The notes beneath the pieces are model-generated. The model ran no database searches. It was not told the origin of the DNA and saw only the letters and a list, made by a program, of their open reading frames with translations. DNA of 64,000 nucleotides from the NCBI GenBank assembly GCA_030710605.1, contig CP092864.1, positions 139,423,418 through 139,487,417 of the forward strand, written 5' to 3'. Origin of the DNA: Cordylochernes scorpioides. Its lineage: Eukaryota. The translations under genes and the position numbers were made by a program. Of this stretch, positions 1 through 64,000 are shown piece by piece (the stretch's first letter is position 1; the number at the start of each line of letters is the position of its first letter).

Positions 1-359
1 CAGTTTTTATTTGCAAAATGACCATTTTTTACAATTTACTAAATCTCTGGTTAGAGGATACTTCTCCCTAAAGGACACTTTGACTCTGCAATTACGTGTC
101 CTTTACAGGAAGGTTCTGCTATATTACCATTTTCACAATTTAGCAACTCTCTGGTAAGAGGACACCTCTCCCTAAAGGCTCCCTTTGGTTCTGCAATTAG
201 GTGTCATTTACAGGGAGGTTCTACTGTAGTTCTTTAAGGAGGATGATACTCTTAAAGGGATAGAATTTATCTTGAAAAATTATGTGGAAAAGAGAAGTTA
301 AGATAAATAAATATCACTATCTAACAAAAAAAATTCAGCCTTTGAACATTAAAAGTACA

Positions 360-722
360 CAGAGTGCATGGCCCCCAATTATTGTAAAAGTCCACCCCCA
401 CCAGCGAGTGCAAAGTAACCAAATGGGGCTCTGGCACATTTGTAAGTCAAATTTCTTTTCACCTGTGTAGACATGTGGTGCACTTACAGTAAAAGCAGTC
501 GCCTACTTTACATGATTATCTTTTTTTTTTTTTTTGTTTATTCCTAGTAAAAGTGGTACAGGCCATGATAATCATGGTGGATAGAAGTAGGCGACTCTTT
601 TACTGTAAGTGCCCCTCATGTCTACACACGTGAAAAGCAGTTCGACTTTGCACTTACAAATGTACCAGAGCTCCATTTGGTTACATGATTATCATGGTCT
701 GTACCACGTGTACTAGGGATAA
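360..722. repeat. Two partial SINE copies in inverted orientation around a T-run (520-536)
   Basis: 367-520 is a plus-orientation SINE body; 536-722 is the reverse complement of the same body. Confidence 0.65.
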
Positions 723-959
723 TAATATGCAGAGTGCTGCAATTATGCTACCAAAATTGCTTTTATGGCCATCTACCTCTCAGAAGGGTGTCTAGCTTGA
801 TGTTTAATGTTTAACACATTATTTTTGTGTATTAACACCATATTAACAAACTGAAACTACAACTAATAAGGAACCATAGAGATAGTTTTCATCATTCTTG
901 GTACCAGGAAGAAAACCCCAAAAAAACAGACCCTCCAACTAAACAGAAGCAAGTCGACA

Positions 960-1170
960 CAGTTGGCCAGATGGAAATCTGGTCACCTGCGCCCTCTAGT
1001 CTATAAAGAGCGAGCCAAAAACTTCCCCATGTGCACTAGGTGCAAAACCGAAGAGGCCACTCCCCAACATTTACTAAATTGCATTGGAAAGGACAAAAGA
1101 TCCCTGTACAGAGAACCAAGAAGAGTTCTTGAGCTTCTTTATGAGCACGACCTCCAAAATCTTGTCTAAT
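960..1170 (+). mobile_element. Non-LTR retrotransposon ORF2 C-terminal fragment
   Basis: ORF 963..1169: ...KSGHLRPLVYKERAKNFPMCTRCKTEEATPQHLLNCIGK... (LINE C-terminal zinc-knuckle-like motif). Confidence 0.6.
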
Positions 1171-1523
1171 TTAGACTAAAAGGATAAGTAAAAAATATAT
1201 ATATTTTGTGTTTTTGCCACCAAACTCTCAGTTTTTCTGTGTTATAACAGACATGTGTTGTTGCAGAACCGGTGTATTTTGATAGTGATTGTACTGGTGA
1301 TCCTTCTCATCCTGGGTCTCATCATTTACTTTTCTCTCTAACTAGCTCGCTCGCTCAGTACTGTGTAACTCTTCTATGTACAGCATGGTGGTAACTAACT
1401 CTCTATGGCTTGTTTCTCCGCCCCTGGACTCTGTTATTGTATAAACCTCTTTGTATAAATAAATGTGCTTTTTTTATTATTATAACACTTGTGTGGTTGT
1501 TGTTGTTTTTTTATGGTACTAAT

Positions 1524-1813
1524 ACACCTATTCCCGGATTTACACGGTAGATACGTTCCTGAGAAAAACATGTAAATCGAGGGATAGGTGTACACAGAAA
1601 TAAAAATAAAATGCATTGACAGGTTAAAATATGTAGTCAGCACATAAGCTCGGGATTCCTCGTGAGATGTGTACACAGCGCATGTGTTCAATCACAGTAG
1701 CATTTAGTATAGTGCGATAAAAACAAAAAAAAAAACTTATTTAGAAAACCGTGTAAAAGCGAAAACGTGTAAAACAAGTACCGTGTAAATCGGGGGATAG
1801 GTGTACTTAACAT
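1524..1813 (-). mobile_element. ~290-bp MITE family C (24-bp TIR ACACCTATCCCCCGATTTACACG)
   Basis: acacctattcccggatttacacg...cgtgtaaatcgggggataggtgta; other copies at 26233-26545, 53499-53773 and 54893-55155. Confidence 0.75.
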
Positions 1814-3464
1814 CTTTATATGGACTGTTGACAACTAGTATACAAATCTGTATTGAGCACAGATCAAAATTGAAGAGATGTGATTAGATACAATTTGGAT
1901 TGTAGATCTCTTCTTCTTTCTTATCTCCACTCAATCACACTAAGGTATCAATCTTGTAAAACTTGAGACTTTTGATGGTGTCTGCCGGGAAAGAGTAGAG
2001 CTCATCAATGGATGAGTCAATACAGTCAATAATGTGGGAAAATTAAGGTAATATGACCAAAGTGTCTATAATTTCTGCATTTATTAATTTGGTCTTGATA
2101 AGGCCAAATTTGAATTATAGATTGAAAACACAAGGTAATAAGACCAAATAAATAAATAGTGTGTGATTTTTCAGTAACAGCATCAGTGGTATACCACAGT
2201 GGTATATTTTCTCGTTCAGTACTTTGGTTTGAAGATGGTAACAATGCTGTTACCGAAATGTCACACATGATTTATTTGATTTTGGTCTTATTATCTTATG
2301 TTTATAATTTGGAATTGTTTCAAAATTGGAGAGATTACTTCTATGGTTCCTTGTGCACTAGTCAAATTGTTTCTACCAGCGCACAAACATGTACAGTATA
2401 AGCAGTCACGAACCCCCGCCTACATTGATCATCCTAGTTTATTTTACATAACTAGGGAATCTCTAGTGTTTTCTACCTAGTGGTTGCCTCAAAATCTCAA
2501 ACACCACAAAAGATAAGCCTTGTTGTTGTTGTTTCTTATCCCTTTATGTAAAGATTACACAAATCCATGAGTTCATCCTCCTCTAGCTGTTTTATGACAA
2601 GCAGTGGCCTCTCTCAAAGGTCCTGTTTAATATATCTAATGCAAGTCAAAATGTGTTCTGGAGCTGCAGGTGCCAAGCTACATTTTGGGCAAGTGGGGTA
2701 GATTTTGTTGTTATTTTCTATCTTCAATGGCTTGAGATGGCCTGTTTTAAATCTTGTTAGTATTGTTAGGTGCTGTCTGAGGTTCAGAGCTCCTCCTGGA
2801 TCCACTCCACTGTACCAACTGTTCATAGGTGGGATCCTCCAGTTCTTGTATATTTTTGTTTTGACTACTGTCTTTATTTCTTTAAAAGTGAAGCCTTTAT
2901 CTATACAATACAACCCAACTTCAGTGCACACACACATAGATAAATCTTTAATTAAAAAGGCATGGATTGGATCAAAATATCATTTATTTTACCAATATTT
3001 CAGTTGGCTGAACGCCAACCTTTATCAAGGTGGTGGTTCAAATCACATTAATAGGTACCGCTCAGCAAGAGCAACCTAGTTCATGATAATTGAAACAGTT
3101 GTTAATATGTGAAGGCTATTCACATATTAAACAAAATTTTAACACAGGATTCAATCCCGGTTCATGACTGTCGGGAATCGAGGGTTTTACCCACTCGTCC
3201 ACCTTTATCAAGGTATTATAACATTTTAAAGTGTGTCAACAACAAACTCAGCGCCACATAATGTCAACAGCATTAAGTTTTAAAAATATTTTGTTATATT
3301 CAATGGGGAGAAAAAATTGATATATATATATTTATATTATGGAAAAAATGAATTTTGTAAAATATAGGTGTGAATATTTTGAAAATTAACAATTACGCCT
3401 ATTTTATATTTAAAATTATTTGTACTATGTGTAAAAAGATTTTTCGTATAAAAATAACAAAATA

Positions 3465-4755
3465 CAGTAAAACCCCTCTATAGTGAACCCCAATGGGACA
3501 GAGCTTTTGGTTCACTATAGCCACGGTTCACTATAGCCACGGTTTGGCTTTTTTTTTTACTTTTCAAAATTTTTAGACCGTATAATTAAAGGACAGCCAT
3601 ACACACAAGAAGAGGCTGCCTTAATAGTGGTCACTTTGTTTTAATTCCCTTAATTGACCAATTTCCTTACATTAATACTGAAAAATAATAGAAATCATTA
3701 GATGATAGGTTCTTCTTATCATTAACATACATGTACCTCTATGTCTAATTTAAAAATCAAGACAAATCCTAGGCAAAGTTTTATTAAATAAATATTCAAA
3801 GATATAAAATGATTTTAAAACATCATTATCACATTATATAATACAATATTTAATTGGAAAAAATGGCTCTAACACCTTGTTGCTTCAAAGCATTCTTCAA
3901 GCATTGCACCATTCAAATAAAGTTAGTGTTTTTCTTCCATTTCATTTTTCCACATATTCTTCTAGGTCTAGAGTTTTTTTTTTTTTTAACCTGTCATGTA
4001 AAACATTGCTGACTTTAAAATCATCATAGTTAATGGCATAAAAATAGTTTTTGTTTCATCACGGGACCGTTTATTTGGACTTTTTTTTTTTTTTTAGCCC
4101 TAAAACGTACGATCGCGATCGCGGCAAAAGTTGGGGTTGATTCCACTTTGTAACAATTTTTAATAGCTTTATACTTTTCTTTTATAATAGAAAAGTTATA
4201 TTCTCTTATTTTAATATGTTCCTAACCTTTTGCCTGTGTTGTTTCACTTTGAAAAGTTCTGAAAATGGCCTTTTTTTTAAAAGAAATAACGCTTTTGTTT
4301 TTAAAATGCCTTTGTTTTCTTCATTTTGGAAGCCATTTGCATTTTTTATATTTCAAATTTAATGGATGCAAATATATTCTATCTAATAAAAGTATAATGT
4401 GTTAAAATTTATACAATATACAGCTAAAATAAAGTGCAAAAATCAAAACAAACAATGCCGCTAAATTTATTGTTTTGAAATCGTGATTCGCGAGCTGAAA
4501 TATGCTCAAAATTTTGTTGTTTTAATTTTTTTTTTTAATTACAATTCTAAGTTCGTTATAAGCATAGTATTTTAAATAGATTTTATTATTTTGGGACCGA
4601 AAATAGGTTCGTTATAGGGGTAGTTCGTTATTCTAAAAATCGCAAAGTTCGTTATAACGATGGTATTTTCAATGGAATGGAATTGGGAATCAGCGTGGGT
4701 TCGTTATAAGGGAAGGTTCGTTATATCCAGGGTTCGTATTAGCGGGGTTTTACTG
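3465..4755 (+). mobile_element. Non-autonomous ~1.25-kb TIR element, copy 1 (TA-flanked; TIR CAGTAAAACCCC..GAACC)
   Basis: 5' acagtaaaacccctctatagtgaacc ... 3' ggttcgtattagcggggttttactgt. Subterminal repeats of ggttcgttata. No transposase ORF. Confidence 0.8.
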
Positions 4756-5015
4756 TATATATAAAAGAAATGTTAAACTAAAATTTTTACTGAAAACACA
4801 AAGCGCAAAAAATGTTTGAAAAGTTGGTTAAAATAAAATATTAAAATAAATTTAAATGTAAAATTGTGAAATTTGAAATAAAATATAAGTGAAAATGGGA
4901 AAATATTTTTTAAAATGATATCACACAAATAAAACATTGAATACATTGAACTATCAATATATATATATTAAAAATAAAGAAGGCATCTCCTGATCCAATA
5001 ATAACATAATACATA

Positions 5016-6194
5016 CAGTAAAACCCCGCTAATACGAACCCTGGATATAACGAACTTTGCGATTTTTAAAATAACAAACTACCCCTATAACGAACCCATT
5101 TTGGGTCCCAAAATAATAAAATCTATTTAAAATACTATGCTTATAACGAACTTAGAATTGTAATTTAAAAAAAAATTAAAACAACAAAATTTTGAGAATT
5201 TTTCTGCTCGCGGATCGCGATTTCAAAACAATAAATTTAGCGGCATTGTTTGTTTTGATTTTTGCACTTTATTTTGCTGCCTTTTGTATAATTTTTACAC
5301 ATTATACTTTTTATTAAATAGAATATCTATGCATCCATTAAATTTGAAATATAAAAAATGTAAATGGCTTCCAAATTGAAGAAAATAAAGGCATTAAAAA
5401 AAAAAGTTATTTCTTTAAAAAAAAAAGGCCATTTTCAGAACTTTTCAAAGCGAAACAACACAGGCAAAATGTTAAGAACATATTAAAATAAGAGAATATA
5501 ACTTTTCTATTATGAAAGATAAAATATAAAGCTATTAAAAATTGTTACAAAGAGGAATCAACCTCAACTTTTGCCGCGATCGTACGTTTTAGGGCTACAA
5601 AAAAAAGAGAGTCCAAATAAACAGTTCCGTGATGAAACAAAAACTATTTTTATGCAATGAACTATGCAGCAATATTTTGCATGACAGGTTTAAAAAAAAA
5701 AAGAAATCTAGACGAAGAATATGTGGAAACATGAAATGGACGAAAAACACTAACCTTCTTTGAATGGTGCAATGCTTGAAGAGTCCTTTGAAGCAACAAG
5801 GTATTAGAGCCATTTTTTCAAGTAAACATTGTATTATATAATGTGATAATAATGTTTTAAATCATTTTATATCTTTAATATATATTTAATAAAACTCTGC
5901 CTAGGATTTGTCTTGATTTTGAAATTAGACATAGAGGTGCATGTATGCAAATGACAAGAAGAACCTATCATCTAATGATTTCTTTTATTATTCAGTATTA
6001 ATATAAGGAAATTGGTCAATTATGGGAATTAAAACAAAGTGACCACTATTAATAGGCAGCCTTTTCCTGTGTGTATGGCTGTCCTTTAATTATACGGTCT
6101 AAAAATTTTGAAAGGTACAAAAAATGGCCAAACCGTGGCTATAGTGAACCAAAAGCTCTGTCCCTTCGGGGTTCACTATAGAGGGGTTTTACTG
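5016..6194 (-). mobile_element. Same TIR element, copy 2, inverted relative to copy 1 (260-bp spacer)
   Basis: Reverse complement of copy 1 along most of its length (for example gcgatcgcg, ggttcgttata blocks, ccacggtttggc). Confidence 0.8.
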
Positions 6195-7639
6195 TATATA
6201 CAAAATACATGTTGTAATATTTAAAAAAGGTTGGCATTCAGCCATCTGAAATATTGGTAAATAAATTATATATTTATCCAATATATGCCTTTTTAATTAA
6301 ATTTGCATATATGCAATGAGAGGAGTTGGGCAGTCAGGTTGCCCCACTCTTGAAATCCATCAATGTCTTCTGAGTGGTTCATCTCAAATGCTCAATCATC
6401 TCCAGTAGACCATATCTCCCTCCTCAATCATTTTTAGAACATCTCCTTTGATTAGTCTGTTAGTCCATGGAAGTGTCATCATTTGACAAATGCAGCTCAT
6501 CTTGAAAGTCTGTATATTCACTTAGAAACACCTTGTGTACAATTCATGGTTTGCAATATCAACAACAACAAAAAGCCTTAATTTAGGGTCACTGACCCTA
6601 TACAGGATTCACCAGAGGTATGAATAAGAACAAAGCAGTGGGACAAAGGAAACAACAATATAAACAGAAGAGAAAAAAAAAAGAAAGAGAAAGAGGGAAG
6701 CAAGAAAAACAACACAAAAAGAGTAGCAGTAAGAAAGTGAGGAGTGAGTGTCACTTGGCCTTCTTCTGAGATATGGACTTGTAGAAACCATAAAACGCCG
6801 TAGCAATATACTTATTCTGGGTCATATTGTCAATTATTGATGGAAGTGAAGCACAGAGTTGCCCAGTTTTGAGCATAGGTTTGCAATATGATATAACTAA
6901 TTTGCAAGCAGTGTGTTTAGGGCATCAGTGTAGGAGTGGTAAAAAACATATATTTGACAGCTATAACCTGGGGAATCAAATCCCACCTTGGACACTTTTT
7001 ATGAAGAAAAAAATTACTTCAATGGCCCCTGATTCCTGAAAAAATCCAACCCCAACAATAAGTGAAAATTATATTACGATGCACTAACCCGCCATCTGTT
7101 ATCAAAATACAAAACTATTTTTGATGCGCATGATTCTTTTAAAAATGTAACAATTAGTGCATCGTAATATAATTGTTCAAATAAAATACACAAATTGATA
7201 TTTGCGGAAGAGCGATTGCTCGAAGCATATTATATATTTATAATTATATGTAATTCTGCTGTCCTAAAAGCTTATGTCCACAGTTCATCTAAAATACCCA
7301 TTCGAAGAGTCTTGCATCAGTATCACTATAAAAGGAAGTTCCAAAAATGCAATATAACAGCGGTATGGTAGATTAAACTGGCGAAACCGCTGGGAAGGTT
7401 CACCACTGATGAGCCAGGCCCTCCCATTAATTTTTCCATTGCAGTAAGGGCAGTAGAAATTATTTTATTTTAAAAAGAATCATGCGCATCAAAAAGAGTT
7501 TTGTATTTTAATAAGTGAAAATAACCAAATGGGGCTCAGTCACTTTTTAAGTGGCAAGTCGAACTGATTTCTACATAGGTAAGACATTGGGTACACTAAC
7601 AGTAATTGCAGTCACCAACTACCCACCATGATTAATTAA

Positions 7640-7810
7640 TATTTAGATTATAGTGTGACGGTGTTTTGACCCACCGCCAAGTTTGAACGGCCTTTCAACC
7701 ACCAGCCTGCCGGCGGTGATGCCAAGTCCGCGCGCATGCGCGGCGGCGGGGAGGTGGTAAGCACGGGCGAGGGTACGTTCGAAATCGACGGCCACCACGA
7801 GCAGACATTC
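7640..7810. other. Isolated GC-rich island (about 65% GC) in an AT-rich background, containing the palindrome GCGCGCATGCGCGG
   Basis: ccgccaagtttgaacggcctttcaaccaccagcctgccggcggtgatgccaagtccgcgcgcatgcgcggcggcggggaggtggtaagcacgggcgagggtacgttcgaaatcgacggccaccacgagcag. A plus-strand frame is open for more than 50 codons; no homolog recognised. Confidence 0.3.
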
Positions 7811-8089
7811 ATTCTCATCCATCCATTTGAATCAAACATTTTTCAACTTCTTTTTACTATATATTTAATTTGTAACATTTTATTTATATTTATATTTTAT
7901 CCTTAATAAATTAAAATACCACGAATGAATAATTGAATCATTTTTTCAAAATCAAACGAACCACCTCAATAGATTAGAAACAAAGGTAATATGACCAAAT
8001 CTAATTAAATTGTATGTGATGTTTTGGTAACAGCGTTGTTACAGAAATGTCACTATTTATTTATTTAGATTTGGTCATACAGTAGAACC

Positions 8090-8245
8090 TCTATGAGAGG
8101 ATACTCCAGCTAGAGGACACCTCTCTATAAAGGACAGTTTTCATTTACTATTTTTACTATTTAGTAACTCTCCGGTAAGAGGACACCTCTCCTAAAGGAA
8201 ACTTTGGCTCTGCAATTCGGTGTCCTTTACAGGGAGGTTCTACTG
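8090..8245 (+). mobile_element. MITE family A copy
   Basis: acagtagaacctctatgagagg...cagggaggttctactgta. Confidence 0.75.
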
Positions 8246-8917
8246 TATTATATTTTGTTAACTACCCATCATGATTACAACAACAACAACAACAAAAGCC
8301 TTTATTGAGGACCTCTCGTCCTATAAAGGATTCGCCAGTTTACAGAGTAATTGAAGAGAAGAGAACTAAGAATACAGAGATATAAGTAGTAGGTATAGTG
8401 TAGTATTTTCTACACTGTAACTATATACAACAGCAGCAACAAGCCTTTTACTGGAATCAAAGTCCCATACAGGATTCGTCATTCTAGTCCTGACAAAGAT
8501 TATTTACATATAATTATTTACATCAATTAGATTATGTATATAGCTTCCTTTTCTCTTCAACCGTCTTCCAAAATTTGAACAACGCAAACGCTCCAGCTCT
8601 GTTTCTCACCACCTCATTCAACTACCCATCATGATTATAAAGGCTACCTTTACTCTAGAGATAATTTTAAAAAAGTGTTTATATTGTGAAGAATCTTCTA
8701 ACCTATAGTATTTGAATTATCAGTGGAGCAGAGATTAATGAAAAAAAAAATCATAATTTAAAATTTCTATATATTTTTTAATATTTATTCTTCGCCAGAA
8801 AGAAAGAGGTTACCAAGCATCAAGTTCAACAAAGACAACTATTTCACTACCTGATAATACAATTTTTGGGAAGGATCTATCATGAACCAATTATGGGGCC
8901 AAAACAACTGAACCCTT

Positions 8918-10405
8918 CATGGACTGAATATAAGCTCAAATAAGAACTGAATGCTGAATTAATCATGAAGCGAATACAAGATCAAATTAGAAGTCAATAC
9001 TGAACTCATCATAAACGGAATACGACATCAAATAAGAACTGAATTCTGAACTCATCATGAACTGAATATGAGATCAAATAAGAACTGAATTCAGAACTCA
9101 TCATGAACCGAATATGAGATCAAATAAGAACTGAATTGTGAACTCATCATAAACGGAATGTAAGAACAAATAAGAACTGATTTCTGAACTCATGAATCGA
9201 ATATGAGATCAAATAAGAACTGAATTCTGAACTCATCATGAACCGAATACAAGATCAAATAAGAATTGAATACTGAACTCATCATGAACCGAATATGAGA
9301 TCAAATAAGAACTGAATTCTGAACTCATCATGAACCGAATACAAGATCAAATAACTGAATTCTGAACTCATCATGAACCGAATACAAGATCAAATAACTG
9401 AATTCTGAACTCATCATGAACCGAATACAAGATCAAATAAGAACTGAATTCTGAACTCATCATGAACCGAATATGAGATCAAATAAGAACTGAATTCTGA
9501 ACTCATCATGAACCGAATATGAGATAAAATAAGAACTGAATTCTGAACTCATCATGAACTGAATACAAGATCAAATAAGAACTGAATTCTGAACTCATCA
9601 TGAACTGAATACAAGATCAAATAAGAACTGAATTCTGAACTCATCATGAACTGAATACAAGATCAAATAAGAACTGAATTCTGAACTCATCATCAATCAA
9701 ATAAGAACTGAATTCTGAAATCATCATGAACTGAATATGAGATCAAATAAGAACTGAATTGTGAACTCATCATCAATCAAATAAGAACTGAATTCTGAAC
9801 TCATCATGAACTGAATATGAGATCAAATAAGAACTGAATTCTGAACTCATCATGAACTGAATATGAGATCAAATAAGAACTGAATATGAGATCAAATAAG
9901 AACTGAATTGTGAACTCATCATGAACTGAATATGAGATCAAATAAGAACTGAATTCTGAACTCATCATGAACTGAATATGAGATCAAATAAGAACTGAAT
10001 TGTGAACTCATCATCAATCAAATAAGAACTGAATTCTGAACTCATCATGAACTGAATATGAGATCAAATAAGAACTGAATTCTGAACTCATCATGAACTG
10101 AATATGAGATCAAATAAGAACTGAATATGAGATCAAATAAGAACTGAATTGTGAACTCATCATGAACTGAATATGAGATCAAATAAGAACTGAATTGTGA
10201 ACTCATCATGAACTGAATATGAGATCAAATAAGAACTGAATTGTGAACTCATCATGAACTGAATATGAGATCAAATAAGAACTGAAATCTGAACTCATCA
10301 TGAACTGAATATGAGATCAAATAAGAACTGAATTCTGAACTCATCATGAACCGAATATGAGATCAAATAAGAACTGAATTGTGAACTCATCATGAACCAT
10401 ATATC
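8918..10405. repeat. 46-bp minisatellite, about 32 copies
   Basis: (atcaaataagaactgaattctgaactcatcatgaactgaatatgag)n. Confidence 0.9.
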
Positions 10406-10742
10406 AACTACAAACCAAATACTGAAGTCATCATGAAACAAATATGGTACCAATTACAAACCAAATACTGAATTCATAAGGTACAATTTGAATTATAGAT
10501 TAGTAATACAAGTTATTAAGACCAAGTAAAAATAAATAAATAGAATGTGTACCAGCATCGTTACAATTATCATTGATTCAGTACTTTTGTCAGATGATGG
10601 TAACAACACTGTTACAGAAACATCCACACACTATTTATTGATTTGGATTTGGTCTTATTGCATTTCAAATACTGAACTAATTATGAATCAAATATGGTAC
10701 CAATCACAAACCAAATACTGAACTCATTATGAAACAAATATA

Positions 10743-11981
10743 CAGTAAAACCCCTCTATAGTGAACCCCAATGGGACAGAGCTTTTGGTTCACTATAGCC
10801 ATGGTTTGGCTTTTTTTTTTTTTTTACTTTTCAAAATTTTTAGACTGTATAATTAAAGGATAGCCATACACACTGGAAGAAGCTGCCTCTTAATAGTGGT
10901 CACTTTGTTTTAATTCCCCTAACTGGCAAATTTCCTTACATTAAAACTGAATAATAAAAGAAATAATTTTAAGATAGGTTCTTCTTATCATTAGCATACA
11001 TTTACCTCTATGTCTAATTTCAAAATTAAAACAAATCCTAGGCAAAGTTTTATTAATTATATATTCAAAGATATAAAATGATTTTAAAACATCTTTATCA
11101 CATTAAATAATACAATTTTTTCTTGAAAAAATGGCTCTAAAACCTTGTTGCTTCAAAGCACTCTTCAAGCATTGCCCCTTCCATTTCATGTTTCCACATA
11201 TTCTTCTTAAGTCTAGATTTTGTTTTGTTTTGAACCTATCATGCAAACCATTGCTGGCTTTTTAATCACCATAGTTAATGGCATAAAAAATAAATTTTGT
11301 TGCATCATGGGCCAATTTACTTGGACTTTTTTTAGCCCTAACACTTACGATCGCGGCAAAAGTTGAGGTTGATTCCTCTTTGTAAACAATTTTAATAGCC
11401 TTCTATTTTATCTCTTATATTAGAAAAGTTATATTTACTTATTTTAACATGTTCTGAAATTTTACCTGTGTTGTTTCACTTTGAAAATGGCCTCTTTTTA
11501 TTTTTTTAAGTAATAACATTTTTGTTTTTAGAATGCCTTTATTTTCTTTATTTTGGAAGCCATTTTCATATATTCTATTTCAAATTTGATGGTTTCAAAG
11601 ATATTCTATTTAATAAAAAGTATAATATGTATGAAAATTTCGACAACATAAAGCAAAAATAGAATGTAAATGAAAACAAACAATGCCACTAAATTTTTTG
11701 TTTTGAAATCGCGATCCGCGAGCTGAAACAGGCTCAAAATTTTTTTGTTTTAATTTTTTTTAAATTACAATTTCAAGTTCGTTATAAGCATAGTATTTTT
11801 GAAAGATTTTATCATTTTGGGACCTAAAATAGGTTCGTTATAGGGGTAGTTTGTTATAATAAAAATCATAAAGTTCGTTATAACAACGGTATTTTCAATG
11901 GATTGGAATCGGGAATCGCCGTAGTTTCATTATAAGGGAAGGTTCGCTATATCCGGGGTTCGTATTAGCGGGGTTTTACTG
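10743..11981 (+). mobile_element. Same TIR element, copy 3
   Basis: Starts ta|cagtaaaacccctctatagtgaacc and ends ggggttttactg|ta; internal sequence is collinear with copy 1. Confidence 0.8.
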
Positions 11982-11987
11982 TATATA

Positions 11988-12272
11988 TATTTTTTGCTTA
12001 TCCCTAGTACATGTGGTACAGGCCATGATAATTATGGGGGGTAGAAATTGGCGACTACTTTTACTGTAAGTGCACCACATGTTTACACATGTGAAAAGCA
12101 GTTCGACTTTGCACTTATAAATGTGCCAGAGCCTCGTTTGGTTACTTGCACTCACTGGTGGGATTGGACTTTTGCAAGAATCGGGGGCCTTTGGCGCATT
12201 TTTGTTTTCTAATAAAAAAAAAAGTGCCCAATGCGGGAATCAAACCCGGGTTGTAGCAGTTGAGCAGATGAA
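11988..12272 (-). mobile_element. tRNA-derived SINE copy (inverted, 5'-truncated)
   Basis: tttttgcttatccctagtacatgtggtacaggcc...gcgggaatcaaacccgggttgtagc. Confidence 0.75.
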
Positions 12273-12284
12273 ACAAATATGGTA

Positions 12285-12790
12285 CCATTCACAAACCAAA
12301 TACTGAACCAAGCTATGATGATACAACTATGGTTCCAACTGATGACAAACCAAATACTGAACCAAGTTATGATGATACAACTATGGTTCCAACTGATGAC
12401 AAACCAAATACTGAACCAAGTTATGATGATACAACTATGGTTCCAACTGATGACAAACCAAATACTGAACCAAGTTATGATGATACAACTATGGTTCCAA
12501 CTGATGACAAACCAAATACTGAACCAAGTTATGATGATACAACTATGGTTCCAACTGATGACAAACCAAATACTGAACCAAGTTATGATGATACAACTAT
12601 AGTTCCAACTGATGACAAACCAAATACTGAACCAAGCTATGATGATACAACTATAGTTCCAACTGATGACAAACCAAATACTGAACCAAGTTATGATGAT
12701 ACAACTATAGTTCCAACTGATGACAAACCAAATACTGAACCAAGTTATGATGATACAACTATAGTTCCAACTGATGACAAACCAAATACT
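12285..12790. repeat. 54-bp minisatellite x 9.3 (open in all frames)
   Basis: (atggttccaactgatgacaaaccaaatactgaaccaagttatgatgatacaact)n. ORFs 12209..12805(-), 12279..12602(+) and 12329..12814(+) are all repeat artefacts. Confidence 0.9.
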
Positions 12791-13578
12791 GTATTCAGAA
12801 GGCAATCACAGTAAGGTTAAAGTGACCTCTCATTAAGATTAGGTGAGGGTAGGAAGTAAGTTTTGATCTGTTTGCTCCAAGGAGGGGAATGTACTTTAGG
12901 GTGGGTGTTATATTCATGTAAATAATACACAATCTCTTTTGCAACATTTAGAAAGACATAGATTTTATTAAAGCTTTAAAAAAAAGACAAAAGTGGCAAG
13001 AAAAATAGACTTGCACATAGAACAACAAGTTGCATCTAGATTCAAAATGGCCAGAATTAGACATGTTTTAACTAGAGATTTTTAAAAAACCATGGAAGGA
13101 ATTTCCAGTACAATCAACATCAGAGTTAGACAAGAGGAACTACAAGGGACAGAAATTGTCCATTATTCTATCTGCAAGTTCAGCAAGTATTACTTTTCTA
13201 GAGTAAAAAAAAAAAACATCATTCAAAAATTTGAGAACACTTTGCAAAATCAGCAACCAATCCATCACAGTCCAAGCTATAGGCTAGATGGTCAGTCCTA
13301 CTAATGTATATTCCAGTTCAAGCAACAAGAATAAAATGTATATTTTTCTATTTTTAACATTTGCAAGAGATTTGTAGAAGGCACAAAAGTGTCTTAGATG
13401 TGCCAAGATGCTGGTAAAGATAGAGAACAACTGTTCCTACCCAATATATTTAGAAGTAATTAGCATTGTTCCAGGGGTTCTAACACAAATTTAACTGGTA
13501 ATTTGGCAAATAAATAAAATAAGAGGACAAATTGTGTGGGTACGTCTCTTAACACGCATTGTATCAACTAGATATATA

Positions 13579-13759
13579 CAGTAGAACCTACCTTTAACGA
13601 ACACCTCTCTACAAAGGACAGTTTTCATTTACAAAATTAATCATACTATATCTTTATCATACTATTTTACTATTTAGCAACTCTCCAGTAAAAGGACACC
13701 TCTCCCTAAAGGACACTTTGGCTCTGCAATTAGGTGTCCTTTAAAGGGAGGTTCTACTG
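13579..13759 (+). mobile_element. MITE family A copy
   Basis: TIRs cagtagaacctacc / gggaggttctactg. Confidence 0.75.
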
Positions 13760-14364
13760 CATATAAGAACATATTTTAACACTTTCACCATTTTATAAAA
13801 GATCTAATAAATAAATATTTAGTTTAAAAAAGCTACAATTTTTGGATTGTTCCATTAAAAAAAAATGCACAATAAATATAATAAGTTTTATTGACCAGAC
13901 AAAAACAATTTTTTATATATATAAACAGGCAAACCTCTTTAATTCAACACCTCAATGGTTAGATACTTTGTGTTTGAATTAAATTAGATGTTGAATTATA
14001 GTTGTCTAAATTATAGTAAATACTTTAGAGTGTGAGGATTTTTGAAAAAAAAAAGCTTAATTATATATGAACTGTTGAATTAAGAGTTGAATTAAAGAAG
14101 TTATACTGCATATATAATAGTCAAAAGAAATTAAATATATATCTATAAAAATTTATATACCTTTTTTTTTTCAATTGAAACTTTTACATGTGACATGTTA
14201 ATTTCATTTAGCACATATAAGATTAGGTTTCTTTAAAAATTTGAATTGTAAGAACATGAGATTAGTTTATTTAAATTCAAATAATAAAAATTTCCAATTA
14301 CTAATTATAGATTTTACATTGGTTACCTGGCAACAATAAAAATTGTGTTCCTCCAATTTAAATA

Positions 14365-14538
14365 CAGTAGAACCTCTATGAGAGGACACTTGCGTTAGAG
14401 GACACCTCTCTACAAAGGACAATTTTCATTTTCAAAATTTCCCATTTTTACTATTTATCAACTTTCTGGTAAGAGGACACATCTCCCTAAAGGAGACTTT
14501 CTCTGAAATTAGATATCCTTTACAGGGAGGTTGTACTG
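14365..14538 (+). mobile_element. MITE family A copy
   Basis: TIRs cagtagaacctc / gggaggttgtactg. Confidence 0.75.
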
Positions 14539-15510
14539 TATTATCAAATAAAGATATTTTTATCTTATTTTTTTAAGCTTTACTTAGATGCCCTAGTTCA
14601 ACAGAATATAAAGTTGAGACATTTCAATGAGAATCCCAAAAATATAGTACAAGATAACAAATCCAATTATAAGTAATAGATATTGATGTTCATTAAAAAA
14701 TAATCCCTTGTTGTTGTTTCTTATCCCCATGTGTAAAGATTACACAAATTCCATGAGTCCATGCTCCTCGAGCTGTTTAATGATAAGCAGCAGCCTCTCC
14801 TAAAGGTCCATGATCCCTTGTATTGATATTAAAGTGAAAAAATCCCAGAGATAAATTAAAGAAAAAAGGCATCTTCTGATCACCTACAACTAAAAGGAGA
14901 TGTCCTAATTCATCCACTTGATCCCTCCACAATTTCACTTTTGTCATATTTATTCCAAGGATAAGAATCTGGCTATGTAGTTGCTCTTCCACAAAAAAAA
15001 AAAATCACAACAAAAGAATTCATTCAAATTTATTCTGTATATATTATTTTAAATAGCAATGTAAGTCTCAACCTTATACATATGTACAGAAGTAGGGCAA
15101 ATTTATAAATTTGTTTCTAGGAGAGAGAAACAAAAAAGTCTTCTAACAACAATCATTATAACAACAAATAGAAAAATTAACAACAAAAAATAAGAATTTT
15201 GACATTCATGTAGCTATGTATATATATATAAAATAACACTAATTAAAAAAAAAAAGAAGAGTGTTGTGCCTAAATAACTACTACTTGCCAACTTCACATT
15301 TCCTGGTGTGTGCTGTGTGACCAGAGAGGAAGAGGTGAACAAAGAAATGTGAGTAACGTGGCCACCAAAAAAAATATAAAAAGTGTATAAAAAAGGAAGG
15401 ATCCCTGAAACCCCTGAAGTAGAGGAACATCACCACTAGGAAGGAAGTCAAGCTAGACACACAAACACACCGATATGTTAAAGGAGGGGCAAAAAGAAGA
15501 AATTCCTATA

Positions 15511-15667
15511 CAGTAGAACCTTCCTTTAGCTGACACCTCTCCACAAAGGACAGTTTTTATTTGCAAAATTACCATTTTTACAATTTAACAACTCTCCGGT
15601 AAGAGGACACCTCTCCCTAAAGGACACTTTGCAATTAGGTGTTGTCCTCTACAGGGAGGTTCTACTG
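15511..15667 (+). mobile_element. MITE family A copy
   Basis: cagtagaaccttcc...gggaggttctactg. Confidence 0.75.
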
Positions 15668-15779
15668 TATAATATATGAAGAGCATCTTCTGAGTCATGC
15701 ACCTAATCACAGCAGATAAAAGCAATTTATCAGTTATGAATAGCAACAAAAATTCTTCTTGATACATCAAGTGAAACTA

Positions 15780-15850
15780 ACTACATACGCGGCAGTTTGG
15801 GCTGTTGGCTTTTGTCAGCGCGGTGCAGGTTGTACCTCCACGACCTATCA
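15780..15850 (-). repeat. Degenerate HHR-family fragment (inverted)
   Basis: rc = ggtcgtggaggtacaacctgcaccgcgctgacaaaagccaacagcccaaactgccgcgtatgtag. Confidence 0.5.
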
Positions 15851-15889
15851 ATGTGGTCTTAGAGTCTTCTTGATGGATAAAAGATAATT

Positions 15890-16540
15890 CAAGACCCCAA
15901 GGATAGCACACTATATGAAACAAGAGAATGTGAAGAATATATATGTTATATTAAAATAATTTATTTAAAATGTTACATTAAAATATTATTTTATTTAAAA
16001 TTATATATCATAGATTCAAATATTCTGCTAAATCGACCGCCAGAGGTCACGCTTTGCATATAAAAACTCATTGTTTTACCCCGTTGGTCGGCTCAAAACT
16101 TTGTACATTATGTAAATAATCTTTTATGTGAGCAATAGTTACCCAGAATTATTTGAAAAAGTAAAAATTAAAACAGGTAAATAGTTTCTTTTTATTTATA
16201 TTGCAAGCTTTCGAGCAATTATACTGCTCTTCAACGGGCGGATATTCTTTGTACAAACTCTAAATAAAATATATACAGGATAGCACACTATATGAAACAA
16301 GAGAATGTGAAGAATATATATGTTATATTAAAATAATTTATTTAAAATGTTACATTAAAATATTATTTTATTTAAAATTATACAGTGTATATATATTATT
16401 TAGAGTTTGTACAAAGAATATCCGCCCGTTGAAGAGCAGTATAATTGCTCGAAAGCTTGCAATATAAATAAAAAGAAACTATTTACCTGTTTTAATTTTT
16501 ACTTTTTCAAATAATTTTTTGTTTTCTTTGTTCACTCGCC
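15890..16540. repeat. Composite foldback with direct repeats (15900-16010 / 16282-16390) and inverted repeats (16130-16262 / 16395-16530)
   Basis: ggatagcacactatatgaaacaagagaatgtgaag... is duplicated in direct orientation; gcaagctttcgagcaattatactgctcttcaacgggcggatattctttgtacaaactc has its reverse complement downstream. Confidence 0.75.
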
Positions 16541-16962
16541 TTAAGCCAGGCATAACTTTTTACCAAATTATGTTTTTATATATTCCTTTAGCACAATAAA
16601 AGCAATTACTGATCAAAACCATTTTTATTATTATTATATCAAGAATTTAACCACGACTGCATCACCATTACCATACCATAATCCTCAACATGATCTAAAA
16701 TTCAAGCAGAAAATCAAATCTCTTTTTATTTATATAAGATATATATGTGGTGATTTGTGAAACAATCATGGAGGTTGTGATGAGTGACACACAGGAGACA
16801 GTATATATTTATTTGGTCTTATTTTCTTGTAGTTCCCATTCAAAATTCTATGTGTTTGTGGAATCTCGAATTCCCAATTATATTTATCAGTCAAATGACA
16901 ATGTATCCATAAAAAAAGATCACATAAAAATTAATTTTGAAAATAGAGCAATCCATAGATAA

Positions 16963-17183
16963 ATCTTTAATTAAAAAGGCATATATTGGATCAAAATATC
17001 ATTTATTTTACCAATATTTCAGTTGGCTGAACGCCAACCTTTATCAAGGTTATAACATTTTAAAGTGTGTCAACAACTTTGACATACTTTAAAATGTTAT
17101 AACCTTGATAAAGGTTGGCGTTCAGCCAACTGAAATATTGGTAAAATAAATGATATTTTGATCCAATATATGCCTTTTTAATT
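16963..17183. repeat. 220-bp near-perfect hairpin (foldback MITE); related copies at 2936-3250 and 6210-6300
   Basis: aatctttaattaaaaaggcatatattggatcaaaatatcatttattttaccaatatttcagttggctgaacgccaacctttatcaaggttataacattttaaagtgtgtcaacaa | ttgttgacacactttaaaatgttataacc... Confidence 0.8.
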
Positions 17184-17542
17184 AAATAAAAATTAATATT
17201 AACTATTAATTTATGTGAATTAGGTCTCATTTTATTGTAGCTATAATCTACTAGCCGAATGACCCGGGCAACGCCAGTGTTTTACCCGATTGAATGTTTT
17301 TATTCAAATACTATTTGTTACAATTATAAATTGGCGCCTTATATAAATGCATATATTAGTTAATAACTATAGCCTATGTGCTTTATCTGTCTATGTACTG
17401 TTGGCTTCCGTAGGCGTCTCTTACTGGGAAAAAGAAAGAGAGGATTCCATTTAGTTATTAACTAATATATGCATTTATTTAAGGAGCGACCCGCTCCAAC
17501 ACAATAGTTACAAAAACGAAAATGCAAGTGGGGGAGGAATGA

Positions 17543-17566
17543 TGGGGGGGGGGGGGGGGGGGGCAA
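17543..17566 (+). repeat. Homopolymer G tract, about 23 nt
   Basis: atggggggggggggggggggggggcaaagg. Confidence 0.9.
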
Positions 17567-18343
17567 AGGTGGCGTGATCATAGCCAACCAATAGGAGGGC
17601 GCCATTTCAAAAAAAAGCAAACGGTGACAGAGATGAAAACTGATGACTGATTGTTGATTAGGAGATGAGGAATGACGCTCGTAACTGTATATAGAATAAT
17701 CCAAATACTGTGTCTTATCATGCTCACAACTCCTTTCTTCATCAGAATCTTCTGAATATAATTTTATAAATTGAGAAAAATAACATCTAAGGAAGCATTA
17801 ATTATTCAAAGTTATATTCCTAGTTTTGTGTGCTCACCCATTGTTTAATTTTACATTTTTTGAATCCAAACAAGATGAAGAGTAATACTCTTATAAAAAT
17901 GACTAATTATATATATATTTCTCATTCAAAAATGATAAAGCACCATTTGGATTATAGATTATAGCTACAAGAAAATAAGATCAAATCCAAATAAATTAAT
18001 AGTGTGTGAAGTTTCGGTAACAACACTGTTACCGAAACTTCACACACTTAATTTATTTGAATTTGGTCTTATTTTCTTGTAGTTCCCATTCAAAATTCTA
18101 TGTGTTTGTGGATTCACTAATTCCCAATTATTCAGTATATTTATCAGTCAATATTTATCAGTCTATGTGTTTGTGGATTCACTAATTCCCAATTATTCAG
18201 TATATTTATCAGTCAAATGACAATTTATCCATAAAAAAAATCACATAAAAATGTATTTTTGCTAGGAGAGTAATAAATTCTCCCAGTGAATGTGTTGGAC
18301 AATATGTAAATTAGTAAAAAGGCAGGTTCAACAACAAGGAGTA

Positions 18344-18670
18344 CAGTGGAACTTCCATGAGAGGACACTCACACTAGAGAATATCTCTTTACAAAAGAGG
18401 ACAGTTTTCTTTGACAAAATGACCATTTTTACTATTTAGCAACTCTTGGGTAAGAGGAAATCTCTTTTAAAAAGATAGTCTTCTTTGACAAAATGACCAT
18501 TTTTTACTATTTAACAAGTCTCTGGTTAGAGGACATCTCTCTACAAAAGATAGTCTTTAACAAAATGACCATTTTTACTATTTAGCAACTCTCCAGTAAG
18601 AGGACATCTCTTTACAAAGGACAGTCTTCTTTGACAAAATGACCATTTTTACTATTTAACAACTCTCCAG
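18344..18670 (+). mobile_element. MITE family A copy with 4x internal ~60-bp sub-repeat expansion, split by a SINE insertion (remainder at 18983-19071)
   Basis: cagtggaacttcc... then repeated gacagt(c/t)ttctttgacaaaatgaccatttttactatttaacaactct blocks. The MITE resumes after the SINE poly-A. Confidence 0.7.
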
Positions 18671-18982
18671 GGGGGTCGGTGGAAGGCTGGTTAAACCTTT
18701 TGGTTTTCGACCACTACGACCCGGGTTCGATTCCCGCATTGGACACTTTTTTCTGTTTAAAAAAAAAATGCTCCAATGGCCCCCGATTCTTGCAAAAGTC
18801 CAACCCAACCAGCAAGTGCAAGTAACCAAACGGGGCGCTGGCACATTTGTAAGTGCAAAGTCGAACTGCTTTTCACATGTGTAGACATGTGGTGCACTTA
18901 CAGTAAAAGCAGTCGCCTATTTCTACCCACCATGATTATCATGGCCTGTACCACGTGTACTAGGGATAAGCAAAAAAAAAAA
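18671..18982 (+). mobile_element. tRNA-derived SINE (full length, poly-A tail) inserted into a MITE, with 11-bp TSD caactctccag
   Basis: Head ggggtcggtggaaggctggttaaacc...gggttcgattcccgcattggacac carries a B-box. The body is ...tgctccaatggcccccgattcttgcaaaagtcc...actagggataagc(a)n. The TSD is found at 18660-18670 and 18983-18993. Confidence 0.85.
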
Positions 18983-19098
18983 ACAACTCTCCAGTAAGAG
19001 GATAACTCTCTGTAAAGTACACTTTGTCTCTACAACTATGTGTTGTCTATTACAGAGAGATAGTTCTACTGAGACAGGTAGCAGCAGCTCAACAAGGG

Positions 19099-19215
19099 TC
19101 AGTTACCATGTTCCGGCCGGCTCAGGAAACCCAGAGCCGTGTTGAAGAGGCTGAGAGGAGTCTTGCCATCTGTGATGAGGGTGGATTGGAGGCCCAGGCT
19201 CTGGAGGAGTTTCAC
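19099..19215 (-). CDS. MVP: MVP exon 13 (terminal; TGA at 19101..19099)
   Basis: Acceptor ttgctgcag|GTG; translates to [39 protein letters not shown] possible alternative donor CATG|GTAACT at about 19107 could lengthen the C-terminus. The plus-strand ORF 19024..19242 is the antisense shadow. Confidence 0.75.
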
Positions 19216-19439
19216 CTGCAGCAACAACGTATGTTGACTTGAGCTGACAGTATATCCCAAAAATCCACAATCATTATGTTGATATTCCTACCAAACTACA
19301 TTTGGGGAGGAAAATAGACCTATAAACAATTACAGCTAAATCTCTTTAATTCAACAGGCAGGGGTCGGTAACCTGCGGCTCGCAGCCACATGCGGCTCTT
19401 TGGATGTGAAGCTGAGTGTAGTACTCTTATAAATACTGA

Positions 19440-20045
19440 TTTAATACACAATAAAATCCTAAATAATTGCAATTAGATATTCAATGAATGAAAGGAAGAA
19501 AAAATTGCAACGAGTTTCTTTATTCTGAATGTTGGCAAGCTTTCAGGCGTTAGCCTATCTTCAGGCCGATTTCGCAAAAAAATATATATACAAATAACAC
19601 AAAATCTAAACTATATATAAGGTGTAGAACTAATCCTACCGGAGTAAATTAAACAAATTGTAATAAAATATATTGTATACAACACAAAATCTAAACTATA
19701 TATAAGGTGTAGAACTAATCCTACCGGAAGTAAATTAAACAAATTGTAATAAAATATATTGTATACAACACAAAATCTAAACTATAGGTGTAGAACTAAT
19801 CCTACCGGAAGTAAATTAAACAAATTGTAATAAAATATATTGTATACAACGATACAATCGTTGTATACAATATATTTTATTACAATTTGTTTAATTTACT
19901 TCCTTATATATAGTTTAGATTTTGTGTTGTTTGTATATATATTTTTTGCGAAATCGGCCTGAAGATAGGCTAACGCCTGAAAGCTTGCCAACATTCAGAA
20001 TAAAGAAACTCGTTGCAATTTTTTCTTCCTTTCATTCATCAAATA
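19440..20045. repeat. ~600-bp foldback/long hairpin with internal 3x 63-bp tandem repeat; centre about 19857
   Basis: 19445-19855 is the reverse complement of 19860-20045 (gcaacgagtttctttattctgaatgttggcaagctttcaggcgttagcc / ggctaacgcctgaaagcttgccaacattcagaataaagaaactcgttgc). Confidence 0.8.
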
Positions 20046-21577
20046 CTGATTTATGTAAGTACTATTTAATTTGAAATGAAGGCGATAAAAACGTGGTGAT
20101 TTTCTTTTAATGGTAAAAACACAACTTTCAGGCAAGAATGGCCTTCTTCAGGTTACAACTTGGAAATATTTTAAAACTATGGATATGAAAGATAGCCCAA
20201 TACAGTAGGTAAATAGTTCAGCTGGGGGGATTGGCGAGGTAAAACACGGAGTATTGGGGTGGGAGGTCTCTTTTTTTCGGTTAAAACTGGGCATGCAGTG
20301 CGAGACCAAAGATCCAAGGACTAGGCGCTGATACTTGTTCCTGACGCCCTTGTACTATTTAATGTTGAAAATAAAAAAAAATGTATGGCTCTTTAAAAAC
20401 TTTGAGATTTTGGAAAATGTAATTTTGCCTAAGGGAAAGGTGCTGGGAAAGGGAAAATGTAATTTTGTCTAAGGGAAAGGTGCTTCCTGTTGAATTAAAG
20501 AAGTTATATACTCTTCAATCATCTGTTATAGAAGGTACAATTCAGTGCTTCCTGTTGAATTAAAGAAGTTATATACTCTTCAATCATCTGTTATAAAAGG
20601 TACAATTTAGATTATAGATTAGAAACATAAGGTAACACGACCACATCCAAATAAATAGTGTGTGAAGTTTCAAGTAACAGTGTTCCTCCCTCATTAGGCA
20701 TAATTAATTTATTTGGATATGTAACATGCTTTGTATTTATTTATGTAAAATATTTAATTATTCTTTTTGATTTTTCTACATAGTTAGGTAGTCGGCAATA
20801 CTTTACTTTCTTTCTTTTTGTAATTTTGCATAAGTTTTGTTTATATATTATGGTTAATCTTGTAATTAAATTAAGTATTTATTTATTTAACAGTTGGGAG
20901 AGACACGCCATATCCACAATTTGGATAATTGCGTGTATATTTTAAATTATATACAATTAATACAATTGAACATTGGGAATCATTAAAATTAAACGTTCGA
21001 TGTCAATTTTTACATATAGTAATTATAAGTAGTAGCTTGAAATATGTACGGTCAACACTTTTGCCTCAAAATATACATCCTGCAGAATCTATTAAACTTG
21101 ATGTATTGGTCTTTATTGCAAGCAGCTTGTTTTGTATTAGTCAGGTAAAGTTGGTTTTCTTCCCTTAGATCAGAAGTTAATGGACAGTTTATCAGAAGGT
21201 GTTCAGGGGTTTGTTGTTCGATTCCACAAGTGCATGCAGGTGAATCAATTTTGCCAATTCTAAACAAATATGTGTTGAAGTCACCATGTCCAGTAAAAAA
21301 TTGAACGTTATAGAAGTTGGGTTGAACATAATATTAAAACATAAAGTATTGTGACTATCCCTTATTTATAAATAGGAAACATTACAGGGATACGATCTTG
21401 TTACCTTATGTTTCTAATCTATAATCCAAATTGTATGTCATCATTGTGTGAAAAGGGCTGATATCAAAGTGGAATAAGAAAGATAATTTAGATGAAGGAT
21501 TGGGAGACTCCAACTGAAGATAGAGTATTCAGCACATATGGCTTGTGCAACAGTTTGATGTAAAAATGGAAACAGAC

Positions 21578-21766
21578 CTGGAGCTCAGGACCAGCGGAGG
21601 CAATGGAGCGGATAGTATCCTGGCCAATGGCATCCACCATGGACTTGAACTTGTTGGCATCAATGGCCGCCAGCTCCTTGGACTTGGAGACTTCCAGTTC
21701 ATTCTGTTTGAGCTCGTAGGCCAGCTCAGCCTGCCTGGCCCGGGTGACCAGCTCCAGCTCATTATC
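21578..21766 (-). CDS. MVP: MVP exon 12
   Basis: Acceptor tgtgacag|GAT; rc translated by hand to DNELELVTRARQAELAYELKQNELEVSKSKELAAIDANKFKSMVDAIGQDTIRSIASAGPELQ. Donor CAG|GTCTGT. The plus-strand ORF 21545..21853 is its antisense shadow. Confidence 0.8.
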
Positions 21767-22918
21767 CTGTCACACATATCATCTAGGATTAAAACCTACG
21801 TTTTTTTTTTAATCAGGAAGATGGAGATCTTTAAACACGCATACATTTATTAAGACAAACTGGTCTTATAGAAGATTTTTCTTGGAGATTACAAGATGTG
21901 GAAACTGAGAACAAGAAATATATACAGAACAACAAAAAAAAAAAGGTTTTTGTACACATGATATATTACATCTATATATATATTAAAGATTTATAGACAG
22001 AATAGTTAATAACACACATTATAAATTATGGGCACTATAGAAGCTTATTGATTCTTAAGAGATCTTTAAGCAGTTACAGAGAGATGAAATCTTTATATTT
22101 CCATAACATGGGGCCAATGGCTTTCAAGATAATAGACTTTCATCAAGGTCCAAAGAATAATGAAAATGTCTTGAGAGTTGTTTACGTCACACCTAGAGAG
22201 GGGGGGCAAAGTCTGACTGTGGATAGCCAACCAACGGCAGCAGCTTACCCATCATGGAGACTTATGAACACTTAGGTAAGGGTGAGAGCTGCTGTTTTGA
22301 AAGCTAGTGGCCTATTTTATCATAATGCAGCAACTAATCACTTTCATCATAAAACAGCTCGAGGAGCATGAACTCATGGAATTCGTGTAATCTTTGCACA
22401 AGGGGATAAGAAACAACAACAACAACACTAATCTCTGTGTGTGTGGCTGTTTTAAGATCTCCTAATTTTAAATAGAACCAGCTAGCTATTCTAGCCAAAT
22501 ATATTTCATATTTTGGCACAAAAGGGAACAAAGGAAAGATACTAATACTATAAAAAATTTGAAAAGAGCAACTGATAAAATGGGATGTATCCATTTAGAA
22601 GCTTTCAGCAGTAATTATTGTCTAGATCATGAAAATTTCCAAAGGTTTCATTAATTAAGGCTTATTGTATGCATATTGTTGACACCTACACTGTAGGTTC
22701 TCTCCAATCACTGAGTGAGGATGGTATGCATTTTCTTGTATCTATAATCCAAATTGTGCTTTATCAAATCTAAACTACAAATAACATTTTCTTATCAAGC
22801 AACTGAAAGTTGCTGATGGCTTGCGCCATCTATCGGAATAAATATCAACTATTCTCGTTGATTTTTAATTATTCCAGAATTGGCCAAATACCCATTCTTG
22901 ATTAACCAAGAAAAGCTA

Positions 22919-22960
22919 ACCACGGACGCGTTTCGGGCTGTTGGCCCTCATCAGCGTGGT
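22919..22960 (-). ncRNA. Minimal type I hammerhead ribozyme motif, inverted copy (same strand as MVP)
   Basis: Plus strand reads ACCACGGACGCGTTTCGGGCTGTTGGCCCTCATCAGCGTGGT, the exact reverse complement of the HHR at 23210-23251. Confidence 0.75.
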
Positions 22961-23209
22961 GCAAGCTGTACCTCAACGACCAAAATGATAGATGGCGCAA
23001 GCCATCAGCAACTTTCAGTTGCTTGATAAGAAGAAGCCTTTTTCTTAATTTATGCACCTTATCCCAGTACAATATTACATTTGTACTATTTTTTCACATT
23101 GTGTAGCGTTCTCACGCAATTCTGGCCTTAACTACCCGTTTCATGATTTTTCAGGATGCCTTAAGGACCAATTTTTTTTTTTTTTTTTGGTCGTTGAGGT
23201 ACAGCTTGC

Positions 23210-23251
23210 ACCACGCTGATGAGGGCCAACAGCCCGAAACGCGTCCGTGGT
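23210..23251 (+). ncRNA. Minimal type I hammerhead ribozyme motif (intact core)
   Basis: ACCACG-CUGAUGA-GGGC(CAACA)GCCC-GAAA-CGCG-UC|CGUGGU. Helix I is 6 bp (ACCACG/CGUGGU). Core C3-A9 is complete. Helix II is 4 GC pairs with a 5-nt loop. G12A13A14, A15.1/U16.1 and the GUC cleavage triplet are present. The palindromic ACGCGU helix III is typical of dimer-acting minimal HHRs. Predicted cleavage after C23245. Confidence 0.8.
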
Positions 23252-23550
23252 TAGCTTTTCTTGATTAATCAAGAATGGGTATTTGGCCAATTCTGGAATA
23301 ATTAAAAATCAACGAGAATAGTTGATATTTATTCCGATAGATGGCGCAAGCCATCAGCAACTTTCAAGTTGCTTGATAAGAAGAAGCCTTTTTCTTAATT
23401 TATGCACCTTATCCCAGTACAATATTACATTTGTACTATTTTTTCACATTGTGTAGCGTTCTCACGCAATTCTGGCCTTAACTACCCGTTTCATGATTTT
23501 TCAGGATGCCTTAAGGACCAATTTTTTTTGGTCGTTGAGGTACAGCTTGC

Positions 23551-23592
23551 ACCACGCTGATGAGGGCCAACAGCCCGAAACGCGTCCGTGGT
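23551..23592 (+). ncRNA. Minimal type I hammerhead ribozyme motif (second direct copy)
   Basis: Identical sequence to the 23210-23251 copy; predicted cleavage after 23586, 341 nt downstream of the first site. Confidence 0.8.
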
Positions 23593-23920
23593 TAGCTTTT
23601 CTTGATTAATCAAGAATGGGTATTTGGCCAATTCTGGAATAATTAAAAATCAACGAGAATAGTTGATATTTATTCCGATAGATGGCGCAAGCCATCAGCA
23701 ACTTTCAGTTGCTTGATAAGAAGAAGCCTTTTTCTTAATTTATGCACCTTATCCCAGTACAATATTACATTTGTACTATTTTTTACAAATAACATGATGA
23801 AACCAAACAAAAATTTGATATTTAGAGATCAGAGTGTGAATTAGAAAACAAAGGTAACATTAATAAAAAAAAATTAGGCAATTGCATGTCTGTCATTATT
23901 GAGAAGGGTAAATCACTTGC

Positions 23921-24164
23921 CTCTTTGATGGTGTTGGCCTCGGCTTTGAGCTTGGCCTGCTGGACAGCGGTCTCCCCCTCAATCTTGCAGGACTCGGCCC
24001 GCGCCAGAGCCTCAGCCTTGGATTGCCCACAGGCTTCCACAGTCTGGGACTGGGACTGAAGGTCCAGGAGCTCGAGGCGGGACCTCTCTGCCTTCACTTC
24101 GTCCTCAATCTTCTGTCTGGCTAGCCGGCCCTTGGCCTCTTGCTCCTGTCTCTGGGCCTCGTGT
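23921..24164 (-). CDS. MVP: MVP exon 11 (followed by GC-AG intron)
   Basis: Acceptor ggtgcag|A completes AGA (R); translates to HEAQRQEQEAKGRLARQKIEDEVKAERSRLELLDLQSQSQTVEACGQSKAEALARAESCKIEGETAVQQAKLKAEANTIKE. Donor AAAGAG|GCAAGT is a perfect GC-donor consensus; no in-phase GT alternative found. ORF 23822..24277(-). Confidence 0.75.
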
Positions 24165-24611
24165 CTGCACCACGGCACCAGGGTTACTTGTGGCCCCATA
24201 GAACACCGCACAGTATTGATTGATATATACACACTCTCTATTAATATTATATACATCGTGCATCTTGGGAACTTCAATGGTTTAGTATATAAATTATGGA
24301 TGCTAACAGACCTCTGCGAAGATCAACGGGCAACATAACAGATGATCTATGTCACAACGGTGTTATGCACTGAAGAATCTTCAGAGGAGAATACCTCTAT
24401 AAAATAACCTGGGCTGACAGTATCCAGTACAGCCTAGGGCACAGGTGAACAGCACTGTCTGCATCCATGTGAGGATCGAGTGCAAAGATGTCAGCCTCCA
24501 TGTCAAAAGCTGTCTCTTTCAGAGGTGAAAGTCAAACTGCTACAGTAACTCTAGCTTTTTATAGCCAACAGCAGTCGAACCCCTAACCCACCATGAAGGT
24601 TGAATAATATA

Positions 24612-24930
24612 CAGTACTCCATGAGAGGATACTCGCGCTAGAGGACACCTCTCTATAAAGGACAATTTTCATTTGCAAAATCCCAATTTTTACTATTTAG
24701 CAACAATTCAGTAAGAGGACACCTCTCCCTAAAGGACAATTTTCATTTGCAAAATCCCAATTTTTACTATTTAGCAACAATTCAGTAAGAGGACACCTCT
24801 CCCTAAAGGACAATTTTCATTTGCAAAATCCCAATTTTTACTATTTAGCAACTCTCCAGTAAGAGGACACCTCTCCCTAAAGGACACTTTTGTTCTACAA
24901 TTAGGTGTCCTTTACAGGGAGGTTCTACTG
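24612..24930 (+). mobile_element. MITE family A copy with 3x internal 62-bp duplication (MVP intron 10)
   Basis: ggacaattttcatttgcaaaatcccaatttttactatttagcaacaattcagtaagaggacacctctccctaaa x3, then the normal 3' TIR. Confidence 0.75.
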
Positions 24931-26232
24931 TGTACACACTTATTATTATAATATACTGATTATCATTTAAAAACTTTAAATTAAACTGAACTCTATATCA
25001 TATTAGGATTGTGGATTGTTGGGAGGTACAGTAAACCCTCTACACGATCGTATCAAGTCTTATTCTGGTAGACTTGATGCTGTAACCAGGAGGGACACTC
25101 CCTCTTTAGAAATCTTGAGTTCAACTGACCCGGTTGATGGACCTCAGCAATGGTCCCACTCCAGGGATACAGAGGAGCTGTGTCTGTGCTCATGTTAGAG
25201 TCAGCAGCAAAGGCTTCCATGTTAGGAACAGCCTCAAATTACAGGCAAAGTCAGACTTTACCAAAGTGTGCCTGGATCATGGTGCCATGATCAACGAAAG
25301 CTGCACCCCTATACCCCATTCCATGAGATCATGAACTCATGGGATTCGTGTAATCTTTACAAAGGGGATAAGAAACAACAACAGGATTGTGGTTTGTGAA
25401 ACGGAAATGACACAATGGCCTGCTACTGAATAAGTGCTCCCAGTTTTAAAGATAGACACATTCTGCTTCACCCAGTCATGATGCTTGTCACGCTCTACAA
25501 GCTTGATATGATTGAGTGGAGATAAGATAGATAAAGAAAGAGGTTTGTGGTGTTTTTCTACAATTATTGCACAGTTTCTCACATTCTGCACACCTCCAGA
25601 GTTTCACTTGAAGGCTTCCAGTGAGTATTCCTCCTCCCTAGATGAGATCCCTTCCATAACTTCTTGTTGCTTACACAACGTAGACATATCTCTTCCCTGG
25701 TGGTGGTGGCCAGCTTCTTCTAACTCAATGACTCCAACCCCGAGGTCTTACAGACACAATTGGTGGTTCCTTTTCCCTAGCATCACCTCAGAATCTAAGG
25801 TCAGTTCTGTCCAAGCTGAAGTAATGGTTCTTTAGGAGACATTCCCTTTCTTTATCAATGATCTTGAGGCAATATAAATGCCTGTAATGTGAAACTTCAC
25901 CCTTTTTGGGGGAAAGCACCTCAAACACCAGGTTACACAGATGAGATCAATACTGAGTAGACCAGTGAACCTAATCAAACCTCTTCAGATCACCTGAAGA
26001 AACTCTTAGAAATTCTTAGAGCTGGTCTCTCATCAAAGGAGAAGTTAGACAATCAATTTTGATTTCATACAAGAGTGGGGTGAATCATACGGATCACTTA
26101 GTGGAGACTTTACAGTCATAAAGAAGCTATAAAGAAATTGTCACCTACACACAAAGAACAATGGGGGGAACCTTGTCATTGCAGCCTCTTTTATGACTGC
26201 AACTTGGTTATAACATCCTAGCTTTAAAGATC

Positions 26233-26545
26233 CCAACTGTATAAATATATACACCTATCCCCCGATTTACACGGTACTTTTTTACACGTTTTCGCTTTTA
26301 CACGGTTTTCCAAATAAGTTTTTGTTTTGTTTTTATAGCACTATACTAAATGCTACTGTGATTGAACGCATGCGCTGTGTACACATCTCACGAGGAATCC
26401 CGAGCTTATGTGCTGACTACATATTTTAACCTGTCAATGCATTTTATTTTTATTTCTGTGTACACCTATCCCCCGATTTACACGTTTTACTCAGGAACGT
26501 ATCTACTGTGTAAATCGGGGGATAGGTGTATTTATATATCGAAGA
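26233..26545 (+). mobile_element. MITE family C copy
   Basis: tacacctatcccccgatttacacggtac...ctgtgtaaatcgggggataggtgta. Confidence 0.75.
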
Positions 26546-27651
26546 AGGTATCAAAGCTAATGGCGACTAGTTTATTTATTTATGCGGTATAATCTTGGCA
26601 AGCTTTCGGACTAGGACATCCTTCAACAGGTTGTTACTGAGTAGCCTGTTGAAGGACGTCATAGTCCAAAAGCTGGCAAAGATTATAACACATAAATAAA
26701 TAAACTCGTCGCCAATAGATTTGATACCTTCTTCGAAATTATGTCTGGCGATTCCTTCTTTTTGAATATATATATATATATATATACTAGACGGGTGACC
26801 CGGGCTTGGCCCCGGGATTGACACTTGTGCATATCTACCCGAGTGATATATATTTAGATAAGATCTTTTTTTAATAATTGTTTGTATTATCTATTTGTTT
26901 GCATCAGCATAATTTAATCTAATATTTGATAGAGGGCGCTGTTCCTAAGCTAAGTAGAATAATTTGAATATATAGTTTTAATAATTGATTTATATATTTT
27001 TTAAAATAGCCTATCGTCTTCCCCGTATTTTTTTACCTATGTATGGAAATTTTGGTTTGAATTAGTGAACTACTGCGAATTTTTATACCGGACATACAAA
27101 CATACAAACAAACAAACATTCATTTATATATATATAGATATTACCTCAAGAGAATGACTGGAGATCGTGGAAATTGACGATAATTGATAATAGATCTTCA
27201 TATCGAAGACACAATTTTGATATTAACATTATAAAATGGAAAATAATCAATAATTATATATATAGATATAACAGTAATGAATTGGTTCCAAGTGGTGTTG
27301 CTAGTGTATTCTACAATTAAGGTATATATGAGGAACAAAGAGAGAGGATATCTGTAAAAATAAAGGCTGTCTCTCCCATCAAAAGAGACGCTGAAACTAA
27401 GCGGCATCTATTGACTGTCTCCACAAACTAGCAGACTAATTCAGAGGCACTTAGTTTTAGTGTCTATTTTGATGGGAGAGGAGAGATCTTTATTTTTATA
27501 GATCATTATCTTCCCAAATTTCCATCTCTATATTTTGGCCATAGAATTGGCCTAGCCACTTTGTCAGCTAAACACTTCTTTGGCAGATTGTGGAAGATTT
27601 CATTTGATAGATCTCAAAATTAAAACCCACTATGTGAACTGAAGAGGGGCT

Positions 27652-28230
27652 TCTTCTTTCTTATCTCCACTCAATCACACTAAGGTATCAAGCTTGTCTT
27701 CTTCTTCTTATTTCTTATCTCCACTCAATCACACTAAGGTATCAAGCTTGTCTTCTTCTTCTTCTTTCTTATCTCCACTCAATCACACTAAGGTATCAAG
27801 CTTGTCTTCTTCTTCTTCTTTCTTATCTCCACTCAATCACACTAAGGTATCAAGCTTGTCTTCTTCTTCTTTCTTATCTCCACTCAATCACACTAAGGTA
27901 TCAAGCTTGTCTTCTTCTTCTTCTTTCTTATCTCCACTCAATCACACTAAGGTATCAAGCTTGTCTTCTTCTTCTTCTTTCTTATCTCCACTCAATCACA
28001 CTAAGGTATCAAGCTTGTCTTCTTCTTCTTCTTTCTTATCTCCACTCAATCACACTAAAGTATCAAGCTTGTCTTCTTCTTCTTCTTTCTTATCTCCACT
28101 CAATCACACTAAGGTATCAAGCTTGTCTTCTTCTTCTTCTTTCTTATCTCCACTCAATCACACTAAGGTATCAAGCTTGTCTTCTTCTTCTTTCTTATCT
28201 CCACACAATCACACTAAGGTATCAAGCTTG
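27652..28230 (-). repeat. ~60-bp tandem repeat x about 9.5 derived from a LINE 3' end (CTT-rich tail)
   Basis: (cttcttcttctttcttatctccactcaatcacactaaggtatcaagcttgt)n, contiguous with LINE 3' sequence at 28230-28440. Confidence 0.8.
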
Positions 28231-28621
28231 TAAAGCTTGAGATTTTTGATGGTGTCTGCCGGGGAAGAGTAGAGCTCATCAATGGATGAGTCAATACAGT
28301 CAATAATATGTCTTGGGGTTGCAGGCTGAGAATTGCACTTAGTACATAGTGGGAAAACCTTGCAAAGTCGGCCTGCCACTGAGTAGTGCTCCCAGTCTTA
28401 ATGACAAAGGCAGACACATTTTACTTTACCCAATCATGAAGAGGGTCTTTAACCCAAAACCATATTCCCTAGGTGGGCACTTTACAATTTGCCAAAGCTG
28501 CGGCTTTGTTTCCGACCAGAGTCTGCTAGTTTGCAGAGATGGCGCTTAGTTTTAGGGTTTATTTTCAACAAGATAATTTTATAGATCCCCAGGGCAAGAA
28601 ATATAAGGAGAGTGGAGTGAC

Positions 28622-28833
28622 CTGGCAGTTGCCTCCTGGCTCGAGGTGGTGATCTCAATGGCCAGCTGGACGGACTTCTGCAGGGCATCCCGGGTCCGCT
28701 GGTCCACCGGCTCCACACTCTGGATGTCTACGCTGGTGATGTTCAGGTTGTTCTGGGGGAAACTGATGTGGTGTCTCTGCTGGCGCTTCTCATCAAACCC
28801 AAACACTGCCTCGTGGATGATCCTCGCGGAGTT
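28622..28833 (-). CDS. MVP: MVP exon 10
   Basis: Acceptor atggcag|AAC; translates to [70 protein letters not shown](R). Donor CAG|GTCACT (weak) but forced by alignment and phase. ORF 28579..28806(-). Confidence 0.8.
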
Positions 28834-29199
28834 CTGCCATCACACCACCAGTGTGTAAACTATTTAAAACATGTGATATTTTTTCTCATTCATTACTTTT
28901 GTCTGAAGATGATAACAAGCTGTTACCGAAATGGATTTGGTCTCATTACCTTGTGCTTATAATCTACTAGCCGAATGACCCGGGCAACGCCCGGGGTTTG
29001 CCCGATTAAATGCTTTTATTAAAATACTATTTGTTACAATTATAAATTGGCGCCGTGGATGTCATTCTTGTATAATATATAAATGAGTTTTAAAAATTGT
29101 AAAAAAAAAAAAAAAAAATGCATCGGCCGGGAATCGAACCCAGGGCGCCCGCCACTATAATATATAAATGAGTTTTAAAAATTGTAAAAAAAAAAAGAA

Positions 29200-29261
29200 T
29201 GCATCGGCCGGGAATCGAACCCGGGGCGCCCGCGTGGCAGGCGAGCATTCTACCACTGAAC
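29200..29261 (-). pseudogene. tRNA-Gly-like copy (5' acceptor strand missing) plus a shorter fragment at 29120-29159; same conserved flanking repeat (28960-29120)
   Basis: tgcatcggccgggaatcgaacccggggcgcccgcgtggcaggcgagcattctaccactgaac, preceded by a poly-A/T run and ctagccgaatgacccgggcaacgcccgggg... Confidence 0.5.
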
Positions 29262-30291
29262 AAAAAGCAAACGGTGACAGAATTAAGAACGCATGACGCT
29301 AATAACTGCATATATTAATAATCCAAATTGTGCCTTATCATTCCACACAGCTAGTTACAAGTAATCTTAAATCTGCTATAGCTATACATTTCTGCAACCC
29401 TAAACCATACTGTATTGGCTCATCTATTGATAAGCTCTACTCATTCCCAGCCGACACCATCCAAAGTCTCAAGCTTTACAGGCTTGATACCCTGATATGA
29501 TTAAGTGGAGATAAGAAACTGTCTGGTGAGAGGACACCTCTCCCTAAAGGACACTTTGTCTCTGCAATTAGATGTTGTCCTTTACAGGAAGGTTCTACTG
29601 TAATAAGGTATTCAGTTTATAACAGACATTTACTGCCTATGTATGGTATACGTACAACTACTGACTCCCTCCCTTGTATAGCCTTTTACATGTATAACAA
29701 AGGACAGAGTACAAACACAACTTATATCTACCATGATTATCATGTGCACGACTCCATATAGGTTATATGCCAGTTACGTTAGAGCGCTGGTTTTATCCAA
29801 CATTTCCCTGAGGACACCTACAGAGAGGTGTAACTTGGACTTTGACCTGGTATTAAATGGCCGCCTCTAACATGAGGAACAGACGCCCTGTGCAGCCGCT
29901 CCTAACATGGAGAACAGATGCTGCTGAATATCCTGTAACCCAAGAATAGGAGCCCTTACAGGGTGCTATCAGTCGGGCCAACTGAAACCTGGTTTTTTAG
30001 CGAGCTTGTTACTTCTCCCCCTCCTCCTTTTTCATCCGGGCTTGGGACCGGCAATAAGTAAAAAAAAAAAAAAGATTATCATTACATAGTACTTAGAGTA
30101 GAATGTAATCAAACCTTGCATGCTCATAGAACTTCATGTGGTTAGCACAGAAAACACATTAGCCTTCTTCTTTCTTATCTCCACTTAACAATCATATTAG
30201 GGCATCAAGCTTGTATATCTTGAGATGGTGTCTGCTGGGGATGAGTAGAGCTCATCAATGGATGAGCCAGGACAGTGACACATTAGTAATA

Positions 30292-30451
30292 CAGTAAAAC
30301 CTCCCTGTAAAGGACACCTAATTGCAGAGCCAAACTGTCCTTTAGGGAGAGGTGTCCTCTTACCAGAGAGTTACTAAATAGTAAAAATGGTAATTTTGAA
30401 AATGAAAACTTTCCTTTATAGAGAGGTGTCCGCTAAAGAGAGGTTCTACTG
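30292..30451 (-). mobile_element. MITE family A copy (inverted; MVP intron 9)
   Basis: cagtaaaacctccctgtaaaggacacctaattgcagagcc...agaggttctactg. Confidence 0.75.
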
Positions 30452-30507
30452 TACCCAGCTTCAGACTTGAACACCAAACCCAAGGAAGGCACAAAAGATG
30501 TACCTAC

Positions 30508-30649
30508 CTTGTGGAAATGGTCAAAGTTGACGGCAGCCACAGCTCCACGGATCCTGGAAGCAATGGCCTTGCACATGTCCCCCACAAAGTCCGGCACACT
30601 GAAGAGTCTGGCAGCAATCTCAATGGACTTTTCACCCACATTGAAATGC
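30508..30649 (-). CDS. MVP: MVP exon 9
   Basis: Acceptor ttgacag|G completes the W codon; translates to [47 protein letters not shown]. Donor AAG|GTAGGT. ORF 30433..30666(-). Confidence 0.85.
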
Positions 30650-31068
30650 CTGTCAACAACCCCCATTTATTGAGTTAGCTATATATATGTAGATGGAAAA
30701 TTTGCCGGGAGGAAATTAATCCATAGAAGCAATGGGCGCCTCTCCCGTCGTTTGACGTTTATTTTGACGGGAGAGGCGCCCATTGCTTCTATATATATAT
30801 ATGTGTGTTCATTAATTAATAACACAAGGTAATATGACCAAATCTAAATAAATAAATAGTGTGTGACATTTTGGTAAAAGCATTGTTACCAACTTCAGAA
30901 AAAAGTACTGAATGAGAAATTACGAACAACAGTTACCGAAATGTTACACTCTATTATTTTATTTGAATTAGGTCTTACTTTCTTGTAGCTATAATCCAAA
31001 TTGTGCCTTATCACTAGAAAATTCAGTTCCTCTGTCTGTAGCACTCAGGGAGGGCCACCAACACCCAC

Positions 31069-31535
31069 CAGTTGTAAGCCAGCTGCAGCATGAGGCGGGC
31101 GTGGTCTGCTGTCTCCACAGTCACCCGGTCCGTGCAGAAATCTGGTCCCAGGAGGAGACAGAGAGTCCGGATCTCATTAGGGACTTTAGGCTTGCCTCCG
31201 GAGAGGCTGAGCTCAGTGAACTGCTCGTCCGGCTGCAGCATCACCAGGTCAGGTCCGAAGACCACCCTGGACTTCTTCTCCTTGTAGTCGTAGAGCTGGA
31301 CTGCTCCGTTGTGGGGGACCTGGTAGGTCACCACCCGGCTCTTGTCCCTGGGGGGGATGAAGTTGGATGGATCTGGAGCTCCGGAAAACCCTGAGGAACC
31401 AGACTTCAGGGACCGCATGCCCCGGTCAGCCAGAGCATTCTTCTGGAGCAGGTGTTCCACCGTCTTGGGCAGCTCCTTGTTCCACAGCTCCTCATCCTGG
31501 GTCAGCATGTAGCTCTTGCCACATATGGCTCGGAC
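31069..31535 (-). CDS. MVP: MVP exon 8 (largest exon)
   Basis: Acceptor tgtacag|GTC; translates to [39 protein letters not shown]...[31 protein letters not shown](W). Donor CTG|GTGGGT, ends phase 2. ORF 31023..31508(-). Confidence 0.85.
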
Positions 31536-31705
31536 CTGTACAACACATCACACCTCTGTACTCTTAATTGTTGTGCTGGTGATCTGAGGTACTTGGAGAA
31601 AACATCTGAGAGATGCCTTTAAACGTTTATTAAAAACCTAATTATGCTTGAAGAAAAAAAAAAGAACTTTCAATCTATGATAAAGCAAAATTTGAATTAT
31701 AGATA

Positions 31706-31880
31706 CAGTAGAACCTACCTGAAAAGGACAACACCTAATTGCAAAGCCAAAGTGTCCTTTAGGGAGAGGTGTCCACTTACCAGAGAGTTACTAAATTGTG
31801 AAAATGGTAATTTTGCAAATGAAAACTGTCCTTTGTGGAGAGGTGTCAGCTAGCGGGGTGTCCACTAAAGGGAGGTTCTA
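31706..31880 (-). mobile_element. MITE family A copy (MVP intron 7)
   Basis: cagtagaacctacctgaaaaggacaacacctaattgcaaagcc... Confidence 0.7.
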
Positions 31881-32145
31881 AAGGTTAAAGGTAACAACAC
31901 TGTTACCAAAATTTCACTCACTATTAATTTATTTGGATTAGGTCTTATTTTTTATTGTATCTATAATCCAAATTGTGCTTTATCATATTTACCAATATGT
32001 AGTTGAAATAGGAAAAAAAAAAGATGTAATTTCCCCAAATATTTTACAAAACAACGAGCAATCCAGGGTTAAGTTTCTTTTAGAGAAATAAAAAAAGTAT
32101 TTAAAAAAACACGTAACCCTGTTAGGGATGAGAGAACATGTATTA

Positions 32146-32323
32146 CAGTAAAACCTCCATGAGAGGACACTCCCGCTATTGGACACCTCTCTATAAAGGA
32201 CAGTTTTCATATACAAAATTACCATTTTTAATATTTAACAACTCTCTGGTAAGAAAACACTGTTCCATAAAGGACACCTTTGCTCTGCAACTAGGTGTTG
32301 TCCTTTACAGGGAGGTTCTACTG
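32146..32323 (+). mobile_element. MITE family A copy ending about 37 bp from the MVP exon 7 donor
   Basis: cagtaaaacctccatgagaggacac...cagggaggttctactg. Confidence 0.75.
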
Positions 32324-32360
32324 TATATTGTTTACACCACAGGCTAGCCAGGGTCCTCAC

Positions 32361-32510
32361 CTTGCCAGTCTTGATGTCCCTGACGTAGATACCCTCGGTG
32401 TCATCGAGGGGGATGGCGTAGCGCTTGGTGACCACCTCTGTGGTGATGAGAGGAATGAACTCAGCGGGACCACAGATCATCCACTTGTCCCCAGGCTTGC
32501 GCACCACTGG
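32361..32510 (-). CDS. MVP: MVP exon 7
   Basis: Acceptor attgcag|CCA; translates to PVVRKPGDKWMICGPAEFIPLITTEVVTKRYAIPLDDTEGIYVRDIKTGK. Donor AAG|GTGAGG. ORF 32235..32516(-). Confidence 0.85.
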
Positions 32511-33589
32511 CTGCAATCATTGTTACACTTCAGCAAGGTGGGACAAGAAGTGAAATGACCAAAATTCAAAAAAATATCCAACTAAATGAGCCCATTATGC
32601 AACAAAAGGTTTTTTTTTTTATATACTGTGAACTATGTTGATTTTAAAGCCAGCAATAGTTAGCATGTAACAGGTTCAAAACAAAACAAAATCTAGACTT
32701 CATAAAAATAGGTGAAAGCTGGAAATGGAAGAAAAATACGTATTAACTTTTTATTTGAACTGTGCAATGCTAGAATATTACTTTCAAGCAACAAAGTATT
32801 AGAGACAATTTTTCAAGTAAACTTTAAATTATAAGTGTAGAATGGTGAAGTTGTTTAAAATAAAGTTTTGCCCCTAAGAATTACATAATAATAGGCATAA
32901 AGGTACATATATAAGCTAATGATAAGAAGAATTTCATTAAAGGACTTCTTTTCACAAGATATTTTCTGGTCAGTTTGATATTCAGCATTAATGTATGGAA
33001 ATAGGTTGATTTAGCAAATTTACACAAAATGACCATTATTAATTAATAGTCCTTCAATTATACTCTCTAAAAATTTTGAAAAGTAGAAAAAAAAAAAACA
33101 AATCCATGGCTATAGTGAACCAAAAGTTCCATTGAATTCACTATAGAGGGGCTTTACTGTATCTTTAATAAATACAGACGAACTTCAATAATTCAAAGCC
33201 CAAGGGACCAAAAAAAATCGAATTATCCAAAAATTATAAACAGAAATTCTAGGAACTAAGATAAATATCTGAATTATAGACATTTTCAAATTAAAGACAT
33301 TTGAATTATCCAAGTTCTGCTGTATTTACAAATCTTCAAAACTCAGATTTAATTGTTTTAAAATAAAGATCTGATCCACATCAAGTAATTCTACATATTT
33401 TAACACTTTGAACCCGAAGGATGCGAATTCACATCCTTACCTACTGAGGAGTCAAGCCCAAAGGAGGTAAATTCGTATTCTCGATTGGCTTTGTGCCTTG
33501 TGATTGCCTGATTTGGACTTTACTATGAGGACTGGTTAAAAAGGAGTAATTCAACTATTGTGTGTGATCATCTTATTGAAGTTAAAAGA

Positions 33590-33790
33590 AAATACAAGGT
33601 AATAAGACCAAATCCAAATAAATAAATAGTGTGTGACGTTTCGGTAACAGCGTTGTTACCATCTTCAGACAAAAGTACTGAATGAGAAATTTAACCACAG
33701 CCTGTTTTTAAATAGTTCCTGTTATCACACACTATTTATTTATTTGGATTTGGTCTTATTACCTTGTGTTTATAATCTATAATCCAAATT
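33590..33790. mobile_element. Palindromic hairpin MITE family B (GGCACAATTTGGATTATAG...), representative copy
   Basis: aaggtaataagaccaaatccaaataaataaatagtgtgtgacgtttcggtaacagcgttgttacc...gtgttatcacacactatttatttatttggatttggtcttattaccttgtgtttataatctataatccaaattgtgcc. At least 15 further copies, including 2090-2300, 7975-8085, 10490-10660, 17935-18075, 30820-30990, 47975-48360, 48640-49040, 50975-51300 and 52110-52440. Confidence 0.7.
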
Positions 33791-35216
33791 GTGCCTTATC
33801 AATTAAAAGAAAATATGTAAATATATTATTTAAAATTGAAGATACTTTGGCCAGTAAATCTTTTTATTATCTTGATGTTTCGACAAAAATCTTTTGTTCT
33901 CATCAGGAGTAAACAAAAATTGATACATTTGGCAAGGAGTTAAAAATTAGGCATCCTCTATCTTTATGATATATTATTTAAGAAAAGTTCATTTATTTTA
34001 TGATTTGAATATATGTAAATTTAATTATTGTAGAAAAGGTTATTTGCATACTTCATGTGCTGACTGCCAACAAATTTGCAGCTGGATGAACACACTGATG
34101 GTTGATCAGGGTCTCTCCCTCGGTTTATCTAGATTCTACAAGGCCGCAGTCAATGTCCGTTGGAGAATGATGGATTCGCCGAATGTCATGGTTTGCTCGG
34201 AGGAGGAAAGCGAAGATTGAATGCGGCTGATTCCACACTAGCCCTCTCAATGATATCTTAACCTTGACATATTCTAAACATTGGTACTTTAATTTAAATA
34301 TTTAATCATGTATGGTTCCTTTTGCTCTGTATGTTTATTTTTTATATATATGGTTATATTTCTTTTTGTTTGGTTTTTCTTTCTTCTCTCTTTCCTTATT
34401 ACTTCTTATATTCTAGTTTTTACTTTTGAAATATCTTCCTTTCCTAAATCCCGTAGAGGGGAATCATGTATAGGGCTGGATGCCCTAATAAAAAAGGCTT
34501 ATGTGTGTGTGTGTATACTTCATGTGTATATAGTTGTTAGTTAAGTGTATTTTGAGGATAGTGATGAAGACATGATGAGGCTCAGATTTGTAGGCCTATT
34601 TGTTCTTAATTCTTTAATAAATGTTTTGTGAAGACTTCTTCTTTCTTATTCCTACTCAATCATATCAGGGTATCAAGCTTGTAGAGCTTGTTGATGGTAT
34701 CTGCTGGGGATGAGTAGAGTTCATCAATGAATCTTCTTCTTCTTCTTTCTTATCTCCACTCAATCATATTAGGGTATCAAGTTGTGACCCTTGATGGTGT
34801 CTGTTTGACAACCATCATGACTGGGTGAAGTAGAATGTGTCTGCCTTTGTCATTAAGACTGGGAGCACTACTCAGTGGCAGGCCGACTTAGCTCCAAAAG
34901 AAATGGCCGCCTCTGACATGAGGAACAGATGCCATGTGCAGTCGCTCCTAACATGGAGTACAAACACTGCTCATCCTGTATCCCTGGATCAGGAGCCCTT
35001 ACAGGGTACTATCAGCCGGGCCAGCTGAGCCCAGGTTTTTTAGCGAGCTTGTTACTGCTCCCCCTCCTTCTTTTTCATCTGGGCTTGGGACCGGCAAAGA
35101 CGGAGTAAAATGAATTAGTCAATACAGTCATATGATGTGTTGTGAAATAGAGAGTGAAGGGAAGTCTTCTTGAACTTATATTAAAAAGAATTCCCTTCAC
35201 TACAACATAAACTTAC

Positions 35217-35348
35217 AGGATCGACAGTGTCATCAGTGAACCCCTCCCGAGCTCTGAGGATGAGGCCTTCAGTCTCCCCGAGGACATAGATGTCCTGGAT
35301 GCCGGCTTCCAGCTTCTCCCCAGGCTGGAGGAAGAAAGACTTCTCTCC
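35217..35348 (-). CDS. MVP: MVP exon 6
   Basis: Acceptor tgtcag|GGA; translates to [44 protein letters not shown]. Donor CCT|GTAAGT. ORF 35181..35465(-). Confidence 0.85.
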
Positions 35349-35550
35349 CTGACATACCACACACATGTGAGCTGGTTTATAACATTCAATATCACATACA
35401 CACAGTATTAGAGTACTAAGAAGCGGTCTGGTAGATGAAATTGGCGAAACCTCTGGAAGGGTCAAACACTGATGAGCCGAGCCCTTCCAATATATTTTTC
35501 ATTGCAGCAAGGACAGAAAATTTCATGCTTTAATGGTTTGATGTATTATA

Positions 35551-35707
35551 CAGTAGAACCTCCCTGTAAAGGACACCTAAGTGCAGAGCCAAACTGTCCT
35601 TTAGGAAGAGGTGTTCTCCTACCGAAGCGTTGCTAAATAGTAAAAATGGTCATTTTGCAAATGAAAACTGCCTTTGGAGAGGTGTCCACTAAAGAGAGGT
35701 TCTACTG
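35551..35707 (-). mobile_element. MITE family A copy (MVP intron 5)
   Basis: cagtagaacctccctgtaaaggacacctaagtgcagagcc...agaggttctactg. Confidence 0.75.
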
Positions 35708-36067
35708 TATAGGAGAACTGTAAGTGAAACTGGAAAATCTTGGCCATAAATGTGATTTGGTCTAATGGATGTGCAGATATTGGGGCCTTAAGAACACCTA
35801 TTTGATCTGTATTAGAGCAGCTAGGTTTCTTCATCATGATAAACATCATACCTATGGTGTAACTATACTATGTGATTGATAACAAATCATTCTGCCATGT
35901 ATTGCCAGGTGTTGGAAGTCTTAGTCGGTGATGGCTGCAACTTTAGAATGAGATAGCTTGCTGGGTGACAGATTGGAAGAAAGTCTTTAATTCACCTCTC
36001 AATTCTTTAAATCATTGTATTGTTGGTGGTGATTTATAAAATTTAAAAATGGCTAACCTTCTAAATG

Positions 36068-36300
36068 ACCAGTTTTTTTGTTGTTGAGGTACAGCTTGCA
36101 ACATGCTGACAAGGGCCAACAGCCCGAAACGTGTATGTGGTTAGCTTTACTTGATTAATCAAGAATGGGCATTTGTCAAATTCTGGAATAATTAAAAATC
36201 AACAAATAGTTGATATTTCAGTTGCATGATAAGAAGATGCCTTTTTATTAATTTATTCACCTTATCCCAGTACAATTTGATGTTTGTACTATTTGTTCAC
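36068..36300 (+). repeat. Degenerate dispersed copy of the HHR-bearing repeat (core mutated to CUGACAA, G8A)
   Basis: gttgttgaggtacagcttgcaacatgctgacaagggccaacagcccgaaacgtgtatgtggttagc plus shared downstream unit sequence (cttgattaatcaagaatggg...ccttatcccagtacaat). Confidence 0.7.
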
Positions 36301-37384
36301 CTAATTCTTTTTTTGAAGTAAACGAAAAATTGCGCTACAAATAATAAAAATAAAACTACAACCTTTCGCAATGAGTTTCTTTTATTATGATATACGCGAG
36401 CTTTCGGGCTGGAGCCGCCCTTCTATGGGCAATATTTCAGCATACCATGAATACCGGCCACAAATTTAATTTAGATAGTCCAACTTGCCACTATAGTAAC
36501 ATAACCACCAAATCTGAAAGATTAATCCTTGAATTGCTGATTTCCAAACAACACAATAGCATTAATCGTAGAATAGATATCCCAGAACAATTTTGTCATA
36601 TTCCATACCACAAAAATCAGATTTCTCGCTTATCCAATCTATAGTCTAAAACTTAACTTTATTAAAATATTGAAATTTAAGGTTAATTTACTTCCAATTG
36701 TTAAACATAGTAAAATAGTAATAATTTATGTAGATTTAATACTTTTCTTTCTGATAATTTATGTAAAATTTGTAACAAATTAATGCATATAACTGTCTCT
36801 CAAAAATCAAATAGTTCATTTTTGCCTGTAGAAGGGCGGCTCCAGCCCGAAAGTTCGCGTATCTACTTATATAATTGCCTTATTCTGTCTGTGTGAAGTT
36901 CACTGTGTGAAGTATGTGGATATGGATGGAATGGATAAAATAAAAAAAGTGTCAAGGGATGGGAATCGAACCCACGACCTTCCGCTTACCAGGCAGATGC
37001 CATGACCACTAGGCCACATGACCACAATTTATAATTGTAACAAATAGTATTTGAATCAAAACATTCAATCGGGTAAAACACGGGTGTTGCCCGGGTCATT
37101 CGGCTAGTATCATAATAAAAGAAATTCATTGCGAAAGATTCTAGTTTTATTTTTATAATTCTTTTTTGTTTAAGGTGGAAAAATATCGGGCTTCTGAGGC
37201 TAAATTTCTTTTAAAACATTTTTCGGACACAAAAGCTAGGGATTTATGAATTTAAATGCTTTGAAAGAAACTTGAAGCCTGATAATTTCATCTCAATATT
37301 TGATACAAGGCATTATTTTAATGAACTGTAAATTTTTTTTTTTTTGTTCTTTTATTTCAGAGAATAAACAACTTTTTGTATTGT

Positions 37385-37554
37385 CTACAAACTCCCTGTA
37401 CAGGACACTTAATTGTAGAGCCAAAGTGTCCTTTAGGGAGAGGTGTCCTCTTACCGGAGAGTTGCTAAATAGTAAAAATGGTAATTTTGCAAACGAAAAC
37501 TGTTCTTTGTGGAGAGGTATCCGCTAGTGGGGTGTCCAGGTTGAGGTTCTACTG
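37385..37554 (-). mobile_element. MITE family A copy (MVP intron 5); further partial copy at 37866-37912
   Basis: ctccctgtacaggacacttaattgtagagcc...ttgaggttctactg. Confidence 0.7.
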
Positions 37555-37925
37555 TATATTTTTAAAAAAAGTGAGTGGAGGGTATTTGTGAGACTTGGTG
37601 AACAAGGTTCAACTGCATTAACTTATCCTTGATGTAACGCATGCTTCATAATTTGGGTATATTCCTATTCACTAAGCTTTGTGCTCAAAGGTGAGTGGGG
37701 GGTGCTCAGCTAACGGAACCAACTCACCTGACTCCAGGCATAGGGCTACAAACATAATATATATGGTGGGTGCTCAGCGTGTTCTTCATGTGTCAATACA
37801 CTCATGGATGAACACATAAGGAAGTTGTACCTTCCTAGCATGTATATCGGGATTCAGACAAAAACACTTTGGCTCTGCAATTAGGTGTCCTTTACAGGTA
37901 GGTTCTACTGTAACAAAATTCCCGT

Positions 37926-38222
37926 AGGATGGTCTAAACCATTGGTTTTCGGCCGCTATGACCCGGGTTCGATTCCGGCATTGGGCACTTTTTTTATGTT
38001 AAAAAAAAATAAAAATGCTCCAATGGCCCCCGATTCTTGCAAAAGTCCAACCCCACCAGCGAGTGCAAGTAACCAAACTGGTACATTTGTATGTGCAAAG
38101 TCGTACTATTTTCACATGTGTAGACATGTGGTACACTTACAGTAAAAGCAGTCGCCTACTTCTACCCACCATGATTATCATGGCCTGTACCATGTGTACT
38201 AGGGATAAGCAAAAAAAAAAAA
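37926..38222 (+). mobile_element. tRNA-derived SINE copy (5'-truncated head), TSD aaattcccgt; MVP intron 5
   Basis: aggatggtctaaaccattggttttcggccgctatgacccgggttcgattccggcattgggcac...actagggataagc(a)10. Confidence 0.8.
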
Positions 38223-38575
38223 TTCCCGTGTGAGGTCTGCTAGTTCCCCCTATCGGGCGCCACCCCAGGTGGCAGATAGGGGAATGCCTCCCAGAAATGG
38301 GCGGTACCAGGAAAATGAAATACCCGGGGTGAATCAAAGACTGTGGCAGGTTCTTGGGACACAGTATCAGCCCCAGAGTAACACATGGTCTTTGGAGAGA
38401 ATGTCAGAGAACTGGGAAGCATGGAAAGACCATGTGGCCCACCCTCAGTAGAGGAAGGCACTGAAGGAAGGAAGGAATAACAAAACTATCATGTATCAAA
38501 ACAAGCAGCTAATAATTCTATCCTCAAACTAATAATTCCTCTTTCACAAAAATGTGTTATAACATATACATATAC

Positions 38576-38815
38576 CTTGACCAGTTTCTTCTGTCCCAGC
38601 TGAGGCTTGCCAGTCTCAGCATTGACGGGGTCGAGGATGACACAGTACTGGCGGTTGGAGAGAGTGACTATGGGCACCAGCCCCACCACCTGGACGTACA
38701 CACTGGGGATGTAGGTCTCCGTGTCCTCCATGGTCACCAGCCACTCCTCTCCGTTCTTCCTCTGCTTGCCAAACTCATCCGTGAAAGTCCTGGTGGCTTT
38801 GACATGGATGGCCTC
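38576..38815 (-). CDS. MVP: MVP exon 5
   Basis: Acceptor tggcag|GAG; translates to [80 protein letters not shown]. Donor AAG|GTATAT. ORF 38489..38737(-). Confidence 0.85.
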
Positions 38816-40159
38816 CTGCCATCACACCGCACCTGGTGAGAGCAGTAGTCTTAGGGGAATATAGGGGGAAACATGATTTCAATTGGATTCCATGTTAAAA
38901 TATTAAGGGGGTAAAAAGACCAAATCCAAATAAGTGGTCTATACATGACAGAGCATTTATAATTCTTTATAGATAAAAGCCTAGGGCACTTCTCCCGTCA
39001 AAATAAACATCAAAACTACACACCATCTATGGACCATCGCCGCAGACTAGCGGCCTGGGTCAGTAACAAAGCCACAACACCAGCTTTGTCAAATTGAGAA
39101 GTGTCCGCCAAGAGACCATGGTTTTGGGTTAATGGCCCTCAGCAGCCTAGAGCCAACTTTATTCCATGATATCCATAAGGGATCCAATGGAATCCTCAAA
39201 ATCTACCAAAGAGATGTTTAGCTGGCAAAGTGGCTGAGCAAATCTATGGCCAAAATATAGATGGAAATTTTGCCGGGAGGAAATTTATCTAAAAAAGCAT
39301 AGGGCACTTCTCTCCTATCAAATAAATGACAAACACCATCTATATTATATATTCATTTGTTTTTGGATTTACCCGTTGAAGAACAGGGTTTTGCTCGAAA
39401 GCTCACACCTCAATGTATTTGTATTAGAGCTTAGAAACATGTATAAGACTATAAATCTAAATAAAAATATAGTAAGTGATGTTTCAGTAACAGTGTTGCT
39501 TTTGTCTGATGATGTTTACAATATTGTTAATAAAACAACACATACTCATTATTTGATCTCCATCATGCTTTATAAATAACACAGAAGCTGGCTAGGAAGA
39601 TTAGAGATGTCAAGAAATGCCCCAACCAAATGAAAACTTTGAAAAGTCATCAGAACAAATTACTACAACTGTATTCTTTCAAAAGGAAAGATGCAAAAAA
39701 GAGGAGGACACAAAAACAATTTGTGACTTTTTTCAATTGTTGTGCTAACCATTTGCCAAGGCATATGTTGGTGAAGGTATATTGTTTACTATTGGGCGTA
39801 AAGGACAGTTAGGCTTGTGGACCTTTGTTTTACCATATATATTGGGAACATGTGCATCATAATTTTTTAACTTGGTTAAAAGCCTATAATTAATATATTT
39901 ATTTTTTCTCCAGTTTTTAAGTATGGCATTCAATTTATTTTTGAAGTTTTTGTTGGATTATTTATTTTGTTACTTTTAGTGTCATATATAAAGGTGAAGT
40001 GCAGAAACATAAGATATACCTTTGTGCCTCTCTATAACCACATCACTTTGTACCAAGATGTTGTTATATAACCAAGTTATTATAACCATGGTTAAAGTAA
40101 GTGGGACCATAGAATGGTGCTGGTCTACCCACCAAGCTATAGAAGAGGTATGCAGTTGT

Positions 40160-40700
40160 AACCACCAAGTTATCTTCTTCTTCTTTCTTATCTTCACTCA
40201 ATCATATCAGGATATCAAGCTTGTAGAGCTTGTTGATGATGTCTGTGCTGGGCATGAGTAGAGCTCATCAATGGATGAGTCAATACAGTCAATAATGTGG
40301 TTTGGGATTGCAGGTTGAGAATTGTGCTTAGTACATAGTGGGAAAACTTTACAACCATTCTGGAAAGTCATTGTCCGTAGATGACCAGACTTAAGTCTGG
40401 AAATCAAAGACTGTTGTCCACCAATATATATAGGAGGTAGGCAGTTGTAACTACCAAGTTATCTTCTTATTCTTCTTTCTTATCTCAACTCAACAATCAT
40501 ATTAGGGTATCAAGCTTGTAGAGCTTGTGATGGTGTCTGCTGGGGATGAGTAGAGCTCATCAATGGATGAGTCAATACAGTCAATAATGTGTTTTGGGAT
40601 TGCAGATTGAGAATTGCACTTAGTACATAGTGGGAAAATCTTGCAACCATTCTGTAAAGTCATTGTCCATAGATGACCAAACTCAAGTCTAGAAACCAAG
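40160..40700 (-). mobile_element. Two adjacent non-LTR retrotransposon 3' fragments (RT C-terminal CCHC-like motif plus (CTT)n tail); MVP intron 4
   Basis: ORFs 40207..40407 and 40502..40699: ...SRLKSGHLRTMTFQNGCKVFPLCTK.NSQ.AIP.HIIDCIDSSIDELY...; tail gtgattgagtgaagataagaaagaagaag. Confidence 0.7.
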
Positions 40701-40740
40701 TTATAAAAGAGGCAGGCTGTTGTAAAAAAAGTGTATGTAC

Positions 40741-40967
40741 CTTCTCAGTGAGAACATGGGCCTCCACAATGTCCATGATCTCCTCATAGGCCCCAGGCAG
40801 GTATGCTCCCACCTTCTTGACCAGCCATTCCTCCCCTGCCACCCTCTGGTTGCCATCCCGGTCCTTGGTCTCTTTCTCCGCCCGCAGCTTGAGGGCCTGG
40901 TTGGGCTTGATGACTGTGGCCACAATGGTCTCCACCACCTCCACCTCCTTCCTGGGAATGTAGGTCC
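40741..40967 (-). CDS. MVP: MVP exon 4
   Basis: Acceptor tatcag|GG; translates to [76 protein letters not shown]. Donor AAG|GTACAT. ORF 40660..40995(-). Confidence 0.85.
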
Positions 40968-41539
40968 CTGATACACAACATATACTCCCATTCATCTATT
41001 CACTTCCTTATTTATAATATTGTCATGCATTAAGTCTAAATGAAATATACTCATGGACAAAACTTATGAAAGTTATACCTTTTAGCATGTATATCAGGAA
41101 TTAGACAATAACTCTGAAAGATATTACAGGAACCTTTAGTGAATACACACGAGATAACCGGGGGGGAAGAAGTCTGACCTCACCTCCCTTGACCCTTGGA
41201 ATATTCGACTAAATTCTGGTCTGTTTCCAAGGCGACTAACGTGGCAATGACATCCATTTTCCAATGAAGAGCAAAATGCATGGAGACATCTAAGGTTTTT
41301 CATTGGACATAACAACAACGAGATAACCAAGTGTGAACAAAGTTGTCTCTGTCTCCTTCTAAGAACACTCTTGAAAATTTACTCTCAAAATCACTCTAGA
41401 AATAATCATTTTCAAGGCATTTCCAGAGAAAAATATGCCTATCAAAATATAGTAAAACTTGTCTCTAAAGGACAACACCTAGTTGCAGAGTGTAGTTTAG
41501 ATAGAAGTGTCCAGAGAGTTACAAATTAGTAAATATTTT

Positions 41540-41650
41540 TGGTCACAGAGGTACAGTCTGCACCACGCTGAAGAAAGCGTTCCACTAGATGGCGCTCTGC
41601 CATCTAAAAGTTCATGTGAACGTGGTCAGGAAATGCCTTTTTTTATTTAT
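41540..41650 (+). repeat. Internally deleted copy of the HHR-family repeat, abutting the mariner-like element
   Basis: ggtcacagaggtacagtctgcaccacgctgaagaaagcg...ctagatggcgctct...gtggtcaggaaatgcc. Confidence 0.5.
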
Positions 41651-42985
41651 ATACATAGTGTGATCAATAATTTCCAGGAATGCTAAATATTTAAAGAAAT
41701 ACAAAAGTATAATAAAGTTTTATTTAAAATTTCTCAAAATAATCACCGTCACTATCTATACACTTGTTCCATCTTTTTTCCAGATATCAAAACACCTCTA
41801 AAAATCCTCATCTTTCAGGCTTTTCAAAATATTCTTCGTATTCTCCTTTATTTCAGGTATTGAGTCAAATCGACATCCTTTTAAGACTTTTTTAATTTTA
41901 GGGTAAAGGAAAAAGTCGTTGGGAGCAAGTCAGGAGAATAGGGTGGCTGGGGTAGTAAAGCAATTCCATGTTTAGCCAAATAGAGTGGTACAGTGACGGC
42001 CGTATGTGGCCGTGCGTTGTCATGATGCAAGAGCCAATTTTTCTGATGCCATTTTTTGGGTCGTTTCTGATACACAGCCTCCCTTAAATGTCGCAATACA
42101 TCAAAATAGTAATGTTGATTAATGATCTGACCCTCGGGCTCGAATTCATAGTGTACCAATCCCTTTACATCAAAGAAAGTGATAAGAAAACACTTAAACT
42201 TCGATTTGATCATCCTTGATTTCTTGAATCTTGGTTCTCCAGGCTCTAGCCACTGGCTTGATTGCCTCTTAGTCTCGGGATCATATCCGTACACCCATGT
42301 TTCATTTCCCGTGATAATATTTTTGAGCCAATGGGGATCAGAATTAAACATTTTGACTATGTTTTTGCATGTTTCTTTGCGATCCTCTTTCTGCTCATTC
42401 GTTAAGAGATGTGGGACAAATTTAGCTGGGGATCGTTTAAGATGCAGATCATTCTTTATGAGGGTTTGGTATGTTCCAAAAGAGATATTCAAGTCTTCTG
42501 ATAGCTCTCTGATATTTATTCTTGGGGTTTCTTTGATGGATAACTTGATTTTGAGTGCATTTTCGGGGTTTCTTATTGATAAAGGTCTGCCAGTATGTAG
42601 ATCATCCTTGACACTTTTTCAACCAGCTTTAAATCGTGCAAACCATTCAAATTTCCTCGATTGTGATAGGGCATCTTCTTTAAAAGTCTGCTTCAACATT
42701 TGAAATGATTCAGAAGCTGTTTTCCCTAATTTAAAGCAAAACTCTATGCAGACTCGCTGTTTTTCAATACAGTCTATACTGAAGTTAGAAAATGTTCTGA
42801 TATACTCGAGATTATAAATTCGAAAAAAAAACATGAGCGCGTGCGTCTGTGTGTTCATTTTTTTTTTCTACGTATTGATAAATGTTTTATCTATAAGGTC
42901 CTCATAAAATTATTTCATTATTTTGAATAGTTTACATGATCCAGTCTCATATTTGGAAATTATTGATCACACGTTGTATATATGG
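41650..42985 (-). mobile_element. Mariner-like element (Tc1/mariner superfamily) with frameshifted transposase; in MVP intron 3
   Basis: ORF 42619..42858(-) matches the mariner N-terminus (...CIEFCFKLGKTASESFQMLKQTFKEDALSQSRKFEWFARFKAG). ORF 41881..42492(-) contains WLLHHDNARPHTA and LLPQPPYSPDL. The C-terminal ...GDYFE lies in another frame. Imperfect TIRs are acatagtgtgatcaataatttcc (41653-41675) and rc of 42956-42978, with TA flanks. Confidence 0.85.
41881..42492 (-). pseudogene. Mariner transposase catalytic-domain fragment (DD34D-type motif HHDNARPH)
   Basis: The 203-aa ORF aligns to the mariner transposase core; the N- and C-terminal parts are in different frames. Confidence 0.8.
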
Positions 42986-43083
42986 CAGTAATGTTTTAAA
43001 TGCCAAAGTTGATGCTATAGTGAATTCTACCAAGTTAGCCTCTACCCACCCGAAAGAAAGAGATGGTAATAAGAGCCACCTAC

Positions 43084-43207
43084 CTGGGCCTTCAAAGAGC
43101 CATTCATCCTTGGCCCATCTCTTGACCTGGCCCTCGTCAACAAAATCTCTGGTGGCTCTCAGGCGGAAGGCAGAGTTGGTGGGCACCACTTGGAGCGGGG
43201 TCACATC
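43084..43207 (-). CDS. MVP: MVP exon 3 (53-bp intron upstream)
   Basis: Acceptor acatag|GAT; translates to DVTPLQVVPTNSAFRLRATRDFVDEGQVKRWAKDEWLFEGP(G). Donor CCAG|GTAGGT. ORF 42947..43204(-). Confidence 0.85.
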
Positions 43208-43260
43208 CTATGTCACAGCCATGTTGTTCGCCAGTTCCCCGTCAATCCTCATTGGCTCAC

Positions 43261-43456
43261 CTGATAGAGCTGCTCCCCCGGGTAGAGAGGGAAGGGTTCC
43301 TGTTCCAGCCGGATCTCCAGGTCCGCATGGCGTAGCTTGATCTGGTTCAGGGTGTCCACCACAATCTGGTTCTGCTCGTCCCGGGCCACCGGATTCCTGA
43401 TGGTGCAATAGTGGCAGGGGGGCACTACCACCATCTTCTCCGGGCCCAACACCACT
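43261..43456 (-). CDS. MVP: MVP exon 2
   Basis: Acceptor ctgcag|A; translates to ..VVLGPEKMVVVPPCHYCTIRNPVARDEQNQIVVDTLNQIKLRHADLEIRLEQEPFPLYPGEQLYQ. Donor CAG|GTGAGC. Covered by ORF 43249..43455(-). Confidence 0.85.
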
Positions 43457-43563
43457 CTGCAGCCACAATCCCCTCAACTGTGGGACTCTAACCTAAATAT
43501 ATATTTGGGTGTAAAAATAAAAATATATATAAAAACAGTCAGGTTTTATTATTTTTTTAAATA

Positions 43564-43738
43564 CAGTAGAACCTCCCTTTAGCGGACACCATGCTAGTAG
43601 ACACCTCTCCATAAAGGACAGTTTTCATTTGCAAAATTACCATTTTTACAATTTAGCAACTCTCCGGTAAGAGGACACCTCTCCCTAAAGGACACTTTGG
43701 CTCTGCAATTAGGTGTCCTTTACAGGGAGGTTCTACTG
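43564..43738 (+). mobile_element. 176-bp Tc1/mariner-type MITE (family A; TIR CAGTAGAACCTCCC, TA TSD), reference copy
   Basis: ta|cagtagaacctccctttagcggacacc...aggtgtcctttacagggaggttctactg|ta. Confidence 0.8.
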
Positions 43739-43837
43739 TACATTTAAAAAAAAAATTCTTATTTTTCAGATGTTTAGCATAATTATGCAAAATGTTCTTG
43801 ATTTCTCAGGAAAACTCAAAGACCAACTTTTTGGTTA

Positions 43838-44035
43838 TGAGGTACAGTCTGGCATCACGCTGAGGAGGGCCAACAGCCCAGAAAGGGAATGTGGTTGGCT
43901 TTTCTTGATTTATCAAAAAAATGAGTTAGCTAAATATTATAAAATAAACTTTAAAAAAATGTTTAATTTATTTTTGTTACACTAGATGGCGCTCTTCAAT
44001 CTCATGTGAGTGGTCAGGATATGCCTTTCTTATTT
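43838..44035 (+). repeat. Degenerate dispersed copy of the HHR-bearing repeat (CUGAGGA; GAAAC lost)
   Basis: ggttatgaggtacagtctggcatcacgctgaggagggccaacagcccagaaaggg...cactagatggcgctc...gtggtcagg. Confidence 0.65.
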
Positions 44036-44745
44036 TTAATATATTAGCGTATAAATGTCTTTCAGTAGCAGAAATATGTGGGGAATGATACAACAATTCC
44101 TTAGTGAGACCAAGTACTCTGTTCTGAAGCTTGACAACCACACTGTCACTATTACAATTCTTATCTTAATTTTGGTATTGTTACCTTTGACCCATTCTAT
44201 TGATAGCTCATAGAGAGACCACATCTGTTTCTTGAAACATGCCAAAAATGTTTTTTTTTCTAACCCATCAGTTGATTGCTTAAACTAACTTGCACAGACC
44301 ATGCTTTCCTAGTATATTGATGACTTGCTGGGGGATTTTGTAGATATCTTGTTTGTTTAGGCCACAGCACTGCAGGATGTGTTCTGCGGATGCCTCACAG
44401 CCAGACATTTTGTGCAGTGTAAAAAAAAAGTGTAAGGCACAATTTAGATTTTAGATTATCAACACCAGGTGATATGACCAAATCCAAATAAATAATTTAT
44501 TTATTTGGATTTGGTCTTATTGTGTTTAGGTAAAAAAAAAGGCCCAAAATGTAGCTTGACACCTGCAGCTCCAGAACACATTTTGGCTTGCATTAGATGC
44601 ATTGAACAGGACCTTTGGGAGAGGCCGCTGCTTATCATAAAACAGCTCGAGGAGCATAAACTTATGGAATTCATGTAATCTTTACACAAGGGGATAAGAA
44701 ACAACAACATGTCAAAAAAGAGTGAATTGTGATGAAGAAACTTAC

Positions 44746-44903
44746 ACCTCAGTGTCACTGGTGACGTAGGTCTTGGGTCCTTTCTCCACCCGGGTGACAT
44801 TGGTGGAGTGGTCGAGGATGTGGAGGAAGTGGTAGGGAGGGATTCTGTGGACTGTGTTCTCCATCCCGCTGCCTCCTCGGTGCTCCTTGCTTCTGTTACT
44901 CAT
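44746..44903 (-). CDS. MVP: MVP exon 1 (start codon at 44903..44901; alternative in-frame ATG at 44864..44862), ends phase 2
   Basis: rc reads ATGAGTAAC...GGGATGGAGAACACAGTCCACAGAATCCCTCCCTACCACTTC... = M S N R S K E H R G G S G M E N T V H R I P P Y H F L H I L D H S T N V T R V E K G P K T Y V T S D T E. In-frame TAA lies upstream of the first ATG. Donor GAGGT|GTAAGT at 44745. Confidence 0.8.
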
Positions 44904-45194
44904 CCTTCTGCTGCTGTCACCACACCCAGGTTAAACACAGAGGTTGTCACAGGTAATGACAGCTCTTATGATAATACATCCTAGTTGAGGAAAGCAATCT
45001 CATTAGTGGGCCATTTACTGATTGGCTGCCTCTCCTCTAAACACTTTGGTAAAACTCTACATTCATGGACAAAACTAGAGGAAGTGGAAAGTCTAATATC
45101 GCTAGTCCTCTATTTTTTTAAGGGGACAGAAGTAATTTTGTACACAATTGGCTATCTTGTGTGTCTTCAATAAAGGTTACTGTGTATCAAATAG

Positions 45195-46180
45195 CGTTCT
45201 GATTTATTGTCTGAATCCCAATATACATGCTAAAAGGTACAATTTCCTTTAGTTTTGTCCAAGCGTGTATCTTTCAGAGTTATTGTCTGAATCCCGATAT
45301 ACATGCTAAAAGGTACAACTTCCTCAAGTGTTGTCCATGAGTATATCTTTCAGAGTTATTGTCTGAATCCCGATATACATGCTAAAAGGTACAACTTCCT
45401 CAAGTGTTGCCCATGAGTGTATCTTTCAGAGTTATTGTCTGCATCCCAATATACATGCTAAAAGGTACAACTTCCTCAAGTGTTGTCCATGAGTGTATCT
45501 TTCAGAGTTATTGTCTGCATCCCAATATACAGGCTAAAAGGTACAACTTCCTCAAGTGTTGTCCATGAGTGTATCTTTCAGAGTTATTGTCTGCATCCCA
45601 ATATACATGCTAAAAGGTACAACTTCCTCAAGTGTTGTCCATGAGTGTATCTTTCAGAGTTATTGTCTGAATCCCGATATACAGGCTAAAAGGTACAACT
45701 TCCTCAAGTGTTGTCCATGAGTGTATCTTTCAGAGTTATTGTCTGAATCCCGATATACATGCTAAAAGGTACATCTTCCTCAAATTGTGTCCAAGAGTGT
45801 ATCTTTCAGAGTTATTGTCTGAATCCCGATATACAGGCTAAAAGGTACATCTTCCTCAAGTTGTGTCCATGAGTGTATCTTTCAGAGTTATTGTCTGAAT
45901 CCCGATATACAGGCTAAAAGGTACATCTTCCTCAAGTTGTGTCCATGAGTGTATCTTTCAGAGTTATTGTCTGAATCCCGATATACAGGCTAAAAGGTAC
46001 ATCTTCCTCAAGTTGTGTCCATGAGTGTATCTTTCAGAGTTATTGTCTGAATCCCGATATACAGGCTAAAAGGTACATCTTCCTCAAGTTGTGTCCATGA
46101 GTGTATCTTTCAGAGTTATTGTCTGAATCCCGATATACAGGCTAAAAGGTACATCTTCCTCAAGTTGTGTCCATGAGTGT
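45195..46180. repeat. 77-bp tandem repeat x about 13, immediately upstream of the MVP 5' end
   Basis: (tattgtctgaatcccgatatacaggctaaaaggtacatcttcctcaagttgtgtccatgagtgtatctttcagagt)n; related single copies at 57120-57230 and 44990-45200. Confidence 0.9.
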
Positions 46181-46485
46181 AACTTGAGCTCTGCTTTAAC
46201 CACCTCCAGAAGAGACCAGGAGTAGCCAATCCCTCACAGGAGATTGTCCTCGACCAAGAATAGATATCTCATTACAGTAAAAGTCTCTCAATTGGCTTTA
46301 AATAGATTCACTGAAATTTATTCCTATGTTTGCTATCATTTAATGGGAACACAACATATATAGTCTTCTCTCTTTATAATAGGTATATTTTATAACAGGC
46401 TTTCGATATAACAGACAAAATCAGGAGTCACCTTAAAATTACATTGAAAATGAACCATACTTTATAAAAGACATACAGTAGAACC

Positions 46486-46650
46486 TCCCTTTAGCGAACA
46501 ACCCGCTAGCGGACACCTCTCCACAATGGACAGTTTTCATTTGCAAAATTACCCTTTTTACAATTTAGCAACTCTCTGGTAAGAGGACACCTCTCCCTAA
46601 AGGACACTTTGGCTCTGCAATTAAGTGTCCTTTACAGGGAGGTTCTACTG
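46486..46650 (+). mobile_element. MITE family A copy
   Basis: cagtagaacctccctttagcgaacaacc...cagggaggttctactg. Confidence 0.75.
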
Positions 46651-46857
46651 TACCTTACAACAACCAAATTGGCTAGTCCCTTGGGTAGGGGGCAGTTTTA
46701 AAGTGAGTAGACTGTATAGCCATACTTCTCTCATAACAACAACATTTGGGGCCAAGTTTGTATGTCATTATAACCACAGTTGGAACAATAGGAAAGTAAA
46801 TGGCCTTAAATACCTATTTCTTTATTACTCAGGAAGTCTCAAGGACCAGTTTTTTGG

Positions 46858-46965
46858 TCGTTGAGGTACAATCTGGAACCACACTGATGGAGGCCAACAG
46901 CCCAAAAGGTGTATGTGGCTAGCTTTTCATGATTTATCAAAAAAACTGGGTTGGCTAAATATTAC
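46858..46965 (+). repeat. Degenerate dispersed copy of the HHR-bearing repeat
   Basis: ggtcgttgaggtacaatctggaaccacactgatggaggccaacagcccaaaaggtgtatgtggctagc. Confidence 0.6.
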
Positions 46966-47069
46966 AGAAGTAACCTAAAAATGATTGTTTATTACTCCCT
47001 AGTAAAGCTGGGGACTATAGAATTATGATGTTAATCAAGTTGTTATAATAAAGGAGGCTGTTGTAACAG

Positions 47070-47500
47070 GATTTAATTGTACTTGTGTGTAAAAATAAAT
47101 ATAGATTTCCACTTTTATTGCTAGGGTTTCAATTGTACTTGTGTATAAATATTTACCAGAGTTTCCACTTTTGTTGCTAGGGTTTCATTGTACTTGTGTA
47201 TAAAAATTTTCCAGTTTCTACTCTTGTTGCTAGGGTTTCATTGTACTTGTGTATAAAAATTTACCAGTTTCTACTCTTGTTGCTAGGGTTTCATTGTACT
47301 TGTGTATAAAAATTTTCCAGTTTCTACTCTTGTTGCTAGGGTTTCATTGTACTTGTGTATAAAAATTTACCAGTTCCTACTCTTGTTGCTAGGGTTTCAT
47401 TGTACTTGTGTATAAAAATTTTCCAGTTTCTACTCTTGTTGCTAGGGTTTCATTGTACTTGTGTATAAAAATTTACCAGTTTCTACTCTTGTTGCTAGCA
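47070..47500. repeat. ~55-bp tandem repeat x about 8
   Basis: (tctactcttgttgctagggtttcattgtacttgtgtataaaaatttaccagtt)n. Confidence 0.85.
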
Positions 47501-49049
47501 ACAACAGCAACAACAATCCTATTATTTTCATTATCAAACCCTAGTCATTGAGGATCATCTAGTGTATTCTTCTCCATGTGGAATCATTTTGGTTCTTCAT
47601 CCAAGTCTCTTACTCATTGGACTCGCTGCGAAATGTCTCCAATTATTATAATCTCAGAGACAGTCATCATAGAACATTGGCTTTACCCTCCAGTAGGACA
47701 AAATTCCACGATGTGAGTTTGCGGAGAGGCTGATACTAAGTGCTTCTCCCAAAACTTATATTTAGATGAGATAACAAACAAGGCTATAAAAGCTCTGTTT
47801 TCCTTCTCCTTGTTGAACTGTGTTCCCCATTCCCCCAAAATCATCAGTAGTCCTAATTAAAATACAATTGAACCTCTCTGTAAAGGACACTTAGTTGCGG
47901 AGCAAAAGTTTCCTTTAAGGAAATGTCTTTCTACTAGAGAGTTTGCTAATTACATATGATAAGGCACAATTTGGATTATAATAAGGAACAATTTATATGA
48001 TAGATTATAAACACAAGGTAATAAGACCAAACCCAAATAAATAAATAGTGTATGACATTTCAGTAACAGCGTTGTTACCGAAACGTCACACACTATTTAT
48101 TTATTTGAATTTGGTCTTATTACCTTGAATTTGGATTATAGATTAGCAACACAAGGTTAAAAACACCAAATCCAACTAAATAGCATGTGACTTTTCGGTG
48201 ACAACGCTGTTACAGAAACTTCACACACTATTTATTTATTTGGATTTGGTCTTTTTATCATTCAGTACTTTTGTCTGATGATGGCAACAATACTATTACG
48301 GCAACATCACACACTATTTATTTTTATTTGGATTTGGTCTTTTAACCTTGTGTTGCAATTACATAGAGAAAATGGTTTGAATAAAAGCTTTTAAATATGG
48401 TAAATTTTGGAGAGAGAGATGAAAACTGTCCTTTATAAAAGGATGACCTCTAGCAAGGGTCCTCTTATAGAGGTTCAACTGTACTAGACTGTCAGTGGCA
48501 TTTTAGCAACATTTGTTAAATTTACATTTCATCAGTTTTTTGTATTTAGGAATAACGTTTTTTCAAATGTCATTGTTAAACTACAAATTTTGATTGTTAT
48601 TTCAAATATTTGCTATTAAAAATTTTATATTATAATCCAAATTGTGCCTTAACAAAATTGTCATCTTTTTGATTTCTGTTTATCTTTGATAGTAAATACA
48701 AGAAAATAAGACCTAATAATTTAATAGTGTGTGACGTTTCGGCAACAGCATTGTTACCACCATCAGACAAAAGAATAAATGAGAAAAAAATATCACAGCA
48801 AGTTCTTAAATTGTACTGTTATCAAGTGTGTAAATAAGATAACAGATAAGGAAAAATTAGTTTTTTAAAACAACCTGAAATATTATTCTTAGAATTAGAA
48901 GTGGAATTTTTTTTTACATACTTGAAAACAGTACTATTTAAGAATAGGCTGTGATATATTTTTCTCATTTATTCTTTTGTCTGATAATGGTAACAACGCT
49001 ATTACCGAAATGTAACACAATATTCAATTATTTGGATTAGGTCTTATTT

Positions 49050-49374
49050 AGGGGGGTCGGTGGAAGGCTGGTTAAACCGTTTGGTTTTCGACCACTACGA
49101 CCCGGGTTCGATTCCCGCATTGGACACTTTTTTTCTGTTTTAAAAATAAATATAAAAAAATGCTCCAATGGCCCCCGATTCTTGCAAAAGTCCAGCCCCA
49201 CCAGCGAGTGCAAGTAACCAAACGGGGCTCTGGCACATTTGTAAGTGCAAAGTCGAATTGCTTTTCACATGTGTAGACATGTGGTGCGCTTACAGTAAAA
49301 AAAGCAGCCGCTAACTACCCACCATGATTATCATGGCCTGTACCACGTGTACTAGGGATAAGCAAAAAAAAAAA
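49050..49374 (+). mobile_element. tRNA-derived SINE copy (full), TSD gtcttattt
   Basis: aggggggtcggtggaaggctggttaaaccgtttgg...actagggataagc(a)11; flanking gtcttattt on both sides. Confidence 0.85.
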
Positions 49375-49707
49375 GTCTTATTTTCATGTATCTATAATCT
49401 ATAATCCAAATTGTGCTTTATTATCTATGGTAGTAATAAGATTGCTCTGTTGTTACAATAAATACTTGATAGAAAAGTAAAGAAAGTCCCATATGAAGCA
49501 AAATCCAAATGACCTAAAATCCAAAAATAAAATATATTTCCTACTTATATAAAACTAGCCGAATGACCCGGGCAACTGCCCGGGTTTTACCCGATTAAAT
49601 GCTTTTATTCAAATACTATTCGTTACAATTATAAATTGGCGCCGTGGATGTCATTCTTGTATAATATATAAATGAGTTTTGAAAATTGTAAAAAAAAAAA
49701 AAAAAAA

Positions 49708-49777
49708 TGCATCGGCCGGGAATCGAACCCGGGCCGCCACGTGGCAGGCAAGCATTCTACCACTGAACCACCGATGG
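49708..49777 (-). pseudogene. tRNA-Gly(GCC)-like sequence followed by a 19-nt oligo-T; probable tRNA pseudogene/SINE head embedded in a conserved ~220-bp repeat
   Basis: rc = cCATCGGTGGTTCAGTGGTAGAATGCTTGCCTGCCACGTGGCGGCCCGGGTTCGATTCCCGGCCGATGCA. Near-identical to canonical tRNA-Gly-GCC, with a compensatory pair in the acceptor stem. G1 is replaced by C and the anticodon stem is weakened. Confidence 0.6.
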
Positions 49778-50299
49778 TTATGAGAAATGGCCATATTTGG
49801 GTATTTATTCCATTCACAAAAGCAAACAGTGACAGAATTGATTGATGACTCTGATACTTAAAAATATTAATAAGAGACAATCTGAGTAAAGTAAAATATA
49901 TATATAGAACAAGATACAACTGATATAAAATCGAGATTAACAAAATGCTGGCACAAATTAAATTGATTTAGTTTTTTAAAAAAAAAACAGCTTTTTATTC
50001 TTTATATACAAGGTTGTCCCAAAAGTTTGAAAACACTTGCAAAAAAATTTGAAATACCAATATTATTTGGCGTTATGTATAATGTCATTGTATTATGTAT
50101 AAAGTAATTGTATTATTATATATTTGCCGTAATAATATTATTCGCCAAGTAATAAGAAAAAGATTTTAAGAAAACATAAACTTTTGGGACAACCTTATAT
50201 TAAGTTAGAAATCCATTAAGACAAAACTGGGGCATTGTTCGGGTCAATTGTCTAGTGGATATAAAGCTTTTACTTTTCCATACAAAACGACATTACAAG

Positions 50300-50880
50300 A
50301 ATGGATAAATTTAAGCTATACTCTCACTACAAAGACATTCACATATCTTTCATGATGGAGGGATACCTTTTAGGGGATTTTCCTTTCCCAGTTGTGAGAC
50401 TACTTGCACAAGTTAGAATACTTTCAAGTTTTTTTAGAGAAAACCACACCAAGATGCTCTGCGGTGAGGACCCGATTTGTACCTTCTGTAATTCAAAACT
50501 AAAAAATGAAATCACCCACTTTATTTTTGATTGCTCTGCTCTGAAAGAAGAAAGAAGAACCCTTATGCTCAAAACTGGGCAACTCTGTGCTTCACTCCCA
50601 TCAATAATTGACAATATGACCCAGAATAAGTATATTGCTACGGCGTTTTATGGTTTCCACAAGTCCATATCTCAGAAGAAGGCCAAGTGACACTCACTCC
50701 TCACTTTCTTACTGCTACTCTTTTTGTGTTGTTTTTTTTGCTTCCCTCTTTCTCTTTTTTTTCTTCTGTTTATATTGTTGTTTCCTTTGTTTCACTGCTT
50801 TGTTCTTATGCATACCTCTGGTGAATCCTGTATAGGGTCAGTGACCCTGAATAAAGGCTTTTTGTTGTTGTTGTTATTGC
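50300..50880 (+). mobile_element. LINE 3' end (RT C-terminus plus 3' UTR ending in a TTG repeat); copies inverted at 6545-6870 and 55730-56170
   Basis: ORF 50301..50690 ...CTFCNSKLKNEITHFIFDCSALKEERRTLM...; the 3' UTR ...ggtgaatcctgtatagggtcagtgaccctgaataaaggcttttt(gtt)n is mirrored at 6580-6620 and 55750-55790. Confidence 0.7.
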
Positions 50881-51936
50881 TTTTACTTTTCCAGCCAGTC
50901 CCCATTGTTGACTGTATAATGCAAGGAGATCCTATATGAATGGATTCACTTCATCAACTTGCACTGTTAATGTTAAAGCACAATTTGGATTATAGATTTT
51001 AATAAAAGAAAACAAGACCTAATCCAAATAATTTATTAGTGTGTGACGTTTCGGCAACAACATTGTCACCATCATCAGACATTTATTCTTTTGTCTGATG
51101 ATGGTGACAATGTTGTTGCCGAAACTTCACACACTAATAAATTATTTGGATTAGGTCTTGTTTTCTTTTATTGCACAGTTAAATACAAGAAAATAAGAAC
51201 TAATCCAAATAAATTAATAGTATTTGACATTTCGATAACAATGCTGTTCCTGAAGTGTCACACACTATTAATTTATTTGGATAAGGTCTTATTTTCTTGT
51301 ATTTAACTGTATAAGATGTTGAAGTACTATGTACCAAGTGCAATTCTCAGCCTGCAACCCCAAGACATATTATTGACTGTATTGACTCATCCATTGATGA
51401 GTTCTACTCTTCCCCGGCAGACACCATCAAAAATCTCAAGCTTTACAAGCTTGATACCTTAGTGTGATTGAGTGGAGATAAGAAAGAAGAAGAAAAAGAA
51501 GATGTTGAAGTGAATATTGGTAACAACACTGTTACCTAAACGTCACACACTATTAATTTATTCGAATTAGGTCTTATGGTGGTGTTGGTCAATATGGTAT
51601 TATTGGTCATGTTAGCACCATACATAGATCAGCCATCTTTGAATATCATTTTACAAATCTTATGCAATTCTCTCTTATAATGCCAGACCACACTATTTGA
51701 TTATCAAAACAATCTTTCCTTGGTCAACCATTCTTCAATAGGTCCAGCCTGGTCAAAATACTTCATTTAAATAGCAATCATGGAGTAAAGTCATTTCTGA
51801 GGTCATGGAACACCATTTTACTCTGCTCATGAACAAATCTTTTTACTTCTTTGTGTTTATCAATATAGTCTCCATTAAATCTTTTCCAAAGTAGCTACAA
51901 GAATTATTATTCACTGAATCACTTTTCCAAACTAAT

Positions 51937-52107
51937 AAAACCTCTCTGTAAAGGACACCTAGTTACAGAGCAAAAGTGTCCTTTATGAAGAGGTGTTTTC
52001 TTACTGGAGAGTTGCTAAATAGTAAAAATGGGAATTTTAACAATGAAAACTGCCCTTTGTAGAAAGGTGTTCTCTAGTCAGAGTGTCCTCTCATGGAGAT
52101 TTTACTG
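51937..52107 (-). mobile_element. MITE family A copy (diverged)
   Basis: aaaacctctctgtaaaggacacctagttacagagc...ggagattttactg. Confidence 0.65.
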
Positions 52108-53498
52108 TAAGACCAAATCCAAATAAATTATAAGTGTGTGACGTTCTGGTAACAACGCTGTTACTGAAACGTTTAGTTATTTAGATTTGGTCTTATTACT
52201 TAGTAGTTATAAAAGATTGTGCCTTATCAATCTTCTCCAAACTTCTTTGTGTCTTCTATCAATAGGGTCTCCATTAAATTTTCTCCAAGCTTCTTTGTTA
52301 GCCAGAGTCTATTTGATATCTTGAAGATTCTTCCAAAAATTTTCTAATATAAGGTAATAAGACAAAATACAAATAAATAAATAGTGTATGACATTTCATA
52401 CAAAAGTACTGAGTGTTGTAATTCTAATCTATAATTGTGCCTATTCTACCACCCAACTAGATGAAAGAGACCTCCTCCGTACCATCAAAACCCAATGCCT
52501 GCAGGAATGGAAATCTGATGCTGGACATGACTGGTACAGAGCAGGAGGGATAAGCACCGGTTCTGTCCTCCCAAGAGAACAACAGTCTTTGATTTCCAGA
52601 CTTAAGTCTGGTCATCTACGGACAATGACTTTCCAGAATGGTTGCAAGGTTTTCCCACTATGTACTAAGTGCAAATTCTCAGCATGCAACCCCAAGACAT
52701 ATTATTGACTGTATTGACTCATCCATTGATGAGCTCTACTCTTCCCCGGCAGACACCATCACAAGCTCTATAAGCTTGATACCTTAGTGTGATTGAGTGG
52801 AGATAAGAAAGAAGAAGATTGTGTCTTATCATCTCTCTAATATAGAAACACACAAAATAGAGGGAAATTTTTACCTTAATGAAGAGGTGTTTCCCTCTGC
52901 TTACCAAGCCCCTATATAGAGTTACTGATGTTGGTCTTAAATTCCAGGAGTAAGCGGCTATCTTTAGTTGTACTTCACTTCCCTCACACCATACATCCTT
53001 CCTGATTGTTGCCTACTAACGGAGTTTACATGCCATTGGCCAACACCATGTTGCAATACCTGGCAACACCTTCAAATTATGGAGACTTTTTTGTGTGTGT
53101 GACTCATTAAAAAAAGGTTATTGACAAAAAATAGAAAAGGAGATTGCATAAGAACATTAAATCCTATTGTATCTTACTAATATGCATCCAGTAAATTCCA
53201 AGGTGACTGAAGACTTCAATAAATGATGCAATAAAGAGAGACCATTTTTTTACAATGGATTTTAAAAATAAAAGGATTTTATTTGCATATATCTAAAGCA
53301 CAAAGAGATGAACGGTACAATTATTGTTACGTGATTGTATAGTTATGTAAAAAGGATTGAAATATCTATATAAGCCTTGAGAAAGATGAAATAGCAAAAA
53401 AAAAGGTGTAGCAGAAGAATTATACTGCATTTATTATTTATGTGGGTGCTTTCTTATTAAAAAAAAAAGGGTAAATTTAAGAGAAAGAGTAAAATATA

Positions 53499-53773
53499 CC
53501 TATCCCCCGATTTACACGGTACTTTTTTTACACGTTTTCGTTTTACACGGTTTTCCAAATAAGTTTTTTTTTTAATCGCACTATACTAAATGCTACTGTG
53601 ATTGAACACATGCGCTGTGTACACATCTCACGAGGAATCCCGGAGCTTATGTGCTGACTACATATTTTAACTTGTAAATGCATTTTATTTTTATTTCTGT
53701 GTACACCTAACGCCCCGATTTACACGTTTTCTCAGGAACGTATCTACCGTGTAAATCGGGGGATAGGTGTATA
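53499..53773 (+). mobile_element. MITE family C copy
   Basis: Same TIRs; internal sequence collinear with the 26233 copy. Confidence 0.75.
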
Positions 53774-54892
53774 TATTTTAAAAAGAGGATTCTGAAGAGA
53801 GAAAAGAGCCCGGTGACTTACTTGTGGGTTGTCACTGACAAAGGTGAGATAAAGTGGAAGATATTTATCGGAGAGTGATAAGTTTCACAATGGCTGGAAA
53901 TAACTGGTTACTTGCCACCCTGCACCAATCTTGCAGCATAAATGGATCCTTGTGTTTTTTATCCTTATCATTATCATGCAACTTCTTTCAATAGAATAGG
54001 CAACAAGACTCAAGTCCTGCAGCCTCAACTAGAATTTCTAAGCAACTAAATACAGTTTAGTTGAAATACCTCTCTGTTAAGGACAACACCTAGCTGTAGG
54101 GCCAAAGTGTCCTTTAGGGAAAGATGTCCTCTTATTTGAGAGTTAGTCTTTTTCTTTCTTATTTTCACTCAATCATATTAGGGTATCAAGCGTGTAGATC
54201 TTAAGACTAGAAAGTTAGTATATAGTAATAATGGTAATTGCCTCTCTCAATCCGATAGTCAACAAATATATAATTGGATGAATGCAATGATATTTGATCA
54301 AGGTCTCCTCTTTGGTTTATATAAATCTCAAACAAAATATATCACTCTCCACCATTTACCTTATAAAATGTCAACTTTAATTCAACTCTTTGCTAAAATC
54401 CAAATCCCAGTCAGCCAGTGTAAAAAGGTCATAATTTCTTGCACACTTGTTGACAGCAAATTCTCCTAGAAAATGTCCACTAACAGTGAATATGTTGCGA
54501 TGCATTAGCCAAATCTATGGCCAAAATATAGATGGAAATTTTGCTGGGAGGTTAATGATCAATAAAAACTTAGGTCACCTACACCATCAAAATAAACGTC
54601 AAACTTTTTTCTTTCAACCATTATTGATCATTAACTTCCCGGCAAAATTTCTAAAGTATTTTTAATGAAATATGATCAATACTTATACTTTTAGGATCAA
54701 CAAGAGATCTATTTGAAGGATGGGTCTTGAAGGATGAAGGGAGAAATTGACCAAAGAAAGGATTGGTTCGATAATATCCAAAAATTTTAATATATTGCCA
54801 CGTGGAAAATTAAGAAAGACAAAATTCAGGATGATACAGCAGTTTATTTTAACTCTTGATTAGAAATACACGTTTTTCCCTGATTTATAATA

Positions 54893-55155
54893 CACCTATC
54901 CCCCGATTTACACGGTACTTTTTTACACGGTTTTCCAAATAAGTTTTTTTGTTATTTTTATCGCATTATACTAAATGCTACTGTGATTGAACACATGCGC
55001 TGTGTACACATCTCACGAGGAATCCCGAGCTTATGTGCTGACTACATATTTTAACCTGTCAATGCATTTTATTTTTATTTCTGTGTACACCTATCCTCCG
55101 ATTCACACGTTTTTCTCAGGAACGTATCTACCGTGTAAATCGGGGGATAGCTGTA
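54893..55155 (+). mobile_element. MITE family C copy
   Basis: Same TIRs. Confidence 0.75.
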
Positions 55156-56321
55156 TTTTAAAATAAATAAAGCTTCCAGGGCTAAGTTTCTTGTTCAACT
55201 TTTTATTTTCAATTCAGATTTATTAACGTGATACTCCTGTTGAAGGACTGACAAGTCCGAAAGCTTGAAAATAAAAAGTTGAACAAGAAACTTAACCCTG
55301 GAGAAGCTTTATTTATTTTATAAAAATTTATTTTAAGGCAAGAAAAAACTATATGAATGATAAACAAAAGATAAGCAAAGAGGGAAGTTTACAGATTAGA
55401 AAAAATATATAAACATAAAAAAAATGATACTCTGTTAATAAAATGAAAAATACTCTGCTACAATATAAAAAGATGAAGAATTGGATAGAACAAGATGAAA
55501 TGGCATTCCATGAATGTTAATCTGTATTTGGAGATGGTATTCTATGTGATGATGAAAGTAAGCCAATCTTTACATCACCTTTACATTTCTATCTTATTTA
55601 CCTAACTCTACAGTGACCTGAAATCGAATAAATGAGATTAACTACAGATGAGTGTATCAATGAGCAAAGTATTTAAGTACAATACAAAATTATTAACAAA
55701 TGGTGCTATTAATTACAGTTATCTTCACTACAACAACAAAACAACAAAAAGCCTTTATTTAGGGTCACTGACCCTATACAGGATTCACCAGAGGTATGCA
55801 TAAGAACAAAGCAGTGAGACAAAGGAAACACCAATATAAACAGAAGAAGAAAAAAAGAAAGAGAAAGAGGGAAGCAAGAAAAACAACACAAAAAGAGTAG
55901 CAGTAAGAAAGTGAGGAGTGAGTGTCACTTGGCCTTCTTCTGAGATATGGACTTGTGGAAACCATAAAACGCTGTAGCAATATACTTATTCTGGGTCATA
56001 TTGTCAATTATTGATGGAAGTGAAGCACAGAGTTGCCCAGTTTTGAGCATAAGGGTTCTTCTTTCAGAGCAGAGCAATCAAAAATATAGTGAGTGATTTC
56101 ATTTTTTAGTTTTGAATTACAGAAGGTACAAATCGGGTCCTCACCGCAGAGCATCTTGGTGTGGTTTTCTCTAAAAAAACTTGAAAGTATTCTAACTTGT
56201 GCGAGTAGTTATCTTCACTATAACAATTAGGGGACCAAGATTTCTAATTGTTGTTATGCCCATTGTTAAAACAATTTGGGATTTAAAAACTGGGACCTTA
56301 GAATTATGTCACAGAAGAACC

Positions 56322-56486
56322 TCCAAGAGAGAACACTCCAGCTAGAGGACACCTCTCTACAAAGGACAGTTTTCATTGTCAAAATTACCATTTTTACTAT
56401 TTAACAACTCACCGGTAAGAGGACACCTCTTCATAAAGGACATTTTTGCTCTGAAACTAGGTGTCCTTTACAGAGAGGTTCTACTG
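56322..56486 (+). mobile_element. MITE family A copy
   Basis: cagaagaacctccaagagagaacac...cagagaggttctactg. Confidence 0.7.
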
Positions 56487-56539
56487 TATAACCAAATTTC
56501 TGCTATGAGAGAGCAACAATACAATTTTAGAATTTTTTT

Positions 56540-56830
56540 AAATTAGTATTATTATCCCTAGTTCACGTGATACTCATGGCAATAGTTGGTGGCTGCTTTT
56601 ACTGTAAGTGCACTACATGTCTACACATATGAAAATCAGTTCGACTTTGCACTTACAAGTGTGCCAAAGCCCTTGCACCTGCTGGTGAGGTTGGACTTTG
56701 CAAGAATCAGGGGCCATTAGAGCACTTTTTAAAATATATTTTTAGAAAAAAAAAAGTGACCTATGCAGGATTCAATCCCAGGTCGTAGTGATCAAAAACC
56801 AACAGTTTAGACCACTTGTCCTACTGACCC
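56540..56830 (-). mobile_element. tRNA-derived SINE copy (inverted)
   Basis: ...ctgtaagtgcactacatgtctacacat...caggattcaatcccaggtcgtagtgatcaaaaaccaacagtttagaccacttgtcc. Confidence 0.7.
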
Positions 56831-59254
56831 CCCTTGGTTTTTGAGTAACCACCTATAGCTAAAAAAACTTAAAATCACTTATGAACCGCTTTCTTTTATT
56901 AAGTTAAAACCAAAATTTTACTGACTAAATGGGAAAATAGGATTATTTAGGAGGGCCTCGCTCATCAGTGGAAAACCTTCCAGTGTTTTCAGCAGTTTAA
57001 TCTACACTCATGGACAAAACTTAGGTAGAAAGTCTTTTATGTCGCCAGTCATCTATTTGTTTGAAGGAGCTAGAGACAGTTTTGTTCAAAATTGGTTATC
57101 CCGTCTGTTCGTCTGTCTTCAATAAAGGTCATTATATGTACCAAATATCTTTCAGAATTATTATCTGAATCCCGATATACATGCTAAAAGGTACAACATC
57201 CTTAAATTTTATCCATGAGCCTACCACTTTACAATTGTATTTTGGCAATCTGACAATTCATAGGAATTCTTAATGAAAGTATTTAAAGTATTTATTTGGC
57301 TTTGGAGTTAATAGAAATTTAGATAATTAATTATATATTTTACTATGTTGATCCTGTGAACTTCAACAATGGAAAAAATAATAATTTCTAATTGGCTGGA
57401 GATGAATATTGAACTCTGCCATTTTCGTTTTCCCATCCTAATGCTTGCATCAAGTATTATATGTGAATACATCAATGATCAATAATCTATAATCTGACGA
57501 GTATAAAAAACGTTTGACATCCATTAAAAAATACATTAATTGCTTAGGTAAAATCACTTTTATATATTCATATTCGAGTTTATATTATGATAGTAAATAC
57601 CTAAATGTACCTCAATTAGAGGCTTATTTTTAATTGTAAAATGGAGGGTATTGAAAACTTTTGCTTTGGCAACATTTTTATCAAATTACATCGTATAAAA
57701 TGTAAGCTCCATTTAGGTACGCCTTTTTGGCATTTAAATTGCAAAGAGAGAGAAATTACATTTAAATTATTATATAAGATATTAATAGTTCGAAATGGTT
57801 TTGGTTTCGTTTTATTTCTAAAGTGAATTCGCTATAATATTTTGTTTAAAAACCGACGTTAAAAGACAACTTACCCCTTTAAATCGCAATATGCCGGAGG
57901 ATTATAGTAAAAAAAAAAACAACAAAATTACGCAATATTCTGAAAGTTATTTCAGAGTGACCAAATTTTTAATTGATTTGCAAAAAAAAAAAACAATATA
58001 TTTTTATCCTTCTTACATATAATATACATACCAATAAAAATTACCAAAATACGATCCCCTAACAATTTATATAAAATAAATAAAGTTCAAGATCATTTAT
58101 GGGTACTCCAATTTTAGATAACCCCTATAAAATGAAAGCTCATTGAATATTTAATGGTATTTGATACTGCCTAAGAAAACAGGAGAGAATCCCCCTTTTT
58201 TTTTTTTCCATCACTAGATAATATGCAATGATTTGATTTGGCGCCTTAAAAATCACCCATTTGTTCTAAAATTAGGATTGGGTTCTTATTAAATTATAGT
58301 TCTTTACTTTTATATAAATGAGAGGTGATTTGTGTGTATGTCAAAAATTGAGGTCTATTCAGCACCTATAGTTGATCCCCGAGGAAGACTATTTTTTCTT
58401 TAAAAAAAGAAAAGTTTTCAAGACCAAGATGGTACTTCTAGATGGTAGCCTTCGCCACACTTGTCATTTGCATAGCCTCAGAATGAAGCCAGGTTTGCAG
58501 ATCCAGGGGCAAGTCATTAGAGAAGAACACCTCCCAGAGCAGAGGTTGTGTTGGGGCACGTTTTTGTAACCATACCCCAACAGAAGGCGTATGTATAATC
58601 AAATCAAATGGATACATGGCTTCCCTCCCACATAGACTTACAGACCATTCTTTTTGCCCAGAAACCTAGACAACAGATGACACCAGACTTCCATGCCGAA
58701 AGCTGATGCCTGGTAAAGAAGAAGACATCCAGAGACATCCGAGCTGGAAACTGTTGTTTCATATGTACATATATTCCCCTCACCAAAAATTTAGGTAAAG
58801 GTGACCAGAAAAAAAAAATGGAGAAGGAAGATCTCTAAAAGACTGAACCGAGAAAGGAAAGCGTTATATTACAGTGCAAGTGAAAAGGGGCCTGTGTCAA
58901 TTTTAGCTAAGACGGAGGGGGGGAGCGATATATATATATCATCCCGAGAAAAAGGGAGGATGATATTTCAATCCATGTGGATGGGAGGGCTGGCGTCTGA
59001 AATTTTACACTATCGCCGTAGATGTTACTCTCTTTAGATTTTTGTTTTGGTAATACTATATGTTCTATTTTGATGGAAGAGGCCTGGAGTCTGAAATCTT
59101 ACACTAGTGCCATGTTGTTTCTCTTTTGAGATTTTTTTTTGTTTTGGTAATACGATATGTTCTTTTTTTGGTGAGGCCTGGGGCGTCTATGAAATTGATA
59201 CTGGAGCCGTTGGCCATTTGGATTGGTTTTCTTTCGGCGAATGAAAATGGAGAG

Positions 59255-59390
59255 AGGGAGGATATAAAGGAAGGTTCTTTGCCAAAAGGCAGGATTCGAT
59301 CGGAGTCGCTCAGTGAGAAGGACGATTTTTAGACGGGCCTGAGACGTAGAGGAGACCAGACCTTGCCGCCGCTTTCGAGAGAAGGTAAGC
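59255..59390 (+). promoter_or_regulatory. Promoter-like module A: TATA (gatataaagg, 59261-59270) plus putative non-coding first exon ending at donor GAAG|GTAAGC (59385)
   Basis: About 95 bp downstream of the TATA: agacgggcctgagacgtagaggagaccagaccttgccgccgctttcgagagaag|gtaagc. Paralogous to module B. Confidence 0.45.
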
Positions 59391-61519
59391 CCCTTGCCAT
59401 TATGGCTTAGCCCCCTTTTTTTTTTTTTTTTTTTTTTTTCGAACAGAAGCTAATCTATTTAGATTCTGAATGGGCCCTAAAGGGCTTTAAGTGACTTAAA
59501 AAGGAGTGTTAGGGTTCGTATATTTTGTCCCGCTAGAATAGATGGAGATCTAGGTTTCCCCCCCTTTTTGTGTAGTAGCCAACCTAGATTTCGCATGGGC
59601 CTTAAAGGGCTATAAAGTAACTTCAGGTCACCTCTATCTAAATTTTACTATGTAAATAGCATATCTCGTCAGTATAGACATGTTCCCAAATTTTAAGATA
59701 TTTTAAATAAATGTCTAGAGAAATTTTCTTGTTTCCTCTGTTACCTATTTCATACATAATTTGCCTTATGGTGCTATTCCCACTGTTTAAATGAAATGTT
59801 GTATGTTTCTTACCTATTTGAAGGGAATGTTACTAATAATCAAGTCTCCCATAAATTACCGGCCACATACATTGCCGCGAGTGTCTGTGTTTCATTGTTT
59901 TATAGATTGCCCAATTTAATAACGATTTCATGGGTTGTCTGATAATATTGTATAATAGTGTCGCGGCTGTTTCCATCTTTAGACCATTGTTCTGACAATA
60001 TTATATGCTCGATCCTTGCTTTAGCTCAACTCTTAATCAATTACAGAGTTTTTCCCCCCTTTTCTTTTTTATTTATTTTATTTATCCTGTTTGCATAAAT
60101 TGCATTACATGTGATGATGTAAAGACATATGCCGATAGTGCATCACTGACAGCTGTGCTGCTATTATACAACATTAAGGTCTTGCTGTGGGTTATATACA
60201 TGGGGTTGTTGGCCTAAATTGCTATATATATATATACTTAAGTAAGGAAACTTTTAATAAGATACATCGTGTATCCTCCCTTTTCAACTATCCAAACCGG
60301 GAACCCATCAATGTCGCCCGCCGCGGGGCTCGAATTTAGTATATGTTTCTTCCCCTATACTTTAGAAATATATACCTAATGAAAAGCCATACTATTTTTA
60401 AGTATTGGTGAAGTAGTCCACGCATCCTGAGATTAACAGTCTATTATAAATCGTGAATTTTAATTTATGCTTTCCGTTTCACTGGCATTTTATCAGGCAA
60501 TGAAAGTTATGTTGAGGCGGTGTATACCGCATCTCTCGCCGCTGTCTTTTACGATTCACATTGTTTGTGGCAAAAACCTTAATATTATCATTGATTTCTG
60601 ATATCAAAGTAAAACGTCTATGGGGATGAGTATCTTGTATTCTGGTCTTCTCGAGCTTTCGAGCTTGTCCGCCCTTCTACAGGAGAAACATATACAATAT
60701 ATCAAGAAAATATAACGTCGCCTGATGCTAAAACTATTATGATTCTATGTACATATATATATATACATTAGGAAGTTTTGCATATTATTTGTTTTCTTAA
60801 GACATATTTTTTTGATTAAGGTATTACACATATTCTACTATTGTTTGCTATATTCTATGAATTATCTTATAGGTTAGAAATTCTATTATTTAAGTAGTTT
60901 TATAATAGTTATTGGCTATGTTGGGTCAGTTTTTCCATTAAACAAAACCCAACAAAGATGTAAACATTCATTTACATCATATAAACATATATATACGCAG
61001 TGTCTCGCCGAAGTGTTTGTTGCCTAGGTGGAAAACTCCCAACGATGGCCGACGATGCTCTAAAGGCCCCCTTCCCTGACGCAGGGCCTCCCTTGGAAGG
61101 ATGTGCAAAGGGCAGACACGTGAAGACACGGGTGACATCCAGAGACATCCGTGCTGAGAACTGCTGTACCATATGTACATATATTGCTGTACCATATGTA
61201 CATATATTCCCCTCATTTCCTTTTGGTAGTAGGTGACCTAAGGAAAACAATGTGTCATTTAAACATATAAATTAATAATTTTATATACTCGGGATATATA
61301 TATATATTTTTAATATAATCAAAATATATATATATATTAATTAATTCCCAAAGGAATTAATTTTAGGGGTTAATTTGTTTTATCCAATATACGATTTCTT
61401 TCTCGCGCGGCAACACGGGAAATTGGGGGCGTGGTCATGGGGGGACGTGCGTGTTTTCTTCCGACGAATGGAGATGCCCATTGATCACGTGGGTGTTTGC
61501 CCTCGGCGAATCAAAATGC

Positions 61520-61705
61520 CAGCCAATAAAGGCTTTGGCATGATCAACGAATGGAAATGAAGAAAGACTAGTATAAAAGGGCCCGTTTTTGACTAAAAAA
61601 GGATCAGACAGAGAGAGCCGCTCAGTGACAGTAGAGAATTTATCCAGACGAGCCTGGGACGTAGAGGAGACAGTCCGTGCCGCCGCTTTCCGAAAGAAGG
61701 TAAGC
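61520..61705 (+). promoter_or_regulatory. Promoter-like module B: CArG/CCAAT-like CCAATAAAGG (61524-61533), E-box CACGTG, TATA (gtataaaagg, 61571-61580), putative non-coding first exon ending at donor AAGG|TAAGC (61700)
   Basis: agacgagcctgggacgtagaggagacagtccgtgccgccgctttccgaaagaag|gtaagc. Part of a ~1.2-kb duplicated segment (58600-59890 vs 61000-62170). Confidence 0.45.
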
Positions 61706-64000
61706 ACGCCATTATGGCCCAACTCCCTTTCATAGTTTTCAATTAGAAACAGTTCTATTTAGAATCAGAATGGGCCCTAAAAGGGCTTTAAATACAAGAT
61801 AGAATGTTTGTATTTTCGTGTCTTGTCCCGTTAGAAGGGATGGAGATCTATGTTCTCCAATCTATAGAGAGGAAATAGTATCCTTAAGTCACCCTACCTA
61901 TATTATTATGTAAATAGTATGTCCCGCCAGCATAAAAAAAAAAAATGCCCCCAAAAATATGAATAGTTCAAATAAATATCCGATACATATCGTATGAGAG
62001 TAATTTCTTGTTCTCTCTCCTACATACTCCATTCTTTTGCCCTATGATGTTACTCCCACTGTATAAATGAAATGTTGTATGTTTCTTATCTATTTGAAGG
62101 GAATGTTGCTAATAATTAGGTCTCCATAAATTGCCGGTCATATACATCGTTGCAAGTGTCTGTGTTTCAGTGTGCCTGCATCATGTCTACTTTATATTGT
62201 TCATTGATTTAAAATTAATAAGATACATGTTGTCTTAAAACTCATTAGGTTGTTCTCTTTACGGCTTTATTGAAGACCCAGGTTTTAGATATATTATGAT
62301 TGTTAATGTCAATGGCATAAGTCTATAGTTTGCTTGTCCTTTATTATTAGATTTTTGGTGTAATCTTCATAAATAGAGTTCTTCCCATATATCCAGATGG
62401 TAACATACTTATCGCATCTTGTTGAATCTTTACTATAAAGGATTAGGATTAATGTATACCTGCATGTGCGGCCAGATTTTCCACCAATGGAGTCTGAATC
62501 AGGTACTTCATGATATCTACTTTGAAATATTGTTTTCCGCCCACTATACTTCAATAGAAATATTAGTTTGGTCTTGTATATTCAGGATTTTAGTCTCTAA
62601 TAGTAACATGTTCATCTTTTCTGAGATCTTCCAAAGTCGTTGGATGATCTCAAAGGACGTGACACAAAGAGATGGGTGCGTCACGGACCAAAGTCCGTTG
62701 GACTGTAGGGGCGGTAAAATGGATGGCGGTTCCATTCCAGCGTCTATCTTTATGATGGGAGAGCCGTTCACTATTAAGGGTATAGTTTGCTTGTCCTTAA
62801 ATCTTATTTGTTAGTCTTCAGATATAACCTTCACAAGTAGGGTTCCTTCTACATATATCCAGATAGCAAAATAATTCAAATATCTTAACCACTTGTTATA
62901 TGCTAAGTACAGACTATTTACATATTTTTAAACTAAGGTTAAATTATTATATAATAAAAATATAACTTATGAAATTTGAATTAGCCATGGAGCAGAGTTA
63001 TGGCTATTGTATCTTTTTATTCTGATTTCTGACTATTGCGCTTATGTCAGGTATGTTTCTATAATATATCCCTATACCATATTTTCTAATTCTTCGGGCT
63101 ATTGTTAAGCAGTTAGGAGGGTAAGGTGTGATGCAAATAGATCTATATGTATGACTACTGTCTGTGTCATTTGGGTTATAAAAAGAAAGGGGGATGCCTT
63201 AATATGAATCTATCCGCAATTGACCTGTAGAAATTATAGAGATCTATTGCTATAATCTATTGCTATTGCTATGTCTTGATGACAGAGCCGACCATTATTT
63301 CACAAATCATTTTAACGTAGTGAAGGAACAGGAATAATTCGATATTTCCCCCCTTTCTTCCTAATTACACGTGAGCCCTAATTTAATGGGAGTGTCTTTA
63401 CACATCTGTCCTAAACTTCCCACACTATATCCCTTGTGTATAAATCTATTTTTTTAATTCATCTGTAGAAATATAGAGATCTGTTGCTATAATTTCCTCT
63501 ATGAAGTAGCTACCAGCGTCTTCAGTAGGTGGCTAAATCGTTAGAAGGCGATTCTTTTAGAGGAATGGTTGAAACAACGAGGGAGGCAAAGGAAGGGTCC
63601 GCCATTTTTCTTTCATGGAAGAAGAAGCAGGAGAGAGTATGGATGTAAGTTGAAACCCCTGAGACGTTTGGACCCCACATTCCTGAGACATCGTTAGTTC
63701 GCGCGCGAAGGATCCATCAACGGGACTGCCTGACGCTGGGCCCCTTTCCCCCCCCCCCGCTATTAGTGGAATTCCACCCACGCCTGGCGTGGTTGGAAGC
63801 CTCACTTGGAACTGCATTCCTCTAAATCCTTCTGTACTTTGTATATTATCTGATATTCCATTCTTCCAATTATAGTTCTTATGCTCAAGTGCTACATTGC
63901 TTATCTCTATATCAAACGCCTTGCCTATTGTGGTAGAGACCCAGTTACCAAAATGTTACATTTGCAGTTTTTTTTTATAAATAAATTTTTTGTATTAAGT

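Follow-up and report, generated by a model that had tools for sequence, protein, structure and literature searches.

We report that positions 19099 to 44903 of a 64,000-nucleotide stretch of contig CP092864.1 (the window), read on the minus strand, very probably hold the gene for the major vault protein (MVP), which makes up the shell of the vault particle, in the pseudoscorpion Cordylochernes scorpioides. In the model, 13 coding exons are interrupted by 12 introns, 11 of them GT-AG and one GC-AG; the likely product is a protein of 865 amino acids, not the deposited one of 1059. The locus is an intact, ordinary gene. In itself it adds little, since MVP has been studied extensively and is broadly conserved, and the C. 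scorpioides MVP has already been deposited; the earlier view of arthropods as lacking MVP (PMC3762200) was corrected in 2024, when the protein was reported in arachnids other than mites (PMC11219742). The practical value lies in curation. The 865-aa model is cleaner than the public annotation: it drops from the deposited/UniRef protein a mariner transposase fragment and a repeat-derived peptide, which would contaminate alignments, any structural or phylogenetic work and, through a spurious pairing of MVP with Transposase_1, domain statistics. The case also illustrates two common annotation failures in repeat-rich arthropod genomes, namely unmasked intronic transposable-element ORFs and GC-AG introns.

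Gene model, splice sites and translation start

The model was rebuilt independently of the earlier exon list. It spans 44903..19099 on the minus strand (the initial annotation had given no strand), opens with an ATG at 44903 and closes with the stop codon at 19101-19099. The coding length is 2598 nt, or 866 codons (865 amino acids plus TGA), with no internal stop, and the junction phases run 2,0,1,0,0,0,0,2,0,2,0,0; intron 2 measures 53 bp and the other introns 419-4457 bp. The initial annotation of a complete 13-exon MVP gene was thereby recovered to the base, including its gene ends, exon total and phase chain, and its 53 bp for intron 2 and 0.4-4.5 kb for the rest agree with the measured lengths. 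Its AG...GT rule for every boundary holds for 11 introns but fails at intron 11, where the donor is GAG|GCAAGT (GC-AG); this boundary is the one that its own 2598-nt total requires. In a tblastn search of the window, MVP matches were confined to these 13 pieces. A single-exon database search gave only fragmentary proteins, unfit for spliced alignment, and the full model was used as the query instead.

All exons lie on the minus strand. Exon 1 (44746..44903, 158 nt; 100% by tblastn) ends in phase 2 at the donor GGT|GTAAGT; among the alternative pairs considered for intron 1, frame and homology are kept by 44746/43456 alone. Exon 2 (43261..43456, 196 nt; donor CAG|GTGAGC, phase 0, at an intron position common to scorpion and Limulus) is followed by the 53-bp intron (43260..43208) and by exon 3 (43084..43207, 124 nt), whose phase-1 donor CAG|GTAGGT is skipped by the public model, which runs on to 43050. 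Exons 4 (40741..40967, 227 nt), 5 (38576..38815, 240 nt), 6 (35217..35348, 132 nt) and 7 (32361..32510, 150 nt) all have phase 0. Exon 8 (31069..31535, 467 nt, phase 2) alone matches PDB MVP with E = 1e-49, and exon 9 (30508..30649, 142 nt) has phase 0. Exon 10 (28622..28833, 212 nt, phase 2) has a weak donor, CAG|GTCACT, at a position kept in three outgroups. Exon 11 (23921..24164, 244 nt, phase 0) carries the GC donor, with a gap-free junction; it is followed by exon 12 (21578..21766, 189 nt, phase 0) and exon 13 (19099..19215, 117 nt including the TGA stop). Two kinds of replacement for the GC donor were rejected: the other phase-0 donors of exon 11 (23939, 23945, 23957 and 23966) would each remove 6-15 conserved residues, and the phase-1 GT donor at 23917 needs an extra exon for in-frame joining to exon 12.

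The 12 junctions, including the GC donor, the weak GTCACT and the 53-bp intron, are predicted from sequence and orthologue comparison. In a 26-sequence alignment, 12 of the 12 are gap-free relative to 24 orthologues. All 12 intron positions, with their phases, recur in the MVP genes annotated for Centruroides and Limulus, and eight positions are exactly common to Nematostella MVP; intron 11 lies at the same position in all three outgroups, with GT donors. Orthology to MVP is thus supported by common gene structure. By the same comparison, exon 8 is two ancestral exons fused, the phase-2 intron of scorpion, Limulus and Nematostella being missing here. One ancestral intron has been lost in the C. 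scorpioides gene.

The start codon was considered separately. An in-frame stop lies 10 codons upstream of the ATG of exon 1, and a second in-frame ATG occurs at 44864 (Met14; MENTVHRIPPYH...). Within the same gene model, initiation at this second ATG, giving a product of 852 aa, is possible if doubtful. Human MVP aligns from model residue 15 (human residue 4) onwards, and Met14 would therefore give a vertebrate-like N-terminus; in addition, its context GGGATGG has G at both -3 and +4 (the context of ATG1 is AGGATGA), and residues 1-16 are disordered by prediction. Nevertheless, ATG1 comes first after the upstream stop, and the public model likewise starts there. Chelicerate orthologues too have an extension of 13-18 aa ahead of the [YH]RIPP motif, and the scorpion MTSQKHNRNEES is similar to MSNRSKEHRGGS of C. 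scorpioides. The 865-aa model begins at Met1, one of the two candidate starts.

The exons form GC islands within AT-rich DNA (58% GC in exons and about 36% in introns). Flanking GC islands at 7673, 17517 and 59306-63801 held no recognisable coding sequence; outside the MVP gene, the window contained no ORFs of at least 90 aa other than repeats, and a neighbouring gene was not identified.

All 12 acceptors of the gene are preceded by G/T-rich, TGTG-containing sequence, and a polypyrimidine tract is absent. It seems unlikely that this reflects a genome-wide, lineage-specific change in pseudoscorpion 3' splice-site recognition, such as recognition of a UG-rich element by an altered U2AF2 or by a different factor; if true, such a change would help to explain mis-splicing of this genome by standard gene predictors. 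Pairing between intron ends, with the G/T-rich 3' end bridged to an AC-rich 5' end as in teleosts, was considered and rejected: cognate ends gave -14.8 kcal/mol vs -14.2 kcal/mol for non-cognate ends (sd 4.5), and no more than two of the 12 5' ends contain ACAC. A literature search on GT-rich acceptors found nothing relevant. The non-pyrimidine acceptors, the GC3 of 76% against an AT-rich genomic background and the accelerated change at conserved sites described below would matter only if they are genome-wide.

Protein architecture and the deposited model

The 865-aa protein scores above the curated Pfam cut-offs, which are 23-29 bits for the vault repeats, with Vault (223.7 bits, four stretches), Vault_2 (127 bits, two stretches), Vault_3 (117.7 bits) and Vault_4 (71.4 bits). 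After the repeats, MVP_shoulder (PF11978), likewise above its cut-off, matches residues 539-656 with 171.8 bits over profile positions 1-118 of 118. Human MVP (11dr_A) aligns in a single HMMER stretch, model 15-861 to human 4-852, with 1121.9 bits and E = 0; the collinearity proposed initially, from IRIPPYH onwards, is borne out, except that the motif reads HRIPPYH. The region of the cap helix and cap ring, model 656-861, aligns ungapped to human 647-852, the human cap helix being residues 647-814 (PMC13347060). The full MVP architecture is thus present: beta-repeat domains at the N-terminus, then the SPFH-like shoulder, the long cap helix and, at the C-terminus, the cap-ring segment. With the full model as the query, the top database match was 'MVP [Cordylochernes scorpioides]', followed by the MVPs of Limulus, spiders, a scorpion and corals at 65-69% identity; the refuting outcome named in the initial annotation, a best match other than MVP, did not occur. 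Orthologues ranging from sponges to chelicerates are 65-69% identical to the protein, evenly along its full length.

The deposited protein (P0121; 1059 aa; NCBI/UniRef) is identical to our model at 865 of 865 residues once two insertions, of 172 and 22 aa, are removed; the start, the stop and the other 11 exons are as in the model. The first insertion arises from prolonging exon 3 to 43050 and adding a 482-nt exon (42613..42132) within a mariner-type transposon in intron 3 (41648..42982, minus strand, 1335 bp). The transposon matches Pfam HTH_48 and Transposase_1, is not part of MVP, and is bounded by 29-nt terminal inverted repeats (41648-41676 and 42954-42982, 93% complementary); its degenerate transposase ORF lies on the MVP strand, and a tblastn search of this ORF against plasmids returned nothing relevant. 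The second insertion arises from swapping the GC donor of exon 11 for the GT donor 4 nt downstream (23917) and adding a 62-nt repeat-derived exon. Two identical copies of this exon, 23292..23231 and 23633..23572, lie 341 bp apart, both within a tandem duplication in intron 11 (22987..23784; 341 bp, 2.3 copies). The introns also contain tandem repeats and tRNA-like SINE heads, and 43% of intron bases are repeated elsewhere inside the window vs 0% of exon bases, the exons being unique sequence. The 43% is a lower bound; the initial description of the introns as almost entirely transposon-derived goes beyond what this figure proves.

Transposable-element exonization occurs in eukaryotes, and the deposited model could in principle be the true main product, with the 482 nt of mariner ORF and the 62 nt of tandem repeat exonized so that 172 aa would be inserted into a repeat domain of MVP and 22 aa into its cap helix. 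It stands in the public record, its extra junctions are all canonical GT-AG and keep the frame, and the orientation of the mariner ORF would permit it. We nevertheless regard this as very unlikely. Residues in either insertion are found in none of the 24 orthologues, and the two extra junctions match no intron position in Centruroides, Limulus or Nematostella, whereas the junctions of the 865-aa model all fall at outgroup positions. The deposited model also passes over the better exon 3 donor CAG|GTAGGT and the consensus GC donor GAG|GCAAGT, and draws its 62-nt exon from one of two identical copies.

The predicted structure also argues against it. The AlphaFold prediction was made on the public 1059-aa protein, not on the 865-aa model, and its mean pLDDT is low (55.9), so only per-segment confidence and secondary structure were used. 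Its lowest-confidence segments, with block pLDDT of 21-34 over 161-331 and below 50 over 933-954, are the two insertions. The cap region is predicted as helices 829-896, 903-939 and 953-1005, with a short break at 897-902 and a second at 940-952, inside the 22-aa insertion (937-958), which thus splits the cap helix. In a Foldseek search, the best 18 matches were all MVP or vault structures (E = 4e-69), and secondary matches of the shoulder were SPFH proteins (E 3e-4 to 2e-2). The two insertions, unique to the deposited protein, are probably annotation artefacts, and such extra exons typically result when repeats are left unmasked and the gene predictor does not accept GC donors.

Conserved positions and vault assembly

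Among near-invariant MVP columns, C. scorpioides keeps 358 of 383 (93.5%). The 25 departures are the highest number in any of 118 sequences, the maximum among the 117 orthologues being 24. They include the N-terminal waist motif, with R48T, Q49S, N51T and R/K53V, while the Asp (D50) is kept. At the positions of human R37, Q38, N40 and R42, the 117 orthologues have R in 117, Q in 110, N in 104 and R/K in 113, and C. scorpioides has T48, S49, T51 and V53. In human MVP, the half-vaults are joined through Asn22/Gln38/Asn40 and Asp39:Arg42 (PMC13347060). These residues do not define the MVP family, although they are relevant to assembly.

These departures could be read as signs of an MVP copy in decay, or released from its function, with its frame open by chance: the count is the most among 118 sequences, R48T replaces an Arg invariant in all orthologues, and V53 replaces the equivalent of human Arg42, which forms the waist salt bridge with Asp39 (PMC13347060). 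Such a reading is very improbable, as the ORF is unbroken over 13 exons and 2598 nt, all splice sites are usable, 93.5% of near-invariant columns are retained, the orthologue identity is evenly distributed, and tblastn found no second MVP copy in the window. Pseudoscorpions are generally a fast-evolving lineage, which would account for the excess of substitutions in an intact gene.

By homology, 39 MVP copies would form each half-shell through lateral repeat packing, with the cap helices bundled as coiled coils; two such half-shells would meet N-terminus to N-terminus to give the 78-mer vault. Because the departures include the waist motif, normal vault assembly is only inferred; a smaller possibility, raised by the rewritten sequence (TSDTEV for RQDNER), is that vaults may form with altered half-to-half association. 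A scan of the window at Rfam gathering thresholds returned three tRNA-like matches and no vault RNA. Linkage of the vault partners (vault RNA, TEP1 and PARP4) to MVP is not expected.

Comparison with known MVP genes and related proteins

The closest annotated comparisons are the MVP genes of Centruroides sculpturatus (P0135/L001) and Limulus polyphemus (P0123/L002), with 66-69% protein identity and all 12 window introns matched. Nevertheless, there are clear differences. Both have one additional phase-2 intron inside window exon 8, and their donors are all GT, whereas intron 11 of C. scorpioides has GC. Their acceptors are T-rich (T 52-53%, G 4-10%), in contrast to G 35% and T 30% in C. scorpioides, and their coding GC3 is 23-32% rather than 76%.

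The human, rat and rabbit MVP structures (e.g. 11dr, 4V60, 4HL8, 7PKZ, 9BW5 and 9Z4W) have the same domain order and are collinear with the model. Human MVP has 893 aa and the C. scorpioides protein 865, with a shorter C-terminal tail. If Met1 is used, the N-terminal extension is 10-11 aa longer than in human MVP; a loop in the repeat region (model 446-470) is about 10 aa longer, and the loop after the shoulder about 10 aa shorter. At the waist, human R37-Q38-D39-N40-E41-R42 corresponds to T-S-D-T-E-V. Likeness to the SPFH family (flotillin, HflK/C, prohibitin and stomatin) is limited to the shoulder domain, a relationship that has been described for MVP (PMC13347060). SPFH-family assemblies are membrane-associated and have no vault repeats, and the C. 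scorpioides gene does not belong to the family.

Reconstruction and identity of the MVP gene

Every MVP-like piece of the window lies on the minus strand. Starting from minus-strand stop-to-stop frames, we enumerated all frame-keeping GT/GC...AG pairs between neighbouring MVP-like segments and assembled a model independently of the exon list of the initial annotation. Frame and splice-pair reconstruction placed exon 1 at 44903-44746, exon 2 at 43456-43261, exon 4 at 40967-40741, exon 5 at 38815-38576, exon 6 at 35348-35217, exon 7 at 32510-32361, exon 9 at 30649-30508, exon 12 at 21766-21578 and exon 13 at 19215-19099. Exon 3 (43207-43084) ends at the donor CAG|GTAGGT at 43084, exon 8 (31535-31069) is the largest at 467 nt, exon 10 (28833-28622) precedes intron 10 with its weak donor GTCACT, and exon 11 (24164-23921) is followed by a GC donor. 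The exons sum to 2598 nt, an uninterrupted frame of 865 codons closed by TGA. The intron phases are 2,0,1,0,0,0,0,2,0,2,0,0; intron 2 measures 53 bp and the remaining introns 419-4457 bp. The hand-built gene of the initial annotation is confirmed as a complete 13-exon MVP gene, and all the figures given for it were recovered, the exon total, phases and intron lengths among them. Its description of all boundaries as AG...GT needs correction: intron 11 is a GC-AG intron beginning GCAAGT (GAG|GCAAGT), a boundary that the same 2598 nt total demands.

The gene encodes MVP. In the model protein, Pfam detects Vault (223.7 bits, four stretches), Vault_2 (two stretches), Vault_3, Vault_4 and MVP_shoulder, all far exceeding the curated cut-offs. 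In a search of solved-structure sequences, human MVP residues 4-852 align with model residues 15-861 as a single stretch (1121.9 bits) with four indels only, short and in loops, and the largest exon by itself reaches E = 1e-49. The protein comparison suggested earlier was run against a database of 5.8 billion proteins; the best match is `MVP [Cordylochernes scorpioides]', followed by full-length MVPs of Limulus, spiders, scorpion, myriapods, corals, molluscs and echinoderms at 64-69% identity. The proposed identity is thus supported by domains, human alignment and database matches. Searching the window with the model by tblastn returned the 13 exons only, plus weak cross-matches among internal repeats.

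Two translation starts were considered. ATG1 (44903), with an in-frame stop ten codons upstream, would give an N-terminal extension resembling those of scorpion and Limulus MVP, whereas ATG2 (44864), in a better Kozak-like context, would give a vertebrate-like N-terminus; we lean towards ATG1. At the other end (minus strand, window 17849-19098), neither AATAAA nor ATTAAA occurs within 1 kb past the stop codon, the first AATAAA lying 1042 nt downstream of it (18057); therefore, the 3' UTR would either be long or use a non-canonical signal.

Splice junctions and the deposited protein

All 12 junctions are crossed without gaps in an alignment with 24 orthologues. The exon structures of the annotated MVP loci of Centruroides sculpturatus (L001), Limulus polyphemus (L002) and Nematostella vectensis (L003) were obtained with an exact spliced aligner and projected onto the protein alignment, scorpion junction 7 being verified separately. 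For each of the 12 window introns, scorpion and horseshoe crab have an intron of equal phase in the identical alignment column; with Nematostella the exact match extends to eight. The conserved positions include the GC-AG intron, whose outgroup counterparts have GT, as well as intron 10 with its GTCACT donor and the 53-bp intron. Exon GC is 58% (GC3 76%) versus about 36% in introns, and a blind GC-island scan finds every exon again. The exons are unique sequence, while for at least 43% of the intron sequence a further copy was detected inside the window, a lower bound; this recurrence does not establish the earlier view that the introns are almost entirely transposon-derived. Orthologue alignment, intron positions and composition indirectly support the junctions of the 865-aa model.

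Scorpion, Limulus and Nematostella share a phase-2 intron that interrupts the conserved KK[AS]R codon preceding VVFGP; window exon 8 (31069-31535) lacks it. As all outgroups hold it, an ancestral intron has been precisely lost in the C. scorpioides lineage, and this loss explains the 467-nt length of the exon.

The deposited protein P0121 (1059 aa) differs from the model by two insertions, without which the two are identical at 865/865 residues; the reconstructed public CDS of 3180 nt (1059 aa plus stop) matches the deposited length exactly. This identity assigns the window to C. scorpioides or to a genome almost indistinguishable from it. The first insertion, 172 aa after G160, arises by passing over the donor at 43084, reading exon 3 to 43050 and adding a 482-nt exon (42613..42132). 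This extra exon falls inside the transposase ORF of a 1335-bp mariner-type element in intron 3 (41648-42982, same minus strand as MVP; Pfam HTH_48 and Transposase_1), whose 29-nt terminal inverted repeats are 93% complementary and whose ORF is degenerate; the extra exon of the public annotation derives from this mariner. The second, 22 aa after E764, uses a GT at 23917 (phase 1), four bases beyond the GC donor, and regains the frame through a 62-nt exon that exists in two identical copies (23292..23231 and 23633..23572) within a 341-bp tandem duplication in intron 11 (22987-23784). Placed on human MVP by alignment, the first insertion falls near residue 149, among the repeat domains, and the second near residue 755, inside the helix-cap region, which comprises human residues 647-814 (PMC13347060).

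None of the 24 aligned orthologues has residues in either insertion, and neither of the two extra junctions coincides with an intron of scorpion, Limulus or Nematostella. The confidence of the AlphaFold model of P0121 collapses at the insertions (block pLDDT 21-34 over 161-331 and <50 over 933-954), and the second one breaks the cap helix in two (H903-939 and H953-1005). For these reasons both insertions are probably annotation artefacts and the 865-aa model is probably the better one, although the inserted pieces, which the public CDS reads in frame, may be exonized as a minor isoform.

Acceptor sequences, repeats and flanks

A polypyrimidine tract is absent at all 12 MVP acceptors (minus strand: 43456, 43207, 40967, 38815, 35348, 32510, 31535, 30649, 28833, 24164, 21766 and 19215). 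Their -23..-4 regions contain 35% G and 30% T, compared with 20% G and 31% T at 1368 other intronic AG sites (p < 1e-4 by resampling). Eight of the 12 acceptors carry TGTG, versus 7.6% of background sites, and GTGTGATGGCAG was found twice among the upstream regions; this pattern is that of a single gene with 12 introns. By contrast, the corresponding acceptors in scorpion, Limulus and Nematostella are of the usual type, T-rich (45-53%) with 4-16% G, and carry TGTG at 0/13, 1/14 and 2/16 sites, respectively. Pairing between intron ends was tested as a cause of the G/T-rich acceptors and does not account for them.

Tandem arrays include a 54-bp minisatellite of 10.9 copies in intron 10 (27650-28231), a different 54-bp unit (9.3 copies, 12291-12791), a 46-bp unit (27 copies, 8908-10397), a 53-bp unit (eight copies, 47068-47498) and a 76-bp unit (13 copies, 45197-46185) whose near end lies some 300 bp ahead of the MVP start codon ATG. 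Three minus-strand tRNA-like Rfam matches, in intron 5 (36950-37022), in intron 9 (29208-29261) and outside the MVP introns (49708-49777), score 36-47 bits and adjoin poly-A/T stretches. Rather than tRNA genes, they probably represent SINE heads of tRNA origin. No neighbouring gene was recognised in window 1-19000 or 45000-64000, where all ORFs stem from repeats and the few short GC islands (7673-7800, 17517-17611, 61031-61142 and 63669-63801) show no recognisable coding sequence. The GC3 of the CDS, 76% here, is 23% in the scorpion and 32% in the Limulus orthologue, and the exon-intron composition gap is very large.

Conserved positions and relation to known vaults

By homology, the product would be the shell protein of the vault: its repeat and shoulder domains would pack laterally and its cap helices form a coiled-coil bundle, giving 39-mer halves that join through their N-termini (PMC13347060, PMC3762200). 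The gene looks functional: it has an intact ORF and intact splice sites, and its protein retains 358 of the 383 columns that show at least 95% conservation across 117 full-length MVPs. Its 25 departures make it the most deviant of the set; the other sequences depart at no more than 24 columns (median 3). At the waist, where the two half-vaults join, the motif R-Q-D-N-E-R/K reads T-S-D-T-E-V (model residues 48-53; exon 1/2, window ~44762-43453), and the first-position Arg, present in 117/117 other MVPs, is absent. Besides these residues, 21 other model positions also depart from conserved columns. In human vaults, Gln38, Asp39, Asn40 and Arg42 of this stretch contact the other half (PMC13347060).

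A 2013 survey did not find MVP in arthropods (PMC3762200), and a 2024 survey reported it in most lineages of ecdysozoans, among them the arachnids apart from mites (PMC11219742). For C. scorpioides, testis small-RNA and transcriptome studies have been published (PMC6305488). With the C. scorpioides protein already deposited, the identification is already known; the gene is a correctly identified, ordinary MVP gene, for which the corrected gene model is the sole new product.

Follow-up and report, generated by a model that had tools for sequence, protein, structure and literature searches.

Introduction

Metazoan non-LTR retrozymes are tandem repeats of 150–450 bp with a GC content below 50% and target-site duplications (TSDs) longer than 4 bp (PMC7229834), and they give rise to self-paired circular RNAs (circRNAs) of 170–400 nt that are circularised by RtcB (PMC7229834, PMC7761336). 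Canonical metazoan type I hammerheads act as dimers in tandem repeats (PMC4209133; PMC7229834), and only one of nine intact-looking Xenopus retrozyme dimers cleaved in a recent in vitro test. No motif in metazoan retrozymes points to an autonomous partner (Cells 2020 review, PMC7761336). Retrozymes have been argued to derive from Penelope-like elements (PLEs), and Xenopus retrozyme consensus sequences group with PLE pseudo-LTRs (bioRxiv 10.64898/2026.07.22.740005). PLE insertions are partial tandems, often with an inverted 5′-truncated copy (PMC8557442), and in the minimal hammerheads (min-HHRs) of PLEs helix I is short, helix II extends over 7–8 bp, and A9 is followed by an unpaired base (PMC4209133). 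Plant LTR retrozymes combine type III hammerheads, LTRs of about 350 bp, a primer-binding site, a polypurine tract, 4-bp TSDs, and circles of 600–1000 nt (PMC7229834, PMC7761336).

The locus described here lies at 22788–23783 of a 64-kb window, i.e., the whole stretch of DNA that was analysed, within an intron of the major vault protein (MVP) gene. We interpret it, with a probability of roughly 0.8, as the product of one recent retrotransposition by which a metazoan non-LTR retrozyme, a hammerhead element that is non-coding and non-autonomous, entered the intron. It is a further example of a known animal retrozyme class, already described in 2014–2020, and neither a new ribozyme type nor a new kind of element. 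An earlier sequence-only reading had proposed a retrozyme-like candidate circRNA locus, and the sequence-level features of metazoan non-LTR retrozymes (PMC7229834) all appear to be present: unit length, a type I hammerhead in each unit, absence of an ORF, a GC content below 50%, a TSD longer than 4 bp, and a monomer predicted to be self-paired. Compared with the described metazoan retrozymes (Cervera & de la Peña, NAR 2020, PMC7229834; review PMC7761336), the locus is alike in its head-to-tail repeats within the range of 150–450 bp, in these other features, and in its co-occurrence with PLE-type hammerhead repeats. It differs in that its body sequence is unrelated to any retrievable copy; furthermore, its inverted 5′ partial unit and sharply defined TSD are not reported for retrozymes in the literature compared. 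Plant LTR retrozymes (Cervera et al., Genome Biol 2016, PMC4918200) are also non-autonomous and non-coding, and in both cases hammerhead-processed monomers would circularise and undergo reverse transcription, whereas the present locus has type I topology, a 12-bp TSD, and a tandem layout instead of type III topology, a 4-bp TSD, and LTRs, and none of the plant-type features was seen in it.

Structure of the insertion

The insertion spans 996 bp; at its 5′ side lies an inverted copy of 197 nt, after which come 2.34 units in direct orientation. Tandem Repeats Finder (TRF) reported a period of 341 with 2.3 copies and 97% matches at 22987–23784. The components are as follows.

22776–22787, no strand: left copy of the TSD, TACAAATAACAT, perfect 12 bp
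22789–22985, minus strand: inverted partial unit, unit positions 281–341 then 1–137, with one complete hammerhead
22987–23245, plus strand: direct partial unit A, unit positions 91–341, ending at predicted cleavage site 1
23246–23586, plus strand: unit B, the complete 341-nt monomer from predicted cleavage site to predicted cleavage site
23340–23355, plus strand: GAUGGC-GCAA-GCCAUC tetraloop hairpin, repeated at 22991–23006 and 23681–23696 and inverted at 22815–22830
23587–23783, plus strand: direct partial unit C, unit positions 1–199, forming the 3′ edge of the insertion (...ACTATTTTTT)
23784–23795, no strand: right copy of the TSD, TACAAATAACAT, perfect 12 bp
Empty site with the insertion removed: ...AAACTACAAATAACATGATG...

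The tandem units of about 340 bp recognised in the sequence-only reading are borne out for the direct part, 2.34 units of 341 bp, but the array is not a plain tandem, its segment at 22789–22985 being inverted. This inverted unit is 99% complementary to 23526–23722 over its 197 nt, differs from the full unit by one substitution and one 1-nt gap, and shares 46 nt of template with the beginning of the direct part; a lone unmatched T at 22788 and another at 22986 are junction fillers. No substitutions separate unit A or unit C from unit B, and units A and B differ in the length of the T run and in a 1-nt indel. Overall, the units are nearly identical, with two point differences in addition to the T-run length (identity of at least 99.7%). 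The repeat block is bordered on either side by an exact copy of TACAAATAACAT, and these two are the only ones in the window, against a chance expectation of 0.05. From the TSD it follows that the present structure is the one that was inserted and not the product of a later deletion. Judged from unit identity of at least 99.7% and the perfect TSD, the insertion is young.

Within the insertion, no repeats other than the 341-bp unit itself and no LTRs were found, and the longest ORF overlapping it encodes 56 aa, the 341-nt monomer being non-coding. The GC content of the unit is 39.3%. Oligo-T (T17 at 23172–23188 in unit A and T8 at 23522–23529) had been placed at the end of each unit; it lies instead 21 nt upstream of helix I and is largely the loop of a hairpin in the predicted fold. 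The GCAA-tetraloop hairpin, which had also been pointed out, occurs at the positions listed and forms in the minimum free energy (MFE) fold.

The hammerhead motif

A 42-nt hammerhead, ACCACG-CUGAUGA-GGGC-CAACA-GCCC-GAAA-CGCG-UC-CGUGGU (DNA, ACCACGCTGATGAGGGCCAACAGCCCGAAACGCGTCCGTGGT), is present three times in the window, at exactly the positions given in the sequence-only reading.

22919–22960, minus strand (sense of the MVP pre-mRNA): hammerhead of the inverted copy, predicted cleavage 3′ of C22925 on the minus strand
23210–23251, plus strand (antisense to MVP): hammerhead 1, predicted cleavage after C23245; sub-threshold Rfam HH9 match at 23200–23265
23551–23592, plus strand: hammerhead 2, predicted cleavage after C23586

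The 30-nt core matches exactly across all three copies. The catalytic core, CUGAUGA ... GAAA ... U-C, is identical in each and contains all of the invariant positions that had been claimed (C3 U4 G5 A6 N7 G8 A9, G12 A13 A14, A15.1-U16.1, and H17 not G). Helix I (ACCACG/CGUGGU) is a perfect and open helix of 6 bp, which defines type I, and beyond it follow internal loop 1 (UUGC/UA) and a closing stem (AGC/GCU). Helix II (GGGC/GCCC) comprises four G-C pairs with the loop CAACA and is closed by G10.1-C11.1; the helix I and helix II assignments were thereby confirmed as first described. The two direct hammerheads have the same orientation and a spacing of 341 nt, so that the earlier expectation of a 341-nt monomer from cleavage after 23245 and 23586 agrees with the TRF period. 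Within one molecule, only A15.1-U16.1 is able to close the CGCG loop of helix III, and helix III is absent from the monomer centroid fold, in which helices I and II are formed. As a single A-U pair closes a palindromic CGCG loop, two hammerheads can pair through a 6-bp ACGCGU duplex (−8.9 kcal/mol), in agreement with descriptions of metazoan hammerheads that act as dimers (PMC7229834, PMC4209133); co-folding of the homodimer yielded a domain-swapped structure, not the classical double hammerhead.

The motif, as read from its sequence, is a canonical metazoan type I hammerhead with a 6-bp helix I, a 4-bp helix II, and a 1-bp helix III with a palindromic tetraloop. Its earlier description as a minimal type I ribozyme with a dimer-type palindromic helix III is correct as to type and palindrome, but the motif is not the min-HHR of PLEs: it departs from the published description (PMC4209133) because helix II is limited to 4 bp, helix I reaches 6 bp and has a defined loop 1, and A9 is not followed by an unpaired base. 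The ribozymes of amphibian satellite 2 and the axolotl HHR_Amex1, which reside in units of about 330 bp, share the 1-bp helix III with palindromic tetraloop, the 6-bp helix I with internal loop 1, and the 4-bp helix II, and by analogy efficient cleavage is expected only as a dimer in both systems. The unit lengths are nearly equal as well (341 vs 331 bp), but the host of the present element is probably not a vertebrate, and its body has no sequence homology to those of the amphibian retrozymes.

A strict descriptor (helix I of at least 5 bp, helix II of at least 4 bp, full core, and palindromic helix III) recovered three sites in the window and none in 200 dinucleotide shuffles, and a relaxed descriptor recovered eight sites compared with a mean of 0.04 in shuffles. 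At the gathering threshold, Rfam reported no hammerhead in the whole window and only three tRNA-like matches. In E-value mode, Hammerhead_HH9 (RF02275) was the best match over the 1.15-kb stretch, with 26.1–26.5 bits against a gathering score of 52 and an E-value of about 5e-4 (4e-4 to 6e-4); sRNA and miRNA matches in the same mode were spurious. The covariance-model check proposed with the sequence-only reading was therefore negative at threshold (26.5 vs 52 bits), although the hammerhead assignment is not refuted by it, since the absence of helix III costs the model its score. RF02275 can be aligned over the core, helix II, and helix I including the internal loop, whereas its 3-bp helix III and loop are deleted. 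In amniotes, HH9 is an intronic motif that is conserved and occurs as a single copy; the hammerhead described here is a repeat. Its loop 2 (CAACA) and loop 1 (UUGC/UA) contrast with the CAAAUA/UAC-type loops of the HH9 consensus. The latter loops also belong to Schistosoma-type hammerhead motifs. A second ribozyme of opposite polarity, as needed for symmetric RNA–RNA replication, was not found in the Rfam E-value scan of the 1.15-kb stretch.

Predicted fold of the monomer

The circular MFE of the 341-nt monomer is −111.2 kcal/mol compared with −68.5 ± 5.2 kcal/mol for 200 dinucleotide shuffles (z = −8.1), and 64% of the bases are paired in the predicted circle. Helix I (positions 1–6 with 306–311) closes a branched quasi-rod and joins the two predicted cleavage-generated ends. 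The monomer RNA is thus predicted to be strongly self-paired, forming a very stable branched rod.

These structural data bear on the idea that the locus is a remnant of an autonomous PLE, i.e., two pseudo-LTRs and an inverted copy left behind after loss of the RT-EN ORF, with no distinct circRNA element. PLE pseudo-LTRs with min-HHRs (Cervera & de la Peña, MBE 2014, PMC4209133; Craig et al. 2021, PMC8557442) do share with the locus the partial tandem with an upstream inverted 5′-truncated copy, type I topology, and a palindromic helix III suited to dimers, and the grouping of Xenopus retrozyme consensus sequences with PLE pseudo-LTRs (bioRxiv 10.64898/2026.07.22.740005) points in the same direction. 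By contrast, no RT/GIY-YIG ORF lies between the repeats; the units abut directly, head to tail, with a period of 341 and no trace of internal ORF sequence, and the TSD bounds the present structure, so that no later deletion took place. The ribozyme is canonical as in retrozymes and not the min-HHR typical of animal PLE pseudo-LTRs (PMC4209133), and the strongly self-paired fold is typical of retrozyme circles. A degraded PLE is on these grounds an improbable source, and the non-autonomous retrozyme is preferred.

Older copies and neighbouring repeats

Five older, CpG-decayed copies of the family occur elsewhere in the window.

36061–36300, plus strand: old 5′-truncated single copy, 74–85% identity, hammerhead dead (CTGACAA, GTA triplet, CpG to TpG changes)
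43795–44036, plus strand: old decayed copy, about 70% identity, core dead (CTGAGGA, GAAA lost)
46801–46973, plus strand: old decayed copy, about 76% identity, core dead (CTGATGG, AAAA)
15756–15873, minus strand: old decayed copy, about 72% identity, core dead (CTGACAA)
41531–41574, plus strand: short family fragment matching the unit region just upstream of the hammerhead

The copy at 36061–36300 ends within about 3 nt of the unit position at which unit C of the young insertion ends. Contrary to the expectation that the core would be conserved over its flanks among copies, no preferential conservation of the hammerhead core was seen in the older copies in the window; the retrozyme reading is not refuted thereby, because dead transposon copies are expected to decay neutrally.

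The distribution of copies is also informative as to whether the array could be satellite-type DNA, generated by unequal crossing-over or replication slippage and carrying a hammerhead-like sequence with no RNA life cycle. Such an origin would account for the tandem arrangement, and amphibian hammerhead repeats were first described as satellite DNA. However, a precise TSD bounds the whole block, only 2.3 direct units and an inverted piece are present, 5′-truncated single copies are dispersed elsewhere in the window, the complete ribozyme is far above chance in shuffles, and the monomer fold has a z-score of −8.1, all of which render a satellite origin very improbable.

Two other repeat families in the window, fam2 and fam3, are abundant and carry PLE-type min-HHRs, and the fam2 consensus agrees with the published min-HHR description. 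Matches of fam2 and fam3 to miRNA precursors in Rfam were sub-threshold and were dismissed as artefacts of long hairpins. No PLE reverse transcriptase or GIY-YIG ORF was detected among the ORFs of 70 aa or more in the window, and ORF fragments with a LINE-type C-terminal Cys/His motif are located at 2614–2937, 21052–21267, 50301–50690, and 52388–52708.

The latter fragments raise the question of whether a LINE, and not a PLE, mobilised the element. In that case it would resemble Schistosoma Sm-alpha as a SINE-like element with a hammerhead, and LINE target-primed reverse transcription, with twin priming of the classical kind, would have inserted it. A TSD together with a 5′ inversion in which inverted and direct parts overlap is a hallmark of L1-type twin priming. 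The 12-bp TSD and the 5′ inversion would be just as usual for a LINE that inserts by target-primed reverse transcription, the window contains LINE-like 3′ ORF fragments, and the autonomous partner of metazoan retrozymes is not identifiable by motif (PMC7761336). Against a LINE, the 3′ end of the insertion (...ACTATTTTTT) lacks a poly(A) or microsatellite tail, a tRNA, 7SL, or 5S head is absent, the internal T5–T17 runs oppose Pol III transcription, and no other repeat in the window resembles the 3′ part of the unit. Furthermore, the type I hammerhead and the tandem-plus-inverted layout constitute a PLE signature (PMC8557442, PMC4209133), and PLE-type min-HHR repeats crowd the window. Mobilisation by a LINE is consequently considered unlikely, and a retrozyme most likely served by a PLE is retained as the preferred reading.

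Relatives outside the window

The exact 30-mer core had no match in metagenome contigs, and no hammerhead core was found in the viral contigs searched or in the text supplement of the NAR 2020 retrozyme paper (PMC7229834). A degenerate core pattern matched 15 loci in metagenome contigs, in which the common part is only the 25–35-nt ribozyme and not the unit body. Searches of metagenome contigs, viral contigs, and the two contigs with the closest partial matches to the MVP exon revealed no relative of the 341-bp body beyond the window, the latter two contigs containing neither the retrozyme nor fam2; statements regarding the whole family therefore rest on six copies. Independent type I hammerheads of metagenome contigs have the same loop 2 (CAACA) and the loop 1 UGC, with helix I and II sequences that are different yet complementary. 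Common loops on different but complementary helices indicate that this architecture is a recurrent functional one.

Proposed life cycle and integration

From the literature on the class, adjacent ribozymes in a plus-strand multimeric transcript of an active array would fold as a double hammerhead, and the monomers would be circularised by an RtcB-type tRNA ligase. The lone hammerhead of the circle would be nearly inactive because helix III cannot form, and the circle would thereby be protected. A reverse transcriptase acting in trans, most likely from a PLE, may then copy the circle, or an uncleaved multimer, over at least 2.76 unit lengths; reverse transcription would be primed at a staggered chromosomal break, and priming from both target strands, in a twin-priming-like geometry, would produce the inverted 5′ copy. 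Pol III transcription of the element was rejected owing to the T5–T17 runs in each unit, and a minus-strand RNA intermediate was discounted, as it would place the inversion at the 3′ end.

We tentatively suggest, while regarding it as doubtful, that the young copy has frozen a retrozyme integration intermediate, as judged from the 12-bp TSD, the twin-primed inverted 5′ segment, the 46-nt overlap, the length of at least 2.76 units, and an internal 3′ start shared with an older copy.

As an example of an animal hammerhead retrozyme, the locus is clean, complete in structure, and apparently recent. Its exact insertion boundaries, empty site, inverted 5′ piece, and multi-unit length are the type of data needed to decide on the integration route and the mobilising reverse transcriptase, and the presence of a canonical retrozyme hammerhead side by side with two PLE-type min-HHR families makes this genome suited to testing the proposed partnership between retrozymes and PLEs. 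Should the integration signature recur throughout the genome and match that of the neighbouring min-HHR repeats, it would provide direct structural evidence for integration of retrozyme circles or uncleaved multimers by the RT/GIY-YIG enzyme of PLEs, by way of rolling-circle target-primed reverse transcription from a preferred internal site, and would bear on the question of the autonomous partner, which was called open in the 2020 review (PMC7761336).

Host gene context

The intronic location in MVP, already proposed from the sequence, was corroborated by MVP exons on the minus strand that flank the insertion.

23921–24170 (approximate), minus strand: MVP cap-helix exon, upstream of the insertion in gene sense, translation HEAQRQEQEAKGRLARQKIEDE...KLKAEANTIKE, donor AAAGAG/GCAAGT
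21545–21760 (approximate), minus strand: next MVP exon downstream, translation DNELELVTRARQAELAYELKQNELEVSK...GPELQ

The full-length identity of the MVP exon is at most about 67% to any protein in the database and 64% to fish, which suggests that the host is probably an invertebrate. About 137 nt separate the insertion from the predicted MVP 5′ splice site, and for a minus-strand transcript, structure prediction places the sense hammerhead at 22919–22960 inside a duplex of ~197 bp formed with the distal direct unit.

This arrangement could be taken to mean that the host has exapted an intronic ribozyme that regulates the MVP pre-mRNA, a role suggested for HH9/HH10 of amniotes, or that the inverted repeat supplies RNA-editing or small-RNA pathways. 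The sense orientation of one hammerhead, HH9 as the best Rfam match and itself an intronic amniote ribozyme, the short distance to the splice site, and the near-perfect hairpin predicted in the pre-mRNA would fit such a role. Nevertheless, conservation is not in evidence for so young an insertion, the sense ribozyme belongs to the dimer-dependent type, is present only once, and is predicted to be held in the duplex, and other family copies in MVP introns have freely decayed; exaptation is thus highly unlikely. No sign of importance for MVP was seen, and the retrozyme insertion is probably of no effect on the gene, as its two tandem ribozymes are antisense and its single sense ribozyme is likely sequestered in the predicted duplex.

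Anatomy and Age of the Insertion

A perfect direct repeat of 12 bp, TACAAATAACAT, flanks the repeat block (22776-22787 and 23784-23795) and occurs nowhere else in the window, where 0.05 copies would be expected; the 996 bp between the two copies (22788-23783) are therefore a single insertion flanked by a target-site duplication. The host gene, encoding the major vault protein (MVP), lies on the minus strand: the exon open reading frame (ORF) 31023-31508 matches major vault proteins (Pfam Vault_3, Vault_4, and MVP_shoulder; best full-length identity 67% in Nematostella and 64% in a fish, which makes the host probably an invertebrate), and ORF 40660-40995 carries a Vault repeat. Tandem Repeats Finder gives a period of 341 bp (2.3 copies, 97% matches over 22987-23784), a distance of 341 nt separates the GUC sites of the plus strand, and the 42-nt hammerhead motif is exact at three sites with an identical 30-nt core (3/3), which confirms the three cores and the ~340-bp tandem with a 341-nt monomer described in the sequence-only reading. 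The unit runs from one predicted cleavage site to the next.

~21545-21760, minus strand: next MVP exon, one flank of the insertion
22788: filler T, left end of the insertion
22789-22985, minus strand: inverted partial unit of 197 nt (unit positions 281-341 followed by 1-137), a 99% complement of the direct units
22919-22960, minus strand: hammerhead, exact reverse complement of ACCACGCTGATGAGGGCCAACAGCCCGAAACGCGTCCGTGGT
22986: filler T between the inverted and direct parts
22987-23245, plus strand: direct partial unit (unit positions 91-341)
23210-23251, plus strand: hammerhead, exactly ACCACGCTGATGAGGGCCAACAGCCCGAAACGCGTCCGTGGT
23246-23586, plus strand: complete unit
23551-23592, plus strand: hammerhead, exactly ACCACGCTGATGAGGGCCAACAGCCCGAAACGCGTCCGTGGT
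23587-23783, plus strand: direct partial unit (unit positions 1-199)
~23921-24170, minus strand: MVP cap-helix exon, other flank

The inverted and direct parts form one contiguous template stretch of ~942 nt (2.76 units) with a template overlap of 46 nt (arms 22789-22834 and 22987-23032), and the priming end of the inverted segment adjoins the left target-site duplication. We infer from this layout a twin-priming geometry, with target-primed reverse transcription of a plus-strand template; a minus-strand template was rejected, as the inversion would then fall at the 3′ end, contrary to the usual pattern. In total, the copies differ in T-run length (T17 versus T8), by an additional A in the middle unit, and by a single A-to-G change in the inverted copy; the insertion is thus young. 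Both ribozymes of the tandem run antisense to MVP, and one ribozyme lies in the sense strand, predicted to be buried in a ~197-bp duplex of the MVP pre-mRNA. The 5′ splice site of the intron (~23915-23921, minus strand), ~137 nt from the insertion end, is an apparent GC-AG type donor (AAAGAG|GCAAGT).

Class of the Hammerhead

Canonical metazoan type I hammerheads have a 6-bp helix I, a 4-bp helix II, interacting loops, and a helix III of 1-2 bp under a 2-4-nt palindromic loop, and are weak singly and active as a dimer with a nearby second copy; the minimal hammerhead of Penelope-like elements (PLEs) combines a 7-8-bp helix II and a 4-5-bp helix I with a base left unpaired between A9 and 10.1 (PMC4209133). 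In the window motif, helix I is ACCACG/CGUGGU, followed by an internal loop UUGC/UA and a closing stem AGC/GCU, helix II is GGGC/GCCC with loop CAACA, and helix III is only A-U around CGCG. This layout matches the canonical and not the PLE definition, and the earlier label "minimal" is therefore withdrawn in favor of a canonical dimer-type type I hammerhead with predicted cleavage, structurally like HHR_Amex1 of axolotl. Folded singly, the 73-nt motif has a centroid with helices I and II and no helix III; the palindrome ACGCGU is computed to form an intermolecular 6-bp duplex (-8.9 kcal/mol).

A structural descriptor combined the core boxes, helix I ≥5 bp, helix II ≥4 bp, and a palindromic A15.1...U16.1 segment; its strict form found 3 sites in the window, all the known copies, and 0 in 200 dinucleotide-preserving shuffles, and a relaxed form found 8 against a shuffle mean of 0.04. 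On the proposed Rfam check, no hammerhead is reported in the window at curated thresholds, and in E-value mode all three copies match Hammerhead_HH9 below threshold (26.1-26.5 bits versus a gathering score of 52; E ~5e-4 for a 1.15-kb stretch). The alignment covers the core, helix II, and helix I including its internal loop; the low score comes from deletion of the model's helix III and of a portion of its outer helix I. In outline, the reading of a retrozyme-like type I hammerhead repeat in an MVP intron was correct.

Predicted Fold of the Monomer

The 341-nt monomer (GC 39.3%) contains no ORF of note, the longest overlapping the insertion being 56 aa, and no second ribozyme was detected in either polarity in Rfam E-value mode. 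The minimum free energy of the circular monomer is -111.2 kcal/mol versus -68.5 ± 5.2 in shuffled sequences (z = -8.1); 64% of its bases are paired. In the predicted fold, helix I (1-6 with 306-311) and five more helices close a quasi-rod bearing hairpins, among them the GCAA tetraloop hairpin noted previously. The oligo-U is mostly the loop of hairpin GACCAA/UUGGUC, and its length variation should therefore be structurally neutral in this model.

Older Copies of the Family

Five older copies (70-85% identity) were found by blastn of the unit against the window.

36061-36300: 5′-truncated monomer
43795-44036: older copy
46801-46973: older copy
15756-15873, minus strand: older copy
41531-41574: older copy

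The core is dead in 4/4 ribozyme-spanning copies (CTGACAA, CTGATGG, or CTGAGGA), GAAA is lost in three of these, and the cleavage triplet in all four is GTA, not GTC, suggestive of an older subfamily. CpG to TpG or CpA changes account for many of the differences, in agreement with the CpG observed/expected of 0.47 in the whole window (GC 35.6%), and this decay relative to the young copy points to a methylated genome. The core had been expected to be conserved above its flanks; in the window copies it is no better conserved, which is the neutral decay expected of inserted copies and is uninformative on source copies. The 36061 copy ends ~3 nt or less from unit position 199, where the young insertion ends, one isolated hint of a preferred start site for reverse transcription.

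Other Hammerhead Families

Two further repeat families, fam2 and fam3, fit the PLE minimal hammerhead description by sequence. The short repeat fam2 is abundant, with 25 or more arms across the 64 kb.

51020-51160: best fam2 copy
2144-2289, 10553-10656, 17971-18076, 28887-28972, 30828-30982, 31866-31952, 33598-33763, 39490-39576, 48017-48347, 48702-49051, 51189-51296, 51495-51581, 52103-52189: other fam2 copies
19478-20045: fam3 element with 104-nt terminal inverted repeats (98%)

The fam2 consensus TGTCTGATGATGGTAACAACGCTGTTACCGAAACGTCACA (UGU-CUGAUGA-U-GGUAACA-ACGC-UGUUACC-GAAA-CG-UC-ACA), in which helix II has 7 bp and helix I 3 bp, ACGU is the palindrome, and the U following A9 is unpaired, is a textbook PLE-type minimal hammerhead. 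Intact cores lie at 51045-51078 and 33635-33668 (both minus strand), and Rfam returned nothing for fam2 beyond sub-threshold miRNA-hairpin matches. Many copies are perfect palindromes whose pivot is the hairpin of helix II, as though reverse transcription had snapped back there. Each fam3 terminal repeat carries a similar motif (GGC-CUGAAGA-U-AGGC-UAAC-GCCU-GAAA-GC-UU-GCC); the interior holds three 81-85-bp tandem repeats and a perfect 47-nt central palindrome, and the element lies in the intron directly upstream (MVP sense) of the last MVP coding exon. Together, the two families indicate that PLE-derived sequence is plentiful in the genome.

A search of metagenome contigs with a degenerate core yielded 15 loci, with the two unconstrained helix II positions complementary in 14 (GGGC/GCCC, GCCC/GGGC, GAGC/GCUC). 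Helix I differs from that of the window motif yet is complementary (ACUGCA/UGCAGU, GUGCCA/UGGUAC), and the loci have UGC in loop 1 and CAACA in loop 2, as in the window motif; this loop combination therefore recurs in independent hammerhead families. No similarity to the 341-bp unit was found beyond the ribozyme. Loci L001, L009, L013, and L014 are among the canonical type I hammerheads with these loops. Helix III is stable or palindromic, and several are arranged as short tandems; the hammerheads lie ~119 nt apart in L003, L004, L006, L008, and L012 and ~1030 nt apart in L005. These are probably retrozymes of eukaryotes in environmental samples.

Mobilization

The locus adds a new member to the metazoan non-LTR retrozymes, a class already known. 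In this class, arrays are transcribed, cleaved by hammerheads, and circularized via an RtcB-type ligase, and the plentiful 170-400-nt circles are reverse transcribed into multimeric cDNA (PMC7229834; PMC7761336); we infer all RNA-level steps at this locus. A preprint argues on phylogenetic grounds that PLE pseudo-LTRs gave rise to animal retrozymes, insertion architecture not being discussed, and 1/9 intact Xenopus retrozyme dimers cleaved in vitro (bioRxiv 10.64898/2026.07.22.740005, 2026); activity of the window ribozymes is therefore not to be assumed. New here is the intact insertion signature of a metazoan retrozyme. Insertions of PLEs are described as partial tandems in which an inverted 5′-truncated copy often lies upstream (PMC8557442), an architecture matched exactly by the window insertion. 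Because of this fit, PLE-mediated integration is favored, in which multi-unit retrozyme cDNA would be integrated by the PLE machinery; the signature, if general, would identify the integration machinery. LINE-type twin priming is an unlikely alternative. LINE-like ORF fragments in the window are candidates for such alternative machinery: those at 2614-2937 and 21052-21267 (minus strand) and 50301-50690 and 52388-52708 (plus strand) terminate with the Cys-x2-Cys ... His ... Cys pattern usual for a LINE ORF2 C-terminus, and none of the four has a Pfam match at E ≤ 0.01.

Other Repeats in the Window

A ~93-bp hairpin-forming repeat (GGACACCTCTCCCTAAAGGACAC ... GTGTCCTTTACAGGGAGG; reference 46560-46660) recurs in no fewer than 25 other copies (e.g., 31-228, 8156-8247, 13669-13759, 24640-24931, 30290-30382, and 43648-43744) and occurs too as a 74-bp tandem (24640-24891). 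It lies 50-180 nt from 3/5 old retrozyme fragments (43648/43795, 46560/46801, 15580/15756), which could be chance at such density or a composite element. Three sequences resembling tRNA at 36-47 bits, above the Rfam threshold (36950-37022, 49708-49777, and 29208-29261, all minus strand), have mismatched acceptor stems and are probably heads of tRNA-derived SINEs, not tRNA genes. The 203-aa ORF at 41881-42492 (minus strand), with a mariner-type Transposase_1/DDE_3 domain (E = 7e-16), represents a fossil DNA transposon of mariner-like type within an MVP intron. The long regular tandem repeats at 12209-12814 and 27694-28233, open in several frames (e.g., as repeats of SIWFVISWNYSCIIITWF and of SSLSSSSSFLSPLNHTKV), are probably not genes but minisatellites.

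Follow-up and report, generated by a model that had tools for sequence, protein, structure and literature searches.

The 996-bp block at positions 22788-23783 (GC 39%), which lies in an intron of MVP, is very probably a single recent insertion of a metazoan non-LTR retrozyme with a 341-nt unit, carrying an integration scar of the type left by Penelope-like elements (PLEs). Because the head-to-head junction within the block would be this integration scar, the one hammerhead ribozyme that lies in the sense orientation of MVP would be a by-product of the insertion. The locus is a further case of an already known class of element and, taken alone, one more intronic transposable-element insertion; its value is that of a clean, young and fully bounded retrozyme insertion, in which the target-site duplication (TSD), the phases of the truncated 5' ends and an inverted 5' copy can all be seen. 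Positions throughout are those of the window, by which we mean the whole 64-kb (64,000-nt) stretch of DNA that was analysed.

Host intron and anatomy of the insertion

MVP lies on the minus strand, where its coding exons were recognised as GC-rich stop-free stretches. On translation, the first of these visible in the window, beginning HRIPPYHFLHILD, lies at 44745-44930 (minus strand) and the last at 19102-19287 (minus strand). The host intron spans 2154 nt (21767-23920, minus strand) and falls between the 11th and 12th coding exons, as counted within the window only; it is of the GC-AG type, with donor GAG/GCAAGT and acceptor gacag/GAT (the slash marks the exon boundary), and the insertion makes up 46% of its length. 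The coding exon upstream of it (23921-24164, minus strand) is equivalent to rat MVP residues 674-753 (E = 1.7e-18), whilst the exon downstream (21578-21766, minus strand) translates as DNELELVTRARQ...AGPELQ. A protein search with the MVP exon peptide returned exon-sized fragments only, at no more than 73% identity. Exon matches and splice sites thus bear out the gene, strand and intron (MVP, minus strand, intron 11) given by an initial annotation of this DNA. We also considered a micro-exon hidden within the host intron; the two flanking exons join in frame and their joined peptide aligns without gaps to what we take to be the rat MVP sequence, therefore no such exon is needed and this candidate was ruled out.

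A repeat scan identified the 12-mer TACAAATAACAT on either side of the block, at 22776-22787 and 23784-23795. The two copies of this TSD are perfect (12/12), are its only occurrences in the 64-kb window, and flank the repeat block exactly; because the 12-mer is found only at these two outer ends, we read the block as one insertion. One base (22788) separates the left copy from the element, and none the right copy. No sequence in the window spans the junction as a paralogous empty site. The left flank of the insertion ends in a motif of about 30 nt that occurs at least 14 times in the window.

Inside the TSD, two differently oriented parts abut. The left part is an inverted, 5'-truncated partial unit of 197 nt (22789-22985, minus strand), comprising unit positions 281-341 plus 1-137, counted from the hammerhead cleavage site. 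It shares 99% identity with the direct units and is oriented with its 3' end pointing outward, to the left, and its 5' end placed at the junction. The right part, on the plus strand and antisense to MVP, is a direct partial tandem of 2.3 units with a period of 341 nt and 97% matches, which runs from 22987 to about 23783, starting at unit position 91 and ending at about 198, with two full hammerheads between. Direct reading leaves a single base, 22986, that fits neither orientation. Both 3' ends of the insertion therefore face outward, at different unit positions (137 in the inverted piece versus about 198 in the direct array), and the two truncated 5' ends meet at 22986. The head-to-head arrangement described in the initial annotation is thus present, with one base between its parts, and the inverted copy it placed at 22786-22982 is a genuine reverse complement whose coordinates were 3 nt off.

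The same annotation had described a perfect palindrome of about 190 bp, able to form a cruciform or long dsRNA. The inverted part begins at unit position 281 and the direct part at 91; this phase difference leaves the long arms 199 nt apart (22804-22985 / 23185-23366; 182 nt, 99% complementary) or 540 nt apart (22789-22985 / 23526-23722; 197 nt, 99% complementary). Only 46 nt are paired by the closest arms (22789-22834 / 22987-23032), across a spacer of 152 nt. The structure is consequently an interrupted inverted repeat, which could plausibly give long dsRNA in the form of an RNA hairpin; with arms at least 152-199 nt apart, we rejected a DNA cruciform as unlikely.

Identity between the copies is 99-100%. 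They are distinguished by a single substitution that falls outside the hammerhead, by a 1-nt indel and by a T tract of variable length, with 17 T at 23172-23188 (plus strand) and 8 T in the equivalent tract at 23522-23529. The inverted copy ends 4 T into this variable tract. The perfect TSD and the similarity of the copies indicate that the insertion is young.

That the T tract varies between units, and that tandem and inverted structures are error-prone in assemblies (PMC8557442), would suit a local satellite produced by unequal crossing-over, or an assembly artefact in the form of a palindromic chimera. We regard such an origin as extremely improbable. The outer ends coincide exactly with a perfect 12-bp TSD, and the window contains related copies at scattered positions. 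In contrast to a palindrome that arose simply at the read level, the block has an out-of-phase junction, and the unique sequence on either side continues into MVP exons.

Hammerhead ribozymes and the retrozyme family

The block contains a 25-nt core, CTGATGAGGGCCAACAGCCCGAAAC, at 22930-22954 (minus strand), 23216-23240 (plus strand) and 23557-23581 (plus strand), whereas shuffled sequences gave an expectation of 0 by chance. We assessed the type I core from C3 U4 G5 A6 N7 G8 A9, G12 A13 A14, the A15.1-U16.1 pair and the NUH triplet; it is complete in 3/3 copies (CUGAUGA...GAAA...GUC), which are identical type I hammerheads. Counting its extended helix I, the MVP-sense copy occupies 22914-22967 (minus strand), with its minimal motif at 22919-22960, precisely where the initial annotation had placed an intact hammerhead on this strand. 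The hammerheads of direct units 1 and 2 occupy 23203-23256 and 23544-23597 (both plus strand) and are antisense to MVP, also in agreement with that annotation. Cleavage after GUC is predicted at 22925/22924 on the minus strand and at 23245/23246 and 23586/23587 on the plus strand. The plus-strand sites lie exactly 341 nt apart and the predicted monomer RNA is 23246-23586, a strongly self-paired molecule (-115.7 kcal/mol, z = -8.3 for the plus strand; z = -4.75 for the minus strand).

Helix II of these hammerheads is GGGC/GCCC, with loop CAACA. Helix I comprises 6 bp (ACCACG/CGUGGU), an asymmetric internal loop (UGC/U) and a distal AGCU/AGCU stem, and is open-ended. Helix III is reduced to the A15.1-U16.1 pair alone, closing a CGCG loop, and a stable helix III hairpin is absent. 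At gathering thresholds, Rfam returned three tRNA-like matches only and no ribozyme over the window. In E-value mode only, the best model was HH9, at 26.1-26.5 bits versus a gathering score of 52 and with E-values of 5e-4 to 7e-4 (26.1 bits, E = 6.8e-4 for the MVP-sense copy; 26.5 bits, E = 5.1e-4 for direct unit 1). We attribute this sub-threshold score to helix III, which is missing in the Rfam alignment.

The short helix III also dominates the predicted folds. Enforcing the A15.1-U16.1 pair in the monomer gives -11.7 kcal/mol, versus -17.6 kcal/mol without it, and the minimum-energy monomer fold pairs GAUG of the core with CGUC instead. ACGCGU is self-complementary and would form a 6-bp intermolecular helix III, yielding a double hammerhead of -42.9 kcal/mol versus a dimer optimum of -43.4 kcal/mol. 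Nearest-neighbour folding, which is blind to hammerhead tertiary structure and co-transcriptional kinetics, predicts that the dimeric ribozyme fold is favoured and the monomeric one disfavoured. Cleavage by double-hammerhead dimers has been described (Forster et al. 1988, as cited in PMC6155905), and axolotl retrozymes with a like helix III are cleaved efficiently as dimers, compared with 6% in one hour as monomers (PMC7229834). In newt hammerheads with an internally looped helix I extension, monomer cleavage is possible (PMC6155905).

Scanning metagenomes with the 25-nt core revealed 8 loci whose resemblance is confined to the hammerhead core, and no orthologue of the 341-nt unit. These loci represent a different element, with cores 119 nt apart beside (TG)n tracts. 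Relative to those in the window, their hammerheads are unchanged in helix II, loop 2 and the UGC bases of loop 1 but have a helix III of 6 bp. Helix I reads ACUGCA/UGCAGU in the metagenome loci versus ACCACG/CGUGGU in the window, a compensatory change at 3/6 proximal pairs; this was read by hand and is not a formal covariation count, since MAFFT misaligned the 3' half of the hammerheads, in which helix III length differs. These compensatory changes support the hammerhead fold directly, and the comparison suggests that helix III collapsed in the lineage of the window. Within literature text and one supplement, the core sequence gave no relevant match.

Non-LTR retrozymes are characterised by AT-rich units, 150-450 bp long and arranged in tandem, every one of which contains a type I hammerhead; they have no ORF, LTR, PBS or PPT, their TSD exceeds 4 bp, and their unit RNA is strongly self-paired (PMC7229834). 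The block fits this description: its 2.3 direct units repeat every 341 nt, its two plus-strand hammerheads are one period apart, and its GC content is the 39% given above. It is devoid of LTR, PBS and PPT, and a repeat scan of the block detected no terminal direct repeats besides the units themselves. It is likewise devoid of an ORF, as stop-free stretches in the block reach at most 50 aa and no ORF starting with ATG, GTG or TTG attains 110 aa there. Its TSD measures 12 bp, versus 4 bp in LTR retrozymes.

Five further, diverged copies show that the family is dispersed within the 64-kb window. These relics, all with mutated hammerhead cores, lie at 15756-15845 on the minus strand and at 36061-36300, 41536-41574, 43795-43919 and 46801-46943 on the plus strand. 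The relic at 36061-36300 is a 5'-truncated monomer whose end, in unit coordinates, lies no more than about 4 nt from that of the direct array, which hints at a preferred 3' terminus for the family. The window also holds a second family of minimal hammerheads without a helix III loop (GAAACGUC), of the type described for PLEs. These form head-to-head pairs at 33620-33760 and 51040-51125 and occur again at about 51210-51290 and about 51520-51570.

Among known systems, the axolotl and newt 'satellite 2' retrozymes (Rtz_331 / HHR_Amex1; Cervera & de la Peña 2020, PMC7229834) likewise consist of AT-rich units of about 330-350 nt in tandem, every one bearing a type I hammerhead, and have a helix III of one pair plus a palindromic tetraloop, from which a double-hammerhead mode is expected. 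They also share the lack of ORF, LTR, PBS and PPT, a TSD of more than 4 bp and a strongly self-paired monomer RNA. The element in the window differs from them in its unit sequence, unmatched in the metagenome scan and in literature text, and in its very short array (2.3 units) with an inverted partial copy.

Origin of the head-to-head junction

PLE insertions form partial tandems with an inverted, 5'-truncated copy adjoining the 5' end and with 3' ends facing outward (PMC8557442), and this is the architecture of the block. In vitro, a purified PLE protein cuts each of the two strands of its target and extends both, unlike R2 or L1 (PMC11167929), and retrozymes have been proposed to be non-autonomous derivatives of PLEs (PMC7229834; bioRxiv 10.64898/2026.07.22.740005). 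The element resembles PLEs (PMC8557442; PMC11167929; Cervera & de la Peña 2014) not only in its insertion architecture but also in that its repeated part contains a hammerhead; minimal hammerheads of the PLE type lie in the same window. Its own hammerhead departs from the minimal PLE form by retaining a helix I of 6 bp together with loop 1/loop 2 elements, and the element differs from PLEs themselves in having no RT/GIY-YIG ORF, no 30-40-bp tail and no target microsatellite.

A pathway consistent with these parallels can be outlined. As in other members of the family, the plus strand of tandem copies would be transcribed and cut by paired hammerheads into 341-nt monomers, which a host ligase would circularise; a reverse transcriptase acting in trans would copy the retrozyme RNA into multi-unit cDNA at a new site. 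There, a staggered double-strand break, whose stagger would become the 12-bp duplication, would be followed by reverse transcription that starts from each of the two target strands and uses multimeric or circular retrozyme RNA as its template. One cDNA would give rise to the 2.3-unit direct array and the other to the 197-nt inverted piece, and their incomplete 5' ends would be joined at 22986. We infer dual-strand priming as the source of the inverted copy, together with the identity of the mobilising enzyme and the transcription, cleavage and circularisation steps.

Several observations weaken the PLE account. Neither an RT/GIY-YIG ORF of an autonomous PLE nor a LINE ORF is present in the window; the insertion ends carry no 30-40-bp 'tail', a feature often, not always, present at PLE ends (PMC8557442); the two 3' ends lie at different unit positions, which leaves no one initiation site defined; and LINE twin priming produces a similar layout. 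The same retrozyme could therefore have inserted with an inverted segment that a LINE-type reverse transcriptase produced, whether by twin priming or by switching templates, or that arose afterwards through a local inversion or fold-back rearrangement. In L1 twin priming, an inverted 5' piece and a direct 3' piece lie within one TSD of 7-20 bp, and L1 5'-inversions thus share with the block an inverted 5' segment and a direct 3' segment inside one TSD. LINEs are moreover left open as possible mobilisers of retrozymes (PMC7229834). The block differs from an L1 5'-inversion in its tandem multi-unit template, in bearing ribozymes and in lacking poly(A) or LINE sequence, neither outward end having a poly(A) or microsatellite tail. 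The combination of hammerheads, tandem organisation and an inverted 5' copy is the pattern described for PLEs (PMC8557442), a head-to-head layout recurs in other hammerhead elements of the window, and a later inversion would require two extra breakpoints, yet the TSD is perfect and the arms are 99% identical. We therefore consider an origin through a LINE enzyme or a subsequent rearrangement unlikely, and favour PLE-type integration.

Until now, the PLE proposal has drawn on hammerheads common to both kinds of element, on tandem organisation, on co-occurrence and on sequence similarity to pLTRs. A term search of two retrozyme papers brought up no reference to inverted copies as part of retrozymes, and because of this the inverted copy, as a PLE-typical scar, would add small new structural support for the mobilisation of animal retrozymes by PLEs.

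Predicted consequences for the MVP transcript

The MVP-sense hammerhead is most likely an insertion by-product that is inert, or nearly so, in pre-mRNA, and we infer a lack of effect on MVP. The pre-mRNA contains one MVP-sense hammerhead only, and on transcription of the minus strand the antisense units are made before it. In the predicted fold of the full region (-561 kcal/mol), every nucleotide of the sense hammerhead is paired with an antisense unit within a duplex of about 197 bp. The minimum-energy fold of nascent transcripts ending just past the ribozyme again pairs each of its bases with an antisense unit. These folds suggest that the main consequence for MVP is most likely an intronic RNA hairpin, in the form of this duplex, rather than ribozyme cleavage.

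Endogenous small RNAs commonly derive from transposon copies in inverted arrangement. The relevant product of the locus could accordingly be the intronic hairpin itself, if the 182-197-bp RNA duplex, formed by transcripts of either strand, were edited or diced into small RNAs directed against the retrozyme family. The continuous duplex that dominates the fold of the MVP-sense transcript is compatible with such a role. We hold it to be decidedly unlikely, as the hairpin would be an incidental consequence of the insertion and not an evolved function.

Conserved sense intronic hammerheads are found in the amniote genes RECK, CTCL and DTNB (PMC6155905). These hammerheads, represented in Rfam by HH9 (RF02275) and HH10, share with the MVP-sense copy a type I motif in sense orientation within a protein-coding intron. 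The copy in MVP differs in having no helix III, in belonging to a young, TSD-flanked insertion and in lying beside perfectly complementary antisense copies. Conservation at the orthologous intron, which marks a domesticated intronic hammerhead of the HH9/HH10 type, is not seen here: two distant relatives, too distant to date the insertion, keep the position of this MVP intron (1.36 kb and 0.19 kb), and in neither was a retrozyme unit or hammerhead found in it. The initial annotation had proposed comparing intron 11 among related species, and in these two the array is absent.

That annotation had also suggested that a sense intronic ribozyme could cleave the nascent MVP pre-mRNA and so affect MVP expression. 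The catalytic core and GUC site are indeed intact on the transcribed strand, the helix I extension is internally looped as in the newt hammerheads that cleave as monomers (PMC6155905), and the amniote genes offer a precedent (PMC6155905). We nevertheless judge cleavage of the MVP transcript to be very unlikely. With a one-pair helix III and a CGCG loop, the monomer fold is predicted to be disfavoured and the dimer favoured, and the sense copy is alone, having no sense partner in the pre-mRNA. It would further be sequestered in the 197-bp duplex, its complement having been transcribed first. Comparable axolotl monomers reach only the 6% cleavage in one hour noted above (PMC7229834), and introns cut by a slow hammerhead are reportedly still spliced, a block being seen with a fast ribozyme only (Dye et al. 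2006, Bentley laboratory, as cited in PMC2995048). Finally, the insertion is young and is absent from the same intron in the two distant relatives.

Were the sense copy to cleave MVP pre-mRNA, the locus would be a model of intronic ribozyme domestication; the evidence points against appreciable activity. It is similarly hard to credit, and we rate it highly improbable, that the MVP-sense hammerhead works in vivo and reduces or modulates expression of the MVP allele carrying the insertion, either as a monomer with a looped helix I or as a double hammerhead formed in trans with abundant retrozyme RNA from other loci. Such activity would place this retrozyme at the first step towards intronic ribozymes like those fixed in amniote genes. 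The older relics inside MVP introns (36061, 41536 and 43795) are all antisense to the gene, an orientation compatible with selection against sense copies (n = 3).

Diverged retrozyme copies and metagenome hammerheads

Alongside the young retrozyme insertion in an intron of the major vault protein gene (MVP), the window carries five diverged relics of that hammerhead-bearing family, either copies or fragments and all older than the insertion, at 15756-15845 (-), 36061-36300 (+), 41536-41574 (+), 43795-43919 (+) and 46801-46943 (+). The catalytic core is mutated in all five (e.g. CTGACAA, CTGAGGA), and every one of the three located in MVP introns lies antisense to the gene. One relic, 36061-36300, consists of a single 5'-truncated unit whose end point within the unit nearly coincides with that of the young array.

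Eukaryotic metagenome contigs matched by the 25-nt hammerhead core (L002, L003, L004, L006 and L008) carry hammerheads with a helix II/loop 2 identical to that of the window retrozyme, whereas helix III is full in the metagenome copies. These hammerheads are paired, 119 nt apart, with a degenerate second copy (GAAA to AAAA), and (TG)n microsatellites adjoin the pairs. On L003, hammerheads form 243-nt inverted arms (1-243 and 876-1118) flanking the microsatellite.

A second hammerhead family of Penelope-like type

Another family of hammerheads in the window belongs to the minimal Penelope-like type; helix II is 7 bp long and the helix III loop is missing (GAAACGUC). Two copies at 51040-51125 are arranged head-to-head with a spacing of ~16 nt, enclosed by longer inverted arms, whilst at 33620-33760 the two arms are separated by ~60 nt. 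Further hammerheads of this type were located at about 51210-51290 and about 51520-51570.

Host intron and surrounding repeats

The MVP intron bearing the young insertion has an apparent GC donor, GAG|GCAAGT, rather than GT (23920, minus strand), and just 137 nt downstream of this site the insertion starts. The insertion site is also ~15 bp away from one copy of a ~30-nt motif, ATCTATAATCCAAATTGTGCTTTATCAA. Copies of this motif, in either orientation, are dispersed across the window at 22730-22772 and no fewer than 14 further positions (among them 30979-31013, 31950-31991, 33775-33802, 49397-49421 and 50971-50997), and the motif probably represents the conserved terminus of a short, abundant repeat.

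Three tRNA-like sequences, at 29208-29261, 36950-37022 and 49708-49777 (all minus strand), reach the Rfam tRNA threshold; the tRNA-like sequences of the window are probably tRNA-derived SINEs and not tRNA genes. The peptide GFDSRIGHFF recurs in ORF translations near 12.2 kb, 18.7 kb and 49.1 kb, and may mark additional tRNA-like copies. Tandem arrays at 12209-12814 and 27694-28233 give long repetitive ORFs with both strands open; two others comprise a 74-nt repeat (x3.4, 24640-24891), in the MVP intron next upstream of the insertion-bearing one, and a 65-nt repeat (x2, 20480-20607). Finally, a 203-aa ORF at 41881-42492 (-), displaying the mariner/Tc1-type transposase motifs HHDNARPHTA and PYSPDL, is a DNA-transposon relic within an MVP intron.

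Follow-up and report, generated by a model that had tools for sequence, protein, structure and literature searches.

A very young tandem-plus-inverted array and five decayed copies of a 341-bp hammerhead repeat, probably an animal non-LTR retrozyme family, in 64 kb of Cordylochernes scorpioides DNA

The window, by which we mean the whole 64-kb stretch of Cordylochernes scorpioides DNA that was analysed, contains exons of a major vault protein gene, a mariner element, a MITE-like repeat present in at least 22 copies, and six loci, our entire sample, that carry a 341-bp repeat unit. Five of these loci are diverged ("old") copies, and the sixth is a composite array (Table 1). Vault exons stand between the dispersed copies. 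The copy at 36061 occupies a vault intron between the exons at about 38.5 kb and 35.2-35.5 kb, and the array lies ~110 bp from an exon of the same gene. All copies that could be placed inside this host gene are antisense to it, except that in the inverted arm of the array one intact hammerhead is in sense orientation within a vault intron.

Table 1. Copies of the 341-bp unit and neighbouring features, by position in the window
Feature	Position	Strand	Remarks
Old copy, about unit 233 to 121	15725..15952	-	local alignment 64% over 244 columns, 76% in head; blastn 15845-15756(-) vs unit 1-87, 76.7%, E=2e-13
Left target-site duplication, (T)ACAAATAACAT	22776..22787	.	exact 11-mer (12 with T), directly outside composite array
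Inverted partial unit (unit about -4 to 197)	22788..22985	-	blastn 99% identity to unit 1-194
Intact hammerhead of inverted arm	22905-22970	-	Rfam Hammerhead_HH9, 26.1 bits
Direct partial tandem, 2.3 units (unit 148-341, 1-341, 1-256)	22987..23784	+	blastn 99.5-100% identity
Intact hammerheads in direct tandem	23200-23265, 23541-23606	+	core CUGAUGA...GAAAC
Right target-site duplication, ACAAATAACAT	23785..23795	.	exact 11-mer, directly outside array end
Old copy, unit 322 to 259	36061..36300	+	35-bp internal deletion (unit about 143-177); blastn 36080-36300 vs unit 2-259, 76.7%, E=2e-59
Old copy, internal deletion of about 105-118 bp	41531..41640	+	3' half of hammerhead gone; mariner directly after; blastn 41548-41574 vs unit 8-34, 88.9%, E=4e-4
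mariner	about 41640-42982		inverted terminal repeats 41648-41676, 42954-42982; ORFs match Transposase_1, HTH_48
MITE-like (short inverted-repeat) repeat	43548-43756		directly before 43757 copy
Old copy, nearly one unit (about 252 to about 250)	43757..44080	+	begins where MITE-like repeat ends; blastn 43838-43919 vs unit, 82.9%, E=3e-18
Old copy, unit about 285 (possibly 257) to about 130	46780..46993	+	extent by alignment and profile search; blastn 46856-46943 vs unit, 81.8%, E=9e-19

The unit that served as blastn reference for the whole window (23189-23529, 341 bp) has a GC content of 39%, internal T runs, no A-rich tail and no ORF. All three hammerheads of the array read CUGAUGA-GGGC-CAACA-GCCC-GAAA-CGCG-UC, with a complete conserved core. 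Helix I is ACCACG/CGUGGU (6 bp), helix II is GGGC/GCCC (4 bp), and helix III has only 2 bp (A-C-GC-G-U), forming the self-complementary palindrome ACGCGU. The best Rfam match, Hammerhead_HH9 (clan CL00010), scored 26.5 bits, which falls far short of the gathering score of 52; we attribute the low score to the 2-bp helix III and the short loops, as the core nucleotides all match. Canonical metazoan type I hammerheads have a helix I of ~6 bp, a helix II of ~4 bp and a helix III of 1-2 bp capped by a palindromic loop of 2-4 nt, and their activity requires a second copy (PMC4209133). The predicted hammerhead of the unit is of this canonical type. As a circular monomer the unit has a predicted fold of -111 kcal/mol, compared with -68.5 +/- 5.2 kcal/mol for dinucleotide shuffles (z = -8.2). 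Between 22700 and 23900 there was no Rfam match to tRNA, 5S or 7SL RNA, even at E up to 10.

Tandem Repeats Finder described the direct part of the array as period 341, 2.3 copies, 97% matches. There are no substitutions among the direct units, and a single substitution and a single 1-nt indel set the inverted arm apart from the unit; T-run length aside, these are all the differences within the composite array. Because an exact duplication abuts both ends and the direct units are free of substitutions, we conclude that the array arose very recently in a single insertion, in which one target-site duplication encloses an inverted fragment and a partial tandem. An exact shared 11-mer or longer occurred in the paired 30-bp flanks of 0.5% of random window pairs, a figure counted before any requirement on boundary position. 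The exact 11-12 bp duplication bears out the earlier proposal of a mobile, retroposon-like family. The 3' end of the array falls at unit position 256, away from the hammerhead cleavage site (57/58), so that the template was not a simple self-cleaved linear monomer. The array forms a hairpin with arms of ~197 bp.

Every one of the other copies listed in the sequence-only reading was recovered by blastn. That reading had taken them for unit heads; the loci stand, whereas the extents had to be revised, for all of the old copies are longer and extend upstream into the unit tail, as seen where 46801-46855, just before the blastn match at 46856-46943, matches unit 285-339. Together they span nearly the whole 341 bp in the circular order of the array, each as a single unit or fragment that has been truncated, has lost internal sequence or is broken by another transposon. 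The 15-mer GAGGGCCAACAGCCC, allowing up to 3 mismatches, occurs 10 times in the window against 0.43 expected, and a profile search of the window gave no further significant copies. The 41531 copy aligns in two parts, 41536-41574 with the array (E=2e-6) and 41579-41651 with 43976-44038 (E=1e-9). That this copy is internally deleted and abuts a mariner, as had been noticed from the letters, agrees with the alignment and with the mariner termini and ORFs. No homology was found past the mariner, and no unit homology upstream of the MITE-like repeat that precedes the 43757 copy.

The old copies have diverged from the array by 17-24%, and each is nearer to the array sequence than to most of the other old copies. 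At least two subfamilies, each marked by characters that its members share, can be told apart. The 43757 and 46780 copies, which are 81% identical over the aligned head (79% by blastn over 174 bp), are assigned to one subfamily by the derived characters that they have in common. Target-site duplications, which the earlier reading had proposed to look for around the solo copies, were not recovered at the old copies, and no related DNA was found in the sequence collections searched. Given the divergence, the intervening vault exons and the unrelated flanks of those copies whose flanks were compared, the old copies are independent insertions. The intervening exons and these unrelated flanks also speak against segmental duplication, or the break-up of an array, as the source of the copies.

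The hammerhead core is intact in none of the five old copies. Scoring covered 11 core positions in four of them, the 41531 copy having lost the 3' half of its hammerhead. The 15725(-) copy has the core CUGACAA, G12 changed to A, and 3 nt inserted after AAAC, its equivalent of GAAA (3 of 11 positions changed); the 36061 copy has CUGACAA (G8 to A) and keeps GAAAC (1 of 11); the 43757 copy has CUGAGGA, then AGAAAG, and lacks U16.1 (3 of 11); and the 46780 copy has A9 to G, G12 to A and G10.1 to A. The 41531 copy reads CUGAAGA, a change at N7. Position N7 is variable in natural hammerheads, so that the N7 changes alone (CUGAGGA at 43838, CUGAAGA at 41548) are no lesion. What disables the 43838 hammerhead is AGAAAG together with the lost U16.1, and what disables that at 41548 is the ~105-118 bp deletion.

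The lesions reported in the sequence-only reading need some correction. The CUGAGGA change is present without being the disabling one; GAAAC, reported as lost, is retained in the copy at 36080; and helix I, described as eroded, still has 5-6 of its 6 pairs at 36080, 43838 and 46856, three of four copies, with some of the pairing due to G-U wobbles that arise from CpG-to-TpG changes. Nor does each copy carry a different lesion, since CUGACAA is common to 15845(-) and 36080; at least one lesion may for this reason predate insertion. Most CpGs of the reference are now TG or CA in the old copies, and the change of G12 to A lies at a CpG in three of them. Core positions changed in 9/44 cases (20.5%) and non-core positions in 77/395 (19.5%; Fisher p=0.84). 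The old cores have thus decayed neutrally, at the same rate as the other sequence and largely at CpG sites, as had been proposed for the solo copies. At 17-24% divergence the death of every core is an expected outcome: under neutrality, the probability that all four scorable cores are hit is about 0.68.

We consider it likely that these repeats form one non-autonomous, hammerhead-bearing family of the animal non-LTR retrozyme kind, in which the contrast between intact and dead ribozymes is an age effect, because the array is ~0% and the old copies are 17-24% diverged. The earlier reading had made the tandem array an active master. Were it under selection for self-cleavage, with solo copies as offspring that lose the core through being solo, one would find intact cores only in the array, as is the case; a dimer-dependent hammerhead would also make tandem context matter for cleavage (PMC4209133), and monomers are treated in the literature as non-mobile offspring (10.64898/2026.07.22.740005). 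We nevertheless think this unlikely. The array is itself one recent insertion inside a single duplication, and with its own target-site duplication and virtually identical units its intactness needs no selection. The old copies cannot descend from it, being 17-24% diverged and divided into at least two subfamilies with shared characters of their own, and core and non-core positions decay at equal rates. The pairing of intact with tandem and dead with solo, on which the master-copy proposal drew, is fully confounded with age.

Two further origins for the dispersed copies were weighed. Truncated Penelope-like elements (PLEs) have been named as the source of most single hammerheads in animal genomes (PMC4209133), and the window does contain PLE-type minimal hammerheads and a possible N-terminal fragment of a reverse transcriptase; but it is very improbable that the copies are terminal-repeat remnants of truncated autonomous PLEs, in view of their joint coverage of nearly all 341 bp in the array's circular order, the ORF-free 341-bp period of the array, and the absence of coding sequence for a reverse transcriptase or endonuclease beside the copies. 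Segmental duplication, or the splitting of one ancient satellite array by later insertions, could be suspected from the four copies that share one orientation over 11 kb (36-47 kb) and from the 43757 and 46780 copies, both of which follow a copy of one MITE-like repeat. Such an origin is hardly credible with conserved vault exons between the copies and no flank homology beyond the unit. The spacing from MITE-like repeat to unit is ~1 bp in one case and 124 bp in the other, and identity is 93% between the MITE-like repeats as against 79-81% between the units; with at least 22 MITE-like copies in the window, such closeness has only weak significance (P about 0.03).

For the retrozyme-like family that we favour, units would be transcribed as multimers, cut to unit length by paired hammerheads and, as linear or circularised RNA, integrated by target-primed reverse transcription, for which a PLE would most likely provide the machinery in trans. 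The tandem-plus-inverted structure would stem from template switching, rolling-circle copying or twin priming. Monomeric and truncated insertions would be dead ends that simply decay, because a dimeric ribozyme is impossible for them. A 2026 preprint makes the case that animal retrozymes come from PLE terminal repeats, with monomers as non-mobile offspring (10.64898/2026.07.22.740005). At least 17 PLE-type minimal hammerheads, a family separate from the 341-bp unit, are present in the window. The PLE is a putative partner, since no reverse-transcriptase or GIY-YIG ORF lies beside any copy. The window has 139 open frames of 70 aa or more, of which a Pfam scan of 20 gave mariner and vault domains only and the others were read by eye; the sole reverse-transcriptase candidate is an 80-aa fragment at 39748-39957(-), without a Pfam match, that may be an N-terminal part. 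For the inverted segment and duplication, LINE twin priming could equally be the source.

The 15725-15952(-) and 36061-36300 copies have in common the dead CUGACAA (G8 to A) and one other derived character. If CUGACAA came from the source element, the lineage would have kept transposing after hammerhead catalysis was lost, and self-cleavage would be dispensable for mobilisation, a scenario that we regard as doubtful. It would resemble the Naiad PLEs, which lack hammerheads yet are very successful.

The locus reads as a clean textbook case of an animal retrozyme: its dimer-type hammerhead is intact, its duplication exact and its architecture tandem-plus-inverted, and by its structure alone that architecture supports the proposed PLE-type or twin-primed integration. 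Dead solo ribozymes are no evidence of selection in arrays unless age is controlled. The antisense bias of the copies could conceivably reflect selection against sense-strand ribozymes in pre-mRNA, and the sense-strand hammerhead and the ~197-bp-arm hairpin near a vault exon may bear on splicing or small-RNA production. Beyond annotation, the locus is of little importance.

Of the two identities suggested from the letters, retrozyme-like and SINE-like, the second is unsupported. A SINE would have a Pol III head of tRNA, 5S or 7SL origin and a tail that is A-rich or comes from a LINE, whereas the Rfam scan gave no tRNA, 5S or 7SL match and the unit lacks an A-rich tail. Plant LTR retrozymes carry type III hammerheads in two LTRs, a primer-binding site, a polypurine tract and a 4-bp duplication; this class was ruled out by the type I hammerhead, the 11-12 bp duplication and the absence of LTRs. 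Newt satellite 2, Schistosoma Sm-alpha and cave-cricket pDo500 combine a type I hammerhead of the dimer type with tandem units a few hundred bp long and dispersed copies, as here, although the long satellite array is absent from our locus; the tRNA-like Pol III head of Sm-alpha was not detected in the unit by Rfam. LINE-1 twin priming, as Ostertag and Kazazian are said to have described in 2001, reportedly joins an inverted upstream segment to a direct 3' segment within one 10-20 bp duplication. The array shares this arrangement and its single duplication, but its template would be a multimeric or circular 341-nt RNA and it has no poly(A) tail.

PLE insertions consist of a partial tandem and an adjacent inverted 5'-truncated copy (PMC8557442). 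The array resembles PLE terminal repeats (pLTRs) in its partial tandem and adjacent inverted fragment within one duplication (PMC8557442), and PLE hammerheads in the tiny palindromic helix III, the expected dimer action and the many truncated single copies (PMC4209133). It differs in that the unit has no associated reverse-transcriptase or GIY-YIG ORF, its helix II has 4 bp, where minimal PLE hammerheads have a bulged one of 7-8 bp, and the 30-40 bp 'tail' extension of PLE insertions is not seen at the array. The copies do not qualify as autonomous PLEs: among the open frames, 20 scanned against Pfam and the others read by eye, none in or beside a copy encodes a reverse transcriptase and a GIY-YIG endonuclease between terminal repeats, although the insertion architecture does match.

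Animal non-LTR retrozymes are short repeats of low GC without LTRs and with a duplication of >4 bp (PMC7229834), for example 350-390 bp in mussel and 220-240 bp in coral (Cervera & de la Pena 2020, PMC7229834). We took as defining a type I hammerhead in each unit with the full core (CUGANGA ... GAAA) and an NUH cleavage triplet, a head-to-tail repeat of ~150-450 bp, a GC content below 50%, the lack of LTRs, primer-binding site and polypurine tract and, when present, a duplication longer than 4 bp. Apart from the unit itself, blastn and local alignment of the copies showed no direct repeats at the ends. Compared with the known families, ours has one intact locus of 2.3 direct units plus an inverted fragment and is known from sequence alone. 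It agrees with them in its 341-bp tandem unit with one type I hammerhead each, 39% GC, no LTR and apparently no primer-binding site or polypurine tract, a target-site duplication of 11-12 bp, a unit circle predicted to be strongly self-paired, and dispersed monomers beside multimers.

The five dispersed loci that had been proposed as copies of the hammerhead-bearing unit from sequence alone were all real by blastn, and a profile built from all copies found no further significant member in the window. They had been described as beginning at the head of the unit. Local alignment to a trimer of the unit revealed instead that every copy continues upstream into the unit tail. Over the well-aligned head, these old copies are 76-84% identical to the array, the composite locus at ~22.8-23.8 kb in which an inverted fragment adjoins a partial tandem of the unit. 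A possible sixth remnant at 39121-39146(-), reading CUGCUGAGGGCCAUUAACCCAAAAC, was not significant (E about 0.7-1.3) and was left out of the count. As had been noted, the internally deleted 41531 copy (copies are named by start coordinate) directly abuts a mariner, the end of the copy being the start of the mariner, and no significant homology was found past that element. The start of the 43757 copy directly adjoins a MITE-like repeat (43548-43756), which is short and bounded by terminal inverted repeats, and no significant homology was found upstream of this repeat. The search for target-site duplications around solo copies suggested by the sequence-only reading yielded nothing above the random-window background for the old copies, as expected at ~20% decay.

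Coordinates of ribozyme matches, repeat copies and coding pieces in the window
Feature	Position	Strand	Description
Hammerhead_HH9 matches	23200-23265, 23541-23606	+	relaxed-threshold Rfam
Hammerhead_HH9 match	22905-22970	-	relaxed-threshold Rfam
Array, inverted piece	22788-22985	-	unit 1-197 plus four T of preceding tail; blastn of unit against window
Array, direct run	22987-23784	+	unit 148-341, 1-341, 1-256; blastn; starts one base past inverted piece
Old copy	15952-15725	-	unit about 233 to 121; core CUGACAA (G8 to A), G12 to A, helix II weakened, 3-nt insertion
Old copy	36061-36300	+	unit 322 to 259, 35-bp internal deletion; sole core change CUGACAA (G8 to A), GAAAC and helix II intact
Old copy	41531-41574 plus 41579-41640	+	unit 332 to 34, then about 144 onward, hammerhead 3' half deleted; core CUGAAGA (N7 only), then all 3' sequence deleted
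Old copy	43757-44080	+	unit about 252 to about 250, almost one full unit; core CUGAGGA (N7 only), then AGAAAG and U16.1 loss
Old copy	46780-46993	+	unit about 285 to about 130; core A9 to G, G10.1 to A, G12 to A
Mariner inverted repeats	41648-41676, 42954-42982		the mariner matches Transposase_1, HTH_48
Major vault protein ORF pieces	43252-43473, 40663-40995, 38492-38821, 35184-35498, 32238-32516, 31026-31547, 28582-28839	-	Pfam
Major vault protein, extra coding pieces	near 23.9-24.1 kb and 21.5-21.8 kb
Minimal-type hammerheads, intact motif (three only)	33639-33668(-), 51049-51078(-), 51095-51124(+)
Decayed minimal-type relatives, examples	10556-10659, 17966-18094, 30836-30987, 31890-31957, 48063-48373, 48695-49049, 51518-51575, 52109-52164
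MITE-like copies, examples	43548-43756, 1-228, 8077-8247, 15508-15669, 24637-24931, 35549-35691, 46473-46656
Zinc-knuckle ORF pieces	870-1166(+), 2617-2979(-), 21055-21333(-), 40210-40744(-), 52385-52705(+)		C-terminal pattern ..GHL...C..C......H.L..C

The old copies could in principle descend from one ancient array since fragmented, or from segmental duplication. Exons of the major vault protein gene separate them, and their flanks, where compared, are unrelated. Furthermore, the 43757 and 46780 copies are 79-81% identical to each other, whereas their neighboring MITE-like repeats are 93% identical and lie at differing distances. These observations rule out a fragmented array and make segmental duplication very unlikely; we therefore take the old copies to be independent insertions. 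Related copies were also sought outside the window. Scanning metagenomes with the pattern GAGGTACA-N(19-24)-GCCAACAGCCC returned 40 loci, none of which (0/40) had similarity to the unit, indicating chance matches, and stricter patterns gave no match in prokaryotic genome contigs or viral contigs. Thus, no related unit sequence was present in the metagenome, prokaryotic or viral DNA collections searched.

Identical sequence abuts both ends of the array, which reads ...AAAC-TACAAATAACAT, then the element, then ACAAATAACAT-GATG.... In this repeat-rich window, 0.5% of random pairs of 30-bp flanks share an exact match of at least 11 nt, a frequency that does not demand a match at both boundaries. 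The direct units differ from each other only by one 1-nt indel and the length of a T run, and the inverted arm carries one further substitution. Because a target-site duplication flanks the array and its units are nearly identical, we conclude that the whole structure was made in a single recent integration. The pre-insertion site (22787/23796) would read ...CTACAAATAACATGATG.... No paralogous empty site exists within the window. Twin priming on a multimeric or circular template would also yield a partial tandem with an inverted fragment. At its 3' end the array stops behind a T6 run, at position 256 of the unit, rather than where the ribozyme would cleave (57/58), so a plain self-cleaved linear monomer is ruled out as the template. 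The offset of the termini (197 versus 256) means that the structure is no terminal-inverted-repeat transposon. The left flank (22730-22773) is part of another dispersed repeat, which ends 14 bp before the insertion point and has matches at 31950-31991, 30979-31013, 33775-33802, 50971-50997 and elsewhere, beside hammerhead copies of the minimal type; this placement may reflect nesting of hammerhead elements.

At gathering thresholds, Rfam identified only tRNAs in the window and no hammerhead. The three Hammerhead_HH9 matches in the array are sub-threshold, reaching 26.1-26.5 bits where the gathering score is 52. The array sequence, ACCACG-CUGAUGA-GGGC-CAACA-GCCC-GAAA-C-GC-G-UC/CGUGGU, has a complete set of conserved core nucleotides, with helices I, II and III of 6, 4 and only 2 bp, respectively, and a self-complementary helix III sequence (ACGCGU). 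It thus has the canonical metazoan type I design, whose unstable helix III prevents efficient cleavage by a single copy and which forms an active dimer from two adjacent copies (PMC4209133).

As the sequence-only reading had claimed, the cores of all dispersed copies (5/5) are disabled. Its further claim that each copy bears a different lesion does not hold throughout, since CUGACAA is common to the 15725(-) and 36061 copies. CUGAGGA, which it had counted as a lesion, is not one, as N7 alone is changed, and helix I, which it had called eroded, is mostly kept via G-U wobbles that derive from CpG-to-TpG changes on both strands. The recurrent change G12 to A is explained by the CpG to which G12 contributes the guanine. 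For the four copies with a scorable motif, 9/44 strictly conserved core positions (20.5%) differ from the array versus 77/395 aligned non-core positions (19.5%; Fisher p = 0.84), consistent with the earlier proposal that solo copies decay neutrally. At that divergence, the computed probability of an intact 11-nt core is 0.09, and that of all four being changed is 0.68; the uniformly dead cores are what neutral decay is expected to produce. On the question of tandem versus solo context, they carry no information because context is fully confounded with age in the window.

Pairwise identities place each old copy nearer to the array than to most of the remaining old copies, and two subfamilies can be distinguished, one of 15725 and 36061, the other of 43757, 46780 and probably 41531. 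The CUGACAA common to the first pair could be inherited, in which case transposition would have continued in a lineage whose core was already dead. A single parallel transition on top of a neutral N7 polymorphism would give the same string; we regard this as improbable, and take inheritance as no more than a possibility.

The window DNA is AT-rich (GC 27-43%) and contains, on its minus strand, most of a major vault protein gene, in which Pfam recognized Vault, Vault_2/3/4 and MVP_shoulder domains; its introns are filled with repeats. The best matches to the exons of this gene reach only 81% identity. The array lies ~110 bp away from the gene's exon near 23.9 kb, and its inverted piece (22788-22985(-)) puts an intact-core hammerhead into an intron in sense orientation. 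Pairing of the inverted arms, 22788-22985(-) and 23189-23385(+), each ~197 bp long with ~200 bp between them, could give rise to a hairpin or to double-stranded RNA. Relative to the gene, the direct units and the remaining copies upstream of 21.5 kb (the 15.7-kb copy not included) are in antisense orientation.

Other repeats were also observed. Hammerheads of the 'minimal' type of Penelope-like elements (PLEs) make up a second family, which outnumbers the first with at least 17 copies in the window; its motif is CUGAUGA-U-GGUAACA-ACGC-UGUUACC-GAAAC-GUC-ACACAC, in which helix II has 7 bp and a U is bulged. Copies at 18016/18033, 48063, 48197 and 52164 form palindromic head-to-head junctions centered on the helix II loop. 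Homologous ~90-nt repeat copies at 30018-30070(-) and 35058-35112(-) carry the twister-ribozyme signature GCCGGUCCCAAGCCCGGAUGAAAAAGGAGG; they have no P2 stem, score 31 and 26.5 bits with Rfam twister-P1 (gathering score 67), and may be remnants of a twister-bearing family. Hammerhead-core-like strings (CUGAAGA-U-AGGC-UAAC-GCCU-GAAA) at 19541-19564(-) and 19959-19982(+) bracket an 81-bp tandem (19596-19850); this inverted pair showed neither a proper helix I nor a proper helix III and may be due to chance.

The MITE-like family (~200 bp, terminal inverted repeats TACAGTAGAACCTCCC..., internal 74-bp tandem) has at least 22 copies in 64 kb. One lies within 370 bp of 4/5 old hammerhead copies, and the 41531 copy has a partial one nearby (41447-41512) that is below threshold; this association is weakly significant (permutation P about 0.03) and was kept out of the argument. 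An element at 36340-37160, which begins ~40 bp past the end of the 36061-36300 copy, has 53-bp inverted repeats at its ends (36340-36392, 37108-37160), an inner inverted pair (36392-36432 and 36822-36862) and a tRNA-like gene (36950-37022(-), 46.7 bits). Five ORF pieces with a zinc-knuckle pattern, one of them inside a 292-bp tandem (40129-40699), resemble the tails of LINE ORF2 proteins by eye, with no match in Pfam.

By analogy with the retrozyme and PLE literature, the units would be transcribed as multimers, the transcripts would undergo dimeric self-cleavage, the unit RNA would possibly circularize, and target-primed reverse transcription would be provided in trans by a PLE. Within the window, a PLE partner has only indirect support, from the second hammerhead family and from an 80-aa fragment (39748-39957(-)) with resemblance to reverse transcriptases in their N-terminal region, presumably to those of PLEs. 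This fragment has no Pfam match; short hypothetical proteins of the pseudoscorpion Cordylochernes scorpioides match it at 71-90% identity, which may point to the host lineage or to a retroelement in common.

The unit has a period of 341 bp and a GC content of 39%, and its predicted circular self-cleaved monomer folds at -111 kcal/mol versus -68.5 +/- 5.2 for dinucleotide shuffles (z = -8.2). Animal non-LTR retrozymes are tandem units of 150-450 bp with a type I hammerhead and low GC, which lack LTRs, a primer-binding site and a polypurine tract and have target-site duplications of > 4 bp (PMC7229834). In period, hammerhead type, GC and predicted fold, our unit agrees with this description, and the array has the tandem-plus-inverted architecture of PLE insertions, in which a partial tandem adjoins an inverted fragment (PMC8557442). 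Tandem organization, the dimer-type hammerhead and the PLE link of retrozymes have been published (PMC7229834, PMC4209133, PMC8557442), as have dispersed animal retrozyme monomers, read as non-mobile offspring (bioRxiv 10.64898/2026.07.22.740005). The 341-bp family thus adds at most one more representative to the animal retrozymes already described.

Follow-up and report, generated by a model that had tools for sequence, protein, structure and literature searches.

The window analysed, a stretch of 64,000 nucleotides from the genome of an animal, carries close to its 3' end two old, diverged copies of a segment, each about 1.1 kb long and non-coding and each looking like the start of a gene. 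The duplication is real and clearly beyond chance. The main paralogous block (59238-59898 in copy A, 61548-62173 in copy B) aligns over 691 columns with 67.9% identity (E 3e-79). Upstream of it, an island in which 58724-58775 matches 61134-61185 extends to 58820 and 61252, respectively (Table 1). We favour the reading that the two segments are paralogous plus-strand promoters of RNA polymerase II, each followed by a non-coding first exon, and judge from the arrangement of the signals described below that it has about an even chance of being correct. Such a combination of promoter and leader exon is plausible and ordinary.

Two diverged copies of about 1.2 kb had originally been predicted at 58600-59890 and 61000-62170. 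Both exist but proved slightly narrower, because the outer parts, 58600-58720 and 61000-61130, share no detectable homology. The left boundary is not sharply defined, while the right limit of the homology in copy A lies at 59898. The copies lie at a distance of 2.3 kb and have diverged by 30%. The segments 58820-59237 and 61252-61547, which link the upstream island to the TATA region, cannot be aligned; here copy A contains a 97-bp tandem repeat and copy B an (AT)n tract. The spacer between the copies holds a pair of 28-nt inverted repeats (59943-59970 and 60149-60176), a CpG-rich stretch (60200-60700) and a 55-bp fragment that recurs at 36371-36425. Comparison of the spacer following copy A with the DNA after copy B, and of the DNA preceding copy A with the spacer, gave scores no better than shuffled sequences. 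A third copy of the segment was not found within the 64 kb. Local alignments at 63.45-64.0 kb did not rise above shuffles, and the TATA region of copy A resembles 63579-63599 only weakly, a match that we did not accept, as 16 of 300 shuffles scored equally well or better. The gene for the major vault protein (MVP) is located at 19-45 kb, and the putative plus-strand promoters point away from it. The best database match of an MVP exon showed 81% identity, and all matches were short fragments.

Table 1 Features of the two duplicated segments and the DNA between them (positions within the window).
Feature	Position	Strand	Remarks
Copy A upstream conserved island	58724..58820	+	88% identity to 61134-61185; holds left inverted-repeat arm
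Copy A-specific 97-bp tandem repeat, 1.9 copies	58985..59168	.	TRF; inside unalignable distal promoter region
Copy A proximal promoter	59214..59268	+	CCATTTGG with inverted CCAAT, CGAATGAAAATG motif (59238-59249), TATAAA
Copy A putative non-coding leader exon	59291..59384	+	5' end inferred; ends AAG before GT 59385
Copy A putative intron, proximal part	59385..59757	+	67% identity to copy B
Copy A island iv, best-conserved block of unit	59758..59898	+	86% identity overall, 38/40 in 59778-59838
Spacer between copies	59899..61133	.	no counterpart after copy B
Copy B upstream conserved island	61134..61252	+	holds 23-bp tandem duplication (61162-61208) and left inverted-repeat arm
Copy B proximal promoter	61465..61577	+	three CGAAT(G/C)RARATG motifs, E-box, CCAAT / CC(A/T)6GG, TATAAA
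Copy B putative non-coding leader exon	61606..61699	+	5' end inferred; ends AAG before GT 61700
Copy B putative intron and island iv	61700..62173	+	island iv = 62034-62173

As predicted, each copy contains a TATA box. The sequence TATAAA is present at 59263-59268 and 61572-61577, aligned within 1 nt, and about 40-45 bp further upstream there is an ATTGG (inverted CCAAT, 59222-59226) in copy A and a CCAAT (61523-61527) in copy B. Both core promoter elements are therefore kept between the copies, ahead of putative start sites, while the region from the TATA box to the start shows just 62% identity. Motifs of the type CGAAT(G/C)RARATG occur in copy B at 61465, 61507 and 61548, i.e. with a spacing of about 42 bp, and the four occurrences of CGAAT[GC]RARATG in the window, a motif defined post hoc, are all found in the 110 bp or so that precede each of these TATA boxes. 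Note that single motifs taken alone are not beyond chance: the window contains 97 TATAAA on the plus strand, 69 CCAAT, 10 CACGTG and, per strand, five CC(A/T)6GG. Weight rests instead on the TATA box, CCAAT/ATTGG, the ATG-free leader and the donor recurring in the same order and with the same spacing in both copies amid decayed surroundings. The CArG-like box CCAATAAAGG (CC(A/T)6GG, 61523-61532) and the E-box CACGTG (61486-61491) that had been pointed out for copy B are indeed present, but they are confined to this copy and occur at chance-level frequency. Copy A carries CCATTTGG with four A/T bases instead of six, and a CArG box is thus not a conserved element of these promoters.

The two modules also stand out by their base composition. 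Their observed/expected (o/e) ratio for CpG is about 1.0-1.2 compared with a window median of 0.37. In copy A, positions 59200-59399 have a GC content of 0.52 and a CpG o/e of 0.97; in copy B, the 300 bp from 61401 to 61700 likewise have a GC content of 0.52 and, with an o/e of 1.09, contain 21 CpG, which is the maximum for the window. Both modules hence qualify as CpG-island-like (GC of at least about 0.5 and CpG o/e of at least 0.6 over at least 200 bp).

Transcription of copy A would start at the CA at 59290-59291, 28 nt past the TATA box, or alternatively at an Inr-like TCAGT (59310-59314); the equivalent positions in copy B are the CA at 61605-61606, 34 nt past the TATA box, and TCAGT at 61622-61626. 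The resulting putative leaders of about 94 nt are devoid of ATG over their whole length in both copies and share 76% identity overall and 80-88% in the 3' half. Since two 1-nt indels inside the conserved leader break any reading frame, a coding function of the leader is ruled out. The claim that a conserved GC-rich stretch ends in a strong GTAAGC donor was borne out: the stretch covers about 59303-59384 and 61615-61699 and closes in AAG/GTAAGC, with the GT at 59385 and 61700. The donor AAGGTAAGC agrees with the consensus in eight of nine positions in both copies, and this 9-mer is found at only these two sites in the window. Plus-strand sites reaching at least 8/9 of the donor consensus number 16 in 64 kb, and the donors of the MVP gene in this genome look like those described here. 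In both copies, a leader with neither start codon nor reading frame is thus joined to a consensus 5' splice site.

Downstream of the donor, the putative intron of copy A contains the palindrome GCCATTATGGC (59396-59406), a T24 run (59416-59439), the motif GGGCCCTAAAGGGC, duplicated at 59585-59615, and AATAAA at 59706-59711. In copy B, GCCATTATGGC is located at 61708-61718 and AATAAA at 61971-61976. A GCCC-UAAA-GGGC hairpin motif also follows the donor. AG-free, pyrimidine-rich runs of 103 nt in copy A (59719-59822) and 99 nt in copy B (61999-62098) are, at about 100 nt before the first AG, both among the 24 longest of 3,658 AG gaps. Candidate 3' splice sites are the AG at 59822-59823 and TTTTATAG ending at 59905, just past island iv, in copy A, and the AG at 62098-62099 and TTTCAG ending at 62170 in copy B. 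The strongest conservation between the copies is found neither in the promoter nor in the exon but in the 140 bp of island iv, 375-515 nt past the donor, and the heterogeneity of identity along the alignment is significant (permutation p = 3.5e-4), with the flanking and distal promoter DNA decayed beyond alignment. For island iv, neither a stable fold nor an Rfam match nor a conserved reading frame was detected. A minus-strand frame that is open in both copies was dismissed, as every difference is non-synonymous. When metagenome contigs were scanned for exact DNA matches, a 24-mer from island iv found none, and a 20-mer from the leader hit one GC-rich bacterial contig, which we ascribe to chance.

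Acceptor-like sites are present at 59822, 59905, 62098, 62170 and 62628, and a recognisable or conserved coding exon was not found in 59.9-64 kb. Searches of all open frames of 40 or more amino acids in 58.4-64 kb against Pfam gave no match, and the only exon-like open reading frame (62629-62779, within ORF 62419-62811) had no homologues among 1.84 billion representatives. Duplicated second exons of 151 nt (62171-62321 and 62629-62779) were considered and rejected because the two sequences lack similarity. The likeness to actin or other cytoskeletal genes suggested originally found no support in the window: the 1.8 kb remaining after copy B show no sign of an actin or any other coding exon, Pfam reveals none in 58.4-64 kb, there is no other sign of actin, and the CArG-like box belongs to copy B only. 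Rfam searches at the gathering threshold and at a relaxed E<=5 returned nothing credible, no match having an E value below 0.4. Folding energies of eight segments gave z scores of -1.4 to +1.9 relative to shuffled sequences, those for exon, donor and island iv segments ranging from -0.1 to +1.9.

According to our preferred reading, each segment would be the 5' end of a polymerase II transcription unit, with a TATA-type core promoter and a CCAAT (NF-Y-type) box some 70-80 bp upstream of the start, embedded in a short unmethylated CpG-rich patch and followed by a leader exon, non-coding and about 94 nt long, that closes in a consensus 5' splice site. The pair would have originated by an old local duplication of some 1.1-1.2 kb that took in the promoter, the first exon and about 0.5 kb of the first intron, and the 1.2-kb spacer would probably stem from later insertions. 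The copies would likely act as two alternative promoters and first exons, although copy A, the upstream one, may be no more than a relic. Each leader could use an acceptor that closes its own unit (AG 59822 or 59905 in copy A, AG 62098 or 62170 in copy B) or join an exon common to both copies past position 64000. The product may be either an mRNA for a protein, with its coding exons outside the window, or a non-coding RNA that is spliced. That transcription starts here, that the leaders are spliced to a target and that function underlies the conservation is what we infer from these signals. If active, the modules would represent the beginning of an unannotated gene, or of a spliced RNA that is non-coding, oriented divergently to the MVP gene, and would provide a clean case of alternative first exons arising through duplication of a promoter-exon-intron block, which would be of value for annotation and for the study of promoter evolution without being surprising. 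The idea of alternative or tandem-duplicated promoters with 5'-UTR exons thus stands in part: the order of TATA box, ATG-free leader and donor, the CpG o/e of about 1 and the CCAAT/ATTGG boxes speak for it, while the strongest conservation resides outside the exon and an inverted repeat brackets the core. Only this unexplained 140-bp block, with its identity of 86-95%, and the inverted repeat that both copies have retained go beyond the ordinary, and one or the other could reflect a regulatory element or a mobile origin.

It is also conceivable, if rather unlikely, that both segments are non-functional intergenic DNA, i.e. an old local segmental duplication with common short motifs, no regulated transcription and islands representing gene-conversion tracts or chance. 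TATAAA, CCAAT and the like are frequent in a window with 36% GC, the DNA that separates the MVP gene from the modules is rich in fragments of transposable elements (TEs) and minisatellites, and small local duplications are common just downstream of copy B (62318/62775 and 63203/63439). The missing downstream coding exon or homologue in the Pfam (58.4-64 kb) and ORF searches and the best-conserved block without recognisable function fit such an origin as well, and gene conversion could mimic constraint when two sequences alone are compared. It fits less well, however, with a complete and ordered set of signals in register in both copies next to DNA that cannot be aligned, and with consensus donors that are rare and yet occur 94 nt past the predicted start in each copy. 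The absence of ATG from both leaders and the CpG o/e of about 1 against a CpG-depleted background, with copy B as the top CpG patch, argue in the same direction.

The inverted repeat hints at a repeat origin. In copy A, its arms (58786-58810 and 59622-59646, the left one extending weakly from 58745) match in 22 of 25 positions; in copy B, they are gapped and located at about 61200-61244 and 61882-61925, and none of 500 shuffles reached either score. The segments might accordingly represent a mobile or repeat-family element with its own promoter, be it a non-autonomous, DNA-transposon-like cassette with inverted repeats or the LTR pair of a very old, gutted retrotransposon, the donor being incidental or the element's own. 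Within each copy the arms appear to co-vary, copy B opens with TG, both units close in ...TTTCA near the limit of homology, each includes a TATA box and AATAAA in the manner of an LTR, and the neighbourhood is TE-rich. We nevertheless consider a mobile element improbable. The arms do not form the ends of the repeated unit, as homology continues for about 60 bp past the left and about 210-250 bp past the right arm and the best-conserved block lies outside them. The left boundary is indistinct, there is no further copy in the 64 kb, and Pfam revealed no remnant of gag/pol or a transposase in the 1.2-kb interior and its flanks. Copy A starts with AG, the flanks differ, target-site duplications are missing, there is no primer-binding site, specifically none of the TGG type, after 59898, and the uniform neutral decay expected of an LTR pair is rejected (p = 3.5e-4). 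We attach still less credence to a formerly mobile promoter-plus-splice-donor cassette, in which the inverted repeats would bracket a TATA/CCAAT promoter, ATG-free leader and donor, and the 140-bp block (59758-59898 and 62034-62173) would be a functional part; if true, it could drive chimeric transcripts into DNA downstream of its insertion site. Tandem genes for a spliced-leader RNA donating its 5' exon, or for another small structured RNA, are hardly credible. The conserved module of exon and GT donor in tandem and the GCCATTATGGC palindrome and hairpin motif past the donor would suit them. Known spliced leaders, however, measure 16-50 nt and the leader here about 75-94 nt, a clear Sm site is missing, the promoter is of the TATA/CCAAT and not the snRNA type, Rfam offers no match at either threshold, fold energies are no better than shuffled, and there are only two copies at considerable distance and divergence.

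LTRs of retrotransposons resemble our segments as direct repeats of about 1.1 kb with a TATA box, AATAAA and an internal segment between them, but the interior here spans just 1.2 kb, conservation is mosaic, and target-site duplication, primer-binding site, polypurine tract at a sharp border and gag/pol remnants are lacking. MITEs and other non-autonomous DNA transposons share inverted repeats of about 25-65 bp around 0.65-0.8 kb, as in both copies, and differ in that homology here passes the arms on both sides, with neither a clear target-site duplication nor a further copy in 64 kb. Repeats of spliced-leader RNA genes have in common with the modules a repeated unit with a conserved exon and a GT donor and deviate in length, promoter type, Sm site, stable structure and Rfam assignment. 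CpG-island-like TATA/CCAAT promoters of polymerase II likewise exhibit, against a background poor in CpG, 200-300 bp with a GC content of about 0.5 and a CpG o/e of about 1, together with a TATA box and CCAAT/ATTGG at the usual NF-Y distance, although the CpG patches are short in our case. In the account of Drosophila Act5C given in PMC9437273 (citing Bond-Matthews and Davidson 1988), separate promoters drive untranslated alternative first exons, and the same applies to exons 1A and 1B of vertebrate pmp22 (PMC2714311). As in these genes, two tandem promoters on the same strand are each followed by a short non-coding leader and a 5' splice site. In Act5C and pmp22 the coding sequence follows further downstream, while a common acceptor or coding exon is not seen in our window. 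What sets the modules described here apart from both genes is that they are recognisable as paralogues of each other.

The duplication is real, as the original prediction of two diverged copies had it: 59238-59898 (copy A) aligns with 61548-62173 (copy B) at 67.9% identity over 691 columns (E 3e-79), and an upstream island (58724-58775 versus 61134-61185) is 88% identical, with a weak continuation to 58820/61252. The outer limits first proposed, 58600 and 61000, overshoot by about 120 bp. From the upstream island to the TATA region the copies are unalignable, copy A carrying a 97-bp tandem repeat in this stretch and copy B a 23-bp tandem duplication together with an (AT)n tract. No further copies of the unit were found elsewhere in the 64 kb; similarity at 63.5-63.9 kb that had suggested a third copy was rejected as non-significant. 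A simple tandem duplication of the unit plus the 1.2-kb spacer that follows copy A can be ruled out, since no counterpart of this spacer was found after copy B. The spacer contains an inverted repeat resembling that of a MITE, along with a fragment recurring at 36.4 kb, which is consistent with later insertions. Two small direct duplications just downstream of copy B (62318-62410 versus 62775-62876, 72%; 63203-63256 versus 63439-63493, 80-90%) indicate a neighbourhood prone to short-range duplication.

The predicted TATA boxes are present in both copies, with TATAAA at 59263 (A) and 61572 (B) aligned within 1 nt. ATTGG (59222-59226) in copy A and CCAAT (61523-61527) in copy B lie 40-45 bp upstream, and a CA dinucleotide follows the TATA box, at 28 nt in A and at 34 nt in B. 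Some 20 nt beyond the CA, both copies conserve CGCTCAGTGA with its Inr-like TCAGT. CGAAT[GC]RARATG, a motif defined post hoc after its occurrences had been seen, is found once in A, three times in B (~42-bp spacing) and nowhere else in the window. CpG o/e is ~1.0 at 59200-59399 and 1.1-1.7 at 61300-61700, with 61401-61700 in copy B ranking first in CpG count within the 64 kb. Further patches of high CpG content (o/e 1.1-1.8) in this CpG-depleted window lie at 7501-7900, 29001-29300, 53501-53800 and 60200-60700; the one at 7501-7900 has a donor-like AGGTAAG at 7577 and may be another gene start. Copy B does have the CArG-like CCAATAAAGG and E-box (CACGTG) described for it, but they carry little weight as evidence because they occur in that copy only and are frequent in the window (five CArG-like matches per strand, ten of CACGTG). 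Nothing at the locus points to actin, to which the modules had been likened.

In each copy the leader, a putative non-coding first exon, terminates in the expected strong donor, AAG/GTAAGC, a 9-mer unique to these two sites in the window; only 16 plus-strand sites there match the donor consensus at eight or more of nine positions. The donors of the major vault protein gene (MVP) resemble it. ATG is absent from both copies between either candidate start and the donor (~94 or ~75 nt), and two 1-nt indels between A and B in the conserved 3' half of the leader exclude a protein-coding reading.

Coordinates and properties of the duplicated unit and the neighbouring gene (identities are for copy A versus copy B)
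Feature	Coordinates	Strand	Observation
Inverted repeat, copy A	58786-58810 / 59622-59646		22/25 match; weak extension to 58745 / 59690
Inverted repeat, copy B	~61200-61244 / 61882-61925		with gap
TATA to start			identity 62%
Leader	59291-59384 (A); 61606-61699 (B)		identity 76%; 3' half 80-88%
First 26 nt of putative intron	59385-59410		identity 83%
Mid putative intron			identity 67%
Last 141 bp of unit	59758-59898		identity 86%; best-conserved block
MVP gene	19123-44902	minus	at least 13 coding exons mapped; span ~26 kb

Identity is uneven along the unit (mean 72.8% over 599 ungapped columns; best 80-column window 74/80, permutation p = 3.5e-4), and the terminal block peaks at 38/40 within 59778-59838. 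Neither coding potential (both strands checked) nor a stable fold nor an RNA family match was found for this block. In both copies it is preceded by ~100 nt of pyrimidine-rich sequence devoid of AG, which ranks in the top 24 of 3,658 AG gaps by length; the first AG past this run falls inside the block (59822 in A, 62098 in B), and the copy B end of the block reads TTTCAG/, at 62170. Two sequences leave room for four readings of the block: the terminal part of intron 1 including the acceptor, a non-coding exon 2, a regulatory element within the intron, or a tract left by gene conversion.

The window is eukaryotic and rich in repeats (GC ~36%, median CpG o/e 0.37). The MVP coding exons run from 44861 down to ~19123, with an ATG at ~44864 and a second, in-frame ATG upstream at ~44902; the region upstream has no TATA box and a CCAAT box at ~45025. 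Since MVP lies on the minus strand and is separated from the duplicated modules by 14 kb of DNA with a 76-bp minisatellite, retroelement tails and tRNA-like SINE pieces, the modules are intergenic, and their proposed plus-strand transcription would be divergent from MVP. The 76-bp minisatellite (45197-46185; 13 copies, 96% matches) begins ~330 bp upstream of the MVP start codon and belongs to a dispersed repeat family, as monomer-like copies at 57146-57219, 41050-41125 and 37801-37864 reveal. An MVP intron harbours a mariner-type transposase remnant (41884-42492, minus strand; Pfam PF01359, E 7e-16).

Further large minisatellites occupy 8908-10397 (46 bp), 12291-12791 (54 bp), 22987-23784 (341 bp), 27650-28231 (54 bp) and 47068-47498 (53 bp), and the 54-bp arrays give spurious long ORFs in several frames. 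A 74-104 bp repeat family (AGAGGACACCTCTC...AAAGGACA) forms short tandem arrays at 21-222, 18376-18670, 24640-24891 and 56332-56447. Three tRNA-like sequences with an Rfam tRNA match (29208-29261, 36950-37022, 49708-49777; only the last called by ARAGORN, as Gly-GCC) border on repeats and poly-A/T, and most likely represent SINEs derived from tRNA. By eye, ORFs at 2614-2937 (minus), 50301-50690 (plus), 52388-52708 (plus) and 56000-56300 resemble Cys/His-rich C-terminal tails of non-LTR retrotransposon ORF2, none with a Pfam match; the pieces at 50.3 kb and 56.1 kb come from one element and are inverted relative to each other.

Pfam searches with all open frames of 40 aa or more between 58.4 and 64 kb gave no match. 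An exon-like, CpG-rich plus-strand stretch at 62629-62779 is flanked by an acceptor-like TTTTCTGAG and a donor-like AGG/GTATAG and has in-frame ATGs at 62648 and 62723 (MISKDV...MDGGSIPASIFMMGEPFTIK); the opposite strand is open too, and neither a homologue among 1.84 billion representative proteins nor a Pfam match was found. Features of a GC-rich (0.53-0.56), CpG-rich patch at 63540-63830 are CCGCCATTTT, which is YY1-like, a short ATGGAAGAAGAAGCAGGAGAGAGTATGGAT/GTAAGT, and a minus-strand open frame of 132 codons (63560-63955). The similarity of this patch to the copy A TATA region is weak and non-significant; it may represent a fragment of a repeat or else a further promoter or exon.

Alternative or tandem promoters with first exons make the most parsimonious reading: we see about an even chance that the copies are two paralogous candidate Pol II promoter and non-coding first-exon modules. 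The lack of a target exon and the repeat-rich setting speak for inert duplicated intergenic DNA with motifs arisen by chance, which we regard as rather unlikely. In both copies, an inverted repeat encloses the leader, together with the TATA box before it and some 240 nt at the start of the putative intron, and its score was reached by none of 500 shuffles in either copy. Adjoining the common GGTGACC core, TAAGGA is found in each arm of B and (A/T)GAA in each arm of A; the arms therefore seem to have evolved in step, a hint that the unit began as a mobile cassette. However, a repeat or mobile element, be it an inverted-repeat cassette or an old LTR pair, is improbable: A-B homology extends beyond both arms, TE hallmarks and an evident target-site duplication are absent, and the 64 kb yielded only the two copies. 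A small-RNA or spliced-leader gene is scarcely credible, as the features expected of one were looked for and not found.

The promoter, leader and donor part of the original interpretation stays plausible, while its CArG/E-box and actin part does not. On sequence grounds, the duplicated module is plausibly a real feature of an ordinary kind and of low general interest; its only noteworthy points are the puzzling 140-bp block of high conservation and the inverted repeat kept by both copies. Known precedents for reading copies A and B as alternative promoters are Act5C, with two leader exons that each have their own promoter (Bond-Matthews and Davidson 1988, as listed in PMC9437273), and pmp22, with its untranslated exons 1A and 1B (PMC2714311).
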